A stretch of DNA of 34,342 nucleotides, taken from NCBI GenBank assembly GCA_964437545.1, contig CAYTHH010000001.1, positions 118,036 to 152,377 of the forward strand, in the 5' to 3' direction. This document shows, in pieces, positions 1 to 34,342 of this stretch. The stretch comes from an uncultured Candidatus Saccharibacteria bacterium (lineage in GTDB: Bacteria; Patescibacteriota; Minisyncoccia; Minisyncoccales; GWA2-46-15). The notes below the pieces were generated by a model. The model saw only the letters and a list, made by a program, of their open reading frames with translations. It ran no database searches and had not been told where the DNA came from. Numbering within the stretch: the first letter of the stretch is position 1; the number at the start of each line of letters is the position of its first letter. The translations under genes and the position numbers were made by a program.

Positions 1-247
1 TCGTTATTTTTGGGTCAGAAATATTTCTAATTAGTTTTAAAATCACAATGCTTGTAAATTATAATAAAGATTCCCATATTAAAAGAATATTATAATTTAC
101 TTTAACTAAAAAACTGGCTTGAGTCAAACTAGACATACTTATATTAAAACCTGGCAGAGAACCGTCCTCCGTTAGTTCGAGATACACAATCCGCTATATA
201 ACTTTGTTGTAATAATGATAATGGAGTGATACTATTAATAATATAAA

Positions 248-783
248 ATGTTTTCTTTTTATTTTTTAATTCTATTTTTAATATTTCTGGTTATTCTAAA
301 TTTAGTACTCCTTGGCGGTTTTTTGAGGCCCCTTGGTTTCCTACGAAAAAAAAGGACTTCGATAGAATAGCAAAATTGGCAGAACTGCGACCGGGCATGT
401 TATTTTATGACTTAGGCAGTGGAAGTGGCAAAATATTATTTTATTTATCAAAAAAATATAATATAACGTGTGTCGGAATAGAACTTTCGCCGCTCCTGTA
501 TTTATATTCAAAATTTAAATCACTATTTTTTAAGAGAGTAAAAATTAAATATGGTAACTTTTTTCAATATGATTTGTCAAAAGCAGATGTGATTTATATT
601 TTTCTATTACCGAAAAATTACGATAAACTAAGAAAGAAATTAAATTCAGAATTAAAAGAAGGAACAAAAATAATATTATCTTGCTGGCCCTTTGAGAATC
701 GCAAGCCGAATACAATAGAGAAAAAAGAAAATGCAATTACTTATTATTTATATATTGTGCAAAAACAAAAGAACTGTCTATAA
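248..783 (+). pseudogene. Class I SAM-dependent methyltransferase with N-terminal TM helix, split by a -1 frameshift near T6 319-324
   Basis: ORF 376-783 has motif I (YDLGSGSG), VGIE and VIYIFLLP. Its frame extends upstream as EAPWFPTKKKDFDRI without an ATG; ATG 248 in another frame encodes a TM helix (MFSFYFLILFLIFLVILNLVLLGG). Confidence 0.75.
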
Positions 784-800
784 AAGACAGTTCTTTTGTT
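764..800. terminator. Bidirectional intrinsic terminator
   Basis: Perfect 16-bp inverted repeat AACAAAAGAACTGTCT / AGACAGTTCTTTTGTT, 5-nt loop, between convergent genes. Confidence 0.8.
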
Positions 801-810
801 CACAAAGGGA

Positions 811-1008
811 TTAACCCTCCTCGCCATGGGTTTCTTCCCAATAGGCCCTTCCATCTTCATAACCTGCATCATAACCGTCTTCGTATTCCTGTTATAGTTC
901 GGTGTTCAAAAGAACATCAAGCAAAGAATGTATTAATGAAGATAGTTCTCCTGCAGCGCCATCGGCGTAGCCTTTGTCATATCCCTGTTGGTAGTAGCTG
1001 TCAGCCAT
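811..1008 (-). pseudogene. Small acidic GYxxGYxDG-repeat protein (65 codons) interrupted by in-frame TAA at 892-894
   Basis: Manual translation MADSYYQQGYDKGYADGAAGELSSLIHSLLDVLLNTEL*QEYEDGYDAGYEDGRAYWEETHGEEG*; strong SD AAAGGAGGTGA upstream; not in ORF track. Confidence 0.7.
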
Positions 1009-1074
1009 CTTTTTTTCACCTCCTTTCAAGGTGGATTTTTAAAAGCCCAAAAATTTGAGTGTACTTTTATTCAT

Positions 1075-1102
1075 ACTATATCCTTTCCTTTATTTTTGTC
1101 AA
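1075..1102 (-). promoter_or_regulatory. Sigma70-type promoter for the small GYxxG ORF
   Basis: TTGACA (1097-1102), 16 nt spacer, TATAGT (1075-1080). Confidence 0.55.
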
Positions 1103-1162
1103 TAGTCTGTATTGAAATTTAATAAGAATAATTGGATCCATTAAAAAAGGGTTGAGTCAAAC

Positions 1163-1191
1163 TTGGCAAAAACCTAAATTTAACCTAAAAT
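1163..1191 (+). promoter_or_regulatory. Sigma70-type promoter, near-leaderless, for the PEGA gene
   Basis: TTGGCA-N17-TAAAAT, 8 nt before ATG 1200. Confidence 0.5.
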
Positions 1192-1199
1192 AACATATT

Positions 1200-2606
1200 A
1201 TGACTAAGAGGAAAAGAAAAGTTTTATTCTTTGCTTGTTTGATCAGCTTTCTGGTTATCGCCCCGGTTATTGTATTATACAGCCAGGGCTATCGCCTTGA
1301 TCCTAGAAACCGGACCCTTACTAAGACCGGGGCTTTTTATATTAAAGCCTCTCCCAAGAACTGCGATGTTTTTATCGACGGTAAGCTAGTAAGTAAAACT
1401 GACTTTCTCTTTGGCACCGACTTAATCGAAAATCTCATCCCCGGCACTTATTTAATGGAAGTAGGAAAACCCGGCTACATTACTTGGCAAAAGAACCTTA
1501 AAGTCAAGATAATGATGACTACCGAAGCCAAAAACATTATCCTTTTTCCTCAAAACCTTGCCCTGCAAGCTAATACCAGTAACGTTAATAGGATCTTCCC
1601 GTCTCCGTCTAATAAAAAACTTGTTCTTGAAAAAAAGGATTCTCAGGGCTGGTACTTGACCTCTTTTGATTTCAAAAACAGCCTTGAAGAAGTTTTGATT
1701 TTAGAAAAAGATTTTGATAGCCAATATTCAGACAGTTATAAGGAAAAAGCAGGTTCAGTTCTGCGAGATCTGATCTGGTCAGTTGACTCGAAAAAAGCTA
1801 TTGCTAAGATTTTAATCAACGAAACTGAAAAATTTTTCTTAGTTGAAATTGAAAATAAAGTCAGTCCCATTTCTCTTGATTCCCTGGGCAATTTTGAAAA
1901 AATATCTTTTCAGGCTAACGACAGTTCCAAATTCTTAATTTTAAAAAACAGTGTTTTGTATTCTGGAGACTTCGCCACTTTAAAAACCACTAAGTTAATT
2001 GATAAAGTAATCGACTTCACTGTTGCCGAGAATAAGCTTTACTACCTTGATGCCAGCGGCTTTGTAATCGAAATTAATGATCCAACAGGATTCTCTGGCC
2101 GAAAGTTTTCGGAAACTCCCTTAACCATTATGCCTGAAACTTTTTATGAACTAAAAGTTGATCGCCGCCATGTCTTTTTAAAACAAGAGGGGCAGCTTTT
2201 TTGGTTTAATCAGCAAGAAGATGCTTTTGTAGAAATTGCTAAAGACGCTACCGATCTGGCTGTTTCCCAAGACAATGGCAAGCTTGTTTATCTTAACAAC
2301 ACTGAAATCAGTATTTACTTCTTTAAAGAAAAGATTGAAGAGATTGAAGAGTGCGAGCCAGATCAAAACATGCTTTTGGCTAGATTCTCTGAAAAAATAG
2401 GCCAAGTCTTCTGGCTCAATAATGATTATTTGCTTTTTACTGTCGGTAATAAATTAAAGGTGGCGGAAATAGACAACCGCGATCAGGCCAATATTATTGA
2501 TCTAGTTGAAATAAGTGATCCTCAAATATATTTTAATAGAGATAATAAAAAGGCCTTAGTATTAAGCCAAGGCAATCTATTGACTTCAGATCAGGTTTTG
2601 CCCTAA
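1200..2606 (+). CDS. Membrane-anchored PEGA-domain protein with C-terminal beta-propeller-like region
   Basis: N-terminal TM, then YSQGYR...KTGAFYIKASPKNCDVFIDG...LIPGTY..V.KPGY..W.K (PEGA pattern common in CPR); beta-rich repeats after. Confidence 0.8.
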   Translation: MTKRKRKVLFFACLISFLVIAPVIVLYSQGYRLDPRNRTLTKTGAFYIKASPKNCDVFIDGKLVSKTDFLFGTDLIENLIPGTYLMEVGKPGYITWQKNLKVKIMMTTEAKNIILFPQNLALQANTSNVNRIFPSPSNKKLVLEKKDSQGWYLTSFDFKNSLEEVLILEKDFDSQYSDSYKEKAGSVLRDLIWSVDSKKAIAKILINETEKFFLVEIENKVSPISLDSLGNFEKISFQANDSSKFLILKNSVLYSGDFATLKTTKLIDKVIDFTVAENKLYYLDASGFVIEINDPTGFSGRKFSETPLTIMPETFYELKVDRRHVFLKQEGQLFWFNQQEDAFVEIAKDATDLAVSQDNGKLVYLNNTEISIYFFKEKIEEIEECEPDQNMLLARFSEKIGQVFWLNNDYLLFTVGNKLKVAEIDNRDQANIIDLVEISDPQIYFNRDNKKALVLSQGNLLTSDQVLP

Positions 2607-3298
2607 AGCAGAGTTGGCTGAACCGCAAGCTTCTTTTTAAATTCCTTCCAATTCATCTCCTGAGCGGTTGCCAGTTTGCAAATTTCTCTGAATTGGCAGA
2701 ATTGGCATTCCTTGTCCCTAGGATAAGCGGTCAATCTCTTTGGAATAACATTGGCATCAATCTTAGTCCTTAATGATTCCAAATCTCTTAAAAGCTTGTT
2801 AGCTAGAATCCGATCATAAAGAACAATAAATTCTTTTAATTCCTGAGTATCTTTATTTACATAGAGCAGAATTCCTTTCTTGATTCCGAAGAAGTGCAGA
2901 TAAAGCTGGAGCTGAAAAACATTGTCTGGTTTTGGCTGAGATAAGTTCTTGAATAAAAAGCTGTTTATGCTTTTAATATCTAAGACATAAAGCTCGTTTT
3001 CCCAGCTTAAAATCGCATCAGCCCGTCCTGAAATAATTTTCTGAGCTGGAATACTTATCTCTGAAGACCTAACAATTCCTAAGCTGAAAAGCGTGTTTAA
3101 GATAAGGCGGTGAATATAGTCGCCATGGTCAAACATTCTTAAGATTCTGGCCTCCATTTCTTTTTTAGGAGCATTCTTAAATTTAAAAAAAATTGACCGG
3201 GGACACTTGCCACCGTCAGTAATATAAAAGCGGGTTCTGGCTCTTTCTTTTGATCTTTCCCGGTCTAGATAGAACTTGTCAATTAATTCTTTAAGCAT
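2603..3298 (-). CDS. Solo Cas4-like PD-(D/E)XK nuclease with Fe-S cluster cysteines
   Basis: N-terminal GKCPR, GDYIH, ISGRADA, VLDIKS, QLQLY and C-terminal CQFCQFREIC; likely start ATG 3298 (MLKELID). Confidence 0.8.
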   Translation of the reverse strand: MLKELIDKFYLDRERSKERARTRFYITDGGKCPRSIFFKFKNAPKKEMEARILRMFDHGDYIHRLILNTLFSLGIVRSSEISIPAQKIISGRADAILSWENELYVLDIKSINSFLFKNLSQPKPDNVFQLQLYLHFFGIKKGILLYVNKDTQELKEFIVLYDRILANKLLRDLESLRTKIDANVIPKRLTAYPRDKECQFCQFREICKLATAQEMNWKEFKKKLAVQPTLL

Positions 3299-3317
3299 AA
3301 GAACATTTAAAAAATGG

Positions 3318-3452
3318 AGCAGTAATGTTTTCAAAGCAGCTTTCGGAGCCTCGCCAGTATGGTTCCCATTTTTAACGGGATGGCGAGGCGAGAACGCAGA
3401 CCATAAAATCTCGCTGGGATTTTAATGGTTGGTGCTTTGAAACTTTACTGCT
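3318..3452. mobile_element. 135-bp multi-stem element with ~20-bp terminal inverted repeats (MITE-like or structured RNA)
   Basis: AGCAGTAATGTTTTCAAAGCA ... TGCTTTGAAACTTTACTGCT; inner hairpins 3348-3389 and 3400-3429. Confidence 0.6.
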
Positions 3453-3463
3453 AAATAAAAGAA

Positions 3464-3531
3464 AATATAAAAGCGGGTTCTGGCTCTTTCTTTTGATCTT
3501 TCCCGGTCTAGATCATTAATTCTTTAAGCAT
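3464..3531 (-). repeat. Duplicated, frameshifted copy of the 5' end of the cas4-like gene
   Basis: 3464-3513 identical to 3221-3270 (50 bp); 3515-3531 identical to 3282-3298; net 10-bp deletion between. Confidence 0.92.
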
Positions 3532-3537
3532 TTAGCT

Positions 3538-3714
3538 TTAAGGAACGGGCAAATAGATTTTAAGAACAATTAAAAGACCGGCTAGAATGAAAACAGCAAT
3601 AATGGCGCTAATGCCAAATTCGTTGTCGCCGCAATGACCGCCCATTTTACAAAACAAGAAACCTAAAAATAAGCAGACAAAGAAGCCGATGATGACAAAA
3701 ATGGGACCAAACAT
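3538..3714 (-). CDS. Small two-TM membrane protein (58 aa), not in ORF track
   Basis: MFGPIFVIIGFFVCLFLGFLFCKMGGHCGDNEFGISAIIAVFILAGLLIVLKIYLPVP*; fills the gap downstream of rpsI. Confidence 0.65.
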   Translation of the reverse strand: MFGPIFVIIGFFVCLFLGFLFCKMGGHCGDNEFGISAIIAVFILAGLLIVLKIYLPVP

Positions 3715-3720
3715 AATTAT

Positions 3721-3830
3721 TACTACGAAATACGAATTTTTACTAATATACTAATTTACGAAGTACGAATTTACAATTTCGGCTACGGATAAATTATTTG
3801 TATATTCGTACTGATTCATAATTGGTAGAA
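3721..3830. repeat. TACGAAT/TACTAAT heptamer palindromic element (inverted relative to the 6031 copy)
   Basis: 3724-3774 resembles the reverse complement of 6046-6094. Confidence 0.7.
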
Positions 3831-3831
3831 A

Positions 3832-4305
3832 TTATCGTTTTTTCCACTGAGGTGCTCGCCTAGCTCTTTTTAGGCCAAACTTCTTCCTCTCTCTCATTCT
3901 CGGATCCCGGGTTAAATAGCCTAATTTTCTCAATTTTTTTAGGTTTTTAGGGTCAATTTTAACAAAAGCTCGACTGATTCCTAATCTAATCGCTTCGGCC
4001 TGAGCAACAATACCGCCCCCGGAAACCTTAACCTCAACAGCTAAACTAGTCTCCATCCTCATTTTAATTAAGCTGGATTCAGCCATACGCTGAAGTGAAG
4101 GATTGGTAAAATATTCTTTGAAGTCTTTTTTATTAACGACAAACTTAGCCTCGAGCCCCGGATAAAGTCTGACTCTGGCAACAGCTGTCTTTCTTCGCCC
4201 AACGCCTTCAAAGAATTTATTAACAGCAGCAGGCTTTTTAATAGTTGGCTTTTTCTTGGCCGCTGGTTTTTTTGCTTTTGTTTTTGGTTTTGCTTTTACG
4301 ATCAT
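3832..4305 (-). CDS. rpsI: 30S ribosomal protein S9
   Basis: GRRKTAVARV, LTRDPRMRERKKFGLKRARRAPQW; Lys-rich N-extension. Confidence 0.98.
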   Translation of the reverse strand: MIVKAKPKTKAKKPAAKKKPTIKKPAAVNKFFEGVGRRKTAVARVRLYPGLEAKFVVNKKDFKEYFTNPSLQRMAESSLIKMRMETSLAVEVKVSGGGIVAQAEAIRLGISRAFVKIDPKNLKKLRKLGYLTRDPRMRERKKFGLKRARRAPQWKKR

Positions 4306-4348
4306 TTTATCCCTTTAATTAAATATATCTGTGAATTCAGTAGAATTC

Positions 4349-4699
4349 TCATTTCTTAAACTTTAAGTTCTTAATCAAGCTGTCGCTTAGTTTATTGTGA
4401 GGCAACATGCCCTTAACTGCTCTTTGTAAAACTTTTTCAGGACTAATCTCAAATACCTTTTTTAAAGGCGTATGTTTTTCACCCTTAGGAAAGCCTGAAT
4501 GGGAAAAATAAGTCCTGGCTTCTTTTTTCTTTCCGGTAAAAGCTACTTGATTAACATTCTCAACAACAACAATATCTAGTCCGCCTTTATATGGGACAAA
4601 ATCAGCTCTTTGCTTGCCTCGCAAAAGAACAGCTATTTTAGAAGCCAATCTTCCCAAGGGAATGCCGCTAGCGTCAAGATTATGAATTCTTTTTTGCAT
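4349..4699 (-). CDS. rplM: 50S ribosomal protein L13
   Basis: LGRLASKIAVLLRGK, HSGFP, AVKGMLP. Confidence 0.97.
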   Translation of the reverse strand: MQKRIHNLDASGIPLGRLASKIAVLLRGKQRADFVPYKGGLDIVVVENVNQVAFTGKKKEARTYFSHSGFPKGEKHTPLKKVFEISPEKVLQRAVKGMLPHNKLSDSLIKNLKFKK

Positions 4700-5054
4700 C
4701 TGATTCTTTTACTAATTCTAATATAACCATTTGGCTGCTGTCAGAAAAACGCGGCCCAAGTTTAATAATTCTAGTATAGCCGCCTTTCCTATTCAAATAC
4801 CTGGGTCCAAGTTCTTTAAAAAGCTTGGTAGCGGCTTTTTCAGAAACTGCGCTTCGTAAAATTCTTCTTGAACTGAGATCTTGTTTTTTAGCCCTGGTAA
4901 TCAGTTTATCAATAAAAGGAGTTACTTCTTTGGCCTTAGCTTTAGTAGTCTTGACTCTTTCTTTAAGAACCACATTGCCAGCTAAAATCTTCAGCAAGGC
5001 ATTACGCTGATCTTTTTTTCGTGACAATTGGCGGCCTTTTCCCTGTTTATTCAT
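4680..5054 (-). CDS. rplQ: 50S ribosomal protein L17
   Basis: TTKAKAKE, RKGGYTRIIKLG. Confidence 0.97.
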   Translation of the reverse strand: MNKQGKGRQLSRKKDQRNALLKILAGNVVLKERVKTTKAKAKEVTPFIDKLITRAKKQDLSSRRILRSAVSEKAATKLFKELGPRYLNRKGGYTRIIKLGPRFSDSSQMVILELVKESDAKKNS

Positions 5055-5114
5055 TTTACTCCTTTAAAAAATTTAATATGTCTGTAGATTCTTTCAGAAT
5101 CTACATTTAAAAAT

Positions 5115-6020
5115 TTACTTTTTCTTTTTCTTTTTCTTTACTGCTGATTTCTTTTTTGCTACAGTCTTCTTGGCTTTTTTGGGTTTGGCCACTTTCTTTT
5201 TCTTAGGTTTCTCTATATCTTCTAGAAGGCTTTGGTTTATCAATAAAAAATGGTCAAGCAAGATCTGAGAAGCCTGAGAGACTGCTGCTTGAGGAGAAAT
5301 AGTCCCGTCAGTTTTAACTTCTAAAATCAATTTGTCAAAATCAGTTCTTTCTCCCACTCTCATATTTTCAACCTGATAGCCAACTTTTCTAACCGGAGTG
5401 TAAATGGCATCAATCAGGATTTCGCCTATCCCAAGTTTACCCCTTTTCCGATCTTCTCTAGCCACATAGCCAATGCCTTTTTCAACCTCAATTTCTATTT
5501 CCAGGTCAGCTTTTTTATCTGTTAAAGAAGCAATATGCTCATCTTTATTGGCCAATTCTAGTTGGGACGGCAATTGAAAGTCCTTTCCTTTTACTTCCTT
5601 TTCACCCTTAACCTTTAAAACTGCCTGCTGAGATTCATCCGCAAAAACCTTGAACCTTAACTTCTTTAAATTAAGCATGATCTGAATGACATCTTCAAAG
5701 ACTCCGGGGATAGTTGAAAACTCATGGGACACTCCCTTGATTTTCATCTTAGTAACAGCAGCTCCGGGCAAAGAAGATAATAATACCCTTCTCAGGCTAT
5801 TACCGACAGTAACTCCATATCCAGGATAAAGAGATTCTATTTCAAAAACAGCTTGATTTTTTGCTTCAGAAATAACCTTTGGCTTTGAAAATGAAACTTC
5901 CCGCAGCAAGCTGCGAGATATTTTCTCTCCCAAGGAAGATTTATTTTTACTTGATTGTTGCCCTTCATCCCCGCCCGTCTGGGCGGAGTATTTGGGTAAC
6001 TTTGGAGATAAAGGAATCAT
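5115..6020 (-). CDS. rpoA: RNA polymerase alpha subunit (N-terminal insertion, no alpha-CTD)
   Basis: GYGVTVGNSLRRVLLSSLPG, HEFSTIPGV.ED, DAIYTPV; ends in Lys-rich tail. Confidence 0.96.
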   Translation of the reverse strand: MIPLSPKLPKYSAQTGGDEGQQSSKNKSSLGEKISRSLLREVSFSKPKVISEAKNQAVFEIESLYPGYGVTVGNSLRRVLLSSLPGAAVTKMKIKGVSHEFSTIPGVFEDVIQIMLNLKKLRFKVFADESQQAVLKVKGEKEVKGKDFQLPSQLELANKDEHIASLTDKKADLEIEIEVEKGIGYVAREDRKRGKLGIGEILIDAIYTPVRKVGYQVENMRVGERTDFDKLILEVKTDGTISPQAAVSQASQILLDHFLLINQSLLEDIEKPKKKKVAKPKKAKKTVAKKKSAVKKKKKKK

Positions 6021-6030
6021 TTTTTTATTT

Positions 6031-6094
6031 CCTACTAATTACGAATAAATTCGTACTTTGTAGATTAGTATATTAATAAAAATTAGTAATTCGT
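6031..6094. repeat. TACGAAT/TACTAAT heptamer palindromic element
   Basis: Ends CCTACTAATTACGAAT ... ATTAGTAATTCGT shared with the 7644 and 22929 copies. Confidence 0.8.
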
Positions 6095-6099
6095 GTGGT

Positions 6100-6744
6100 T
6101 TACCTGGAATAAAATTCAAAGATTGAGGCAATTTCAGCTGGCAAAGTATCAATGCCGACTATCGGATCAGAAATTATCTTGGCCTCCAGAGTTTCTGGAT
6201 TTACTTCCAACCACTCGGGCGCTTTCTGTTTTTTTAAAGAAGTTTTAAGATTCAAGAATATTTTTTTCTTTAGCTTCTCTTCCCTAACCTTAATAATGTC
6301 ATTTATTTTAACCCGGTAAGAAGGAATATCAACATAATGGTCGTTAACCTTAAAATAGCCATGAGAAACCAATTGTTTAGCCAAGGCCCTTGAATTAACC
6401 AAGCCAATCCTAAAAATCACGTTATCCAGCCTTGATTCAAGACACTTAACTAAAAGAATGGTAGCGTCTTCAGCCCCTTCTTTCCTTTTTCTAGACTTTT
6501 CCAGAATCTCCTTAACATATCTTTTAAATTGTTTTTCTCCCAGGCCATACCAAAATTTCAACTTTTGTTTTTCTTTCAACTCTTTAGCATACTGGGATGG
6601 AGCCCTCTTTCTTCTTTTGCCCTTTAGGCCTGGCGCATAAGGCCTCTTAACCATAGCGCATTTCGCCGAAAAACAGCGCTCACCTCTTAAGAAGAGCTTT
6701 GCTCCTTGACGCCGACAAACCTTACATTTTGCGTCTAATGGCAT
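6100..6744 (-). CDS. rpsD: 30S ribosomal protein S4 (zinc-binding type)
   Basis: CKVCRR..KLFLRGERC...KC, ESRLDNV, QLVSHG. Confidence 0.98.
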   Translation of the reverse strand: MPLDAKCKVCRRQGAKLFLRGERCFSAKCAMVKRPYAPGLKGKRRKRAPSQYAKELKEKQKLKFWYGLGEKQFKRYVKEILEKSRKRKEGAEDATILLVKCLESRLDNVIFRIGLVNSRALAKQLVSHGYFKVNDHYVDIPSYRVKINDIIKVREEKLKKKIFLNLKTSLKKQKAPEWLEVNPETLEAKIISDPIVGIDTLPAEIASIFEFYSR

Positions 6745-6757
6745 TCTTTTAGAATAA

Positions 6758-7207
6758 TTAAACCCTTCTTATTTTTTTAGGACGGCAACCATTATGCGGC
6801 ACCGGAGTGACATCTTTGATTGACAAGAGCTCTAACCCCCGACCAGCCAGAGACCTTAGAGCCGATTCCCTACCCGACCCGATACCTTTAATGCTTACCC
6901 AAACCTTTATTACTCCGATTTTCTTGGCCCGATCAGCCAAAGCTTCAGCTACCTTGGAAGCGGCAAATGGAGTTGATTTCTTGGTACCTTTAAAGCCAAC
7001 ATTACCGGCTGAAACTCCGGTTAAAACATTACCGTTCAAATCAGTCAGAGTAATAATTGTATTGTTATAGCTTGAGCTAATGTAAATCCTGCCTTCGTCA
7101 ATGCCAAGACTAGCTTTTTTAGCAACGCTGGCTTCTTGTTTTTTAGTATCTGCCAGGCCGGAGGCCAAGCTTGGTTCTATCTTAGCAATGATTCTTTTTT
7201 TACCCAT
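6758..7207 (-). CDS. rpsK: 30S ribosomal protein S11
   Basis: NNTIITLTD, KKSTPFAA, DVTPVPHNGCRP. Confidence 0.98.
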   Translation of the reverse strand: MGKKRIIAKIEPSLASGLADTKKQEASVAKKASLGIDEGRIYISSSYNNTIITLTDLNGNVLTGVSAGNVGFKGTKKSTPFAASKVAEALADRAKKIGVIKVWVSIKGIGSGRESALRSLAGRGLELLSIKDVTPVPHNGCRPKKIRRV

Positions 7208-7246
7208 GTTTTTGTTTTACCTCGTCCTAGCGAGGCTAAAATTTTT

Positions 7247-7636
7247 TTATGTTGCCTGGGCAGCCGGCTTTCTTCCTGAACCGACAGTCTTTCTGACATT
7301 TCCCCTAACTGTCCTGGTATTGGTTTTAGTCCGCTGACCCCTAACTGGAAGCTTTTTGGCATGTCTAATACCTCGCCAAGCGCCAATATCTTTTAATCTT
7401 TTAATATTAAGCATGATTTGACGCCTCAAATCTCCTTCGGTCTTGTGCTTTTTCTCAATTATTTCTTTAAGGCGGCTGACTTCCTCAGCAGTCAGGTCGC
7501 CAGCATTCTTATTAAAAGGAATGTTAGTCAGTTTTAAAATTTTGTGACTCAAAGACCGACCAATACCATAAATGTAGGTTAAAGAAACATCGATATGTTT
7601 TTTTTCTGGAATGTTGATTCCGACAATACGTGGCAT
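7247..7636 (-). CDS. rpsM: 30S ribosomal protein S13
   Basis: LTYIYGIG, LPVRGQRTKTN. Confidence 0.98.
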   Translation of the reverse strand: MPRIVGINIPEKKHIDVSLTYIYGIGRSLSHKILKLTNIPFNKNAGDLTAEEVSRLKEIIEKKHKTEGDLRRQIMLNIKRLKDIGAWRGIRHAKKLPVRGQRTKTNTRTVRGNVRKTVGSGRKPAAQAT

Positions 7637-7643
7637 AAATTAT

Positions 7644-7750
7644 CCTAGCAATTACGAATCAATACGAATATACCAATAGATTTTTTAGGTAAATTCGTGT
7701 AAATTCATGTTTTGTAGATTAGTATATTCGTAAAAAATTAGTAATTCGTA
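7644..7750. repeat. TACGAAT/TACTAAT heptamer palindromic element
   Basis: Shares 23 identical bp (CGAATATACCAATAGATTTTTTA) with 22949-22971 and TTTGTAGATTAGTATATT with 6057-6074. Confidence 0.8.
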
Positions 7751-7754
7751 AAAG

Positions 7755-7868
7755 TTATCCTTGTCTCATTTTATGTTTTGGATTGGTGCAAATTAAATAG
7801 ACACGCCCTTTTCTGCGGACAATCTTACAATGATTGCATATTTTCTTTACCGACGGTCTAATTTTCAT
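7755..7868 (-). CDS. rpmJ: 50S ribosomal protein L36 (zinc-ribbon type), not in ORF track
   Basis: [37 protein letters not shown]. Confidence 0.97.
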
Positions 7869-8006
7869 TTATTCTTTAATTAAGATATGTCTGTAATATT
7901 TTACTAGCAAGTTTATAATAACGGGCAAAATGCCCGATATATCTAATCCTATTCGCTATAACAAACCCCCGTTGCCAAGATCCGGGGTCAATTCCAGGCA
8001 TTTAAA

Positions 8007-8249
8007 TTAAGTTTGAGGCGAAGGTCTAAAAGTTGACTCACGATAAACAATTCTACCTCTTTTATCGTCATAGGGACTCATCTCGACTTGAACCTGATCA
8101 CCGGCTAAAATCTTAATGCGATGAATTCTTAATTTACCGGAAATATAAGCAATAATCTCCGAGTCATCTTCAAGTTTTACTCTAAAGGTAGCGCTTGGTA
8201 AAGCTTCTAAAACAATGCCCTTCTTTCGTATTCCTTTGTTTTGATTCAT
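8007..8249 (-). CDS. infA: Translation initiation factor IF-1
   Basis: [32 protein letters not shown]. Confidence 0.97.
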
Positions 8250-8317
8250 TAATAATTACGATTAACTCCTCTGGGGAATGCTTTGCTGTCTAATCAGCGA
8301 TATGATATATCTGTTAT

Positions 8318-8346
8318 AATATAACAAAAAACTTGATTTTGGTCAA
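8318..8346 (-). promoter_or_regulatory. Promoter for the infA-alpha operon
   Basis: TTGACC-N17-TATATT with extended TG. Confidence 0.6.
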
Positions 8347-8350
8347 CTCC

Positions 8351-9664
8351 TTAATCAAAGTCTATTTTAATCTCAATCTTTCTGTCATCTTGAGGCATTT
8401 TTTTGACTAAAGAAGGAAAGATTTTTATCCTTACTTGCGAAACCTGAGACAGCTCTTGGAAGCTTTTCTCAACCTCTTGAATTGACCTGCCTTTGAGTTG
8501 GGCTTTGATAAAGCTTATTTCCAAGTCCTGATAAACCTTGCCTGAAATCTGCAAAGACAGCTTGGCAGTAGCTAAAACCTCGTTAATCTCTTCAACTAAA
8601 GCATTTGTCTTAATGCTGTCAGATAAGAATTTTTGATCTTCGGGCAATTCAGCAATAAAATATGCCAGGCTTATTTCTTTTAAGTCTTCTTCGGCCAAAA
8701 GAATCGCTTGACCCCTGGCCTTAACTTGATAAGTGAAAGTCTCAGCGGCCTGACCAGCCTTAATATCAGTGCCGTCATCAATAATGACTGGATTCGCTTC
8801 TTGAACCAAAACCAATTCGGGTAAAGCCCTGTCTTTAAAAACATTATCGATCTTTTTCTTAGCTTCAGCTATTAAGGATTTTTTAGCTTCTTCTAAATCA
8901 GTTTCAGAAACAGATAGGCTTTCTCCCTTAAATCCTCCTGTCATGGGATCTGAAGACTTGGCATAAAAGGCAGTATATCTTGGAGTGCCGGCAAATCCAG
9001 GAATGGAAAAGGTCGAGTTGCCAATATTATAATCAGGACCGGCAATATCGGCTCTGACCAAAACATCAATTGTTCCCGGAACTAATCTGCCATTTTCCAT
9101 AGTTTGTCCTGGGACAACCGTTGCTTCCACCATCCTGAATAGTTTTCCCTCATCAGAAACAAACCTGGTAGTAGCCACTAATGGCTGACTGGCAGTAGAA
9201 TAATTATTATAAATACGAATTATGCCTTCGGCCTTAACTTCTTTTACAGCTCTACCGGTAGCCTCAAACTCTTCTGAAAAAACTTGCTCTTCTGTAATAA
9301 TTCTTCCAGGTAAAAGATGATTTAAAGCATCGACGGTTTTTATCTCTTTGTTAATCTCAACTTTCTGGTCTACGTTTAAATCATTGGTTTTGAGGCAAAT
9401 CTCAATTTTCACTATCGGCAAGAAAAAGTAAGCGCTAACTACCCCAGCAAGTAAGATAATTACCAAAGCCCCGATAATAATGGCTTTCTTTTTTGGCAAC
9501 CTTATTGGCTTTGGCTGAGGCGGCTTGATATCCTCCTCTTCTTCTTCTGGTTCTAATTCATTAACAACAGACTCTGACTCAACCACAGGCTTTGTTTCCA
9601 TTTCTTCTGCCACTGGCTCTGAACGGCTTAGCGGAGGAATAATATCAAATATTTTCTTGTCCAC
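8351..9664 (-). CDS. Membrane-anchored baseplate J/gp47-like protein of the type common in CPR
   Basis: Acidic N-terminus, TM helix, ATG...KAEG.I.IYN, QPLVATTRF, G..YNI, F.IPG, MTGG pattern; GTG start. Confidence 0.65.
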   Translation of the reverse strand: MDKKIFDIIPPLSRSEPVAEEMETKPVVESESVVNELEPEEEEEDIKPPQPKPIRLPKKKAIIIGALVIILLAGVVSAYFFLPIVKIEICLKTNDLNVDQKVEINKEIKTVDALNHLLPGRIITEEQVFSEEFEATGRAVKEVKAEGIIRIYNNYSTASQPLVATTRFVSDEGKLFRMVEATVVPGQTMENGRLVPGTIDVLVRADIAGPDYNIGNSTFSIPGFAGTPRYTAFYAKSSDPMTGGFKGESLSVSETDLEEAKKSLIAEAKKKIDNVFKDRALPELVLVQEANPVIIDDGTDIKAGQAAETFTYQVKARGQAILLAEEDLKEISLAYFIAELPEDQKFLSDSIKTNALVEEINEVLATAKLSLQISGKVYQDLEISFIKAQLKGRSIQEVEKSFQELSQVSQVRIKIFPSLVKKMPQDDRKIEIKIDFD

Positions 9665-9714
9665 GTCTTTATTTTAACAGTTTTTAAGGATTATGTCTTT
9701 ATTCTAATACTTTT

Positions 9715-11511
9715 TTATGAATTCTCCAATGCCCCTCGGATCCTTCTGATCCCTTTGGCAACTGCTTCTTCTTTAATAATTTTAAATATTCCTAATTCAG
9801 AAGTATTACTGACATGAGGGCCGCCGCAAACTTCTTTACTAAAATCGCCGATCTTGTAAACTTTAACTTTATCTGCATATTTATCTCTAAAGAAAGCAAC
9901 GGCGCCACTTGCCAAGGCCGCATCTTTATCCATTATTTCAAACGAAACTTCGAGATTTTGTTTTATCTTTGCATTAATCAAATCTTCAACTTCTTTTAAT
10001 TGATCTGGTGTCAATTTCTGATCATGGGAAAAATCAAATCTTAATCTCTCGGCAGTAATATTACTACCCTCTTGTCTTACTTGAGAATTTAAAACTTGTC
10101 TTAAAGCCGCATGTAAAAGATGGGTAGCGGTATGAAGCTTAACCACTTCATGGCTTTGATCTGCCAAACCACCTTTAAACATGCCTGCGGCTGCCTGACG
10201 GGAAATGTCCTGATGTTTTTTCTGCTCTTGCTCAAACTCCTCAAGATTAAACTCCTGTCCCCTTTCTTTAACAATTTCTAAAATCATTTCCAAAGGAAAA
10301 CCAAAGCTTTCGTAAATGTAAAATGCAGTTTTACCGTCAAGTTTTTCAACTTTGTCAATCTCTTTAAAACCGTTTCTTAAAGCTTTGTCAAAACGGTCAG
10401 CTTCTTGCTGGAAAGCAATTAAGATTTCCGCTTCCTTGTCTTTAAGGTCCGGAAAAATATCATCATAGGTTTTACAAACCATTCCAACTAAAGATTTTAG
10501 ATAATAACTTTCTATTAAGTTAAGTCTTCTGGCAAAAAGCATAGCTCTTCTCAATAGTCTTCTTAAAATATATCCCTGGGTTTTGTTTGAAGGCTGAATC
10601 CCCTCTCTGGCGATCATGACCGCCGCCCTGAAATGATCAGCCATAATTCTCATCGCCCGAGAAGTATTTTTATCGCTTAAATAATCTTTTTTAGATAAAG
10701 ATTGGATTATTTCAATCAAGGGCCAAAGCAGGTCAATCTGGAAAATATCAGGATTATTATTAACAGCCGCCACTAATCTTTCTAAGCCGCCGCCGAAGTC
10801 AACATTCTTTTGCAGCAATTCTTTGAAGGAGCCGTCAACTTGTTTTTGATACTGGATAAAAACTGAGTTGCCTATTTCCAGAAACCTGCCGCAATCGCAG
10901 TTAGGATGACAGCTAGAACCATATTTCAAATCATGAGCAACCTGCTTGAATTCATAAAAGATTTCAGAATCCAGACCGCCGATGTCTCCTACGGGCATTG
11001 ACTCAGGCGGACCAGATATTGACCACCAATTCTTTTCAACTCCATAAGAAAAAATTCTTTCTGAAGGAATCCCTAAATTTTTCCAAATAGTCAGAGATTC
11101 TTCATCTTGAGAAATACCAGTTGCCTTATCTCCTTTAAAAACTGAAACCCAAAGCTTGTCTTTTGAAAGACCCAGTTCCTGTGTCAAAAACTCATAAATC
11201 CAAGGCAATTGTTCTGCTTTAAAATAGTCTCCCAAAGACCAATTTCCTAACATTTCAAAAAAGGTAGTGTGACGGTTATCACCAACTTCTTCAATATCCT
11301 GTAATCTTAAAGACGGCTGGGAATTAACAAGTTTTTTGAATCCGGAAGAGTGTGGTTTACCTGAAAAATAAGGTATCAAAGGCTGCATACCACAAGAAGT
11401 AAATAATGTGGTCGGGTCTTCAGTCAACACCAAGGGCGCTGGAGTAATTACCTTATGTCCTCTCTTCTTAAAAAATTCAAAATATTTCTGTCGTACTTCT
11501 CTGGAAGTCAT
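9715..11511 (-). CDS. alaS: Alanine--tRNA ligase, short form lacking C-Ala domain
   Basis: HTTFFEMLGNWS.GDYFK, DFGGGLERL, editing HTATHLL and EVCGGPH; 598 aa. Confidence 0.96.
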   Translation of the reverse strand: MTSREVRQKYFEFFKKRGHKVITPAPLVLTEDPTTLFTSCGMQPLIPYFSGKPHSSGFKKLVNSQPSLRLQDIEEVGDNRHTTFFEMLGNWSLGDYFKAEQLPWIYEFLTQELGLSKDKLWVSVFKGDKATGISQDEESLTIWKNLGIPSERIFSYGVEKNWWSISGPPESMPVGDIGGLDSEIFYEFKQVAHDLKYGSSCHPNCDCGRFLEIGNSVFIQYQKQVDGSFKELLQKNVDFGGGLERLVAAVNNNPDIFQIDLLWPLIEIIQSLSKKDYLSDKNTSRAMRIMADHFRAAVMIAREGIQPSNKTQGYILRRLLRRAMLFARRLNLIESYYLKSLVGMVCKTYDDIFPDLKDKEAEILIAFQQEADRFDKALRNGFKEIDKVEKLDGKTAFYIYESFGFPLEMILEIVKERGQEFNLEEFEQEQKKHQDISRQAAAGMFKGGLADQSHEVVKLHTATHLLHAALRQVLNSQVRQEGSNITAERLRFDFSHDQKLTPDQLKEVEDLINAKIKQNLEVSFEIMDKDAALASGAVAFFRDKYADKVKVYKIGDFSKEVCGGPHVSNTSELGIFKIIKEEAVAKGIRRIRGALENS

Positions 11512-11512
11512 A

Positions 11513-11670
11513 CCAGGTAGTAGAAACTCGACTATTAGGAGAGCGAAGCTCTCTAGTCGATTTGCAAAATTACTTATCTTTTAATTATTTACTTTGCCAG
11601 ATAAATTCAGATATTACAGTAAAGCTTGTCGAGTTTCTACTATCCGAATAACGGATAATAGAATACCTGG
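11513..11670. mobile_element. CCAGGTAG-ended inverted-repeat element at the alaS start codon, flanked by CATA direct repeats
   Basis: TIR CCAGGTAGTAGAAACTCGAC / GTCGAGTTTCTAC-(23 nt)-TACCTGG; CATA at 11509-11512 and 11671-11674; homologous to 24031-24167. Confidence 0.8.
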
Positions 11671-11723
11671 CATATTCCATAATAACAAAAAAACAGCTGT
11701 TTAAAAAGTTGTTTTAAAAAATA

Positions 11724-11755
11724 AAATCAGCTACCGATGTTTTGGTAGCTGATTT
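11724..11755. terminator. Intrinsic terminator downstream of the orphan ORF
   Basis: AAATCAGCTACC / GGTAGCTGATTT 12-bp stem with A/T-rich flanks. Confidence 0.7.
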
Positions 11756-11796
11756 GTTTGAAAGAACTATTTAGGAGAGGAACGGCTCTCCTTTTT

Positions 11797-12162
11797 TTAT
11801 CCTTCTTTATAGTCTTCGGCTTTAACAGCCCAAAGACTATTTTCTCGGGCTAAATATTCTCTAGCCCGAGGTTTAACGTTAAAACCAAAGGTTTCTGCCA
11901 GGACGTGAGCTTTCCAAAAGCTCTTTTTCGTCTTGGCAACGCGAGCCCTTTGGGCTCGTAGCCCACGAATGCTGGCTCGAGCAATTTTAGCTGAATCTGG
12001 AGTCCCAAGCTCTTGCTCTTCGCAAGAGCATTGGAGCAAAAATTTCTCAGCTAAGTCGCTAAGAACCAGGTCTATAATCGCCTGGATTTGTTCTACCTCC
12101 CTTTCGTCTCTGACCTTTGGGTTGAGCCCAAAGGTCTTTTTAAAACTTAATTTTTTAAACAT
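11797..12162 (-). CDS. Hypothetical protein (121 aa)
   Basis: ATG 12162 preceded by SD GGAAGGAG; own promoter and terminator; no recognisable motif. Confidence 0.65.
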   Translation of the reverse strand: MFKKLSFKKTFGLNPKVRDEREVEQIQAIIDLVLSDLAEKFLLQCSCEEQELGTPDSAKIARASIRGLRAQRARVAKTKKSFWKAHVLAETFGFNVKPRAREYLARENSLWAVKAEDYKEG

Positions 12163-12337
12163 TATTATCTCCTTCCCAGCTTCTTTGGCTGGGACTAATA
12201 TTTTACCAACGTTCTTTGCGTTGGGCGTTTGACACGCTTCCTTCCGTCCACAGAGGAAGCTACTCAAACAGCAATTTGACTAAAACTCAGTTTCAAGCAA
12301 ATTGCTGTTGACTAACTTCTACTCTTGTCTTTATTCA

Positions 12338-12406
12338 TTTTCAAAGAACATTTCTTTTTCTCTTTCTTCTTATCTAAACTATAGCACAGATTATTATGTT
12401 TGTCAA
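12338..12406 (-). promoter_or_regulatory. Sigma70 promoter followed by boxA-like sequence
   Basis: TTGACA(12401-12406)-N17-TATAGT(12378-12383) with extended TG; TGTTCTTTGAAAA at 12338-12350. Confidence 0.65.
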
Positions 12407-12435
12407 TAGTAAAACAACCTTTGTATCCATATCTG

Positions 12436-13509
12436 CTAATTAATAATTCCCCCTCCTAAGAGTTCTTTGTTTTTGTAGAAAACAATTGTTTGACCCGGAG
12501 TAATCGCCCTTTCGGGCTTTTTAAATTTAAAGAGGACTTGATTAGGTTTTTTGGTTTTGCAAAGTATTCCTGCTGCTTCCTTTTGCCTGGAACGGATCTT
12601 GGCCTTAACTTTAAGAGGAAAAAACAATTTCTTACCTGAAATGAAATTAAGGTTTCCTGCCAATAATTCTTTAGAAAACAAATCTTTTTGTTTTTTTGTC
12701 AGAATCAGAATATTCTTTTTTGCATCTTTTTTCAAAACATAGTAAGGGCCTGAACTTCTTTCTTTTGGAAAAAGACTTGGAATAATCCCCTGTCTCTGGC
12801 CTATGGTATAAAGGCCTAATCCCTGATGTTTGCCAATTACCCTTCCCTGAACATTAATAATCTTACCCGGCTTCATTTTTAAATTAAGCTTTAAAAAAGA
12901 ATTAGCGTTATCAGCTAAAAAACAAAGGTTTTGGCTTTCTTTGGTTCTTGCCGTGATTAGTTTATGTTTTCTTGCCAAACTTCTGACTTCTGCCTTGGTA
13001 TAGTCTCCTATTGGAAAAAGGGTTTTTGCCAGCTGGTTCTGGTTTAATTTCCAGAGAAAGTAAGACTGATCCTTTTCCTTGTCTTTAGCTTTTAGCAATC
13101 TGAATAATCCTTTGTTAAAATCTTTTTTAGCATAATGCCCGGTAGCAATAAAGTCAGCCCCCATGCTAACGGCTTTTTCCAAAAACAACCCGAGTTTCAC
13201 TTTTTTATTGCAAACAACACAAGGATTGGGAGTTAATCCTTGTTTGGCTTGTTTTAAGAAATAACCAACGACTTCTTTTTTAAACTCTTTTTGAAAATCA
13301 AAAATATAGAAAGGAATTTTAAGGCTTCTGGCAACAATCCTGGCCCTTTTTTCAGATTCCAAGGTATAACAGATATTTTGTCTGGAAAACCCGGCATCTT
13401 GCCAAAACTTCATAAAAACCCCAATTACCTCATAACCTGCTTTTTTTAGCAGCCAAGCAGCTACTGACGAGTCTACGCCTCCTGATAAAGCTACAAACAC
13501 CTTAGCCAT
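12436..13509 (-). CDS. mnmA: tRNA 2-thiouridine(34) synthase
   Basis: ALSGGVDSS, TPNPCVVCN, IATGHYA, KDQSYFL, ESQNLCF, YTIGQR, ITPGQ; start MAKVF at 13509. Confidence 0.97.
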   Translation of the reverse strand: MAKVFVALSGGVDSSVAAWLLKKAGYEVIGVFMKFWQDAGFSRQNICYTLESEKRARIVARSLKIPFYIFDFQKEFKKEVVGYFLKQAKQGLTPNPCVVCNKKVKLGLFLEKAVSMGADFIATGHYAKKDFNKGLFRLLKAKDKEKDQSYFLWKLNQNQLAKTLFPIGDYTKAEVRSLARKHKLITARTKESQNLCFLADNANSFLKLNLKMKPGKIINVQGRVIGKHQGLGLYTIGQRQGIIPSLFPKERSSGPYYVLKKDAKKNILILTKKQKDLFSKELLAGNLNFISGKKLFFPLKVKAKIRSRQKEAAGILCKTKKPNQVLFKFKKPERAITPGQTIVFYKNKELLGGGIIN

Positions 13510-13510
13510 A

Positions 13511-14020
13511 TTATGAAAAATGGTCAGCCACGCATGAAGCTGCAAAAGCCTCGGGCTTTATCTTTAATTCAAAGCCGTTGCTGCGAATAATCCCGGCCAC
13601 CTCTTTAACCATTTCCTTGGTCTGGCCGCTTTCACCAACATCAGCGTGAATATAGCGAAATTGATAATTCGGAATAGTTTTTAATCCAATAATCCTTTCT
13701 TCTAAGGCCTCTCTTAAGTTAAGAGCCAATTCGCAGGACAAATAAACTTCTTCAAGAATCCTGGTTTTCCAATGATAAAACTTCTTATTCTGATAACTTA
13801 TTTTTTTGAGAAAAAACCTGCCTCCAAAGCCTGTTTTCAACACCACCACCACTAAAGGAAATTCTGGAAAGTCAGATGAAGCAGAATCACAACCGACAAT
13901 AACGTCATAAAACACCTCAGGACCTTGCTGAATGTATTCTAAAAGCTCGTCAATCATCTCATTAAATGAAAGATGGCCTTTACTGGGGTTATAGAAATCT
14001 TTTTCTGAAGATGAATCCAT
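13511..14020 (-). CDS. RNase H-like YkuK (DUF458) family protein
   Basis: IVGCDS, G.GGRFF, RILEEV.LS, IHADVG..G.T, IKPEAFAAS.VAD. Confidence 0.85.
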   Translation of the reverse strand: MDSSSEKDFYNPSKGHLSFNEMIDELLEYIQQGPEVFYDVIVGCDSASSDFPEFPLVVVVLKTGFGGRFFLKKISYQNKKFYHWKTRILEEVYLSCELALNLREALEERIIGLKTIPNYQFRYIHADVGESGQTKEMVKEVAGIIRSNGFELKIKPEAFAASCVADHFS

Positions 14021-14076
14021 GATCTTTTCCAATAGTGAGCAGGATGCTCAATATATCATACTCGCTATACCAATGA

Positions 14077-14799
14077 TCAAATCTTTAATGCTTCTTTTAT
14101 TTTCGCGGGATTTAATGAGGCCTGGCCAATAACAACTCCGTTAATCTCTTTTTGATTCAAATACTGCTTCAGATTAACCTCGTTAACGCTGCCTCCATAA
14201 ATAATACAAGGGGCTGATAAAGCATATTTCTTTTTTAAAAAGTCTTTGATTAGAACTAATTTTTCCTTAATTCTGGTCATGGATAATAACTTGCCACCTT
14301 GAGTGCTAATTGAAAAAGCCGGTTCATAAACAAACAAGATCTTTTTCAAATTTTTTTTATCAATGCTCTTGAGAACCAAATCAAGGCCAGCTGTTATTTC
14401 TTTATCTGAATCTTTTTTTGTTTCTCCAAAGAATAATAAGGGCTTAAGGTTAGCCATCAAAGCAGCTTTTAATTTCTCAGCAATTATTTTATCAGTCTCG
14501 TTAAAAAACCTTCTTCGCTCTGAATGACCCACTAATACATAACCACAACCAACACCTTTTAGCATTAAGGGTGAAATTTCTCCAGTGTATGGCCCCACCC
14601 CTGATACCCAAAAACAGTTTTGCCCGCAAGTCTCAATTTTAAAATCTTTCTTAATCTTTTCTAAAAAAACAAATGGAGCGCAAACAACAACTTGATGCTT
14701 GCTTAAAAAAGCGCTTTGTTTTAATGGCGACATTAAGTTTAAAACCCCTTTCCAGTTTAAAGGATAACATTTCCAGTTTAAAAAAATGTATTTTTTCAT
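14077..14799 (-). CDS. tpiA: Triosephosphate isomerase
   Basis: NWK, GPYTGEIS, GHSERR, YEP, YGGSV; start may extend to TTG 14826. Confidence 0.93.
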   Translation of the reverse strand: MKKYIFLNWKCYPLNWKGVLNLMSPLKQSAFLSKHQVVVCAPFVFLEKIKKDFKIETCGQNCFWVSGVGPYTGEISPLMLKGVGCGYVLVGHSERRRFFNETDKIIAEKLKAALMANLKPLLFFGETKKDSDKEITAGLDLVLKSIDKKNLKKILFVYEPAFSISTQGGKLLSMTRIKEKLVLIKDFLKKKYALSAPCIIYGGSVNEVNLKQYLNQKEINGVVIGQASLNPAKIKEALKI

Positions 14800-14822
14800 A
14801 TTTTTATTAATAAACGTAGTTT

Positions 14823-15293
14823 TCAAGCTCCGCTTATAAAATTAATTAATCCCAAAGAAAGTAAAGAAACAATAATCCCGGATATTAAGGTTCCAAAGAA
14901 AACCAGCCAGATTCCTTTTTTAGCCGGCACTTCCAGAATTAAACTGGCGATAGCTCCTGTCCAACCACCTACTAATGGAATAGGCAGAGCAGTTAAAATC
15001 AGTACAGTTAAATCACAGCCCATTTTCCCTAAGAGCAGATTTGCTTTTTTACCAATTTTGAAAAATAGCCAATCAAAAAACTTTTTAAAGAATAAACATT
15101 CCCTGGAAAGAAAATTAGCAATCGGCCTACCCAGAAAAATAATTCCCCATAAAGGCACTAAATTCCCGGCTACTGATAAACCATATGCTTTCCATAATGG
15201 CAAATTATATGCTTTCAAAGCCACAGGGATAGCACCCCTAAGCTCAATGATCGGCGACATGGCAATTAAAAAAGTCTTTAATTCGGGGATCAT
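14823..15293 (-). CDS. Small multi-drug export family membrane protein
   Basis: PIIELRGAIP, GNL.P, PIPL.GGWTG. Confidence 0.85.
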   Translation of the reverse strand: MIPELKTFLIAMSPIIELRGAIPVALKAYNLPLWKAYGLSVAGNLVPLWGIIFLGRPIANFLSRECLFFKKFFDWLFFKIGKKANLLLGKMGCDLTVLILTALPIPLVGGWTGAIASLILEVPAKKGIWLVFFGTLISGIIVSLLSLGLINFISGA

Positions 15294-15319
15294 AACTGAT
15301 GATTATATGAATTTAAGAA

Positions 15320-16051
15320 TTATAGGTTATACTTGTCAGTAATTAAGTTCCACCTAATTTGTAAAACCTCAAAAAAAGTCTTAATAATTTCAGACAATCT
15401 GAAGTTTGATCTGAAATCATTCTTCCAAATAACCGGAATCTCTTTGATTTGATAACCAAGCTTTTTAGCCAAGGCCAGAGATTCAACATCAAAACCCCAG
15501 CGATTAATCGTAGTTTTACTGAAAATATTCTGGGCTGAGTCAGCGGTAAAACACTTAAAACCGCACTGACTGTCCCAAATGCCGTTAAGTCCGCCAACGG
15601 TTTGAATAACAAGATTTCCAGTTTTACCAACGAGTTTTCTTAACCATGGCTGGCTTGGACTAACCACAGCCCCCTTAATAGCTCTGGATCCAATCACTAC
15701 TTCATAACCTTGTTTCAAAATAGGCCAGACTTTTTCTACTTGATCAATAGAAACAGAATTATCGGCGTCAGTAAAAAGACGATATTGGCCCAAGGCTTCA
15801 AGCATACCCTGTTTAACAACAAACCCTTTGCCATGGTTTTTTGGGTTATTAAGCAATTTTAAATTAGCTATTTTAAATTTAGCTTTTTCTACCAATTGAG
15901 CAGTATTATCCCGAGAGCCGTCATTAACAACCATAATCTCGTAAGAATAAGATTGTGTCTTTAAATAAGCGTCAATTTCTTCTAGGGTTTTATTCAGTCG
16001 ACTTTCTTCGTTGTAGGCAGGAATAATAACTGATAAATAAACTTTGTTCAT
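15320..16051 (-). CDS. GT2 glycosyltransferase (polyprenol-phosphate glycosyltransferase-like)
   Basis: SVIIPAYNE, VNDGSRD, GKG, FTDAD, DSQCGFK, WGFDVE. Confidence 0.9.
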   Translation of the reverse strand: MNKVYLSVIIPAYNEESRLNKTLEEIDAYLKTQSYSYEIMVVNDGSRDNTAQLVEKAKFKIANLKLLNNPKNHGKGFVVKQGMLEALGQYRLFTDADNSVSIDQVEKVWPILKQGYEVVIGSRAIKGAVVSPSQPWLRKLVGKTGNLVIQTVGGLNGIWDSQCGFKCFTADSAQNIFSKTTINRWGFDVESLALAKKLGYQIKEIPVIWKNDFRSNFRLSEIIKTFFEVLQIRWNLITDKYNL

Positions 16052-16075
16052 TGCCCTATTTTAGCATAACCAAGC

Positions 16076-16819
16076 CTATCTTGTCAGAATCTTGGGTTCT
16101 TTGGAAGTAATAGCTATCATATCTTCAAAATGACAAGCTAAAGAATTATCAGTAGTTTTATAGGCAAAACCGTCCTTAGCTTTTTCCAGCTGCCAACTCC
16201 CAACTGTTACCATTGGCTCAATGCAGATAACCATGCCTGGCTTGATTTCCGGGCCCGTGCCTCTTTTGCCAAAATTAAGAACCTGAGGCTCCTCGTGAAT
16301 TTCTTTGCCAATACCATGGCCGCAAAGCTCTCTGACAACGTTAAAGCCATTAGATTCAGCTATATCCTGAGTAATCCATTCAATGTCGCCAATATGGTTC
16401 CCTGGCTTGGCATATTTAATAGCTGCATCTAAAGCTTGCTTAGTAACCTTAATAAGCTTTTTTTGAAGTTTGTTGGGTCTGCCCACTACCGCTGTCCTAG
16501 CCATATCAGCCTGATAACCCTGATAACAAAGCCCTAAGTCAAAAGAAATCATATCCCCTATCTTTAAAACCCGATCTGATGGCAAGCCATGAACAACTTC
16601 TTCATTAATAGAAACGCAAAGAGAATTGGGAAAACCGTCATAACCTTTAAAAGACGGCGTACTGCCCGATTCTAAAATGAGACGCTCGGCAAGCTCGTCT
16701 AATTCTATGGTTTTAATGCCTGGCTTGATCTGCTCGGCGATCTTTTTCATGATCTGAGCCAAGATTTGGCCGGCTTCAGCCATAATTTGGATTTCTTTCC
16801 GCGTTTTAATGTTAATCAT
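16076..16819 (-). CDS. map: Methionine aminopeptidase type I
   Basis: SINEEVVHG.P, DMART, GHGIG..IHEEP, IEPM, HFED. Confidence 0.97.
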   Translation of the reverse strand: MINIKTRKEIQIMAEAGQILAQIMKKIAEQIKPGIKTIELDELAERLILESGSTPSFKGYDGFPNSLCVSINEEVVHGLPSDRVLKIGDMISFDLGLCYQGYQADMARTAVVGRPNKLQKKLIKVTKQALDAAIKYAKPGNHIGDIEWITQDIAESNGFNVVRELCGHGIGKEIHEEPQVLNFGKRGTGPEIKPGMVICIEPMVTVGSWQLEKAKDGFAYKTTDNSLACHFEDMIAITSKEPKILTR

Positions 16820-16887
16820 TTGTCTTATTAATATCTTTTATCAATATTTTTTATTTCATTGTTTTTTATTCATTTAAGACAAATCGC

Positions 16888-16925
16888 CATACCCACTTTT
16901 TCACGATCGTAATAATTTGGGTATG
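16888..16925. repeat. 38-bp palindromic repeat, downstream copy
   Basis: CATACCCACTTTTTCACGATCGTAATAATTTGGGTATG; 34/38 identical to 17479-17516. Confidence 0.9.
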
Positions 16926-16933
16926 ATAACAAA

Positions 16934-17476
16934 TTAAATAGCTTCAACCTCTTCTATTAAAAATACCCGTACTGATTTTTCCAGAAAAAGTCCTTGGGAT
17001 AATTTTTGCACTTTTTCCAGAACATCATAGGGAGATATCCAAATACTCTTTTGAAACATTTGAAAGCCCAGGCTCCGCAAAAGTGAACGAAGCCGATCTC
17101 TAATTTTTCTTCTTTTCTCAGGAATATCAAATACTACCATCACCCATTTACCATCCGATCTTTTCTTCTTTTCCGTTAATTTCATTCTGATTCGTAAAAT
17201 TTTCTCTGCCCCTCGAGGAGTTATCAATACCCCCTTTTTTCCTTTAATTTCTTTGACAGTAACGAAACCTGCTTTCTTTAAACGATAAATTAGTTTGGAA
17301 AGATTTCTCTTTAATTTTTTTTTCTCGAATCTGCGTCGAACCTGAATCATTTCAGGCCACAATCCTTCTTTCATACTGCGGGGAACTCCAAAAATAATGT
17401 CGCCAAAAGCCTCATCAATGCTAACACAAAGATCAAAAATATCACAAAGTAATTCTTCCGAAAAAGATATTTTCAT
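16934..17476 (-). CDS. PaaX-like protein: wHTH plus Cas2-like ferredoxin domain (often annotated CRISPR-associated Cas2)
   Basis: IYRLKKAGFV...ITPRG (wHTH); DGKWVMVVFDIPEKRR..RD.LR..L..LGF...QKSIWISP. Confidence 0.85.
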   Translation of the reverse strand: MKISFSEELLCDIFDLCVSIDEAFGDIIFGVPRSMKEGLWPEMIQVRRRFEKKKLKRNLSKLIYRLKKAGFVTVKEIKGKKGVLITPRGAEKILRIRMKLTEKKKRSDGKWVMVVFDIPEKRRKIRDRLRSLLRSLGFQMFQKSIWISPYDVLEKVQKLSQGLFLEKSVRVFLIEEVEAI

Positions 17477-17478
17477 TA

Positions 17479-17516
17479 TATACCCATTCTATCACGATCG
17501 TAATAATTTGGGTATG
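17479..17516. repeat. 38-bp palindromic repeat, upstream copy, overlapping an extended -10
   Basis: TATACCCATTCTATCACGATCGTAATAATTTGGGTATG; minus strand reads TG-A-TAGAAT 9 nt before ATG. Confidence 0.9.
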
Positions 17517-17534
17517 GTATGAAATTATAGAATA

Positions 17535-18260
17535 CTACTTTGCTTTTTTACCTAATGCTTTTAAGATATTTTTAAAAACTATAGCTGGAGCCGGAGAACC
17601 GTTGATTTTTTTCACTAGAATGCCTTGCTCTTTAAAGTAACTAACCATGGGCAAGGTGGTATTTTTATAGACTCGCAAGCGCTCCTTGATGATTTGAGGA
17701 TCGTCCAAACCTTTTCTCTTGAGTAACTTAGAGCCATCTAAAGGACAATTCTTCAGATTAGCTGTTTCTTTAGAAAATAGTATGGGATGGCGCATTAATT
17801 CGCATATCTTGCGATGAGAATTCCTGAAAATGCTTTCTTGAGCTGAAACTTCAAGTAAAATAACCTTAATATTTTTAACGCCGTAAAGTTTTTTCAGAAA
17901 CGGCATTAAATCTTTTGCCTGGTCAACTGAACGAGGACTGCCAGCTAAAAGCAAACTTTCCCCTTTCTTAAAATATTCAGAAATCTTTTCGCTCATTAAA
18001 AAATTGACAAAAGGATCGCTATTCAAAAGACCAGTCTGCCATCTTTTTTTCTCATCAGCCAGAAAATACTTTTTGCCCTTAACAGCAATAAAATCATTCT
18101 TGCTGGCACTCATCATTTTGGCTTCAAGAACCTTGCTCGTCTCGAGATAATACAAGCTAAACTGATCAGCTAAAAGTTCGGCCTGAGTTCCTTTGCCAGA
18201 ACCCGGAGCACCCATTATTATTACTACTTTTTTCTGGTTCTTTGATTGAACTTTTCTCAT
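17535..18260 (-). CDS. adk: Adenylate kinase
   Basis: P-loop GAPGSGKGTQA, GSPRS..QA, LID region; position after secY. Confidence 0.9.
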   Translation of the reverse strand: MRKVQSKNQKKVVIIMGAPGSGKGTQAELLADQFSLYYLETSKVLEAKMMSASKNDFIAVKGKKYFLADEKKRWQTGLLNSDPFVNFLMSEKISEYFKKGESLLLAGSPRSVDQAKDLMPFLKKLYGVKNIKVILLEVSAQESIFRNSHRKICELMRHPILFSKETANLKNCPLDGSKLLKRKGLDDPQIIKERLRVYKNTTLPMVSYFKEQGILVKKINGSPAPAIVFKNILKALGKKAK

Positions 18261-18299
18261 AGATTTTATATTACCTAAAAATAGAATGCTTAATTAAAG

Positions 18300-18364
18300 G
18301 CTGATTTATACGGATACTGCTGATTTATGCCGATCTGTATTAATCAGTTAAATCAGCATTAATC
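18300..18364. repeat. GCTGATTTA/TAAATCAGC repeat-hairpin element
   Basis: GCTGATTTA at 18300 and 18319; TAAATCAGC at 18349 plus further TAATC copies. Confidence 0.6.
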
Positions 18365-18369
18365 GATGT

Positions 18370-19647
18370 CTAGAAAGTATCGTATTCTCTCATTTCCAGT
18401 TGGGCATTGATGGCATTCAGAGTTTCCAAGACCACGCTAACAACAATTAAAAGCGAAGTGCCGCCAACCAAAAATTGAAAAGATTGCACCCCGGTTAACC
18501 CTTGGACAATTGAAGGCATAACCGCGATCAACCCCAAGGACAAAGCGCCAACCACCAGAATCTTGTTTAAAACAGAAGATAGAAATTCAGCCGTCGAACT
18601 CCCTGGCCTGATGCCGGGAATAAAGCCGCCCATTTTCTGCAAGTTTTCAGCAATTGATTTGGGATCAAAAGTAACCATGGTATAGAAAAAGGTAAAAACG
18701 AAAACAAGTAAAAAGTAGAGGACGCCATGGATCCAAGGATCTTGGAAAAAGCTGGAAACCCCGACAAAGAACTTGCCAACGTTGCCAGGAGAGCCAACAA
18801 AAAAGTTGGCAATCATAGTTGGAAACAAAAGAAAAGAAATCGCAAAGATAATCGGAATCACTCCGGCCGGATTAACATTAATCGGCAAGTAGGTTGAAAC
18901 TCCGCCATATAGCTTATTGCCCCTGACTCTTTTGGCATAAGAAACCGGAATATTTCTCCGAGCTTCAGTAATCAAAACTACACCGGCAATAATGGCAATT
19001 GAAGAAATAAAGAAAAGAATGTAAGAAAGTAGCTTAGTAGGATCATAAACTAAAGCCATTTGCCTGATACTGTTTGGAAAATCAGCAATAATACCGGCGA
19101 AAATCAGCAAAGAAATACCGTTGCCCATTTTCTTTTCAGAAATCAATTCCCCAAGCCAAACCAGCAGCATACTGGCAGCAGCCATTGTTAAAAGAGAAGA
19201 AAACATTAATAAAGGCGATAACTCACCGATAATTTGCTGTCTTTTGAAAACGATCAACATTGAATAGCCCTGTAAAAAAGCTAAAGGCACGGTTAAAATC
19301 CGGCCATACTGGTTAAACTTCTGTCTTCCCTTCTCCCCTTCTTCTTTATAAAGTTTTTCCAGAGCTGGAAAAATCATTGTCAGCAACTGTAAGATAATGG
19401 TGCCGGTAATATAAGGACCAACGCCAAGCATAACAATCGAGAGGTTGTCTAAAGCACCTCCTGAAAAAATATTCAATAGTCCAAAAAACTGATTACCTTC
19501 GAGAAACTGCCTTAGTTTATCAGTTTCAATTCCGGGAATTGGAATATTGGCCATAATTCTGAAAATGATAAAAACCCCTAAGATAAATAGAATCTTGTTC
19601 CTTAATTCTGATACTTTGAAAATTTGTAAAAACTTTTTATACCACAT
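18370..19647 (-). CDS. secY: Preprotein translocase subunit SecY
   Basis: LGVGPYIT, GNGISLLIF, AGVIPIIFA, FIPGIRPG, GGTSLLIVV. Confidence 0.99.
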   Translation of the reverse strand: MWYKKFLQIFKVSELRNKILFILGVFIIFRIMANIPIPGIETDKLRQFLEGNQFFGLLNIFSGGALDNLSIVMLGVGPYITGTIILQLLTMIFPALEKLYKEEGEKGRQKFNQYGRILTVPLAFLQGYSMLIVFKRQQIIGELSPLLMFSSLLTMAAASMLLVWLGELISEKKMGNGISLLIFAGIIADFPNSIRQMALVYDPTKLLSYILFFISSIAIIAGVVLITEARRNIPVSYAKRVRGNKLYGGVSTYLPINVNPAGVIPIIFAISFLLFPTMIANFFVGSPGNVGKFFVGVSSFFQDPWIHGVLYFLLVFVFTFFYTMVTFDPKSIAENLQKMGGFIPGIRPGSSTAEFLSSVLNKILVVGALSLGLIAVMPSIVQGLTGVQSFQFLVGGTSLLIVVSVVLETLNAINAQLEMREYDTF

Positions 19648-19686
19648 TTTTTAGATAGTTTAAATACATTAGCTAAGGCAGCACTG

Positions 19687-20118
19687 TTATTTAATTGTTG
19701 ATTTGGATTTTTTAATCTTAGCCAAAGCTGATGTTGTATAAGTGCAGCCTTCAAAAATCAAAGTCTTGGTTAAATGGCCATTTCCTAGAATTTTTAATCC
19801 GAAAGTCTTTTTTCTGGGCAAAGAAATCAGCTTCTTTTCAGCTAAAGTCTGGCGATTAACTGTTTCGCCCTTGTTATAGGCTTTTTCAATCTGACCCAAA
19901 TTCAACTCAAGTCTTATTCTTGGCATAGTTGACGAAACATGGCCTTTAAGCTTAGGATATCTTTTCATAATATCCCTGATAACTGGCTTTAAGTGTTTAC
20001 CAGCTCTGGTTTTTTGACCCTTAACACCCCGGCCACAATAAGTGCCCTTTTTACCGCCCCTGCCCTTCCTTTTGGCAATATCTCTCTTATGAGTTTGTTT
20101 GACTTGGTATAGCTGCAT
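19687..20118 (-). CDS. rplO: 50S ribosomal protein L15
   Basis: GRGGKKGTYCGRGVKGQKTRAG, KILGNG. Confidence 0.95.
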   Translation of the reverse strand: MQLYQVKQTHKRDIAKRKGRGGKKGTYCGRGVKGQKTRAGKHLKPVIRDIMKRYPKLKGHVSSTMPRIRLELNLGQIEKAYNKGETVNRQTLAEKKLISLPRKKTFGLKILGNGHLTKTLIFEGCTYTTSALAKIKKSKSTIK

Positions 20119-20626
20119 TTTTGATAGCTTTAAGTTTCAATTTTTTCAAAGCTGCCATAGTGGCTCGAGCATTATTAAGCTTGTTGCTAGTCCGCCCTAT
20201 TTGTTTTGATGAAATATTTTTAATACCAGCTAAAAGACAAATTGTTCTGATTGTGCCTCCAGCCACTAATCCCCTGCCCTGGCGCTGGGGTTTTAACATA
20301 ATTCTGGCTGGACCGTATTTAGCATAAATCTCGTGGGGAATAGTGTCATTGATAATCGGCACTTCAATTAGATTTTTTTTAGCTAACTTGGTGGCTTTTT
20401 GAACTGATTGTTGAACATCTAATCCCTTAGAAACGCCGACTCCAACTTTGCCCTTTTTATTACCAACCACCACCACTGACCTAAATCTCATATGCTTGCC
20501 GCCAGCCGTCACTCTGGTTACCCTGGCTAAATCTAAAAGTTTGGAATCATATTCGGACACCGGTTTAACAAAAGCCCTCCTGCGTCCGCCTCTCTGTTGT
20601 CCGCCAAAATTTCTTGTAAAAGCCAT
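20087..20626 (-). CDS. rpsE: 30S ribosomal protein S5
   Basis: RVTRVTAGG, VVVGNKKG.VG.G, TIPHE. Confidence 0.98.
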   Translation of the reverse strand: MAFTRNFGGQQRGGRRRAFVKPVSEYDSKLLDLARVTRVTAGGKHMRFRSVVVVGNKKGKVGVGVSKGLDVQQSVQKATKLAKKNLIEVPIINDTIPHEIYAKYGPARIMLKPQRQGRGLVAGGTIRTICLLAGIKNISSKQIGRTSNKLNNARATMAALKKLKLKAIKNAAIPSQTNS

Positions 20627-20666
20627 ATTGATTGGATAAATTTAAAAACGAGTTAGTTTTAATAAG

Positions 20667-21038
20667 TTAAAAATGAAGACCAGCTTTTCTGGCAGCTTCA
20701 GCTAAAGCCTTAACTCGGCCATGATATTTAAAACCAGAACGGTCGAAAACAACCTTTGTAATCTTTTTTTTGCCAGCTTTATCGGCAATTAACTTGCCGA
20801 CCTCACTAGCTGCTTTAGTTTTAGTCGCCCGCACTGACCGGGTTTTTTTTAATTCAAGACTAGAAGCAGATCCCAGAATTTTACCATTAATGTCATCTAC
20901 CAATTGAGCATATGTATGTTGGCTGGATTTGAAAACAGAAAGTCGGGGCATAGCTAACGTTCCCTTGATTTTAGCTCGGATCCTGGCGTGACGCCGTTGA
21001 CGTCTTTGTATTTTTTGTTTGTTTTCTTTGGGATTCAT
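20667..21038 (-). CDS. rplR: 50S ribosomal protein L18
   Basis: PRLSVFKS, VVFDRSGFKYHGRVKALA. Confidence 0.98.
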   Translation of the reverse strand: MNPKENKQKIQRRQRRHARIRAKIKGTLAMPRLSVFKSSQHTYAQLVDDINGKILGSASSLELKKTRSVRATKTKAASEVGKLIADKAGKKKITKVVFDRSGFKYHGRVKALAEAARKAGLHF

Positions 21039-21089
21039 TTCAAATTATATGTCTGTAAATTCTTGCTAGAATTTATATTTTTTTCTTTT

Positions 21090-21665
21090 TTAGGCAACGG
21101 TACCTGCCTTCTTGCCAGGCTTTTTCTTAATCACCTCGCCCTGATATCTTACTCCTTTGCCTTTATAGGCATCAGGAACTCTTAATTTCTTAATTGTTGA
21201 AGCGGTCTGGCCAACTAATTCTTTATCAATACCGGTGACTTTAATAACATTTTTTAAAACCGAAATATCAATTCCAGGCACTTTTGTTATCTTCAGGTCA
21301 TGGCTATAGCCAAGAAATAGAACCAAGTCTCCATTAGCTTCAACATTAGCCTTGTATCCTAGCCCCTCAAACTCAAGGGACTTTTCATAACCCTGAACTA
21401 CTCCCTGGATCATATTAAAAATCCGGCTCCTGGTCAAACCCCAAAAAGACTTGATCTTTTTCTTCTGACCCGAAGTTAGTTTCCGACCTTCTTTTTGTTT
21501 TTCTAAAGAAACAAAAATCTGATTGTCTTTGATTTCAATCTTAACCTCTTTGGGAAAAGTAAAACTAAGCTCACCCTTAGGACCGGTGACAGTAACTTTT
21601 CCGTCTTTAAATTCAGTTTTAACCTCTGCAGGAATTAAAATTGGTTGTTTTCCAATACGTGACAT
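21090..21665 (-). CDS. rplF: 50S ribosomal protein L6
   Basis: MSRIGKQPI, GPKGEL, YKGKGVRY. Confidence 0.98.
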   Translation of the reverse strand: MSRIGKQPILIPAEVKTEFKDGKVTVTGPKGELSFTFPKEVKIEIKDNQIFVSLEKQKEGRKLTSGQKKKIKSFWGLTRSRIFNMIQGVVQGYEKSLEFEGLGYKANVEANGDLVLFLGYSHDLKITKVPGIDISVLKNVIKVTGIDKELVGQTASTIKKLRVPDAYKGKGVRYQGEVIKKKPGKKAGTVA

Positions 21666-21674
21666 AGTTTTAAA

Positions 21675-22061
21675 TTACCAGATTTCACAAATTACTTCAC
21701 CGCCTAAATTATTCTTTTTGGCCAAAAACCCCGGCATGACTCCTTTTGAAGTAGAAACAATCACAATTCCTCGGCCGCCCTTGGTTGATTTTATCTTAGC
21801 GGTTGGAAAATAAGTCCTCTGGCTGGGCTTGGAAACTTTCTTGAAGCTGGAAATCATTGGCAAACCATCTTGATACTTTAAATTAACGTCCAGAACTTTT
21901 TTAACGCCTCGACCTCTTTTTTCAACCTTGGAAATATAATCAAACTTTTTCAAAACTTTTAAGATTTCGTGCTTAAAATTAGAATAGCTGAAAGAAACCG
22001 TTTCCTTTGAAACCGCTTGAGCATTTTTTATTTCGTTGAGCATTTGAGCTACCGGGTCCAT
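21675..22061 (-). CDS. rpsH: 30S ribosomal protein S8
   Basis: MDPVAQML, VSKPSQR.Y, STSKGVM, GGEVIC. Confidence 0.97.
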   Translation of the reverse strand: MDPVAQMLNEIKNAQAVSKETVSFSYSNFKHEILKVLKKFDYISKVEKRGRGVKKVLDVNLKYQDGLPMISSFKKVSKPSQRTYFPTAKIKSTKGGRGIVIVSTSKGVMPGFLAKKNNLGGEVICEIW

Positions 22062-22081
22062 ATATTTAGATTATATTATCA

Positions 22082-22267
22082 TTACCAACTGCTTTTTGTA
22101 ACTCCAGGAATTTCTCCGCGACAAGCGGCTTCCCTAAAACAAATCCGGCAAAGACCAAAATCTCCCATATAGCCTCTGGCTCGGCCGCACCTAAAACAAC
22201 GCCTGACAATCCTGGTTGAGAATTTTGGTTTTTTATTTGATTTTGCGATTTGTCCTTCAGTAGCCAT
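22082..22267 (-). CDS. rpsN: 30S ribosomal protein S14, zinc type
   Basis: [22 protein letters not shown]. Confidence 0.98.
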
Positions 22268-22338
22268 GTCTTTTTAAATCTTTAAATATAAGTGTTATGT
22301 CTTTTTAAATCTTTAAATATAAGTGTTATGTCTTTTAA
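22266..22338. repeat. 31-bp tandem repeat, ~2.3 copies
   Basis: ATGTCTTTTTAAATCTTTAAATATAAGTGTT at 22266 and 22297, partial at 22328. Confidence 0.9.
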
Positions 22339-22359
22339 AAAATTATTATTAGGATTATG

Positions 22360-22920
22360 TTATTTAGACTTAATGGGAAATCCTAGTAATTTTAATAATT
22401 TAATCCCCTCTTCTTTGTTTCGGGCTGTAGTTGAAATAACTATTTCCAAACCAAAGATCCTTTTAACGCTTTCGGGAGATACTTCGGGAAAAATAGTCTG
22501 TTCCTTGACGCCGATAGTTAGGTTTCCAGTCTTATCAATGCTGCTTTCTTTAAGCCCTTGAAAGTCTTTGGACCTTGGCAGAGCTATCCAAACCAGCTTA
22601 TCAATAAAATCGTGCATTTTCTTCTTCCTTAGGGTAACTTTAGCGCCAATAGCAATCCCCTTTCTTAATTTAAAGGAAGCAATGGATTTCTTAGAATAGG
22701 TTAGAACTGCTTTCTGTCCGCAAATCATAGTCAAATCTTCTAAAACTATTTGAGAAATCTTTTTCACTTCGTCGCCAGAAGTCCCGGCTACTTGCTTTCC
22801 AAAACCAGTATTAACTACTACCTTGCTGATCATTGGTACCGCCATATCATTCTTATAGCCAAAAGCTGCTTTCATTCCGGGAATTACTTCTTTTTTATAT
22901 CTTTCATTAAAACGCAACAT
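22360..22920 (-). CDS. rplE: 50S ribosomal protein L5
   Basis: KVVVNTG.G, SIASFKLR, KVTLR, LPR..DF.G. Confidence 0.98.
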   Translation of the reverse strand: MLRFNERYKKEVIPGMKAAFGYKNDMAVPMISKVVVNTGFGKQVAGTSGDEVKKISQIVLEDLTMICGQKAVLTYSKKSIASFKLRKGIAIGAKVTLRKKKMHDFIDKLVWIALPRSKDFQGLKESSIDKTGNLTIGVKEQTIFPEVSPESVKRIFGLEIVISTTARNKEEGIKLLKLLGFPIKSK

Positions 22921-22928
22921 GTTTTTTA

Positions 22929-23007
22929 CCTACTAATTACGAATAGGTCGAATATACCAATAGATTTTTTATACAGATTCGTATATTCGTATAAATTAGT
23001 AATTCGT
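22929..23007. repeat. TACGAAT/TACTAAT heptamer palindromic element
   Basis: CCTACTAATTACGAAT ... ATTAGTAATTCGTA ends. Confidence 0.8.
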
Positions 23008-23011
23008 AGAA

Positions 23012-23317
23012 TCATATTTCTTGATGACATTTTTTACAAAACCTAAACTTATCCTTGCCAACAACCTTGTAGCCAATTCTGGCTGGCTGGCCGCATTTCG
23101 GACAAATCAGCTTGGTATTGGCAACGTTAATTGGTATTGAAATTTGAACAGTTTCCCCTTTTTCTCCGCTTTTCTTGGGCTTAACGTGTTTTTTCCTTAA
23201 GTTAAGACCTTCAACTAGAATCTTATTTTCCTTTGGGAATACTTTCAAAACCTTGCCCTTTTTAAGCCTATCTTTCCCAGAAACAACAATAACCGAATCG
23301 CCTTTTTTTATTTTCAT
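23012..23317 (-). CDS. rplX: 50S ribosomal protein L24
   Basis: MKIKKGDSV.V.SGKD, VEGLN, CPKC; start ATG 23317. Confidence 0.97.
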   Translation of the reverse strand: MKIKKGDSVIVVSGKDRLKKGKVLKVFPKENKILVEGLNLRKKHVKPKKSGEKGETVQISIPINVANTKLICPKCGQPARIGYKVVGKDKFRFCKKCHQEI

Positions 23318-23398
23318 AATTTTGAACAAAGTGAGAAATTATGGAATCAAGATTTTATTGAGTAAAACGAAGTAAAATTTATTTTCATAAATCGTGAA

Positions 23399-23770
23399 TT
23401 AAACTATTTCTTTGGCCATGGTAGCAATCTTGTCATAACCTCTTTCTTTCAACTCTCTGGGAATTGGGCCAAAAATTCGACCGCCTTTTGGGTCTTTGGT
23501 TGTTCCGTCCAGAATCACCGCAGCATTTTCGTCAAAACGAATATAGCTGCCATTTTTTCGACGGAAAGATTTCTTTTGCCTAACAATTACTGCTTTAATA
23601 ATATCATGCTTTTTAACAATCCTTCTAGGTTCAGCTTCCTTAACCACAGCCACAATGGTATCGCCAATCTGCCCGGTCCTTCTTCGTGAGCCACCTCTAA
23701 CCTGAATACATTCAATGATTTTAGCACCGCTGTTATCAGCTACTTTTAAATTGGTTAGCAATTGGATCAT
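23399..23770 (-). CDS. rplN: 50S ribosomal protein L14
   Basis: [23 protein letters not shown]; start ATG 23770. Confidence 0.98.
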
Positions 23771-23777
23771 AATTGAA

Positions 23778-24029
23778 TCATAGTTTGGCTTTAGGCGTTT
23801 TTTGAAAAACAACTCTCCATTTTTTGTTTTTAGAAAGAGGCCGGCATTCTTCAATCATAACCGTTTCTCCAGTCTTAGAAAGATTTTTTTCGTCATGAGC
23901 CTGATACCTTTTAAAAACCTTGTACCTGGCTCTGTATTTAGGATAAAACCTTAAGCTTTCAACCTTAACTACGACTGTCTTAGACATCTTATCGGAAACG
24001 ACAATTCCAGTTAATTTTCGCTTTGGCAT
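23778..24029 (-). CDS. rpsQ: 30S ribosomal protein S17
   Basis: [29 protein letters not shown]; start ATG 24029. Confidence 0.97.
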
Positions 24030-24030
24030 A

Positions 24031-24167
24031 CCAGGTAGTAGAAACTCGACTAGTAGCAAAGCTTCTTTGCTATCTAAATCGATGTTTCCTTGGTTAATTG
24101 TATTAATTTACTCTTTTGTGCCAGATAATTCTTATCTTAAAGAAGCGGTCGAGTTTTCACTACCTGG
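24031..24167. mobile_element. CCAGGTAG-ended inverted-repeat element at the rpsQ start codon, flanked by CATA direct repeats
   Basis: 20-bp TIRs (18/20); CATA at 24027-24030 and 24168-24171; 24027-24052 identical to 11509-11534. Confidence 0.8.
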
Positions 24168-24171
24168 CATA

Positions 24172-24372
24172 CTATTGTTTTTTCTGTTTTAAAATAGTAG
24201 CAATTCTAGCAACGTCCTTTTTTAATTCACTAATTTCACGGACATTCTTTAACTTACCCGAAGCAGACAAAAACCGCAAGGAGGTCAGCTTTTCTTTAAG
24301 CTGGTTTAAGCTAACTTTCAGAGTTTCTGGTGAAAGTTGCTGCCATTCTTTTATCTTTAAAGTTGCTTTCAT
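24172..24372 (-). CDS. rpmC: 50S ribosomal protein L29
   Basis: LRF...SGKLKN, KKDVARIATI; synteny. Confidence 0.95.
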   Translation of the reverse strand: MKATLKIKEWQQLSPETLKVSLNQLKEKLTSLRFLSASGKLKNVREISELKKDVARIATILKQKKQ

Positions 24373-24405
24373 GTTAATACTTCATTTAATTTAGACCGAG
24401 TTTAC

Positions 24406-24813
24406 TCAATCTTTTTTCACAAATTTAGTTTTAATCGGCAGTTTATCACCGGCAGTTTTTAAAGCTTTCCTGGCTGCTTCTTCGGTAATGCCATCTATTT
24501 CAAAGATAAGACGGCCTGGCCTAATCGGAAAAACATAACGGTCAACGGCACCCTTACCGCCTCCTAACGGCACTTCTTGTCCCTTGCTAGTCACTGGTTT
24601 ATCTGGAAAAATCCTGATCCACATTTTGCCGCCTTTCTTAAAATATCTTAAAATAGCTCTACGGGCTGCCTCAATTTGGCGGCTGGTAATCCAGGATGTG
24701 CCCATACTCTTTAATCCAAAAGCGCCAAAATTAAGCTCGGTGGCCCTATTTTCAATGCCCCGAGACCTACCCTTGTGCCACTTCCTATGTTTTACTTTTT
24801 TTGGTAGAAGCAT
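24406..24813 (-). CDS. rplP: 50S ribosomal protein L16
   Basis: MLLPKKVKHRK, RQIEAAR, WIRIFPDKP, KLPIKT. Confidence 0.98.
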   Translation of the reverse strand: MLLPKKVKHRKWHKGRSRGIENRATELNFGAFGLKSMGTSWITSRQIEAARRAILRYFKKGGKMWIRIFPDKPVTSKGQEVPLGGGKGAVDRYVFPIRPGRLIFEIDGITEEAARKALKTAGDKLPIKTKFVKKD

Positions 24814-24829
24814 GATTGTTGAACGTTAG

Positions 24830-24947
24830 TGAGATAATCACCCCGCCCTCTATGCCTGTTGAATTTTAGTTAGCAGATAAATTTTCGCTATTATGTCTGG
24901 TTATCCGTTTAACCGTAATTCCACGGGCTTAGAGGGCGGGGTTCTCA
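24830..24947. repeat. GC-rich long inverted-repeat element between rpsC and rplP
   Basis: ACCCCGCCCTCTA (24840-24852) / TAGAGGGCGGGGT (24930-24942), stem extends ~13 bp inward imperfectly. Confidence 0.8.
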
Positions 24948-24949
24948 TT

Positions 24950-25612
24950 TTATTCGAACTTATCGCCTTTATAAAGCCAAACCTTAATGCCAATCGTGCC
25001 ATAAGTGCAGTAAGCTGAAGTATGGGCATAATCAATATCAGCTCTCAAGGTTTGTCTGGGCAACCGGCCCTTTTTTAACCATTCTCTCCTGGCAATTTCA
25101 TTACCATCGAGTCGGCCCGCTATCTCAATCTTAGCTCCCTTAATATCTTTACTCTCCATGACGTTTTCTAAAGAACGTTTAATAACTCTCCTAAAAGGAA
25201 CTCTTTTAACGACCTGCTTGGCAATAGCTTGACCAATTAAAGCAGCTGAGGTCCAAGGATTTTTAATTTCCTGAATTTCAATTCTGAGCTCAGGAACTTT
25301 AACACCATGCCTCTTCTTGCGTAAAGCCATGAGTTTAGATTTTAATTCTTTTTTCAGTTCTTCAGCACCGCTGCCGCCTCGGCCAATAATTAATCCTGGT
25401 CTGGCACTTTTAATAATAATATTTAGCTTGGCTGGAAATCTCTCAATCTTAATTGAATCAACAGCCGCTTCTTCGAGTTTCTTTAAAAGAAACTTCCTTA
25501 TAAAAAAGTCTTGTTCTAACTGCTTGGGAAATTTCTTACCGTAAAAACCACGGTTTTCCCAATCGTCCATTCTCTTTATTCTTAAAACTTTAGGATGAGC
25601 TTTATGTGTCAT
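24950..25612 (-). CDS. rpsC: 30S ribosomal protein S3
   Basis: RPGLIIGRGG, GRLDGNEIARRE, TLRADIDY, GIKVWLY. Confidence 0.98.
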   Translation of the reverse strand: MTHKAHPKVLRIKRMDDWENRGFYGKKFPKQLEQDFFIRKFLLKKLEEAAVDSIKIERFPAKLNIIIKSARPGLIIGRGGSGAEELKKELKSKLMALRKKRHGVKVPELRIEIQEIKNPWTSAALIGQAIAKQVVKRVPFRRVIKRSLENVMESKDIKGAKIEIAGRLDGNEIARREWLKKGRLPRQTLRADIDYAHTSAYCTYGTIGIKVWLYKGDKFE

Positions 25613-25618
25613 GTTTTC

Positions 25619-26119
25619 TTAAACTTTTCTTCTAAAAACCTTTTTGAATCCTGGAACTGATTTGGGTTTCAGGACTTCTGCTCCCTGCTTTATTTTTGGC
25701 TTGGATTTTTTTACCTTTTCTTGAATCCCTTTCTTGGCTTCTGCCTTTTTAATTTTCTTAAAATTAGCTTTGCTAACGCCTCTTTTAGATTCTAAAACAA
25801 TTGTCAAATGTGAAGTTTTCTTTTGGATTGGAAACGCTTGTCCTCTAGCTCTGGGTCGCCACCTTTTTAACTTGCGTCCTTCATCAACTAAAACTTTAGC
25901 CAGGTACAAATCTTTTTCATCAAGCTGGAAATTATTCCTAGCATTGGCTAAAGCTGACTCCAAAAGTTTTAAAAATGGCCTAGCTCCTTTTTTAACCAAA
26001 AAGCTGAGTTTAGTTTTAGCTGTTAAAGCATCTTGGCTCCGAACCAAATTAGCCACTAATCTTAATTTACGTGGCGCAATCCTTAAATTTTTTAATTTGG
26101 CGATAACTTGTTGTTGCAC
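25619..26119 (-). CDS. rplV: 50S ribosomal protein L22 with Lys-rich C-extension
   Basis: RIAPRKLRLVA, SALANA, RARGQA; probable GTG start 26119. Confidence 0.95.
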   Translation of the reverse strand: MQQQVIAKLKNLRIAPRKLRLVANLVRSQDALTAKTKLSFLVKKGARPFLKLLESALANARNNFQLDEKDLYLAKVLVDEGRKLKRWRPRARGQAFPIQKKTSHLTIVLESKRGVSKANFKKIKKAEAKKGIQEKVKKSKPKIKQGAEVLKPKSVPGFKKVFRRKV

Positions 26120-26177
26120 GTTTTTAATTATCTTACAATAAATAAATGGAAAAAATACATTGAAAGACAAAGAAACT

Positions 26178-26516
26178 TCATTTCTTTGTTTCTGCAGCTT
26201 TAACAGCGCCGACCTTGGCGGCTTCATTCTGAGCTGACTTTGATTCTAATTCCCGTTGCATTTTACCTCCGTGTCTGGAAAATTTTGTTGTTAAAGAAAA
26301 TTCGCCTAAATAATGGCCGACCATGTCTTCGGTAATATAAACTGGAATAAATTCCTTGCCATTATGGACTCCAAAGGTAAAACCAATCATTTCTGGAGCA
26401 ATCTGGCTTCGCCTCGCCCAAGTCTTAATAATATCCTTTGATCCGGATTTTAAGTTTTTAAGCTTAGCAACTAATTTTTCATCCACATAAGGACCTTTTT
26501 TTGTACTTCTAGACAT
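26178..26516 (-). CDS. rpsS: 30S ribosomal protein S19
   Basis: [25 protein letters not shown]. Confidence 0.98.
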
Positions 26517-26565
26517 AAATTTTTCTACTTTATGATTTTGGCTACGAATAAATTATTGGTAAACA

Positions 26566-27342
26566 TTATTTTTTCTTTTTCTTTTTTCTTCTTTGGATAA
26601 TAAGCTTATCAGTCCATTTTTGTCTTCTGGTTTTAACTCCTTTGGCATGTTTTCCCCAAGCAGTCTTAGCATAAGGCATACCGATTGGAGCCTTGCCTTC
26701 GCCGCCGCCATGAGGATGATCAACCGGATTCATGGCCGAACCCCTGACTGTTGGCCTAATTCCCTTACGCCGATTAGTTCCAGCCTTGCCAACATTCTTA
26801 AACATATGTTCAGAATAGGAAACAGTTCCAATGGTAGCAAAACAATCTTCAAAAACTTTCCTGACTTCACTTGAAGGCATCACTAGTTGCACCATGCCAC
26901 TATCATGAGCTAAGACTTTAGCGCTCGATCCTGCCGACCTAACCATTCTGCCGCCCCGATTGGGCTCAAGTTCAATATTAAAAACCATGGTACCAACCGG
27001 AATATTCTTTAATCTGGCTCGATTGCCGGAAATAATTTCAGTTTTGTCTTGAATAATTACGCTGTCTCCTGCCTTTAATCCTTGAGCGGCAATCACATAT
27101 CTTCTTTCTTTATCTTGGTATTCTAAAAGAGCAATATGAGCGGTTCTATAAGGATCATACTCAATAGAAACAACTTTAGCTGGCATATCTATCTTTTTTT
27201 GGCCAAAATCCATAATCCGGTACATTCTTTTCACCCCGCCCCCCTGATGTCTAACCGTAATCCGGCCTCGGCTGCGGCCAGCCTTGGCTTTAATAAATTT
27301 CAATAACTTTTTTTCCGGTTTTGCTTTGCTTAGCTTAGTCAT
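26566..27342 (-). CDS. rplB: 50S ribosomal protein L2 (N-terminally shortened)
   Basis: GRITVRHQGGG, EYDP.R, RPTVRGSAMNPVDHPHGGGEG. Confidence 0.98.
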   Translation of the reverse strand: MTKLSKAKPEKKLLKFIKAKAGRSRGRITVRHQGGGVKRMYRIMDFGQKKIDMPAKVVSIEYDPYRTAHIALLEYQDKERRYVIAAQGLKAGDSVIIQDKTEIISGNRARLKNIPVGTMVFNIELEPNRGGRMVRSAGSSAKVLAHDSGMVQLVMPSSEVRKVFEDCFATIGTVSYSEHMFKNVGKAGTNRRKGIRPTVRGSAMNPVDHPHGGGEGKAPIGMPYAKTAWGKHAKGVKTRRQKWTDKLIIQRRKKKKKK

Positions 27343-27347
27343 TTGTA

Positions 27348-27770
27348 TTAAACACTAAAGGCCTCGATCCGCTGACCTGGCGCTAGCTTAATAATCGCCT
27401 TTTTATAGCCCTTTTTCCAGCCCTGGCTTTTGCCTGACCTCTTGGTTTTACCGCTGATATTAATAATCCTGACGCTCATCACTTTAACTTTATAAAGGCT
27501 TTCGATGGCTTTTTTAACTTCTGTCTTATTGGCTCTGGGAAAAACCTTGAAAACATATTGGCTATCAGCAATCAGCTGAGTTGCTTTTTCGGTTACATGG
27601 GGGGAAAGTAAGATTGGAAAAGCTGGAAACGCCTTTGAAGATAAAACAGCCGAAGTCTTTTTTTTAGATTTTTCCTTTTTAACAACCTCTGCCTTAACTT
27701 CTTTTTTTACCAAGGGTTTAGGTAAAGGAGCTTTTTTGGTTTTTTTTCTTTTTAAAAAATCAAATACCAT
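27348..27770 (-). CDS. rplW: 50S ribosomal protein L23 with N-extension
   Basis: PHVTEKA, ANKTEVKKAIE, YKKAIIKL. Confidence 0.96.
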   Translation of the reverse strand: MVFDFLKRKKTKKAPLPKPLVKKEVKAEVVKKEKSKKKTSAVLSSKAFPAFPILLSPHVTEKATQLIADSQYVFKVFPRANKTEVKKAIESLYKVKVMSVRIINISGKTKRSGKSQGWKKGYKKAIIKLAPGQRIEAFSV

Positions 27771-27822
27771 ATTTATCTTAAATCATTTAAGGGTAGAAAA
27801 TTCATTGTGAAAGAAAAGATTT

Positions 27823-28500
27823 TCATTCTTCTTTTAAAAATGTGTTCTTTTTTATCAAGGCATTTTTTAATTCTGATATGGCCTTAATTGTTTCCTTGGT
27901 CATGATTAAGTATTGAAATGAAAGCACTTGCAAGGTATTAATATTCCTTAACTCGATAATTTCTAAACCCGGAATATTTCTTGAAGCCAAAACAACATTT
28001 TTATCAAGCTTAGCTAAAACCAATAAAGCCTTAGCTTTGTTAAAACCATTGATTTTTGATCTTAGAGTATTAAGAATTTCAACCATTTGCTTTGTCTTGG
28101 GAGCAGTCAGCTCAAGAGATTCTAAAACGATTAACTCTTTAGCTTTAGCTTTTTCAGACAAGGCTACCAATAAACTTTTTCTGGCCATTTTTTTAGAAAT
28201 CCCCTGCTTCCAAATCTTGTCATTTCTAGGACCAAAAGTTGTTCCGCCGCCTCTCCATAAGGGGGATCTGTTTGAAGAATGACGAGCCCGTCCCGTACCC
28301 TTTTGCCTCCAAGGCTTTTTGCCGCCGCCAGAAATTTCACCCCTAGTCTTGGTATGGGCTGCTCCTTGGCGCTGGTTTGCCAATTGTGATCTGGTTATCT
28401 GCCAAATTAAATCAGGATTAGAATCTAGCCCAAAAACATCCTTGGGTAACAAGATTTCCCCCGCCTTCTCTCCTGATTGATTATGAACCAAATATTTCAT
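27823..28500 (-). CDS. rplD: 50S ribosomal protein L4
   Basis: TKTRGEISGGGKKPWRQKGTGRAR. Confidence 0.98.
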   Translation of the reverse strand: MKYLVHNQSGEKAGEILLPKDVFGLDSNPDLIWQITRSQLANQRQGAAHTKTRGEISGGGKKPWRQKGTGRARHSSNRSPLWRGGGTTFGPRNDKIWKQGISKKMARKSLLVALSEKAKAKELIVLESLELTAPKTKQMVEILNTLRSKINGFNKAKALLVLAKLDKNVVLASRNIPGLEIIELRNINTLQVLSFQYLIMTKETIKAISELKNALIKKNTFLKEE

Positions 28501-28516
28501 ATCATAAATATTTCAA

Positions 28517-28668
28517 CTAGATACTCCATGTTTTGTATCTAGTATCTTGTATCTAGTATATAAACGACATATCAGAATCGTATACTAAATACAAAATACT
28601 AAATACCAGATACTAATCAGTCTTAATTTCAATAATAAAATTGATTGATCGGGATTTGATTAGTATTA
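28517..28668. repeat. GTATCTA/TAAATAC heptamer-array hairpin plus a second hairpin
   Basis: TGTATCTAGTATCTTGTATCTAGTATA / TATACTAAATACAAAATACTAAATAC; then ATACTAATCA / TGATTAGTAT. Confidence 0.75.
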
Positions 28669-28693
28669 TAAATTAGAAATTGGTCATTTTATT

Positions 28694-29293
28694 TTATCCG
28701 GTTATCTCTATCAAAGTGCCTCTTATCCCTGGAATAGCTCCTTTAACTGCCATCAAGTTATTATTCTTATCAATCTTTATAATTTTCAAATTTTTAACTG
28801 TGACTCTTTCGGCTCCCATCCGACCCGACATTTTTCTGCCCTTAATTAGTCTGCCTAAACCGCTCTGGCCAGTTGACCCCAATGTTCTCAGCTCATGTTT
28901 GGTGCCATGAGTTGTGGATAATCTGCCCTTAAAACCCCAAAGTTTGACTGCGCCAGCATAGCCCTTACCCTTAGAAATACCAGCTACTTTAATCTTATCT
29001 CCTTCAACAAAATCGGGCTCAAAGGCATCGCCAACTTTGTAATTCGCCAGCTCCTTTTCTAAAATCTTAATTTCTTTCAAAACCCTGTATTCTTTGCCTT
29101 TCATTGTTTTTTTTATCTTGCTGGGCTTATCAATCTTACCAAAACCAATCTGAATGGCAGTGTAACCGTCCCTGGGTTTCGTTTTTAACTGAAGAATCTG
29201 ATAAGAACCTGTTTCAATTAAAGTTACAGGAATCATTTTCCCGTCTTCAAAAATCTGGGTCATAGTTACTTTTCTACCAACTGTGAATTTCAT
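28694..29293 (-). CDS. rplC: 50S ribosomal protein L3
   Basis: MTQIF, PVTLI, DGYTAIQIG, SKGKG, VKGAIPG; start ATG 29293. Confidence 0.97.
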   Translation of the reverse strand: MKFTVGRKVTMTQIFEDGKMIPVTLIETGSYQILQLKTKPRDGYTAIQIGFGKIDKPSKIKKTMKGKEYRVLKEIKILEKELANYKVGDAFEPDFVEGDKIKVAGISKGKGYAGAVKLWGFKGRLSTTHGTKHELRTLGSTGQSGLGRLIKGRKMSGRMGAERVTVKNLKIIKIDKNNNLMAVKGAIPGIRGTLIEITG

Positions 29294-29417
29294 GCTCAGT
29301 AACAGAAAATCGGGCATAGCCCGATTCTCAGGTTCGGCTATTTCAAATAATTTATCTTTTTAAGATTGTATTTACCACCATATGGATTTTACAACTAAAA
29401 TTGAATAAAGTAAAGAC

Positions 29418-29768
29418 CTACATTTTGATCTCAATATCCACTCCGGTCGGTAAATTAAGGTTGGTCAGAGAATCAATGACTTTCTGGCCTGGTTCTAAAA
29501 TATCGATTAATCTCTTATGAATCCTCATTTCAAACTGTTCACGGCTGTCCTTATAGACAAAAGAGGAACGATTGACAGTATATTTCCTAATTTCAGTCGG
29601 TAAAGGAATCGGTCCCCTGATTTTAACGTTAAACCTCATAGCTGTCTCCACGATCTGGCGACAGCTGGCATCTAAAACCTTGTGATCATAAGCACGAAGC
29701 CTAATTCTAAGCTTAGCAGTTTCAATCTGGTTTTCTCTTTTTTCTGTAGCCTTAGTTTTTGTAACCAT
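29418..29768 (-). CDS. rpsJ: 30S ribosomal protein S10
   Basis: [28 protein letters not shown]. Confidence 0.98.
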
Positions 29769-29813
29769 TCTAAAAAGGTAGTATCTGGAAAATTATTTCT
29801 TTATTAATTAGAA

Positions 29814-31013
29814 TCATTTAATCACCTTGGCAATGACACCAGCGCCAACAGTTTTGCCGCCTTCTCTAATAGCAAATCTTTGTTTTTCTTCCATGGCTAC
29901 AGGCACAATTAATTTGACAACAACGTTAACCGTATCGCCGGGCATAACCATTTCCGTGCCTTCTGGTAAAGTTACTTCGCCGGTAATATCGGTAGTCTTA
30001 AAGTAAAATTGAGGTTTATAGCCCTTGAAAAACGGTGTGTGACGACCGCCCTCTTCTTTAGTCAAAACATAAACTTCACCTTCGAATTCAGTATGCGGAG
30101 TAATGGATCCTGGCGCTGCCAAAACTTGACCACGTTCAACCTCTTCTTTCTTTAGCCCTCTTAAAAGAACGCCGACATTGTCTCCGGCAATGCCCTCATC
30201 AAGAATCTTTTGGAACATTTCAACACTGACAACAGTGGTCTTGACTGTCGGCTTAAGGCCAATTAGTTCAACTTCGTCATTGCCCTTAACCTTACCACGA
30301 TCAATCCTGCCGGTAGCTACTGTGCCACGTCCTTCTATTGTAAAAACATCTTCAATTGACATTAAGAAGGGTTTGTCAGTTTCTCTAACCGGCTCGGGAA
30401 TAGCCGTATCTAAAGCTTTAATAAGATCAAAAACACCACTGACCCATGGATCATCAGCCGAAGTAGCTTCTAGTGCCTTTAAAGCTGAACCTTTGATAAT
30501 GGGAATAGTATCTCCGGGATAACCATATTTTTTCAAGAGCTCTCTGACTTCTGATTCAACCAAATCAATAATTTCTGGATCGTCAACCAAATCAGTTTTA
30601 TTTAAAAACACTACTAAAGCTGGCAAACCAACCTGTCTGGCTAAAAGAATATGCTCTTTTGTCTGAGGCATAGGCCCGTCAGGAGCTGATACTACTAAAA
30701 TAGCACCGTCCATTTGGGCTGCGCCCGTAATCATATTCTTAATATAGTCAGAATGACCAGGGCAATCAATGTGGGCATAGTGACGGATATCTGACTCATA
30801 TTCAACGTGGCAAACATTAATCGTTACCCCACGAGCCTTTTCTTCGGGAGCTGAATCAATTTCACCAATACCCTTATTGGTCGCTTTGTAACCCTTAAGA
30901 TTCATGACCTTAAGAATTGCAGCGGTTAAGGTTGTTTTCCCATGGTCGACGTGGCCGATGGTACCGACATTAACATGAGGCTTTGACCTCTCAAACTTTT
31001 CTTTCTCTGCCAT
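29814..31013 (-). CDS. tuf: Elongation factor Tu
   Basis: [27 protein letters not shown]. Confidence 0.99.
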
Positions 31014-31019
31014 AGTATG

Positions 31020-31098
31020 TGTATTTAGTATTTAGTAGCTAGTGTTTAGTATTCAGTATTCGTTAATACCAGATACAAGATACTAGATACCAGATACA
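31020..31098. repeat. GTATTTA/TAGATAC heptamer-array hairpin in the tuf leader (inverted relative to the 28517 copy)
   Basis: GTATTTAGTATTTAGTAGCTAGTGTTTAGTATTCAGTATT / AATACCAGATACAAGATACTAGATACCAGATAC. Confidence 0.75.
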
Positions 31099-31123
31099 AA
31101 AGTTATTGAATTATACTTTAATT

Positions 31124-31152
31124 ATTCTATTGTTTTTCAAAAAAATAGTCAA
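31124..31152 (-). promoter_or_regulatory. Internal promoter for tuf
   Basis: TTGACT-N17-TAGAAT. Confidence 0.6.
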
Positions 31153-31168
31153 GGAGAAAGATTATAGA

Positions 31169-33277
31169 TTACTTTCTCTTACCCTCAATAATCTCCTGGG
31201 CAATATTTTTGGGCACTTCCTGATAATGAGAAAATTCCATAGTAAAGGTTCCTCTTCCTTCGGTTAAAGATCTTAAAGCGGTTGCATAACCAAACATTTC
31301 TGATAAAGGCACTTCACCTTCAATAATTTTAGAATCAAGCCGATCAGAAGTTTTTTTAATCTGTCCCCTTCTGGCATTAAAGTTGCCGATCACTTCGCTG
31401 AAAGATTCTTTAGAACAAATAACTTCAATCTTCATAATTGGCTCTAGGATAACTGCTCCAGATTTCTTACATACTTCCTGGAAAGCCATAATTGAAGCAA
31501 TTTTAAAGGCAAGTTCAGACGAATCAACTTCGTGAAAAGAACCGTCATAAAGAGTCACTTCCAAATCAATCATCGGATAGCCGGCTACCACGCCTTTTTC
31601 CATAGCTTCTTTAACTCCTTTTTGAATTGCAGGAATATATTCTTGAGGAATAGTGCCTCCTTTGATTTTGTTGATGAATTCAAAGCCCTGACCCCTATCC
31701 TTAGCTTTAGCTTTCAGTTTAACATGACCGTATTGGCCACGGCCACCAGATTGTTTGACGTATTTTCCTTCTGCCTCAGCTTCACCGGTAATAGTTTCTT
31801 TGTAAGCAACTTGCGGACGGCCCACATTTGCTTCAACGGTAAATTCCCGTTTCATTCGATCAACAATGATTTCTAAATGCAATTCTCCCATGCCTGAAAT
31901 AATAGTTTCGCCAGTATCCATATCTCCTCTGACAACAAAGGTTGGATCTTCGTCAGATAGTCTTTTTAAAGCATTGCCCATTTTTTCCTGGTCAGCCTTG
32001 GTTATAGGCTCAATCCTAATAGAGATAACAGGTTCTGGAAAAACAATGTTTTCTAAAACAATTGGACTATTTTCGTCACAAAGCGTATTTCCGGTATGAG
32101 TGTTTTTAAGGCCGACGGTAGCACCAATTTCACCGGCATAAATTTCTTCAACCTCTTCGCGCTGATTAGCATGCATTCTTAAAATTCTGCCGATTCTTTC
32201 TTTTTCACCGGTGGTCGTATTTAAAACATAAGAACCCTTGGTCAGTTTTCCGGAATAAACTCTGAAAAATGTCAAGGTGCCCACATACGGATCAGCCGCG
32301 ATCTTAAAGGCTAAAGAGGCAAAGGGCTCTTCATCTGAAGTTTTTCTTTCAATTTCATTGCCGGTTTTAGGATCAATTCCCCTTACGGGCGGTATATCTA
32401 AAGGCGAGGGCAAGAAATGAACCACAGCATCTAAAATAGTTTCTACCATTACTCTTCGCCCGTCACCGCCTAAAATCGGAAAAAATGTTCCGGCTAAAGT
32501 CGCTTTCCTGATTGCTATTATCAGCTCTTCTTCAGTTAAAATCCCATCAGATAAAAATTTATTTACCAGCTCTTCGTCAGCCTCAACTGTTCTTTCGATC
32601 AGTTCAGCCCGATATTTTTCCATCGGTTCTTTCATATTCTCAGGTATCTCTGTTTCCACCATTTCCAAGCCCTCCTCATTTTTGTAGATATAAGCTTTGC
32701 GAGTGATCAAATCAACCACACCTTTTAATCCAGATTCGATCCCGATAGGCAACTGGATCGGAGAAGCATTTTGAGCGAGTCTTTTTCTAATTGATTCAAC
32801 GCTGTCATAAAAATTAGCGCCAATCAAATTAAGCTTGTTAATATAGCACATCCGGGAAACATTGTATTTGTCGGCCTGGCGCCAAACTGTTTCCGACTGG
32901 GGCTGAACTCCTTCCTTGCCATCAAAAACCACTACGGCTCCGTCTAAAACTCTTAAAGATCGTTGTACCTCAGCGGTAAAATCAATATGGCCAGGGGTGT
33001 CAATTAAGTTAATTCTAAATTCATCTTGACCTAAAGAACCAAAATTCAAAAACTTAGCTTTCCAAAAACAAGTTGTAGCGGCAGAAGTAATCGTAATGCC
33101 TCTTTCTTTTTCCTGGGCCATCCAATCCATTTCAGTATTGCCGGTATCAATATGGCCGATCTTATGGGTTTTACCCGTGTAATACAAAAGAGTTTCCGTG
33201 GTCGTGGTTTTACCAGCATCAATGTGGGCAATAATGCCAATATTTCTAATTCGATCTAGAGGGTAAAGTCTTGGCAT
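31169..33277 (-). CDS. fusA: Elongation factor G
   Basis: [36 protein letters not shown]; start ATG 33277. Confidence 0.98.
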
Positions 33278-33361
33278 TTTATCCAAAAATCGCCTGAAAA
33301 GCGACATAAAAGTAATAAATACATTGTGGAGAAGATACTCCGCAACTTGTTGTAGAGTACT

Positions 33362-33826
33362 TCATCTTGAGAAATGAGCAAAAGCGCGATTGGCCTCAGC
33401 CATGCGATGCATATCAAGTTTCTTTTTAATTGCCGGACCCTCGTTATTGTAAGCTGAAATTAATTCCTCAGAAAGCTTTTCTGCCATTGGTTTGCCTTTT
33501 TTGGCCTTGGCTGCTGCAATAATCCATCTCATCGCTAAAGTTATTTTTCTATCGCCCCTGACTTCAACTGGAACCTGATAAGTAGCGCCGCCGACTCTTT
33601 TGGCCCTGATTCCTAAAACCGGAGCGACATTTTTTAGGGCGCCGTCAAAAATATCCAAAGGATCTTTCTTAGTCTTTTTTTTCGCTAACTCAAAAGCATT
33701 ATAAACAATTCTAGTAGCAATGGTTTTCTTGCCCCGCCTCATTATTTGATTGATAAATTTGGCAACCATAATACTATTGTAAACAATATCGGGCTGAATT
33801 TCTTTTTTAATAACTTTACCTCTCAT
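33362..33826 (-). CDS. rpsG: 30S ribosomal protein S7
   Basis: [22 protein letters not shown]. Confidence 0.99.
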
Positions 33827-33836
33827 ATATTATTTA

Positions 33837-34247
33837 TTATTTGGGCCTTTTAGTGCCGTATTTTGATCTTTCTTGTTTTCTATTTTCCACTCCGGCAGTA
33901 TCAAGAACGCCCCTGACAATATGATACCTGACTCCGGGCAAGTCTTTGGCCCGGCCGCCCCTGATAATTACTACTGAGTGTTCTTGTAAGTTATGTCCTT
34001 CGCCGGGAATATAGGCAGTCACTTCCATGCCATTGGTCAGTCTGACTCTGGCTACCTTTCTTAAGGCCGAATTTGGTTTCTTGGGAGTAGTGGTAAAAAC
34101 CTTCAAGCAAACTCCCCTCTTAAATGGCGAATAATAATCTTGAGGACGGTTTTTTAAAACATTAAAGCCATAAGTCAAAGCCGGCGTCTTGTCTTTCTTG
34201 GACGGAGTTTTTCTTCCTCTTTTTGCAAGCTGATGAATTGTCGGCAT
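33837..34247 (-). CDS. rpsL: 30S ribosomal protein S12
   Basis: [25 protein letters not shown]. Confidence 0.99.
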
Positions 34248-34248
34248 T

Positions 34249-34342
34249 AAAAGTAAAATAAAATAAATTTTGATTTCCTCTGAAAAAGAAAAGTAAAATA
34301 AAATAAATTTTGATTTCCTCTGAAAAAGAAAAGTAAAATAAA
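34249..34342. repeat. 40-bp perfect tandem repeat running off the window end
   Basis: AAAAGTAAAATAAAATAAATTTTGATTTCCTCTGAAAAAG at 34249 and 34289, partial at 34329. Confidence 0.9.

Follow-up and report, generated by a model that had tools for sequence, protein, structure and literature searches.

Hairpin-forming, probably mobile repeats at the gene junctions of a streamlined bacterial genome, with one family on native start codons

Results

Inverted-repeat inserts occupy twelve gene junctions

The window, by which we mean the whole stretch of 34,342 nucleotides analysed, carries ribosomal protein genes together with rpoA, secY, adk, map, alaS, tuf, a cas4-like gene whose product has PD-(D/E)XK and Cas4 Pfam matches, and a PaaX_M/Cas2-like gene. 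The following features lie at their junctions (positions are those of the window; z, folding energy against shuffled sequence).

3221-3298, minus strand: start region of the cas4-like gene, downstream functional copy; ATG 3298-3296
3318-3452, minus strand: family H palindrome, 135 nt, -55.4 kcal/mol, z -8.1, within insert 3299-3463
3464-3531, minus strand: start region of the cas4-like gene, upstream dead copy; has an ATG, lacks 10 nt, stops after 7 codons
3709-3830, minus strand: family A foldback, built on the words TACGAAT and TACTAAT and their complements; lies between a small membrane ORF and the rpsI stop (3832), z -2.5
6022-6094, minus strand: family A copy between rpsD and rpoA; weak hairpin, z -0.8
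7643-7753, minus strand: family A copy between rpmJ and rpsM; z -5.3, 9-of-10 direct repeat 7752-7761 / 7637-7646
11513-11670, minus strand: family B miniature inverted-repeat element (MITE) at the alaS start; z -4.65, TATG copies 11671-11674 and 11509-11512, alaS ATG 11511-11509
16883-16930, minus strand: family C hairpin downstream of the PaaX_M/Cas2-like gene
16934-17476: PaaX_M/Cas2-like gene (Pfam PaaX_M, E 1.7e-23)
17480-17515, minus strand: family C hairpin upstream of the PaaX_M/Cas2-like gene
18273-18364, minus strand: family G foldback between secY and adk; 9-10-nt words containing CTGATT, z -3.6
22929-23010, minus strand: family A copy between rplX and rplE; z -2.2, empty site with a 10-nt spacer in relative G003
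24031-24167, minus strand: family B MITE at the rpsQ start; z -4.64, TATG copies 24168-24171 and 24027-24030, rpsQ ATG 24029-24027
24814-24949, minus strand: family E element between rpsC and rplP; 103-nt GC-rich palindrome 24840-24942 and 26-nt tail 24814-24839, z -8.0
28510-28680, minus strand: family D foldback between rplC and rplD; 7-nt words GTATCTN and their complement, z -7.4
31028-31097, minus strand: family D foldback in the tuf 5' leader; z -5.0, ends 6 nt before the ATG

An earlier note on this DNA had listed inverted-repeat inserts at 12 junctions (3318, 3721, 6031, 7644, 11513, 16818, 18300, 22929, 24031, 24830, 28517 and 31020), and all 12 indeed hold non-coding inserts of about 40-190 nt with inverted-repeat structure between called genes. 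When each stretch was compared with 200 dinucleotide shuffles, folding exceeded the shuffles in 10 of the 11 validly folded elements (the junction elements other than the family C hairpins). The z scores were strongest at 3318, 24830 and 28517, intermediate at 7644, 31020, 11513 and 24031, and weaker at 18300, 3721 and 22929; at 6031 folding was not above chance. In the family C hairpins (at the 16818 junction and at 17490), the stems are visible in the sequence. The inserts had also been said to fall into recurring families, and this proved right: when the 12 junction elements and the second family C hairpin at 17490 were used as blastn queries against the 524-kb genome, 10 of the 13 gave 2-8 further matches each, and the three that are single-copy in this genome (3318, 18300 and 24830) have relatives in other genomes. 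The inserts comprise at least seven unrelated families (A, B, C, D, E, G and H). An assembly artefact was ruled out, since contigs from four other public runs bridge the elements without differences (for example 22307-24359, 26707-29677 and 23820-25059) and members of these families are present in many further assemblies.

We compared the junction gaps of this genome (G000) with those of seven relatives of the same genus. Filled junctions differ from genome to genome, the ribosomal operon of G004 is almost insert-free, and from species to species one and the same junction can be occupied by unrelated elements. Aligning the nucleotide sequence with that of G003, the closest relative, revealed empty sites there at rpsC-rplP, rpmC-rpsQ and rplX-rplE. 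Conservation at the same junctions would have meant ancient leaders; because orthologous junctions in the seven relatives carry different inserts or none, the inserts are lineage-specific insertions, which supports the earlier description of them as non-autonomous, recurring palindromic families.

Family B duplicates the start codon of its target

Family B is a textbook miniature inverted-repeat element. Its unit of about 120-155 nt has near-invariant 20-nt terminal inverted repeats and a variable core, and is flanked by a 4-bp target duplication, NATG and mostly TATG, which includes the start codon. The 4-bp flanks agree on both sides although their first base varies (TATG, AATG, CATG, GATG, TATT and TTTA were found), and since this variable base matches on both sides, the target duplication is a true one. 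The TATG duplications first noticed at alaS and rpsQ are thus real; the accompanying idea of hairpin-ended (IS200/IS605-like) elements does not suit family B, given its terminal inverted repeats and genuine target duplication. At rpsQ, the exact repeat at the duplicated start is 8 nt, and the junction is empty in all seven same-genus genomes (gaps of -8 to 10). The alaS N-terminus, MTSRE, is common to G001, where the element is absent. Among 57 family B copies, the upstream ATG is retained in 49; the frame that opens from it spans 8-40 codons, and in none of the copies does it run into the gene.

Each of this genome's six full copies directly adjoins a true start, and five of them lie in intergenic regions of 79-238 nt in which other positions were available. 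Two of the six genes are alaS (by Pfam) and rpsQ (by tblastn), and three others, with N-termini recognised by eye, are presumably trmD, rpmB and murA. Family B is present in four of the eight genus genomes, this one included: six copies in G006 adjoin the starts of ORFs of 127-453 aa, and G001 and G002 have one copy each. Orientation to the gene is uniform in this genome (6/6) and in G006 (6/6). Tandem copies, with TATG between each, are found 5' of one gene.

In public collections, family B is found across many candidate-phyla-radiation lineages. We defined full-length copies as at least 100 nt long and start copies as those abutting an ATG that opens an ORF of at least 70 aa. In the public genome scan, 37 of 47 full-length entries were start copies, compared with 2 of 15 short forms; in the metagenome scan, among the matches listed, the counts were 38 of 47 and 4 of 19, and the two sets of counts are not independent because the collections overlap and many copies are orthologous. 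The matched flank pairs of the 38 listed metagenome copies were TATG/TATG in 24 and AATG/AATG in five. Among the matches listed, 9-10 of the 47 full-length entries in each collection were off starts. Some of those in the genome set are pairing artefacts or tandem upstream members; among the remainder are TTTA, TAAA and CAAA sites and a recurrent one, with target duplication TATT, that lies 4 codons short of the rpsD stop. Short forms (62-97 nt) keep the terminal repeats and have TATA and other flanks, and a few have TATG flanks at non-starts. As a null, the TATG sites of this genome that coincide with a called start or are wholly non-coding number 606, and 175 of them (29%) are called starts, gene starts having been called by the longest ORF, a crude rule. 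Enrichment at start codons, which the earlier note had proposed to look for genome-wide, is therefore strong for family B in the genome, the genus and the public collections. The broader claim that the elements insert at initiation regions agrees with where family B is located, but only two of the 12 window junctions carry a start-codon element; likewise, the start codon is literally rebuilt in family B through the NATG duplication, and plausibly so at the cas4-like gene and rplD. Taken together, these results indicate that the inserts are in all probability non-autonomous hairpin-forming mobile repeats which colonise the scarce non-coding DNA of a streamlined 0.5-Mb genome and its relatives, with full-length family B located on native starts.

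Integration of family B duplicates the ATG such that the downstream copy stays joined to the gene, while the upstream copy keeps the native leader and opens a dead-end frame into the element. The host gene would presumably still be expressed, either because the perfect stem loops the element out and so brings the native leader next to the new ATG, or because the stem is opened as the short upstream frame is translated. The responsible enzyme would make a 4-bp staggered cut at (T)AT(G/A), and the near-exclusive location of full-length copies at starts could result from integration preference, from survival (copies elsewhere being lost or shrunk to stubs of 65-90 nt), or from both. It is quite possible that retention alone is at work, with an enzyme that cuts any (T)AT(G/A) and full-length copies that persist at the starts of indispensable genes, where imprecise loss would kill the gene or the core would be needed for expression, and that are elsewhere deleted or reduced to terminal-repeat stubs. 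The short forms, which are mostly off starts, are consistent with this, and there is no extended motif beyond NATG at family B sites; moreover, T occupies base -1 in 65% of the sites compared with 175 of 422 called ATG starts (41%), which suits a sequence preference of the enzyme better than recognition of starts. However, insertions recur in tandem at the same start, and among the listed copies away from long ORFs, the only NATG-flanked ones stand before ORFs of 16, 34 and 64 aa, possibly small genes, yet this genome alone has 431 wholly non-coding TATG sites. The uniform orientation also differs from what a palindromic cut-site preference alone predicts. The safe-haven strategy proposed earlier is thus overstated, being one of two readings that these data do not separate.

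Complex palindromes of families C, E and H

These three families consist of complex palindromes and are as polymorphic among the relatives as the other families. The insert at 3299-3463, with its family H palindrome, splits the 5' end of the cas4-like gene. Relatives of family H occur in four of 11 family genomes, this one included, and comparison by eye shows that the outer stem covaries and the inner hairpin is conserved. The duplication of about 78 bp reported at this gene was recovered as 68-78 bp in two blocks of 100% identity each (3221-3270 with 3464-3513, and 3282-3298 with 3515-3531). At the empty site in G001, the stop of a small upstream ORF directly adjoins the cas4-like ATG, and the tblastn match in G001 begins at residue 13 of the longer, TTG-started cas4-like ORF. 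It is plausible that the start of this gene was rebuilt by the duplication. The PaaX_M/Cas2-like gene, previously suspected to be a gene-carrying insert, lies between adk and map and is bracketed by the two family C hairpins; it is missing in all five relatives that cover the junction (G001, G002, G004, G005 and G007), in which adk and map are adjacent. For family E, the 26-nt tail ends at the rplP ATG. The rpsC-rplP junction is empty in G003, G004 and G005 (3-6 nt); G006 has the same element with its tail there, and a second copy with the same tail adjoins rpsS.

Word-built foldbacks of families A, D and G

The foldbacks of these three families are made of 7-10-nt words and show the same degree of polymorphism. 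The rpsD-rpoA gap is 79 nt in this genome, 79 nt in G001 with a different element, and 20 nt in G002. At rpmJ-rpsM, G002 has a 5-nt empty spacer and G001 a family D element; the 9-of-10 direct repeat that flanks the insert, absent from the earlier list, was reached by 4 of 500 shuffles. The secY-adk junction holds a family G element in G004 also, a family D element in G001, and 0-30 nt in G002 and G007. The rplC-rplD gap is 193 nt compared with -1 to 36 nt in six relatives. Here the 10-bp duplication noted at rplD was confirmed as a direct repeat that straddles the start (28506-28515 and 28490-28499), and the rplD N-terminus is unlike the version conserved in the six relatives; given both, rebuilding of the start on insertion is plausible. 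The tuf leader foldback sits between a genus-conserved promoter-like site and the ATG. In contrast, the 13-bp duplication assigned to rplX did not hold up: the downstream gene is rplE, the best match of 9 in 13 was reached by 266 of 500 shuffles, and no exact repeat of at least 6 nt touches the rplE start. Clear ends and duplications were found in these three families at only one of seven tested junctions. Since operon spacers are 1-10 nt, proximity of the families other than B to an ATG is largely unavoidable, so no targeting is shown for them.

The arms of families A and D resemble the STRR heptanucleotide repeats of heterocystous cyanobacteria, which are intergenic arrays of tandem 7-nt words; unlike STRR, an array is joined here to its inverted complement as a foldback, which varies between congeneric species and lies in operon spacers. 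It is possible, though doubtful, that families A, D and G were never transposed but arose where they stand, as short seeds lengthened through slippage and inverted duplication, in which case the likeness between loci would stem from low complexity. In the arms, 7-10-nt words stand in tandem and their complements follow, ends are fuzzy, flank repeats are not above chance at six of the seven tested junctions, and one-armed half-elements exist at C3:35087, C3:35478, C1:31506 and C1:77834. Against growth in place, the word families recur at other junctions in other species (family D, for example, at rpmJ-rpsM and secY-adk in G001 and at rplC-rplD and fusA-tuf in this genome), family A copies are linked by blastn matches of 88-92% over 44-58 nt, and the rpmJ-rpsM copy has its 9-of-10 flanking repeat.

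Discussion

Bacterial MITEs, according to passages of PMC3184786, are short and non-coding, with terminal inverted repeats, target duplications, long stems, many dispersed copies, and filled and empty sites. Family B has all of the defining features named there, like the Correia elements of Neisseria and Nezha of cyanobacteria. It is unlike the known MITEs in that its 4-bp NATG duplication falls on native starts in about 80% of full-length copies and in one orientation. Literature searches found no MITE with a start-codon target duplication, and we know of none whose duplication coincides with native start codons; Correia elements duplicate TA. Neisseria REP2 and similar Borrelia repeats lie directly upstream of genes, and REP2 carries its own promoter, ribosome-binding site and ATG (described in part of PMC3184786). 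As far as that description goes, family B resembles them in being immediately upstream, fused to the translational start and furnished with internal stem-loops, and differs from REP2 in having neither a Shine-Dalgarno sequence nor a convincing promoter. Because of its terminal inverted repeats and target duplication, the ATG comes from the target and is not its own as in REP2.

These repeats, as there described, are a precedent for domestication, in which the elements, family B above all, would be portable RNA-level modules kept by the host, with mobility as their origin only; the stem might gate the start codon, or the element might supply an internal promoter, or a site at which processing leaves an mRNA with a short leader. 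We consider this rather unlikely. Both 20-nt arms are near-perfectly conserved across distant lineages, including a fixed G-U plus A-C mismatch, and the cores are unalignable, which would also fit selection for a host function. The same may be said of the uniform orientation, of the retention of full-length copies only at starts, and of a small GC-rich hairpin beside the gene-proximal arm, whose sequences differ yet remain complementary between subfamilies (by eye). However, in the copies of this genome no Shine-Dalgarno sequence lies between family B and the ATG, the single promoter-like match in the rpsQ copy is weak (9 of 12) and the alaS copy has none, and no Rfam family matches the elements. 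In addition, the closest relative, G003, manages without elements at the same genes, and the genes that carry them have no regulon-like theme.

No mobilising enzyme was found in this genome for the families in searches for DDE_Tnp_1, DDE_3, rve, DDE_5, OrfB_IS605 and resolvase; the only candidate, a RAYT-like Y1 transposase (Y1_Tnp, 36.4 bits against a cut-off of 23), has its own, different repeats. No parent insertion sequence with family B ends was found, no terminal-repeat pairs more than 320 nt apart were seen among 44 and 80 listed loci, and family B had no match in viral contigs. Four metagenome runs yielded no empty-site variants, and so give no indication that the elements are now moving in this population.

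It is improbable that the inserts are REP/REPIN populations of the proteobacterial kind, which RAYT-type Y1 transposases mobilise. As in those systems, extragenic hairpins of many families coexist with several RAYT paralogues per genome in the genus, and a 23-nt GC-rich palindrome whose tail contains GTAG stands in inverted copies on either side of the Y1_Tnp gene. Same-genus genomes have 0-7 paralogues, each of the 10 loci examined with its own flanking palindrome; one palindrome type also occurs between genes in this genome and 5' of alaS in G001, and family B arms contain GTAG. However, the flanking palindrome of this genome is found at only four places, all on contig C8, and matches no window family. 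Family B has a true target duplication, which Y1 (IS200/IS605-type) insertion is not known to make, and the foldbacks here are AT-rich word arrays rather than GC-rich palindromes of 20-40 nt. One gene in this genome would have to serve seven or more families, and G004 has seven paralogues yet hardly any inserts in its ribosomal operon. It is very improbable that the inserts are assembly artefacts, or old cis-regulatory leaders conserved in ribosomal protein operons. In favour are an Alpha_RBS match that overlaps the rpmJ-rpsM insert (7604-7706, 28.2 bits, E 0.0086) but is below the gathering score of 38, and a hairpin kept between rpsJ and rplC in five genus genomes, which is not among the listed inserts. 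Against these explanations, no Rfam match reaches the gathering score, orthologous junctions are empty or refilled, independent contigs bridge the elements, and many other assemblies contain the same families.

We return to mobile repeats as the preferred reading. In phage T4 genes 25 and 38, whose ribosome-binding sites are split by hairpins, a stable stem that separates the upstream initiation signals from the AUG is tolerated because it loops out, and by analogy loop-out of the family B stem may keep translation going. The T4 hairpins are single evolved sites and not mobile. Family B would be a mobile repeat that sits on start codons and duplicates the ATG, leaving its host gene with a start.

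Species-specific palindromic inserts in the ribosomal-protein operons

The str, S10, spc and alpha operons for ribosomal proteins lie in the window (34.3 kb, 37% G+C), nearly all of them on the minus strand, together with infA, alaS, mnmA, tpiA, map, adk and secY, and a cas4-like nuclease gene is found at the low end of the window. The genome that carries it (G000) comprises 524 kb in 15 contigs and is 95.7% complete; a crude gene call that takes the longest ORF gave 544 genes, 88.7% coding DNA and 345 intergenic stretches of at least 30 nt. At all 12 junctions for which the earlier note had listed small palindromic inserts, an insert with inverted-repeat structure was present. When folded against 200 shuffles, 10 of the 11 valid stretches gave z scores of -2.2 to -8.1, and eight of those ten were matched by at most one shuffle of 200; the fold of the rpsD/rpoA element was not better than chance (z -0.8, 200 shuffles). 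The claimed recurrence of the elements was also seen by blastn against the G000 genome, and they belong to the following unrelated families.

Palindromic insert families at the operon junctions (window coordinates)
Family A: 3709-3830, 6022-6094, 7643-7753 and 22929-23010, at least five loci elsewhere; words TACGAAT and TACTAAT with their complements
Family B: 11513-11670 and 24031-24167, four full and two partial copies elsewhere in G000; 20-nt terminal inverted repeats
Family C: palindrome of about 40 nt; five places, two of them bracketing a PaaX_M/Cas2-like gene
Family D: 28510-28680 and 31028-31097, five more loci, some one-armed; 7-nt words GTATCTN with their complement
Family E: 24814-24949; 103-nt GC-rich palindrome with a 26-nt tail
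Family G: 18273-18364; 9-10-nt words containing CTGATT
Family H: 3318-3452; structured palindrome of 135 nt

In an all-against-all comparison of the intergenic DNA of G000, 109 of the 345 stretches fell into 14 clusters, and thus dispersed repeats are a genome-wide trait of this genome. Since contigs of four other public runs span the elements, bridging them without differences, they are not assembly artefacts. Over 11300-31200, no joint in the contigs of these runs skipped exactly one element, a comparison in which rare variants would be lost in contigs; joints between 11536-11603 and 24148, considered as polymorphism, reflect other family B copies instead. Rfam leader models had no match on the inserts at the gathering score, and a search at E <=5 gave no better than chance-level matches on the elements. 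The best sub-threshold match was Alpha_RBS (28.2 bits compared to a gathering score of 38), at 7604-7706, where it overlaps the family A right arm and the rpsM start.

To compare the inserts with relatives, the syntenic region of seven same-genus genomes (G001-G007) was taken and every junction was measured. G004 has a compact operon with most junctions at 1-30 nt, which is the textbook expectation for ribosomal-protein operons, and the other genomes carry inserts of 70-175 nt at differing junctions. The rpmC/rpsQ gap is 142 nt in G000 compared to -8 to 10 nt in all seven relatives, the rplC/rplD gap is 193 nt compared to -1 to 36 nt in six of six relatives, and the rplX/rplE gap is 91 nt compared to 1-16 nt in five of seven. 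In nucleotide alignments, the closest relative, G003 (about 95% protein identity), has clean empty sites at rpsC/rplP, rpmC/rpsQ and rplX/rplE. Unrelated elements occupy one junction in different species, and one family occupies different junctions across species. The earlier note had read the inserts as mobile elements that rebuild the start, and had named two results that would speak against this, conservation of the inserts at orthologous junctions and copies without enrichment at starts; the inserts differ or are absent among relatives, copies of family B are enriched at starts, and both tests fail to refute the reading.

Family B duplicates a target that contains the start codon

Family B is a MITE-like element of 120-155 nt without transposase coding capacity, which stands at the alaS and rpsQ starts in the window. 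Its sole frame is a run-in of 8-40 codons (median 15) from an upstream ATG that never enters the gene. The arms, as we call its 20-nt terminal inverted repeats, differ from each other at two adjacent positions and are nearly invariant across lineages in all aligned copies, and the cores are unalignable between subfamilies. In many subfamilies, a small GC-rich hairpin lies beside the gene-proximal arm, with sequences that differ and are complementary by eye.

Read in the direction of the downstream gene, each of the six full copies in G000 closes with the right arm, followed by an optional T and then ATG. Two of the six downstream genes are alaS (by Pfam) and rpsQ (by tblastn), three others have N-termini recognised by eye that we take to be those of trmD, rpmB and murA, and the sixth copy precedes another gene. 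Five of the six full copies lie in intergenic regions of 79-238 nt, so tight space does not explain their exact abutment on the ATG. On the outside, the left and the right arm are flanked by identical tetranucleotides, the variable first base included. At the rpsQ site in G003, there is a single copy of this tetranucleotide, one base past the rpmC stop, and the ATG of the filled junction comes from the target. Taken together, the flanks of family B are a target-site duplication that contains the start codon.

No Shine-Dalgarno sequence was found between the element and the ATG; in the same genus, tuf and the compact junctions likewise have none. Promoter scans of family B were weak or negative. 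The upstream copy of the ATG is retained in 49 of 57 distinct start-associated copies. No motif beyond NATG was found at family B sites, and T is at -1 in 65% of them compared to 175 of 422 (41%) called ATG starts; only 175 of the 606 TATG sites of G000 that are called starts or wholly non-coding are called starts. Core k-mer sharing gave no orientation and is uninformative here because the cores are too divergent and partly palindromic; orientation is uniform within G000 by alignment and within G006 by the arm signature.

Family B is enriched at starts in many lineages

Four of the eight genus genomes, G000 included, have family B, with six full and two partial copies in G000, at least 10 copies in G006, and one copy each in G001 and G002, both at starts. 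Of the G006 copies, six stand directly at starts of ORFs of 127-453 aa and two are degenerate; a short one, flanked by TTTA, is found 17 nt upstream of a gene, and one with TATT flanks lies four codons before the rpsD stop, where its left arm re-creates the last two codons and the stop. This rpsD site, at the same distance and with the same flanks, is recurrent, being found on contig C49 of G006 (locus L059) and at loci L103, L162 and L207.

The collections were scanned with an exact degenerate 20-mer for the arms, which matched 44 stretches in a species-representative genome collection and 118 stretches in a metagenome collection (80 of them listed), and nothing in viral contigs. By their record titles, the genome-collection matches belong to many candidate-phyla-radiation groups, except for two MAGs with other labels. 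For entries of at least 100 nt, 37 of 47 in the genome collection abut an ATG that opens an ORF of at least 70 aa, and 38 of 47 in the metagenome collection are at such starts among the matches listed; the pairing rule (first right arm after each left arm) gave false long pairs at loci L082 (323 nt), L063 (220 nt) and L135 (320 nt) that are inside these denominators, which also include tandem entries. Forms shorter than 100 nt are at starts in two of 15 cases in the genome set and in four of 19 in the metagenome set, among the matches listed. In all of these counts, elements less than 20 nt from a locus end were skipped and identical sequences were counted once; the two collections have entries in common with each other and with the genus genomes, and orthologous copies are among them, so the counts are descriptive and not independent trials. 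The flank pairs of the 38 metagenome entries (among the matches listed) are TATG/TATG in 24 and AATG/AATG in five, and agreement at the variable first base speaks for a real duplication. Family B is enriched at starts; it integrates with a 4-bp duplication at NATG, and its full-length copies lie mostly on start codons.

Start duplications in the other families

The duplication that the earlier note had described at the cas4-like gene was found: the first 78 nt (ATG at 3298) recur at 3464-3531, where the upstream copy lacks 10 nt and is therefore out of frame, and a 165-nt insert with the family H palindrome separates the two start copies. In G001, the stop of a small upstream ORF directly abuts the cas4-like ATG. 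Relatives of family H are present in four of 11 family genomes, G000 included, and the outer stem covaries. A 10-nt repeat straddles the rplD start, as had been noted, and the first six residues of rplD in G000 differ from the motif conserved in six relatives. The duplication proposed at 'rplX' was not confirmed. At rpmJ/rpsM, the family A copy is flanked by a repeat with 9 of 10 positions matching, in which the rpmJ stop is included, and six other junctions tested had no flank repeat above chance.

In operon spacers of 1-10 nt, adjacency to a start is uninformative because any tolerated insert touches a stop and a start. In long intergenic regions, the placement varies: of three family A copies, two are no more than 6 nt away from the start, though 380-500 nt are free, and the distances between family D copies and the ATG are 6, 22 and about 100 nt. 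Members of the family E subfamily that has the 26-nt tail stop exactly at an ATG, namely that of rplP in G000 and G006 and that of rpsS in G006. Family E palindromes were also seen elsewhere in the order (loci L247, L250, L258, L260 and L249), with flanks that resemble 23S rRNA, 16S rRNA, RNase P RNA and tRNA by eye; these copies may be the small rRNA insertions reported for these phyla. The PaaX_M/Cas2-like gene (16934-17476) lies between adk and map, which are adjacent in five relatives, and is bracketed by two direct family C hairpins (16883-16930 and 17480-17515), so that the insert looks like a cassette. An apical palindrome, CACGATCGTG, is common to hairpins with unrelated stems at C4:42731 and C7:13857 (contigs of G000) and in the family C copies. 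Taken together, the observation in the earlier note was largely right, and its interpretation held at its boldest point for one family, family B, and was over-generalised to the others.

Further repeats and leaders

Other elements were observed in the region and its genome. A GC hairpin with a T-run lies between rpsJ and rplC (29318-29417 and orthologues) in G000, G002, G005, G006 and G007. This hairpin overlaps the ATG with which the longest ORF of rplC opens; the gene itself starts about 21 nt farther downstream. The hairpin may serve the genus as an attenuator or leader. Another hairpin, which covaries and is followed by the conserved motif ACAGACATATT, is placed exactly 28 nt upstream of starts at four loci; it occurs at 5055-5114 in the window, at C6:4082, C6:26054, C10:7075 and others, with copies arrayed in tandem close to the ends of contigs. 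Several ATGs are immediately preceded by a second module, which ends in GGAAACGTAAA. Ten consecutive intergenic regions at C2:1700-8181 have a repeat in common, which is found in 12 in all with C6 and C7. In the tuf leader (31100-31168 and orthologues), a promoter-like TTGAC(T/A)...TA(G/T)AAT is conserved in the genus, no Shine-Dalgarno sequence was found at tuf in any of seven genomes, and four genomes carry different inserts. The rplE/rpsN gap (22268-22359) is 92 nt compared to 1-44 nt in relatives and contains a tandem duplication of about 40 nt, not a palindrome.

Family B compared to known systems

Family B has every feature that defines a bacterial MITE (short length, terminal inverted repeats, target duplication, dispersed copies, filled and empty sites) except a known parent element. 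No long arm pair that could mark such a parent was found in the 44 genome and 80 metagenome loci among the matches listed, where the widest arm pairs are about 320 nt. Locus L084, with two 72-nt copies 2.9 kb apart, was considered as an autonomous element and rejected, as the copies precede paralogous gene pairs and no transposase is present.

One Y1 (IS200-like, RAYT-type) transposase gene was found in G000, outside the window at C8:22058-22774 (loci L041 and L042), bracketed by inverted copies of its own 23-nt GC-rich palindrome. This palindrome is found at only four places, all within 6 kb on C8, one of them inside a neighbouring large ORF. Same-genus genomes hold between 0 and 7 Y1 paralogues, and every one examined (10 loci) is flanked by a palindrome of its own. 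REPINs are defined by a RAYT gene flanked by a palindrome that is dispersed in the genome; in contrast, none of the window families matched the palindrome flanking the Y1 gene. The single-strand Y1 mechanism of REP/REPIN-RAYT systems is not known to make a target duplication, and IS200/IS605-derived elements have subterminal hairpins, a fixed tetranucleotide on the left only and a TnpA or TnpB partner. Unlike the latter, family B has its variable first base duplicated on both sides, and because it makes a duplication, it is neither a REPIN nor an IS200/IS605 derivative.

The REP2 repeats of Neisseria and the upstream repeats of Borrelia are described as joined directly to the starts of genes (PMC3184786). 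Family B is partly like these repeats, but its ATG is taken from the target, and it shows neither a Shine-Dalgarno sequence nor a convincing promoter; the REP2 type carries a promoter, ribosome-binding site and ATG of its own. Integrons have an integrase, conserved core sites and cassette arrays. The flanking genes here are syntenic housekeeping genes, and the only cassette-like case is the PaaX_M gene between family C hairpins. Literature searches that covered few subscription journals returned no start-codon-specific MITE, no such repeats in these phyla, no paper joining candidate-phyla-radiation terms with such repeats, and no occurrence of the terminal-repeat sequence.

Targeting or retention at start codons

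Family B would be moved by a transposase acting in trans that makes 4-bp staggered cuts with a (T)AT(G/A) preference. Pfam searches of G000, an incomplete genome, gave no DDE_Tnp_1, DDE_3, rve, DDE_5, OrfB_IS605 or resolvase; DDE_Tnp_1 and DDE_3 were searched in G000 only. Across the five genomes searched, rve was found in G003 only, resolvase in three (G006, G001 and G002), and DDE_5 and OrfB_IS605 in none. Each of the five, G000 included, has one tyrosine recombinase, presumably of the Xer type. After insertion, the native leader and the regenerated ATG would be at the two feet of the 20-bp stem, and initiation could continue with the stem looped out, for which phage T4 genes 25 and 38 are a precedent. 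Alternatively, the short upstream frame may be translated and the stem opened, followed by initiation.

On the boldest reading, which is possible but somewhat less likely than not, family B is a start-codon-specific mobile element of the candidate phyla radiation, for which NATG is read in start context or which is a portable initiation module. Under this joint reading, either the machinery that integrates the element recognises NATG in the context of a start, in one orientation, or the full-length form is a module made up of the upstream ATG, the short frame, the 20-bp stem and the regenerated ATG, on which, if true, dozens of housekeeping genes would depend. It is also quite possible, if somewhat short of probable, that the enzyme cuts TATR sites anywhere and that full-length copies survive only at starts. 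The short forms of family B and the preference for T at -1 favour this second reading; however, tandem re-insertion at one start favours targeting, as does the finding that, among the matches listed, the only NATG-flanked copies away from long ORFs precede ORFs of 16-64 aa. If the start-specific reading is true in either form, a selfish element has, in lineages as distant as phyla, made its niche at the start codons of genes that the cell cannot do without.

Implications

The inserts displace called gene starts (in G000, the longest-ORF calls were wrong for rpsQ, rplX, rplC and the cas4-like gene), and they also break assemblies. Selfish DNA is generally expected to find hardly any space in streamlined, host-dependent bacteria, and here the most conserved operons are full of species-specific hairpin inserts. 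The start codon is a site that is present at every gene and at which the cell cannot afford damage; a family B insertion would be survivable because the ATG is duplicated. For translation, the question is how the ribosome initiates 1 nt downstream of a 20-bp stem when Shine-Dalgarno sequences are mostly absent at these genes. If integration is truly directed to starts, family B would choose its target in a way that is new for transposable elements, and it might serve as a tool for gene-start tagging. If the pattern is instead due to retention, family B would be a clean natural example of a selfish element that is protected by holding an essential site hostage.

Follow-up and report, generated by a model that had tools for sequence, protein, structure and literature searches.

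The window, meaning the whole stretch of 34,342 nt that was analysed, raises the question of how alaS came to be separated from its promoter by 158 bp of gene-less sequence, and how the gene can be expressed across it. The 598-aa ORF matched the AlaRS profile of Pfam (PF01411, E = 5e-116; PF07973 was also matched). Its upstream neighbour is closed by a terminator-like hairpin with a T run, so that alaS needs a promoter of its own. The features used below are as follows, in coordinates of the window.

9715..11511, minus strand: alaS, 598 aa (PF01411, PF07973), start codon ATG at 11511-11509
11509..11512, minus strand: downstream TATG duplication, which holds the alaS start codon (11511-11509)
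11513..11670, minus strand: gene-less element of 158 bp (MITE), oriented like alaS, absent in nine of nine relatives
11513..11532, minus strand: gene-proximal inverted end, GTCGAGTTTCTACTACCTGG
11539..11553, plus-strand coordinates: sub-terminal hairpin GAGAGC-GAA-GCTCTC, with GCGAAGC on the plus strand
11614..11673, minus strand: short ORF of 19 codons through the promoter-proximal arm, predicted translation MPGILLSVIRIVETRQALL followed by a stop
11628..11670, minus strand: promoter-proximal inverted end, composed of CCAGGTA (11670-11664), a 23-nt insert (11663-11641) and GTAGAAACTCGAC (11640-11628)
11671..11674, minus strand: upstream TATG target duplication, with the probable transcript start at its ATG (11673-11671), the first codon of the 19-codon ORF
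11679..11687, minus strand: extended −10 box TGTTATTAT, host promoter of alaS, identical in one relative (G003) and similar in five further relatives
11724..11755, minus strand: terminator-like hairpin and T run that close the upstream gene
24031..24167, minus strand: 137-bp copy at rpsQ, between the rpmC stop and the rpsQ start, with TATG at 24168-24171 and 24027-24030

Insertion of the element at the alaS start

The first-pass annotation had placed the element between the extended −10 box and the ATG of alaS, which was verified by its coordinates on the minus strand, and had rightly taken it for a second copy of the element at rpsQ. A comparison of alaS upstream regions, proposed there as a check, showed that nine of nine relatives from the same family lack the 158 bp, and that the promoter and the N-terminus align on either side. 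With an empty site in these relatives and TATG on both flanks, the 158 bp are an insertion. Through the duplication, one ATG stays with the host promoter or upstream signals, and the second heads an intact gene. The spacing of 5 nt given earlier between the −10 box and the first TATG fits the distance to its ATG, whereas the TATG itself is only 4 nt (GGAA) away from TGTTATTAT.

The promoter-proximal 20-nt end is split into 7 + 13 nt by the 23-nt insert (TTCTATTATCCGTTATTCGGATA), which carries the hairpin TATCCG/CGGATA as described in the first reading and also occurs in the copy at G000:C1:153308-153468. Alternatively, the 23-nt piece and the inner arm may be taken together as another full 20-mer resembling an end (TCGGATAGTAGAAACTCGAC; three mismatches). 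In the rpsQ copy the hairpin TAGCAAAG/CTTTGCTA is found at the same place as GAGAGC-GAA-GCTCTC in the alaS copy. The idea that this sub-terminal hairpin is retained despite sequence change was borne out among the mid-size copies: 17 of 19 have a stable hairpin there, and z is ≤ −2.5 in 14 of 19, a level that a control segment reached in 1 of 19. The repeat exceeds chance: both of its strands, as RNA or as DNA, fold far better than shuffles (z −4.5 to −6.6; DNA folding of both strands was scored against mononucleotide shuffles). The ends of the element pair with each other across its length, and neither end folds alone. GTCGA was confirmed at 11556-11560, and the alternative pairing proposed for TCGAC is possible there, although it would bring only 4-5 extra pairs around the self-complementary TCGA.

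It is extremely improbable that the arrangement reflects a repeat-induced mis-join in the assembly. Such an artefact would fit with the alaS copy being unspanned by the contigs listed from four lake-water DNA runs, which end at 11621 inside the element. Both flanks of the element nevertheless have the neighbours to be expected: on the promoter side, the terminator and TGTTATTAT correspond to the region upstream of alaS in G003, the coding side agrees with the alaS N-terminus and the TATG duplication is clean on both flanks. Moreover, the sister copy at rpsQ is bridged without difference by a 1,980-nt contig from another run. Contigs breaking inside a copy, as at alaS, is the behaviour of any repeat. 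Within 11000-24500, no joint that skips exactly 11513-11670 or 24031-24167 was present in the four lake-water runs. Joints from 11536, 11601 or 11603 to 24148 were traced to other copies of the family, one of them with the interior of the murA copy.

Copies in this genome and across the order

The 524-kb genome (G000) contains eight copies of the family of about 95-161 bp, whose sole ORF consists of 12-19 codons read from the upstream ATG. Six of the eight abut start codons in the same orientation, namely those of alaS, rpsQ, trmD, murA, an S1 protein gene and a 62-aa ORF; Pfam confirmed five of these six host genes, and the sites at rpsQ and trmD are operon-internal. TATG occurs 2,948 times in the genome, 178 times as the start of a crude ORF and 686 times outside crude ORFs. 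The frequency of copies at starts corresponds to a binomial p of 1e-6 against all TATG sites and of 0.005 against TATG outside ORFs. This bias could in part reflect survivorship, the genome being at least 82% coding.

In the order, the 17-nt end motif was detected in 43 of 401 genomes, compared with 6 of 401 for the reversed control. At 19 of 30 loci examined, an ATG with an ORF of at least 50 codons was located within 5 nt of the end. Among 41 distinct two-ended copies, 27 abut an ORF of at least 50 codons and 24 have a perfect 4-bp duplication. The family is characterized by inverted ends of about 20 bp, a 4-bp duplication that is nearly always TATG and a location mostly on start codons in the orientation of the gene; the perfect duplications among the two-ended copies also include AATG, TATT, CATG, CGTA and CATA. 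Judged from their N-termini, the host genes in relatives would include dnaB, tsf, rpsB, the EF-G gene, uvrB, ileS, smpB, frr, glyS and others. The family shows the terminal inverted repeats, site-varying duplication, dispersed gene-less copies, empty site and longer coding relative of a MITE. The first reading had not recognised a mobile family aimed at start codons with a GIY-YIG-coding parent. We found no description of such a family in the literature searched.

Promoter, leader and expression of alaS

A leaderless gene is expected to have its −10 box about 6-8 nt ahead of the ATG. In six of the nine relatives the alaS ATG is preceded at a distance of 6-9 nt by an extended −10 box (TGnTAnnAT), and the element is missing; in this genome TGTTATTAT stands 5 nt from the upstream ATG. 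Among 435 genome starts, TGNTANNNT was counted 18 times at position −15 and about 1-2 times at other positions, which is a leaderless signature. Absence of the element in nine of nine relatives and conservation of the −10 box in six support a leaderless or nearly leaderless ancestor, so that the earlier suggestion of such an ancestral alaS mRNA is probably right. The lack of a Shine-Dalgarno sequence, noted there for alaS, is no mark of this gene and is uninformative because the genome as a whole has no Shine-Dalgarno signal: Shine-Dalgarno-like words were found upstream of 7.1% of 436 crude ORFs and in 8.5% of a control stretch. Shine-Dalgarno use was judged from upstream sequences only, because the 16S gene is cut by a contig end at model position 1082 and its anti-Shine-Dalgarno tail lies outside the assembly. 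The element is not tied to leaderless promoters: of 29 copies at start codons, a −10 box at leaderless distance precedes only about 9-10. Single-stranded DNA in the open complex was rejected as a target, this fraction being no more than the estimated genome background.

As a whole, the locus is best explained by insertion of a MITE from a CPR/Patescibacteria family together with the following putative route of alaS expression, and we give this explanation a probability of about 0.85. The extended −10 box of alaS would still drive its transcription, and the mRNA would begin at or beside the upstream ATG and carry the element as a 162-nt leader. This leader is predicted to fold into a long hairpin (−56.7 kcal/mol, z −4.5), whose foot would pair with the first two nucleotides (A and U) of the alaS start codon; in the predicted fold, the 5′-most AUG and the host AUG meet at the foot of the stem. 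By the route that we favour, RNase III, whose gene is present in the genome, would cut the stem of 20-23 bp and re-create an mRNA with a short leader. As a second choice, ribosomes from the upstream AUG may read the 19-codon short ORF and melt the stem. Other members of the family likewise have short ORFs of the MPGSENS type. At alaS and rpsQ the short ORF stops 102-105 nt ahead of the host ATG, which is far for translational coupling. Translation of alaS itself would be independent of a Shine-Dalgarno sequence, as elsewhere in this organism. To judge from the sequence, the earlier view that alaS expression now needs processing, bypass or a conformational switch is plausible.

The element might instead supply an outward promoter; alaS would then be transcribed from inside it, behind a leader of the usual kind, and the old promoter would no longer matter. 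Correia elements can make promoters at their ends (PMC2649163), the A/T-rich interior contains −10-like words such as AAATAATT, and insertions are tolerated at operon-internal and promoter-less sites. We nevertheless regard this as unlikely. In the sense strand of 18 copies there was no conserved internal −10 box, neither TGNTANNNT nor a good −10 hexamer occurring at a conserved place. A consensus scan of the minus strand between 11400 and 11900 found no promoter either, and the final 12 nt before the ATG (CTACTACCTGGT) read as being without a usable −10 box. In addition, the host −10 box is intact at alaS, and a box of the same type has survived ahead of both insertions at rpsA, the one in this genome and the one in its congener G006. 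An alaS-specific leader, such as a T-box-like element, a riboswitch or an attenuator working by the alternative TCGAC pairings, has already been largely refuted and is very unlikely. The position directly ahead of an aminoacyl-tRNA synthetase gene, the strong predicted structure and the possible alternative pairing of 4-5 bp would suit it, but the same element fronts unrelated genes and is missing at alaS in the relatives. The Rfam search that the first-pass annotation had called for, T-box included, yielded zero matches at gathering thresholds in the window; at 11400-11800 the best families scored at most 23 bits, compared with gathering scores of at least 40, and T-box was not among them.

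Rather improbable, in our judgement, is domestication, in which the host would have kept the hairpins at starts for its own use, for example to admit RNase III, to stabilise mRNAs or to govern the translation of core genes. Occupation of essential genes (alaS, rpsQ, trmD, murA and the S1 protein gene), conservation of the sub-terminal hairpin by structure and not by sequence, and a stem foot that joins the 5′-most AUG to the host AUG are in line with this idea. The sites turn over, however. Besides the empty alaS site in the relatives, the S1 gene is the only one of the six host genes of this genome that is also occupied in G006 (64% complete), and the two S1 copies differ in their interior. 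The patchy distribution over the order and the existence of degenerate and of gene-free copies also argue against domestication.

The nuclease-bearing forms and their closest known systems

Full-length forms with the same ends were found in the relatives G038, G044, G136 and G192. These copies of 311-323 bp (L054/L090, L069/L091, L048/L095 and L049/L094) contain a GIY-YIG ORF of 87-91 aa (PF01541, E = 3e-13 to 2e-18) and no other gene; Pfam gave PF01541 only, and none of the NCBIfam profiles scored above cut-off for the protein. L053 is an internally deleted copy that has retained the 3′ end of the ORF. Direct read-out of the 13 best loci showed that inverted ends that match or co-vary, together with xATG, border 10 of the 11 best nuclease homologues. 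The nuclease ORF borrows the host ATG in frame in two of the ten end-flanked homologues (L090 and L091); in the remainder an ATG belonging to the ORF itself lies 25-26 nt in, out of frame, and borrowing as a general rule was rejected. Likewise, mid-size interiors were rejected as relics of the nuclease gene, as their similarity to it was not significant (best match short, E = 0.003). The architecture of the full-length forms suggests that the GIY-YIG nuclease may move the family. A 4-bp duplication requires a staggered cut, and to our knowledge GIY-YIG enzymes are not known as transposases. The 524-kb genome lacks a full-length GIY-YIG form with these ends; its sole GIY-YIG gene is 39% identical and adjoins a tRNA. 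With the partner missing, the copies may be immobile in this genome.

The solved structures closest to the element protein are those of the prokaryotic UPF0213 proteins BH0048 (E = 1e-5) and EF2693 (2e-4) and of eukaryotic SLX1 (2e-3 to 6e-3), which share its GIY-YIG fold family. SLX1 has extra domains and a partner, and we know of no UPF0213 or SLX1 protein that is mobile or carried between inverted ends. IS200/IS605 elements with their REP/PATE relatives resemble the family in being very small, in end recognition by hairpins, in a strong tetranucleotide target with orientation bias and in having gene-less derivatives. Target duplication and inverted ends are, however, not known for IS200/IS605, whereas inverted ends and, in 24 of the 41 copies, a perfect 4-bp duplication are present here, and IS200/IS605 elements use an HUH tyrosine transposase instead of a GIY-YIG protein. 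Correia elements (CREE/NEMIS) of Neisseria duplicate TA, and no coding parent of them is known to us. Correia elements are marked by this TA duplication, Neisseria-type ends and an IHF site, and the duplication here is 4 bp; Correia elements are not located on start codons, and the sequences are unrelated. In common with them and other bacterial MITEs, the copies described here are gene-less, about 100-160 bp long and bordered by inverted ends and a target duplication (PMC2649163, PMC10969869, PMC2229807). Correia elements are also co-transcribed with their neighbours, their stem binds RNase III and they can alter the expression of adjacent genes (PMC2649163).

In Ssn systems, a single-domain GIY-YIG gene of about 100 aa has its own repeat on both sides, and this repeat (NTS/SRM) is also scattered gene-less through the genome, often beside genes (Chenal et al. 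2025, PMC11893778). A likeness of the NTS-ssnA-NTS arrangement to an insertion sequence is remarked on in that study; Ssn is defined by CDD cd10448 and marked by site-specific cleavage of single-stranded DNA, and the host groups named there are mainly Gram-negative (PMC11893778). The likeness, a GIY-YIG gene between its own repeats, holds for the full-length forms of the relatives and not for the alaS copy. An NTS/SRM repeat folds into a hairpin on its own, within about 30 nt (PMC11893778), whereas the ends described here pair only with each other. Target duplication and start-codon preference, both seen here, are unreported in the passages of that paper considered here (PMC11893778).

A joint reading, in which the forms of about 310 bp mobilize themselves with nothing but a 90-aa structure-specific GIY-YIG nuclease, live as parasites of start codons and have left the alaS copy as a natural case, is tentative, and we lean against it. 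Under this joint reading, no autonomous DNA transposon smaller than the forms of about 310 bp would be known, and their transposase chemistry would be new. Insertion at TATG would let a host initiation site, whether a leaderless promoter or a junction of coupled stop and start codons, drive the frame of the element, and the host gene would restart from the duplicated ATG at the hairpin foot through RNase III trimming to a near-leaderless mRNA or ribosome-driven opening of the stem. alaS would then exemplify an essential leaderless gene that survives with a 162-nt hairpin ahead of it. For annotation, if the reading holds, such inserts in CPR genomes make false upstream starts, as at rpsQ, which the ORF listing opens at a TTG within the element upstream of the true start, and break assemblies at start codons. 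If the reading is true, the parent is little beyond a 90-aa nuclease gene between two stems, which bears on the minimal requirements of transposition and is relevant to the biology of Ssn-like GIY-YIG nucleases. It would represent a design of mobile element in which the target duplication rebuilds the host start codon. Six core genes would work with a hairpin of 130-160 nt only 1 nt before their ATG, and would provide a natural test of start-codon choice in bacteria without Shine-Dalgarno pairing.

Position of the element ahead of alaS

The upstream region of alaS, read on the minus strand, is arranged as follows (window positions, from sequence reading).

11755-11724, minus strand: terminator-like hairpin of the preceding gene
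11687-11679, minus strand: extended −10 box TGTTATTAT
Between the −10 box and the first TATG, minus strand: GGAA
11674-11671, minus strand: first TATG
11670-11513, minus strand: 158-bp element
11512-11509, minus strand: second TATG

A 598-aa ORF begins at the ATG within the second TATG and encodes alanyl-tRNA synthetase (Pfam PF01411, E 5e-116, and PF07973). The element termini are inverted repeats, the gene-proximal one being GTCGAGTTTCTACTACCTGG and the promoter-proximal one consisting of CCAGGTA, 23 nt with a small hairpin of their own, and GTAGAAACTCGAC. A second copy of 137 bp (24031-24167, minus strand) lies between the rpmC stop codon (TAG) and the ATG of rpsQ (S17 by Pfam), likewise with TATG on each side. 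The first-pass annotation had taken the two for copies of one element, which is correct, as are its coordinates and sequence details for the alaS element except for one base of spacing. The automatic ORF list opens rpsQ at a TTG within the element (23778-24059, 93 aa). The gene in fact begins with the ATG at 24029 and encodes 83 aa, the S17 domain starting at residue 8; such a mis-start is a likely annotation trap for genomes of this kind. A spacer of the ribosomal protein cluster contains a hairpin with 33-nt arms (82% complementary) and a 37-nt loop (24840-24942).

The alaS 5′ region was fetched from ten other genomes of the family, and in all nine whose contig includes the 5′ end the element is missing. 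In the relative G003, the terminator and the box TGTTATTAT are identical to those of the genome under study and are followed by TAACTATC-ATG; in five more relatives TGnTAnnAT lies 6-9 nt ahead of the alaS ATG. Since a −10 box of this type is present in six of the nine relatives, the host promoter is old, and it would place the transcript start on the ATG or within about three bases of it. As judged from this comparison of upstream regions, the element is an insertion between the old host promoter and the alaS ATG. The −10 spacing and the relatives' upstream regions thus support the earlier suggestion of an ancestrally leaderless alaS mRNA. The alaS spacer draws other repeats as well: in G007 and G005 (L082 and L083, respectively) it is occupied by a different, ATAGCGGGCAGTAGCCCGATATATCG-like small palindromic repeat in several copies.

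Translation signals were surveyed upstream of 436 crude ORFs, defined as the first ATG of non-overlapping frames of at least 100 codons and covering 82% of the genome. SD-like words were not enriched (7.1% at −18 to −4 vs 8.5% at −40 to −26). Up to the ATG, G is depleted and A/T enriched, and among 435 upstream regions TANNNT peaks at −12 (42 vs approximately 15) and TGNTANNNT at −15 (18 vs about 1-2). The lack of SD enrichment together with the −10 peaks indicates that translation in this genome starts without SD pairing and that a sizeable class of genes is leaderless. The missing SD at alaS, pointed out before, follows the general rule of the genome and is not a feature of alaS. This verdict is drawn from upstream sequences; the 3′ end of the 16S rRNA lies outside the assembly. 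Although the contig end truncates the 16S gene (C1:1-1916, L047) at model position 1082, the gene already covers 1,916 nt and must therefore carry about 800 nt of inserted sequence.

Copies, full-length forms and terminal structure

Searching the 524-kb genome for the element ends returned eight copies, six of them complete; every complete copy adjoins an ATG with a gap of 0-1 nt.

Complete copies of the element (host gene; location; direction; basis)
alaS; window 11513-11670; gene orientation; end search, Pfam
rpsQ; window 24031-24167; gene orientation; end search, Pfam
trmD; C1:83777-83908; gene orientation; end search, Pfam
murA-family gene; C4:44141-44292; gene orientation; end search, Pfam
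S1-domain protein gene; C9:15221-15375; gene orientation; end search, Pfam
62-aa ORF, no Pfam match; C1:153308-153468; gene orientation; end search

The other two are degenerate and lie away from any recognisable start, one of them with the duplication TTTA. TATG occurs at 2,948 sites in the genome, 686 outside crude ORFs and 178 at crude ORF starts; with six of eight copies at starts, the binomial p is 1e-6 if all TATG sites serve as background and 0.005 if only those outside ORFs do. Within the order, the 17-nt end motif (at most one mismatch) was found in 43 of 401 sampled genomes and a reversed control pattern in six, and of 30 loci returned, 19 had an ATG and an ORF of at least 50 codons within 5 nt after the end. 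All fetched loci pooled gave 41 distinct two-ended copies from kin genomes, so that counts are non-independent: 27 adjoin an ATG with an ORF of at least 50 codons and 24 are flanked by a perfect direct repeat of 4 bp. This repeat is mostly TATG, also AATG, TATT, CATG, CGTA and CATA; because it differs among sites, the flanks are true target duplications.

In the congener G006 (64% complete), copies sit at genes other than those of the genome under study, apart from S1; the hosts were read as dnaB, tsf, an L23-like gene, a membrane protein gene and a sigma factor gene. Two tandem elements, each with TATG, precede the putative sigma factor gene (L038, 1496-1864), and a third mini-copy is nested in the sub-terminal hairpin of the second. 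The S1 gene is the only site filled in both genomes; the interiors of its two copies do not match, which suggests that a single site was hit more than once.

The 23 nt interrupting the alaS copy recur identically in the same end of the copy at C1:153308-153468 (L002/L034, just past the window end), which shares 91% identity with the alaS copy and whose outer CCAGG is flanked by a TATG duplication of its own. Two separately duplicated copies share the interrupted end, and therefore the interrupted form was copied on after the interruption arose. Folding predictions place the 23 nt in a side hairpin at a three-way junction, the 7-bp and 13-bp segments of the stem stacking around it. Copying of this form fits recognition of the folded end-to-end stem, or of the outermost bases only. 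The host of the sister copy, a 62-aa Cys-rich basic ORF with no Pfam match at E ≤ 1e-5, was read as ribosomal-protein-like.

Versions of 311-323 bp that share the family's ends are carried by four loci in four genomes (L048/L095, L049/L094, L054/L090 and L069/L091). The interior is a single ORF of 87-91 aa, starting about 27 nt from the left end and with its stop overlapping the right end; all four encode a GIY-YIG domain (PF01541, E 3e-13 to 2e-18), the closest solved structures by sequence being the UPF0213 proteins BH0048 and EF2693, and SLX1. L053 is an internally deleted copy that keeps the last ~30 codons. The L054 protein matched at E ≤ 1e-18 in 112 of 401 genomes of the order, and ten of its 11 best homologues lie between inverted ends showing co-variation among subfamilies (CCAGGTAGTGAAAATTCGA..., CCCCGTAGTAGAATTTCAAA..., CCCCGTAGAGAAATTTCGAA...), with xATG ahead and TATG plus a gene behind. 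The ORF starts within ~30 nt of the host initiation site in all ten. A general in-frame borrowing of the host start was rejected, as only two of the ten nuclease ORFs share the reading frame of the upstream duplicated ATG. No GIY-YIG partner with the family's ends was found in the genome under study; its sole GIY-YIG gene (C9:4403-4633, 80 codons, 39% identical to the element's nuclease) directly follows a tRNA 3′ end, without the inverted ends.

The sub-terminal hairpin was analysed in the 45 nt preceding the gene-proximal end of 19 distinct mid-size copies. This segment folds at −8.7 kcal/mol or better in 17 copies, and z is ≤ −2.5 in 14 of 19, compared with one of 19 for the control segment at the opposite end. 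There are at least six unrelated stem sequences, with loops often GAA, GAAA or GTAA, in agreement with the earlier observation that structure is kept while sequence changes. DNA mini-hairpins of the GCGAAGC type are extraordinarily stable (PMC13037366, in the part consulted); in the alaS subfamily this motif is carried by the antisense strand, and several other subfamilies have it on the sense strand. In full-length forms the ORF 3′ end occupies this position and no hairpin is present, which makes the hairpin a trait of gene-less forms.

The window contains further repeats. A second repeat family, with units of 39-49 nt (85-90% identity) rich in TACGAAT/ATTCGTA words, lies direct and inverted in intergenic spacers (3725-3773, 6046-6094, 7698-7736, 22949-23011, 28652-28684). 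Mutually inverted ATACYAGATAC-like short-unit arrays (28531-28616 and 31021-31101; arms 25-32 nt, 81-96% complementary) bracket 2.4 kb including a 399-aa ORF (29814-31013). In addition, there are a 50-nt direct repeat, exact and with its copies 243 nt apart (3221-3270/3464-3513), a pair of identical 40-nt units in tandem at the window end (34249-34328) and three tandem 31-nt units (22261-22350).

Probable expression of alaS through the element

For a predicted transcript that begins at the upstream ATG and reaches position +40 of alaS, the computed folding energy is −56.7 kcal/mol (z −4.5); the fold has an end-to-end stem of 10 + 13 bp in which the 5′ AUG pairs with a UAU containing the A and U of the alaS AUG. 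The rpsQ leader is similar (−51.8 kcal/mol, z −5.2). The extra pairs at the foot of the stem exist in the sense RNA only, because TATG self-pairs through G-U. An Rfam scan, T-box included, matched no known leader family.

How the alaS AUG is freed can be stated only tentatively. At a probability of roughly one in three, we favour cleavage of the stem by RNase III, which would yield an mRNA with a short leader, similar to the ancestral form. The enzyme is encoded at C1:85629-86021, and RNase III is described to bind and cleave transcribed ends of Correia elements (PMC2649163, in the part consulted). The alaS copy resembles a Correia-type MITE in its form and in its likely RNA behaviour. It is possible, if rather doubtful, that ribosomes starting at the retained upstream AUG translate through the left arm a short ORF of 19 codons (12 codons in the rpsQ copy) and so free the alaS AUG; at alaS this upstream AUG would be leaderless, and at rpsQ it would be coupled to the rpmC stop. 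It appears unlikely that ribosomes initiate directly at alaS on a breathing stem. A promoter within the element, raised in the first-pass annotation, is improbable as the driver of alaS: the sense strands of 18 copies share no conserved −10, and the host −10 is intact, just behind the terminator of the upstream gene. Overall, the observation recorded in that annotation was borne out, and its interpretation is supported only partly.

Relation to known systems

The closest published system is Ssn/NTS, in which the gene for a single-domain GIY-YIG nuclease lies between hairpin repeats of its own that are also scattered through the genome; its authors comment on the IS-like layout (PMC11893778). 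Unlike that system, as far as the portion of the source used here describes it, the present element has true inverted repeats as ends, a 4-bp duplication and a start-codon habit. Our literature search found no published description of the family. The alaS insert is a gene-less, non-autonomous MITE of an apparently undescribed GIY-YIG element family, placed between a conserved near-leaderless promoter and alaS. It is a member of a mobile family, not an alaS-specific device, and the sites of this family turn over, with alaS empty in nine of nine relatives and the G006 copies mostly elsewhere.

Follow-up and report, generated by a model that had tools for sequence, protein, structure and literature searches.

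How did a gene for a 180-aa protein come to lie between adk and map, and how is it related to the two copies of a long palindrome that bracket it? The question is raised by the window (the whole stretch of DNA analysed, 34,342 nucleotides), for which a preliminary description, made from the sequence alone, offered two readings: an excisable one-gene cassette, or twin operators bound by the winged helix-turn-helix (wHTH) of the encoded protein itself. This protein, a winged helix followed by a Cas2-like domain, will be referred to as mini-PaaX, a name coined here. The genome under study (G000; assembly of 524 kb in 15 contigs, 95.7% complete) was compared with its nearest relative (G003) and with other relatives (G001, G002, etc.).

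The locus and its bracketing repeats

The minus strand carries all the genes of the region (secY, adk, the 180-aa ORF and map, in that order; Table 1). Two copies of a dyad of the form ATACCCA-N7-ACGATCGT-N7-TGGGTAT bracket the 180-aa gene. Taken as 38-mers (16888-16925 and 17479-17516), the repeats are 34/38 identical, with an identical run of 25 nt and a start-to-start spacing of 591 nt, just as originally described, and in register their similarity reaches 48 nt at 88%. The ATACCCA and TGGGTAT arms were recovered at both sites; at three mismatches or fewer, the dyad pattern occurs twice in the window and in none of 100 dinucleotide-preserving shuffles. The inserted segment comprises, from the adk side to map, 19 nt, a palindrome, 3 nt, the gene, 9 nt, the second palindrome and 69 nt; the upstream 38-mer thus stops 2 nt short of the ATG (at 17476) and the downstream one starts 8 nt past the stop codon (16934-16936), also as first noted. 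On the other hand, the “extended -10” placed at the upstream repeat had to be given up: its TATAAT overlaps the ATG itself, with no TGn preceding it. A consensus scan yielded no minus-strand promoter fitting the mini-PaaX gene and no terminator at the cassette, so classical promoter occlusion is not evident.

Table 1. Features of the adk-map locus (positions in the window) and unlinked palindrome copies in the same genome (contig:position).
Feature	Position	Strand	Evidence or remark
secY	18370-19647	-	ORF
adk (adenylate kinase), upstream of the insertion	17535..18260	-	ORF; tblastn to relatives
Inserted segment, adk stop to map start, ~715 nt	16820..17534		Lineage-specific
Upstream 36-nt palindrome, probable operator	17480..17515		3 nt from start codon
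mini-PaaX gene, 180 aa	16934..17476	-	ORF, Pfam, NCBIfam, AF2, Foldseek
Winged helix-turn-helix, about aa 42-100	17177..17353	-	AF2 model, Foldseek
PaaX_M / Cas2-like domain, aa 105-176	16949..17164	-	Pfam PF20803, AF2, Foldseek
Downstream 36-nt palindrome	16889..16924		9 nt past stop codon, 69 nt before map
map (methionine aminopeptidase), downstream of the insertion	16076..16819	-	ORF; 89% identical to G003 protein
Solo palindrome S1	C1:9576		Between sugar-kinase-like and aldolase-like genes (by eye from sequence)
Solo palindrome S2	C1:87626		In frame inside rnhB; encodes S-Y-P-F-S-H-D-R-R-K-M-G-I
Solo palindrome S5	C4:40190		Between ORFs resembling tatD and leuS (by eye)

The encoded protein

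The initial assignment of the gene as wHTH plus Cas2-like was borne out. PaaX_M (PF20803) matches aa 105-176 with an E-value of 1.7e-23 (82.9 bits, cut-off 24), followed by CRISPR_Cas2 (PF09827; E 1.1e-6, 29.1 bits, cut-off 23.8); the NCBIfam model TIGR01573 (cas2) scores 35.4 bits (cut-off 24.5), and PADLOC Cas2 models match down to 2.5e-9. The PaaX equivalog model TIGR02277 reaches 29.2 bits, far under its cut-off of 264.55. No N-terminal PaaX domain is listed by Pfam at E <= 1, and the PaaX_C effector domain is absent, as the protein stops at aa 180 and PF08223 gives no match. Neither a Y1_Tnp or other transposase domain (Pfam) nor a recombinase fold (Pfam, Foldseek) was found, and PHROGs returned no match. 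The AF2 model (mean pLDDT 78, and 89-97 in the Cas2-like part) consists of an N-terminal helix, a winged helix (H42-49, H53-68, the hairpin E72-77/E80-85 and H87-100) and a beta-alpha-beta-beta-alpha-beta domain; in a Foldseek comparison with the PDB it comes closest to E. coli PaaX (8a39; E 1.3e-4, 125 columns), with VapD next and many Cas2 chains after that.

An alignment of 60 family members has D117, R126, Q142 and S144 in every sequence and displays the Cas2-type motif F-D-I-P-E ... Q-K-S-(I/V)-W; the invariant Cas2-type Asp would permit nuclease activity of the Cas2-like fold. The two closest database proteins are 89% (P0002) and 84% (P0003) identical, and family members are labelled Cas2, PaaX or hypothetical in the databases. 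A protein search of the genome contig collection with mini-PaaX gave no relative.

Gene plus palindromes across the family

Twenty of the 41 genomes examined, counting G000, contain the family; their matches number up to 10 per genome (in one of 0.6 Mb), at 27-43% identity to the query. The family comprises 4,634 clusters at 50% identity with E <= 1e-3 (937 with E <= 1e-10). The preliminary description had proposed looking for paired palindromes around homologues. For this, 60 loci were gathered, in which a profile identified 61 family genes among 241 ORFs, and the best ungapped match between the 200-nt upstream and downstream flanks of each ORF was scored (threshold >=14; fifteen ORFs were dropped for short flanks). 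A shared flank segment was found for 46/61 family genes, as against 6/165 neighbouring ORFs, and the expected pairing is therefore a property of the family, although 15/61 members have no such segment. Four of the six positive controls stem from family cassettes; three are antisense ORFs inside family genes, and one is an ftsW beside a family gene with the same palindrome on both sides.

Most of the segments so detected are dyads of some 36 nt, in several cases perfect ones, and their cores include CGATCG, GCGATCGC, CGTACG, CCATGG, GCTATAGC and CATATG. Their arms differ between paralogues, so that usually one long palindrome is private to each gene. In 56 of 61 strong dyads, the central 6 nt or more form a perfect palindrome, which is expected of a symmetric dimer on duplex DNA and would not be needed by a hairpin loop. 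Besides, unlinked copies matching the linked ones occur in several relatives: two flanking and two solo palindromes in G006 (all 36/36 identical), two and three in G003, and two and one in G010; G008 has one copy with 2 mismatches. The five solo sites inspected in relatives all lie between called ORFs. A downstream palindrome is present in 32/43 cases with a co-directional next gene and in 7/10 with a convergent one; given the latter, it is not simply an operator of the next gene. Covariation of core type with protein subfamily was set aside as a test of binding: flanking sites are inherited with the gene, and such covariation would track the gene tree anyway. A LAGLIDADG-like ORF (motif L-A-G-F-I-D-G-D-G, by eye) was also noticed in G006 (contig C24, L119:353-826), ~700 nt from a solo TTCGTAAA-type palindrome.

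Palindrome copies in the genome under study

Exactly five copies of the ATACCCA palindrome are present in G000 (two flanking and three solo), and no copies bearing one to four substitutions were found in this assembly. When the ten half-sites are compared, the 7-nt arm and the 4-nt half-core never change and each of the seven spacer positions does; spacer pairing is weak in the five copies (3-4 of 7 Watson-Crick pairs), and their flanks share no homology past the palindrome edge. Invariant arms and core with variable spacers are more readily explained by protein contacts at three blocks than by a hairpin or a recent copy. As RNA, the five copies are predicted to form hairpins of -9.5 to -17 kcal/mol (z -2.0 to -4.9); the block-wise conservation is nonetheless better fitted by protein contacts than by RNA structure. 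At three mismatches or fewer, the pattern was found in 1 of 40 relatives (G003, in rnhB only), and among public genome and metagenome contigs only in that same rnhB and in a 100%-identical copy of the G000 C4 site.

The genome holds 21 long dyads, as against 0-2 in shuffles, with at least three classes besides ATACCCA, and only one family match among 2,700 ORFs; long palindromes thus persist in G000 without a cognate protein in the assembly. Four near-identical dyads of type TTGAATAATCTCACGATCGTGAGATTATTCAA lie between ORFs (C4:13178, C7:13943, C10:7295 and C4:42750), one of them 23 nt past the leuS stop, and no cognate family gene for this class was found in the G000 assembly. The peptidyl-tRNA hydrolase gene, pth, contains in frame a further dyad of 36 nt (C5:9077-9112; core GCCATGGC), which resembles the palindromes flanking family genes in G003, G004 and G006; pth is the second essential gene with an in-frame palindrome.

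The first such gene is rnhB, where the palindrome occupies a variable linker of RNase HII. A ACGATCGT-centred sequence is found at the same rnhB position in 7/8 genomes of the genus, in different states: the palindrome is identical in G000 and G003, a 46-nt dyad with other arms is present in G002 and G004, just the core and short dyads are left in G001, G006 and G007, and G005 and more distant relatives have no insert. By eye, one of the G004 paralogues is flanked by a palindrome with the arms and core of the G004 rnhB copy; for the G002 copy, there is no such match with either of the two paralogues found in that genome. The rnhB genes of G000 and G003 have a DNA identity of 0.90-0.98 over ~120 nt round the palindrome and 0.4-0.8 elsewhere, a peak that suggests DNA-level selection or recent conversion. 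G003 keeps this ATACCCA copy, yet a close mini-PaaX homologue was not found in its assembly, which is 90% complete (best identity 36%). As a separate observation, a family cassette lies directly upstream of rnhB in G011 (C6:32992-34247) and in G027; rnhB of G011 is, moreover, longer by a segment located farther down the gene.

Insertion, gain and loss

That adk and map normally adjoin, as stated in the preliminary description, was confirmed in 10/10 other genomes of the taxonomic family: the two genes range from an ATGA overlap to a separation of ~112 nt, with no gene between. The adk gene matches those of the relatives at 30-83% identity (tblastn), and map adjoins it every time; even the nearest relative, with the Map protein of Table 1, has an empty junction. 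Judging from this gene order, the gene and palindromes between adk and map are an insertion. The same holds for two of the solo copies, S1 and S5, each an insertion at a tight gene junction and absent from 3/3 aligned relatives: at S1, G003, G005 and G002 do not have ~70 nt that include the palindrome, and at S5, tatD and leuS overlap in G003, G002 and G004, with ~129 extra nt in G000. No target-site duplication was recognisable at these three insertions (cassette, S1 and S5).

The cassette reading had led to the expectation of a single palindrome left at empty adk-map sites and of an excision or circle joint. No palindrome is present at any of the 10 empty junctions. Eleven lake-water DNA runs hold the stretch (no RNA runs are listed among them), and in the contigs of four such runs the cassette is intact and bridged, with no deletion, circle or joint; since contigs drop rare variants, excision at low frequency may have escaped notice. 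Two peculiarities of this junction in relatives may be recorded. In G006 (L037:1390-1560), the start of map (its first ~50 nt, with the start codon) is directly repeated between adk and map, the two copies lying ~60 nt from each other, which may be the scar of an event at the same junction. In G001, map (C3:247905-248711) matches in two pieces (residues 1-161 and 156-247), suggesting an insertion or a frameshift.

Elsewhere, cassettes are largely stable. Six orthologous cassette pairs are syntenic across species (in one of them, the proteins are 96.8% identical and the DNA 83%), and the neighbours are housekeeping genes such as murB, ftsW, a trpS/tyrS-type synthetase gene, mnmA, recR and rnhB; no integrase or transposase was found among 96 scanned neighbours of 60 cassettes. 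Synteny, protein conservation and housekeeping neighbours indicate that most copies are vertically inherited and kept under selection. For 11 of 60 relatives' cassettes, the two neighbouring genes adjoin in G000, which gives about nine places to compare. At two of them the junction is tight and empty (5 and 12 nt), with no dyad; C5:30243 has palindromes and no family gene; and the others are likewise free of dyads. At C5:30243, the same two neighbours enclose a family gene in G003, G004 and G010 (the latter of another genus). In G000, the place is occupied by a tandem repeat (C5:30236-30530; period 121 nt, 2.3 copies, 87% matches) in which each 121-nt unit carries a ACGATCGTGGG-type palindrome, and no coding remnant of the family gene was found there (tblastn, E <= 10). 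By this comparison, G000 has lost at C5:30243 a gene held by three relatives and has kept the palindromic repeats; more broadly, it looks like a genome that lost most cassettes but kept some sites.

Interpretation

Of the two readings first offered, that of twin operators bound by the protein's own wHTH is the one we favour, in view of the private paired palindromes, the matching solo copies in four genomes and the PaaX fold. The one-gene cassette survives as a unit of gain and loss, absent from 10/10 relatives at adk-map and with the gene lost at C5:30243, and not as an element caught in excision. With moderate confidence, we propose that a PaaX-like protein devoid of the effector domain binds operators on either side of its gene as well as a few at a distance, and that gene and sites are gained and lost together at gene junctions. 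The 180-aa protein would be a PaaX-like DNA-binding protein cut down to a winged helix and a Cas2-like domain, probably a dimer joined through the latter, by analogy with PaaX. It would read the 36-bp dyad via the two outer arms and the central core; with sites on both sides of its gene, it would set its own level and the transcription from adk into map, whether by occlusion, roadblock or looping, and the three further genomic sites would be additional targets. Gene and sites entered between adk and map as one unit, and such units and solo palindromes come and go at gene junctions in this lineage. Several observations sit less well with the operator reading: no promoter-like sequence fits the gene, the rnhB copy falls within a coding frame and the remaining solo copies within operons, downstream palindromes also occur before convergent genes, 15/61 family genes have no shared flank segment, and long palindromes persist in G000 without a cognate protein in the assembly, as does the ATACCCA copy of G003 without a close homologue found there.

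Mobility brought about by the protein itself is an unlikely alternative. In it, the two palindromes are the ends of an element, which the protein with its wHTH and Cas2 fold would bind and itself nick or synapse, in a REP/RAYT- or IS-end-like manner, so that the cassette moves and solo palindromes are seeded, some of them in frame. The insertions speak for it (the cassette absent from 10/10 relatives, S1 and S5 from 3/3 aligned relatives each), as do the multicopy and patchy family (20/41 genomes, up to 10 matches per genome), the difference in cassette presence between G000 and relatives at about nine places, the loss of the gene with palindromes kept at C5:30243, the invariant Cas2-type Asp117 and the parallel with the layout of G000's own RAYT-like gene with flanking palindromes. 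Nevertheless, near-identical cassette copies within one genome are absent (paralogues are 27-75% identical, and their palindromes differ), orthologues are syntenic across species, target-site duplications are not recognisable, empty sites have no palindrome, the contigs of four runs show no joint, and the protein has no recombinase fold by Pfam or Foldseek. In its most explicit form, to which we give a similarly small chance, a REP/RAYT-like system would be built on a Cas2 fold, the winged helices holding two palindromes and the Cas2-like domain, with its invariant Asp, nicking them; a parallel with repeat duplication in CRISPR spacer integration is a more distant possibility. If such mobility were real, one-gene units and solo palindromes would be inserted and removed at junctions, even in the frames of essential genes, in streamlined CPR genomes.

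Two other explanations take the protein out of its central place or away from DNA. The palindromes could be generic REP-like elements spread or kept by another factor, with mini-PaaX merely lying between them or acting as a secondary binder, which we regard as decidedly improbable; candidates for that factor, with the same low standing, would be the RAYT-like Y1 transposase of G000 or a methylase/restriction system reading a CGATCG-type core. Several other dyad classes of the same architecture coexist with one family gene in G000, a Y1_Tnp/RAYT-like gene does exist at C8, and the cores are restriction-site-like 6-8-mers. Against this, pairing is specific to family genes (46/61 vs 6/165), each paralogue has private arms, and the palindromes flanking the RAYT-like gene are a different 23-mer, confined to contig C8. 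It is also very doubtful that the repeats are RNA hairpins of a polycistronic transcript, serving in processing, stability or translation control, and the protein an RNA-binding protein or RNase. All five G000 copies are in transcribed positions (within operons or inside a gene), hairpins of -9.5 to -17 kcal/mol (z -2.0 to -4.9) are predicted, and the PDB titles of some Cas2 and VapD entries call them RNases; on the other side, the spacers fail to keep pairing (3-4 of 7), in 56/61 dyads the palindrome runs on through the centre, as no loop would require, the arms are sequence-invariant and not covarying, a consensus scan found no terminator-like site, and the best fold match is a DNA-binding repressor.

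Under the favoured operator reading, the module is of interest in several respects. CPR/Patescibacteria genomes are considered to encode few regulators; with 4,634 clusters and up to 10 matches per 0.6-Mb genome, the mini-PaaX family may be one of their main DNA-binding families. Each member has its own probable site alongside, which would make the family a collection of ready-made protein/site pairs for the study of specificity evolution and possibly a source of orthogonal repressor/operator parts. The case of G000 shows that even the conserved secY-adk-map cluster can take up a unit of this kind, and that its palindromes can arise by exact insertion where genes overlap and, in rnhB, within the reading frame, all this in genomes with almost no recognisable mobile elements.

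Comparison with known systems

No description of the mini-PaaX/palindrome module was found in the papers searched. The closest match in fold is PaaX, the phenylacetyl-CoA-responsive repressor of E. coli W (8a39), in which a winged helix is followed by a Cas2-like middle domain; the AF2 model and the Foldseek alignment suggest the same order for mini-PaaX, for which Pfam lists the middle domain and no N-terminal PaaX domain. PaaX is described as a repressor made of a wHTH, a dimerisation motif and a C-terminal domain, repressing its own promoter, and its E. coli site as the long-spaced inverted repeat TGATTC-N27-GAATCA (PMC9493321). The mini-PaaX dyad, ATACCCA-N22-TGGGTAT, is a long-spaced inverted repeat too. 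In contrast to PaaX, mini-PaaX has no C-terminal effector-binding domain (180 aa vs 305-316 aa) and no paa genes nearby, its site has a conserved palindromic core and occurs on both sides of the gene, and its family is multicopy per genome.

Cas2 and VapD, small proteins of ferredoxin-like fold, resemble aa 105-176 in sequence and fold, with the Asp that closes strand 1 and a Q-x-S-(I/V)-W motif in common. Mini-PaaX differs from both in its fusion to a winged helix, and from VapD in having no antitoxin-like partner. Cas1 (PF01867) gave no match in the 95.7%-complete G000 assembly, while controls matched, and a crude k-mer scan of G000 for CRISPR-like arrays gave none (just a 57-nt tandem repeat). 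From IS elements and MITEs, the cassette is set apart by no recognisable target-site duplication, no flank homology past the palindrome and no transposase domain. Integron cassettes are one-gene units bounded by imperfect palindromes (attC), and the present unit resembles them in being so delimited; unlike them, it has two full sites per gene, no apparent attI context, empty locations without a site, and housekeeping neighbours, with no integrase among the 96 scanned.

In REP/RAYT systems (Nunvar 2010; Bertels and Rainey 2011), copies of a palindrome flank the transposase gene and recur at scattered places in the genome. The mini-PaaX gene shares this arrangement (two flanking and three dispersed copies, and likewise in G003, G006 and G010), but mini-PaaX is not a Y1/HUH transposase, each palindrome class has 3-5 copies and not hundreds, and no REPIN doublets were seen. 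G000 itself holds a classical REP/RAYT-type layout on contig C8 (C8:22029-22816; L129:1217-2004): a gene for a 255-aa Y1_Tnp / REP-associated tyrosine-transposase-like protein (H-F-H motif; Y1_Tnp of Pfam at 36.4 bits, and NF047646 at 30 bits, which is below cut-off) has on each side the same perfect palindrome of 23 nt, which bears no relation to the ATACCCA dyad. Contig C8 also carries, within 5 kb, another copy of this 23-mer and a variant of it with 4 mismatches. Rickettsia palindromic elements, about 100-150 nt long, lie in frame inside genes, and the palindromes in the housekeeping genes rnhB and pth are alike in this sense; those described here differ in being 36 nt long, low in copy number and linked to a cognate DNA-binding gene.

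Follow-up and report, generated by a model that had tools for sequence, protein, structure and literature searches.

The junction between the rpmC stop codon and the rpsQ start codon is occupied by a 137-bp insertion that is probably a non-coding MITE derivative of ~310-bp GIY-YIG transposable elements of Patescibacteria (Parcubacteria-type). On a broader and more tentative level, we propose that these coding elements could be the smallest autonomous DNA transposons yet (~305-335 bp) and the first whose sole enzyme is a GIY-YIG SLX1-like nuclease that recognises paired ends. They would insert in a fixed orientation at start codons, where the target duplication would supply the start of the nuclease and the host gene would be re-initiated about 20 nt past the nuclease stop, and the rpsQ element would be their non-coding parasite or relic. 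The family of GIY-YIG inverted-repeat transposons is apparently undescribed; in our literature search, which included the accessible portions of PMC11270868 and PMC12455944, neither a GIY-YIG inverted-repeat transposon nor CPR MITEs nor insertion at start codons turned up.

The element at the start of rpsQ

All positions refer to the window, the whole stretch of 34,342 nucleotides that was analysed. An earlier note had described a 137-bp element with terminal inverted repeats at the rpsQ start, flanked by TATG on both sides, and sequence reading, an arm pattern and the predicted fold all confirm this description. The element covers 24031-24167 on the minus strand, carries 20-bp terminal inverted repeats and measures 145 bp with both TATG copies. 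The features of the junction, from the upstream cistron to the downstream one, are:

24172..24372, minus strand: rpmC, ribosomal protein L29, 66 aa, the upstream cistron (Pfam L29, E 5.6e-15)
24174-24172, minus strand: rpmC stop codon TAG, followed by T at 24171 (sequence reading)
24168..24171, minus strand: upstream TATG of the 4-bp target duplication, with ATG at 24170-24168 (sequence reading)
24132..24170, minus strand: uORF of 12 codons plus stop, MPGSENSTASLR* (sequence reading)
24148..24167, minus strand: 5' terminal inverted repeat CCAGGTAGTGAAAACTCGAC, 20 nt, 'GTGAAAA' type arm (pattern match and pairing with the 3' arm)
24051..24147, minus strand: interior, 97 nt, AT-rich and non-coding (sequence reading and fold)
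24128-24119, minus strand: interior motif TTATCTGGCA, like the outer 3' arm and complementary to the outer 5' arm
24072-24054, minus strand: interior hairpin TAGCAAAG-AAG-CTTTGCTA
24031..24050, minus strand: 3' terminal inverted repeat GTCGAGTTTCTACTACCTGG, 'GTAGAAA' type arm (pattern match and pairing)
24027..24030, minus strand: downstream TATG, with ATG at 24029-24027 serving as the rpsQ start codon
23778..24029, minus strand: rpsQ, ribosomal protein S17, 83 aa, MPKRKL... (Pfam Ribosomal_S17, E 4.9e-27)

The ATG at 24170-24168 is the original start position of rpsQ, a single-copy gene in this genome, and was coupled to the rpmC stop (TAG-T-ATG). It now opens the 12-codon uORF, which the earlier note had already read and which we find at 24170-24132. 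This uORF is the only ORF of the element, and its codons 1-7 consist of the duplicated ATG and the 5' arm. Full-length relatives have the same MPGSENS... peptide as the N-terminus of their nuclease. A GA/AG swap at arm positions 10-11 distinguishes the two arms and places a G.U and an A.C pair in the stem. Matches to the arm pattern occur four times in the window, compared to 0.01 expected from shuffles. The predicted RNA fold of the element reaches -51 kcal/mol (z = -7.0), a stability that none of 200 shuffles attained, and its stem extends across both UAUGs so that the two AUGs lie adjacent at the stem base, as had been claimed. Rfam gave no match at gathering score in the whole window and none at E<=10 in 23950-24250.

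DNA contigs from four runs include one that spans 22307-24700 without differences and represents the filled site. None of the contig joints listed for these runs bridges the whole element, in a type of data that cannot reveal rare empty alleles. The joints from 24050/24052 to 24148 and from 115xx to 24148, whose sides measure just 23-24 nt, come from other copies with common arms.

Empty sites and dispersed copies

The closest sampled relative (G003, 88-90% identical) carries no element at the rpmC-rpsQ junction, which reads ...AACAATAGCATGCCAAAG with a single CATG. This empty site, TAG-C-ATG-CCAAAG, is a coupled junction of the kind that removal of the element had been predicted to restore. 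Further empty sites were found at trmD (G003, G006), alaS (G003), a gene for a 62-aa protein (G003) and murA (G001, G004, G006), so that relatives lacking the element show the predicted single xATG at five of five sites checked. The rpsQ element is an insertion, and this copy inserted after the genome split from its closest sampled relative.

The genome (524 kb) contains nine copies and one fragment, with seven of the nine at gene starts. Two further elements of the window are needed for comparison:

11509..11674, minus strand: copy at the alaS start, with TATG at 11674-11671, the element at 11670-11513 (158 bp) and TATG at 11512-11509 giving the alaS ATG
24840..24942, minus strand: separate element of 103 bp in the rpsC-rplP interval, at a distance of 27 nt upstream of the rplP ATG

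At alaS, a 21-nt hairpin-forming insert interrupts the 5' arm and brings the copy to 158 bp. The gene-proximal 26 nt of this copy are identical to those of the rpsQ copy, and the motif TGCCAGATAA is common to both. The interiors of the copies in this genome share 56-89% identity with one another. According to Pfam, which confirms AlaRS as the product of alaS, the host genes are unrelated in function; those checked are single-copy core genes, and the essential ones include those of S17, AlaRS, MurA, TrmD and S1. From N-terminal sequences we take other hosts to be ComM/YifB-like, GreA, RNase Y, SmpB, L32, DnaB and L24, and the 62-aa protein, which has no Pfam match at 1e-5, is presumably L28-like.

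The 103-bp element between rpsC and rplP has 13-bp perfect terminal inverted repeats, ACCCCGCCCTCTA...TAGAGGGCGGGGT. In the relative G006 a GIY-YIG ORF (L207) is flanked by the first 12 nt of this repeat, and the 103-bp element is probably a MITE of a sister family, separate from that of the rpsQ element.

Beyond this genome, 15 of 61 related genomes contain the arm, as do many Patescibacteria MAGs. On public MAG contigs, 84 of 124 matches to the 3'-arm pattern have a paired 5' arm. The other 40 have none within 260 nt and are mostly chance matches in unrelated phyla, with ten to twelve real 3' arms among them, five of which belong to full-length units. Four matches on viral contigs were rejected as family members and regarded as chance matches, the partner arm being absent from all four when judged by eye.

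For the family as a whole we evaluated 120 non-redundant copies, a set that excludes copies <=12 nt from a locus end and merges identical duplicates of overlapping loci. Their sizes are 60-79, 102-155, 200 and 313-327 bp within a search span of 480 nt. The 4-bp flanks are identical in 69 of the 120 and agree in at least three of four positions in 93; flank duplications also occur at non-genic sites, and in L074, L101, L115 and L164 neighbouring elements abut via a shared TATG or TACG. Across the set the arms co-vary and conserve the tandem G.U/A.C irregularity in the middle of the stem. The interior consensus of 84 copies contains the motif acTAtcTGG, while a hairpin directly after the 5' arm (dG <= -6) is present in only 44 of 83 copies and is a subfamily trait, not a family-wide feature.

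Terminal inverted repeats, a 4-bp target-site duplication, dispersed copies (nine in this genome) and presence/absence differences between relatives together identify a mobile element, bearing out the MITE-like character first suggested. The lack of a mobility gene of its own and the existence of a coding partner with the same ends in other genomes complete the picture of a MITE.

Preference for start codons

Placement relative to ORF starts is strongly biased. The 120 copies comprise 70 at a start in forward orientation, 11 in reverse, one in both and 38 elsewhere, and the 'GTGAAAA' type arm lies upstream in 70 of the 82 start-associated copies. Copies with TATG as the right flank sit at an ORF start in 57 of 63 cases compared to about 0.33 expected (p about 2e-21), a test in which all non-coding and start TATG sites count as equally tolerated, the background is the site count of this one genome and the copies are not phylogenetically independent. 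The base at -1 is T in about 80% of the sites (background 40%) and the base at +4 is C in 31% (background 12%). Dozens of unrelated host genes have in common a site of only about 4-6 nt, T-ATG-(C/G)-C. Some sites are filled in distant genomes as well: G044 shares with this genome the one at the start of the MLVKVSSAANLG... gene, and G136 the one at the 3' end of an RNase Y-like gene.

The target specificity for ATG that had been proposed therefore stands as a strong preference for (T)ATG starts, but not as an absolute rule, given the 38 copies away from starts and the 22 of 120 with identical flank pairs other than ATG, such as TATA, CATA, AAAA, CTTG and TAAG. Likewise, the expectation that every copy in the genome and its relatives would be flanked by TATG at a start fails for the family at large. 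The copies off starts, together with the 11 in opposite orientation, also speak against the explanation by a GIY-YIG element that captures start codons.

Full-length units with a GIY-YIG nuclease

In other genomes, the same repeats and duplication surround a single ORF in units of ~305-335 bp. The ORF encodes a GIY-YIG nuclease of ~85-100 aa of the UPF0213/SLX1 type (Pfam PF01541, E 2.3e-17), for which profile comparisons point to UPF0213 BH0048/EF2693 and SLX1 as the nearest solved structures (E 3.4e-7 to 6e-3). Residues of catalytic type are invariant in 36 nuclease sequences. A flanking inverted repeat was found at 21 of 36 GIY-YIG loci examined, where at least six repeat subfamilies enclose the ORF with almost no spare sequence and subfamily divergence tracks nuclease divergence. 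This coding partner had been overlooked in the first reading: ~310-bp GIY-YIG units that use the duplicated host ATG as their own start.

The genome G025 shows what would be expected of an autonomous transposon. Two 100% identical stretches of 312 bp, comprising the element and flanking ATGAA/TGAA, occur there at two different gene starts with TGAA on both sides, that is, as identical full-length copies at different loci bounded by repeats and duplication. In the present genome no nuclease gene with the repeats of the rpsQ element was found, and the only homologue (37% identity) lies beside a tRNA gene without these repeats. Nor did five relatives, four of them of the same genus, yield a nuclease with these repeats among the 17 of 24 GIY-YIG matches inspected. 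Because the cognate nuclease gene is absent from the present assembly, the rpsQ copy is either a relic or is moved in trans. The MITE interior has no similarity to the nuclease ORF, and descent by simple internal deletion is therefore only conjectural.

The nuclease would be the mobility enzyme of these units, with an activity predicted from its sequence. What it recognises may be a hairpin or cruciform formed by the paired repeats, in which the conserved irregularity lies about 10 nt from the tip. To our knowledge, no GIY-YIG enzyme performs strand transfer.

Start codon duplication and translation of the host gene

Insertion duplicates the host ATG and leaves one copy before the host ORF and the other before the 5' repeat. 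All start-associated full-length units observed carry the nuclease ORF in the same direction as the host gene. The reading frame of this ORF often includes the duplicated ATG, in which case the 5' repeat encodes the N-terminus MPGSENS...; an MPGSENS-like start is present in 60 of the best 120 homologue clusters, and in L173, L184 and L221 the flanking ATG is the only in-frame ATG. The distance from the nuclease stop to the restored host ATG, given for 15 of 18 units scored, is 9-28 nt and amounts to 20-22 nt in nine of them; among the values below 16 nt, three are GTG mis-detections. These arrangements suggest that the element co-opts the host gene's signals for the start of transcription and of translation.

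How the host gene remains expressed is a question of its own. The AUG of rpsQ is buried in the predicted stem of -51 kcal/mol, the host genes are single-copy core genes and Shine-Dalgarno motifs are scarce (33 of 441 ORF starts in the genome, 3 of 55 insertion sites), so that a rescue mechanism is needed. We favour translational coupling: ribosomes that start at the upstream ATG would open the stem as they advance and stop translating within the element or at its end, whereby the downstream AUG would be freed or re-initiation would take place there.

Several more specific ideas were dropped. A placement of the MITE uORF stop near the host ATG finds no support, which counts against the coupling model: uORFs end after anything from 8 to 52 codons, a stop <=30 nt from the host ATG occurs in only 5 of 46, much as in another frame, and 3 of the 46 read through. 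An internal outward promoter is unsupported as well, as TANNNT hexamers have no favoured spacing to the 3' end across 83 copies, and the 3' arm, as read, contains none at -12..-7. Leaderless genes are not a special target either, for TANNNT is not enriched at insertion sites (ending at -9..-6 in 15 of 55, compared to -9..-5 in 119 of 441 ORF starts of this genome).

Alternatively, the long repeat stem might be cut, for example by RNase III as in rRNA intervening sequences, or otherwise removed, thereby freeing the AUG of the mRNA. This is compatible with the MITE reading and competes only with the coupling step, for which we consider it an unlikely though serious substitute. The transcripts of Neisseria Correia elements are cut by RNase III, and an RNase III gene (rnc) is present in this genome. 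The 20-bp stem, prolonged over both UAUGs, has a predicted stability of -51 kcal/mol and conserves its tandem G.U/A.C irregularity. In addition, CPR rRNA genes contain non-intron insertions that encode GIY-YIG proteins as well as short ORF-less ones, according to the accessible part of PMC11270868. However, after a cut within the stem a piece of the 3' arm would remain as leader, and rpsQ would also be parted from the operon transcript. Rfam offers no match in the scope given above, nor is there a recognisable ribozyme core of the kind that defines a self-splicing intron, IStron or self-cleaving ribozyme.

What moves the element

An objection to a nuclease-driven transposon takes the repeats for the termini of an ordinary transposon whose transposase, of DDE or another type, is encoded elsewhere, and the GIY-YIG ORF for its cargo. 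DDE transposases classically leave a 4-bp duplication, which in combination with terminal inverted repeats is typical of DDE insertion sequences; the MITEs of this genome also lack a cognate nuclease and have interiors unrelated to its ORF. Yet no DDE transposase gene was found between the same repeats, no unit among the 120 copies exceeds 327 bp within the 480-nt span, and the 4 kb upstream of 12 unpaired arms gave only ~300-bp partners. In a limited sample of five element-bearing genomes, DDE_Tnp_1 (PF01609) and DDE_3 (PF13358) occur in none and rve (PF00665) in one. The tight enclosure of the GIY-YIG ORF by each of at least six repeat subfamilies and the two identical nuclease units of G025 argue in the same direction and make a cargo role improbable.

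Spread of the copies by double-strand-break repair (gene conversion), with the nuclease acting as a homing endonuclease and not in transposition, seems highly improbable. GIY-YIG is a classical homing-endonuclease fold, and the sites filled in both this genome and G044 or G136 would suit it. Instead of a long specific site in one conserved gene, though, the family occupies dozens of unrelated genes that share only about 4-6 nt; it has target duplications and inverted repeats, which are not homing features, and its protein is a bare catalytic domain of ~85 aa without a DNA-binding extension.

We give marginally less credence still to movement of the hairpin elements (CCAGGTAGTG hairpin) as single-stranded DNA by an HUH transposase of the IS200/IS605 or RAYT-like type, as in REPINs. 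The hairpin-forming ends, their conserved irregularity and the tetranucleotide target are reminiscent of IS200/IS605 elements, and Y1_Tnp homologues occur in four of five element-bearing genomes, this one included. The clear target duplications contradict it, however, as the IS200/IS605 family is not known to make any. The hairpin that flanks the Y1_Tnp gene of this genome, TTGCTTGGCCSGGCCAAGCAA, is a different and unrelated one with four occurrences, all on contig C8, while G025 (94% complete) combines two identical nuclease units with no Y1_Tnp match.

Finally, a host regulatory RNA leader conserved before genes, which would account for a strong conserved stem beside start codons in fixed orientation without any mobile DNA, can practically be dismissed, because it is already contradicted by the empty sites in close relatives and further disfavoured by flank duplications at non-genic sites, functionally unrelated host genes and variable interiors.

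Implications

Should the nuclease prove to be the mobility enzyme, the few transposase chemistries would gain a new enzyme class, and the lower limit of size for autonomous mobile elements would shift. Start-codon capture would offer a way for a selfish gene without expression signals of its own to survive in streamlined genomes of ~0.5 Mb without killing essential genes. The family also matters for annotation: its nuclease ORFs are labelled 'putative endonuclease', 'GIY-YIG nuclease family protein' or even 'excinuclease ABC subunit C', and the starts of adjacent genes are easily miscalled, as in the 93-aa ORF with a TTG start laid over rpsQ. With an AUG at the foot of a very stable stem, the rpsQ junction provides a test case for ribosome initiation in Shine-Dalgarno-poor Patescibacteria.

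Relation to known systems

The Correia elements of Neisseria are bacterial MITEs of about 100-160 bp with long terminal inverted repeats, a TA duplication, many dispersed copies and a DDE transposase as partner. The rpsQ family resembles them in size, long repeats, short duplication, dispersal, co-transcription with neighbouring genes and a stem that may be an RNase III substrate. It differs in its 4-bp duplication (mostly TATG), its oriented start-codon sites and the GIY-YIG protein of the cognate coding element. With IS200/IS605 and REPIN/RAYT systems it shares very small size, irregular hairpin ends, a target at the level of a tetranucleotide and an orientation fixed relative to that target, whereas duplications, true terminal repeats that pair with each other and a GIY-YIG instead of an HUH-Y1 enzyme set it apart.

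GIY-YIG homing endonuclease genes are known as intron-borne (I-TevI) and free-standing (T4 Seg) forms. Like these, the full-length units represent a selfish GIY-YIG gene wedged between host genes and expressed by host signals. In contrast to them, the unit protein consists only of the ~85-aa catalytic domain and is nearest to UPF0213/SLX1, not to I-TevI, and the units have inverted repeats and a duplication and occupy many unrelated genes.

In the same bacterial group, insertions in CPR rRNA genes contain GIY-YIG ORFs, match neither intron class and lie at scattered, poorly conserved sites, and many others are short (<200 bp) and ORF-less; the accessible portions of that study describe no inverted repeats, duplications or start-codon sites (PMC11270868). 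UPF0213 (YhbQ/BH0048/EF2693) and SLX1 are the closest sequence relatives of the unit protein with solved structures, yet they are not described as parts of mobile elements, and the element-borne proteins are known from sequence. SLX1 cuts branched and stem-loop DNA, a substrate range that would fit recognition of the paired repeats.

Inserts tolerated within expression signals are also known from IStrons, Rickettsia palindromic elements, T4 gene 60 and the byps of yeast mitochondria, all of which are harmless since expression reads around or through the mobile insert. The rpsQ element follows the same principle, but unlike IStrons and bypassed inserts it has no ribozyme match and lies before an ORF and not within it, and its harmlessness comes from the duplication of the start codon.

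The element at the rpsQ start codon

The rpsQ element and a second copy, at the start of alaS, lie in the window as follows.

24031-24167, minus strand: 137-bp element at the rpsQ start, by sequence reading, with TATG on either side
11513-11670: second copy, at the alaS start, with TATG on both sides and a 5' arm broken by a small hairpin insert

On the minus strand the order is rpmC ...CAA TAG T ATG, CCAGGTAGTGAAAACTCGAC, 97 nt, GTCGAGTTTCTACTACCTGG and T ATG CCA AAG (rpsQ), and Pfam identifies L29 upstream and S17 downstream. The arm pattern has four matches within the window against 0.01 expected. The predicted RNA fold of the element region reaches -51 kcal/mol (z = -7.0; none of 200 shuffles equally stable), and its stem extends across both UAUGs through A-U and G.U pairs, placing both AUGs at the stem foot. 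The upstream ATG opens a uORF of 12 codons, MPGSENSTASLR. An earlier note on this DNA had described the inverted-repeat element with its TATG duplication, the 12-codon uORF, the adjacency of the two ATGs through a long stem and the copy at alaS; window sequence, flanks, uORF and alaS copy are as described, and so, in the predicted fold, is the adjacency.

Copies in the genome and empty sites in relatives

Exact and fuzzy arm scans of G000, the genome of the window (524 kb in 15 contigs, 37% G+C, assembly 95.7% complete), detected eight loci; a profile search also recovered a fragment at C1:6021 and, on contig C8, a decayed copy. The fragment, outside the window at C1:6021-6110, is a decayed arm pair (CCTGGTAGTGAAAATTCGAA ... 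CTACTACCGGG) in a G+C-rich stretch away from a gene start. Seven of nine copies occupy gene starts, all with the 'GTGAAAA' arm upstream, their hosts being S17, AlaRS, TrmD, a MurA-type enzyme and an S1-domain protein (all Pfam-confirmed), a 62-aa basic protein and a gene beginning MLVKVSSAANLG; all six hosts tested by tblastn are single copy. The remaining two sit at gene 3' ends, one between an ORF end and a gene that we read as GreA-like, with flanks TTTA/TTTA, the other (C3:409-505) at the very end of an ORF that we read as RNase Y-like, as is likewise found in genome G136 (L164, G136:C1). In both genomes the last residues and the stop codon of this ORF come from the element arm (...CCAGG TAG).

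The empty site predicted for relatives lacking the element was found in the closest one, G003, which is 88-90% identical at the rpsQ region and whose rpmC-rpsQ junction reads ...AACAATAG C ATG CCAAAG, with a single xATG. The alaS site is also empty in G003, as are the trmD site in G003 and G006, the murA site in G001, G004 and G006, and that of the 62-aa gene in G003, which reads a single TATG. The S1 site is filled in G006 too, where the element copy is only 64% identical compared with 83% for the gene. Copies within G000 are 56-89% identical to each other overall, with nearly invariant arms. Insertion of the rpsQ element at the T|ATG of its host gene postdates the divergence from G003, and both TATGs and both arms have been retained. 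It is a MITE by all the criteria tested, and inverted repeats, duplication, repeated copies and empty sites support the MITE-like nature proposed earlier. A host regulatory leader is ruled out by the empty sites.

Spread of the family and its target

With up to two mismatches allowed, the 3' arm occurs in 15 genomes, from several families, among 61 belonging to the same order, and is mostly followed by TATG and an ORF. A 16-nt core scanned against a single genome of each species gave at least 124 matches at at least 117 loci; among the matches listed, 84 of 124 have a partner arm. These come from MAGs labelled Parcubacteria/Patescibacteria (Harrison-, Portnoy-, Yanofsky-, Jorgensen-, Nealson- and Liptonbacteria), and the few under other taxon labels carry labels that we do not trust. 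Merging leaves 120 non-redundant copies, the base for the family counts, in size classes of 60-79 bp (27), 102-155 bp (86), 200 bp (1) and 313-327 bp (6).

Of the 120 copies, 69 have identical 4-bp flanks and 93 have flanks that agree at three or more of four positions. TATG/TATG accounts for 43 copies. Because the identical flanks also include 22 non-ATG pairs (among them CATA, TATA, AAAA, CTTG, TAAG, AAAG, CCTG, TAAA, TGAA, CACG and TATT), they represent a genuine duplication of a 4-bp target, for which the preference is YATR-like. The arms carry the same variants within copies (n = 120) at position 1 (C/C 100, T/T 10), position 3 (A/A 79, C/C 16, G/G 8), position 15 (T/T 81, C/C 37) and position 20 (C/C 81, T/T 29, A/A 5), and arm-arm pairing has therefore been maintained. 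The GA/AG swap at arm positions 10-11 belonged to the selection rule, and its 120/120 carries no evidential weight; an irregularity at the same place is also present in other repeat subfamilies. At five loci (L065, L066, L075, L089, L148) a G+C palindrome (GCCTGCCGGCAGGC...) fused to GGGAAAAYTCGA replaces the outer 5' arm, giving a variant left end.

The ATG specificity proposed in the earlier note stands as a strong preference for start codons, not as an absolute rule. Among copies with TATG as right flank, 57 of 63 lie at an ORF start, while in G000 ORF starts make up 232 of 2948 TATG sites and 33% of those outside coding sequence (binomial p ~2e-21, with G000 alone as background and copies that are related). 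Relative to ORF starts, 70 of the 120 copies lie forward, 11 reverse, one both and 38 neither; these last, like the non-ATG duplications, mark the limit of the rule. The base at -1 is T in ~80% of insertion sites (background 40%), that at +4 is C in 31% (background 12%) and G in 31%, and that at +5 is C in 36%. The preference reaches past the ATG, and the preferred bases are similar to the left junction of the element itself, TATG|CC. Consistent with this likeness, elements at L074, L101, L115 and L164 adjoin each other via a common TATG or TACG.

A coding form that captures start codons

Five seemingly unpaired arms have their partner ~300 nt away, with a single ORF between that encodes a GIY-YIG domain protein (PF01541, E 2.3e-17). 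Among solved structures, its nearest relatives are BH0048 and EF2693, both UPF0213 proteins, together with the SLX1 nuclease domain. In 36 sequences at ~75% identity, residues that we take to match the catalytic Tyr, Tyr-x-Gly, Arg, His-Asn and Glu of the GIY-YIG motif are (nearly) invariant. Of 301 genomes in the order, 151 carry homologues, frequently more than one, and in public data these proteins form upwards of 1263 clusters (90% identity) whose sole names are 'putative endonuclease' and 'GIY-YIG nuclease family protein'. The rpsQ element is a non-coding member of this GIY-YIG element family.

Flanking inverted repeats, enclosing 298-335 bp, surround 21 of 36 nuclease ORFs, and at least six subfamilies can be distinguished among these repeats: CCAGGTAGTG.., CCC(C/A)GTAGTAG.., CCCCGTAGAG.., CCC(A/C)GTAATAC.., CCCCGTACCAC.. 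and CCCCCACACC... Nuclease identity to the query falls from 80% to ~50% roughly in the order from CCAGGTAGTG to CCCCCACACC. By script, 15 of the 21 repeat-flanked units have an ORF start at the 3' boundary, and L162, L163 and L182 add TATG and an ORF there by eye. Direct evidence of recent movement comes from genome G025, since it holds two 312-bp stretches, 100% identical, at different loci, each a ~303-bp element plus flanking ATGAA/TGAA. One lies at what we read as the rplN-rplX junction, the other where a membrane protein begins. Here the duplicated bases are in the TGAA register, and the element's last G recreates a GTG start. The coding unit, with its repeats as exact boundaries, has thus moved recently, again into start codons.

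In all start-associated full-length units seen, the nuclease ORF is co-oriented with the host gene. Among the best 120 homologue clusters, 60 start with MPGSENS... or a close variant, that is, with the flanking duplicated ATG followed in frame by the 5' repeat, and 35 at an internal Met; a third of such starts are expected by chance and gene callers are biased to long ORFs. In the L173, L184 and L221 subfamilies the flanking ATG is the sole in-frame ATG, which means that the element itself supplies no start codon. The nuclease stop codon lies at the inner edge of the 3' repeat, at a distance from the host ATG obtained for 15 of 18 scored units and amounting to 20-22 nt in nine, with three of the values below 16 nt being script errors on GTG. 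Because ORF orientation, captured ATG and stop position are as found, the design would run from host promoter and start codon through nuclease and stop, then ~20 nt, to a restored host ATG.

A decayed MITE in G000 (C8:20254-20381) lies at the start of the MLVKVSSAANLG... gene; in L162 (G044:C6, in a genome of another family) the same gene start (MLIKVQSAANSG...) holds a full-length nuclease element with a nearly identical upstream flank. This shared occupied start could reflect either repeated targeting or an insertion made long ago.

Further repeats and GIY-YIG elements

24840-24942, minus strand: 103-bp element in the rpsC-rplP interval, with 13-bp perfect terminal inverted repeats ACCCCGCCCTCTA / TAGAGGGCGGGGT
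3725-3773, 6046-6094, 7698-7736 and 22977-23015; 28531-28616 and 31021-31101: two intergenic repeat families
3221-3270 and 3464-3513: perfect 50-nt direct repeat, 243 nt apart
22261-22350: 31-nt tandem repeat, three units
34249-34328: perfect 40-nt tandem duplication near the window end

The 103-bp element ends 27 nt before the rplP ATG. As the first 12 nt of its repeat flank a GIY-YIG ORF in G006 (L207), it appears to be a MITE from a sister family, located in the ribosomal operon that also contains the rpsQ element. In the window's repeat listing, one intergenic family is rich in ATTCGTA/TACGAAT, with 49-nt arms that are 90% complementary, and the second consists of ATACTAGATAC-like units. 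Other small GIY-YIG ORFs from the order directly adjoin tRNA genes in the relatives G001, G002, G004 and G006 (L192, L194-L197, L200, L209) and at G000:C9:4403-4633, where the far end of each ORF is bordered by a partial tRNA duplicate; these appear to be another type of GIY-YIG element, one that targets tRNA genes.

Movement of the elements

At the sequence level there is good support for a family of miniature, start-codon-capturing GIY-YIG elements; its enzymology we infer. The rpsQ element would have been moved by a family nuclease supplied in trans. SLX1-like kinship, kept arm pairing and the conserved mid-stem irregularity suggest that this nuclease recognises a hairpin or cruciform, whose base would lie at the element boundary. 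The 95.7% complete G000 assembly holds no nuclease with matching repeats, its only homologue (37% identity) lying beside a tRNA gene without repeats, and none of 17 inspected GIY-YIG loci (of 24 matches) in five relatives has a matching nuclease; the rpsQ copy may therefore be a relic.

Three observations speak against movement by a DDE transposase acting in trans: repeat subfamilies and nuclease clades are tightly paired, three DDE families are present in 0/5, 0/5 and 1/5 element-bearing genomes, and no longer unit with these arms turned up among the 120 copies (arms paired within a 480-nt span) or in a 4-kb look upstream of 12 unpaired arms. An HUH-Y1 enzyme is disfavoured by the target duplications and by the G000 Y1_Tnp gene having its own unrelated hairpins, and homing endonuclease spread by the many unrelated target genes.

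The Y1_Tnp gene, outside the window at G000:C8:~22058-22834, is a ~240-aa, IS200/RAYT-like ORF flanked by the palindrome TTGCTTGGCCSGGCCAAGCAA, whose four copies in G000 are all on C8 (18179, 22030, 22795, 23553). With them it appears to make up a REP/RAYT-like system in its own right, which shares no sequence relationship with the 137-bp element.

Expression of the host gene

The host AUG is buried in a very stable predicted stem, although S17 and other hosts are single-copy core genes. Shine-Dalgarno motifs are scarce, at 33 of 441 long-ORF starts in G000 and 3 of 55 insertion sites. For the rpsQ copy we tentatively prefer translational coupling, in which ribosomes leaving rpmC would restart at the upstream AUG and translation of the uORF through the 5' arm would hold the stem open, making the downstream AUG usable by re-initiation or by a fresh ribosome. 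In full-length elements, the placement of the stop codon would itself provide for such coupling; the model is weaker for MITEs because their uORFs revealed no fixed stop position. The main alternative, cutting of the stem by RNase III, is compatible with the rnc gene present in G000 and strikes us as rather unlikely.

In G000, the last base of TANNNT hexamers falls most often at -7/-8 from the ATG (40 and 29 against a background of ~16), which suggests that a subset of its genes is leaderless.

Comparison with known systems

Full-text literature searches returned no description of GIY-YIG miniature inverted-repeat elements capturing start codons. The nearest printed statement found in them, in PMC11270868, is that the insertions encoding GIY-YIG proteins in CPR rRNA genes belong to neither the group I nor the group II introns and do not seem to spread by homing. 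From described insertion-sequence families the present one differs in its enzyme, a GIY-YIG nuclease, in a coding form of only ~310 bp, and in putting the duplicated host start codon to use.
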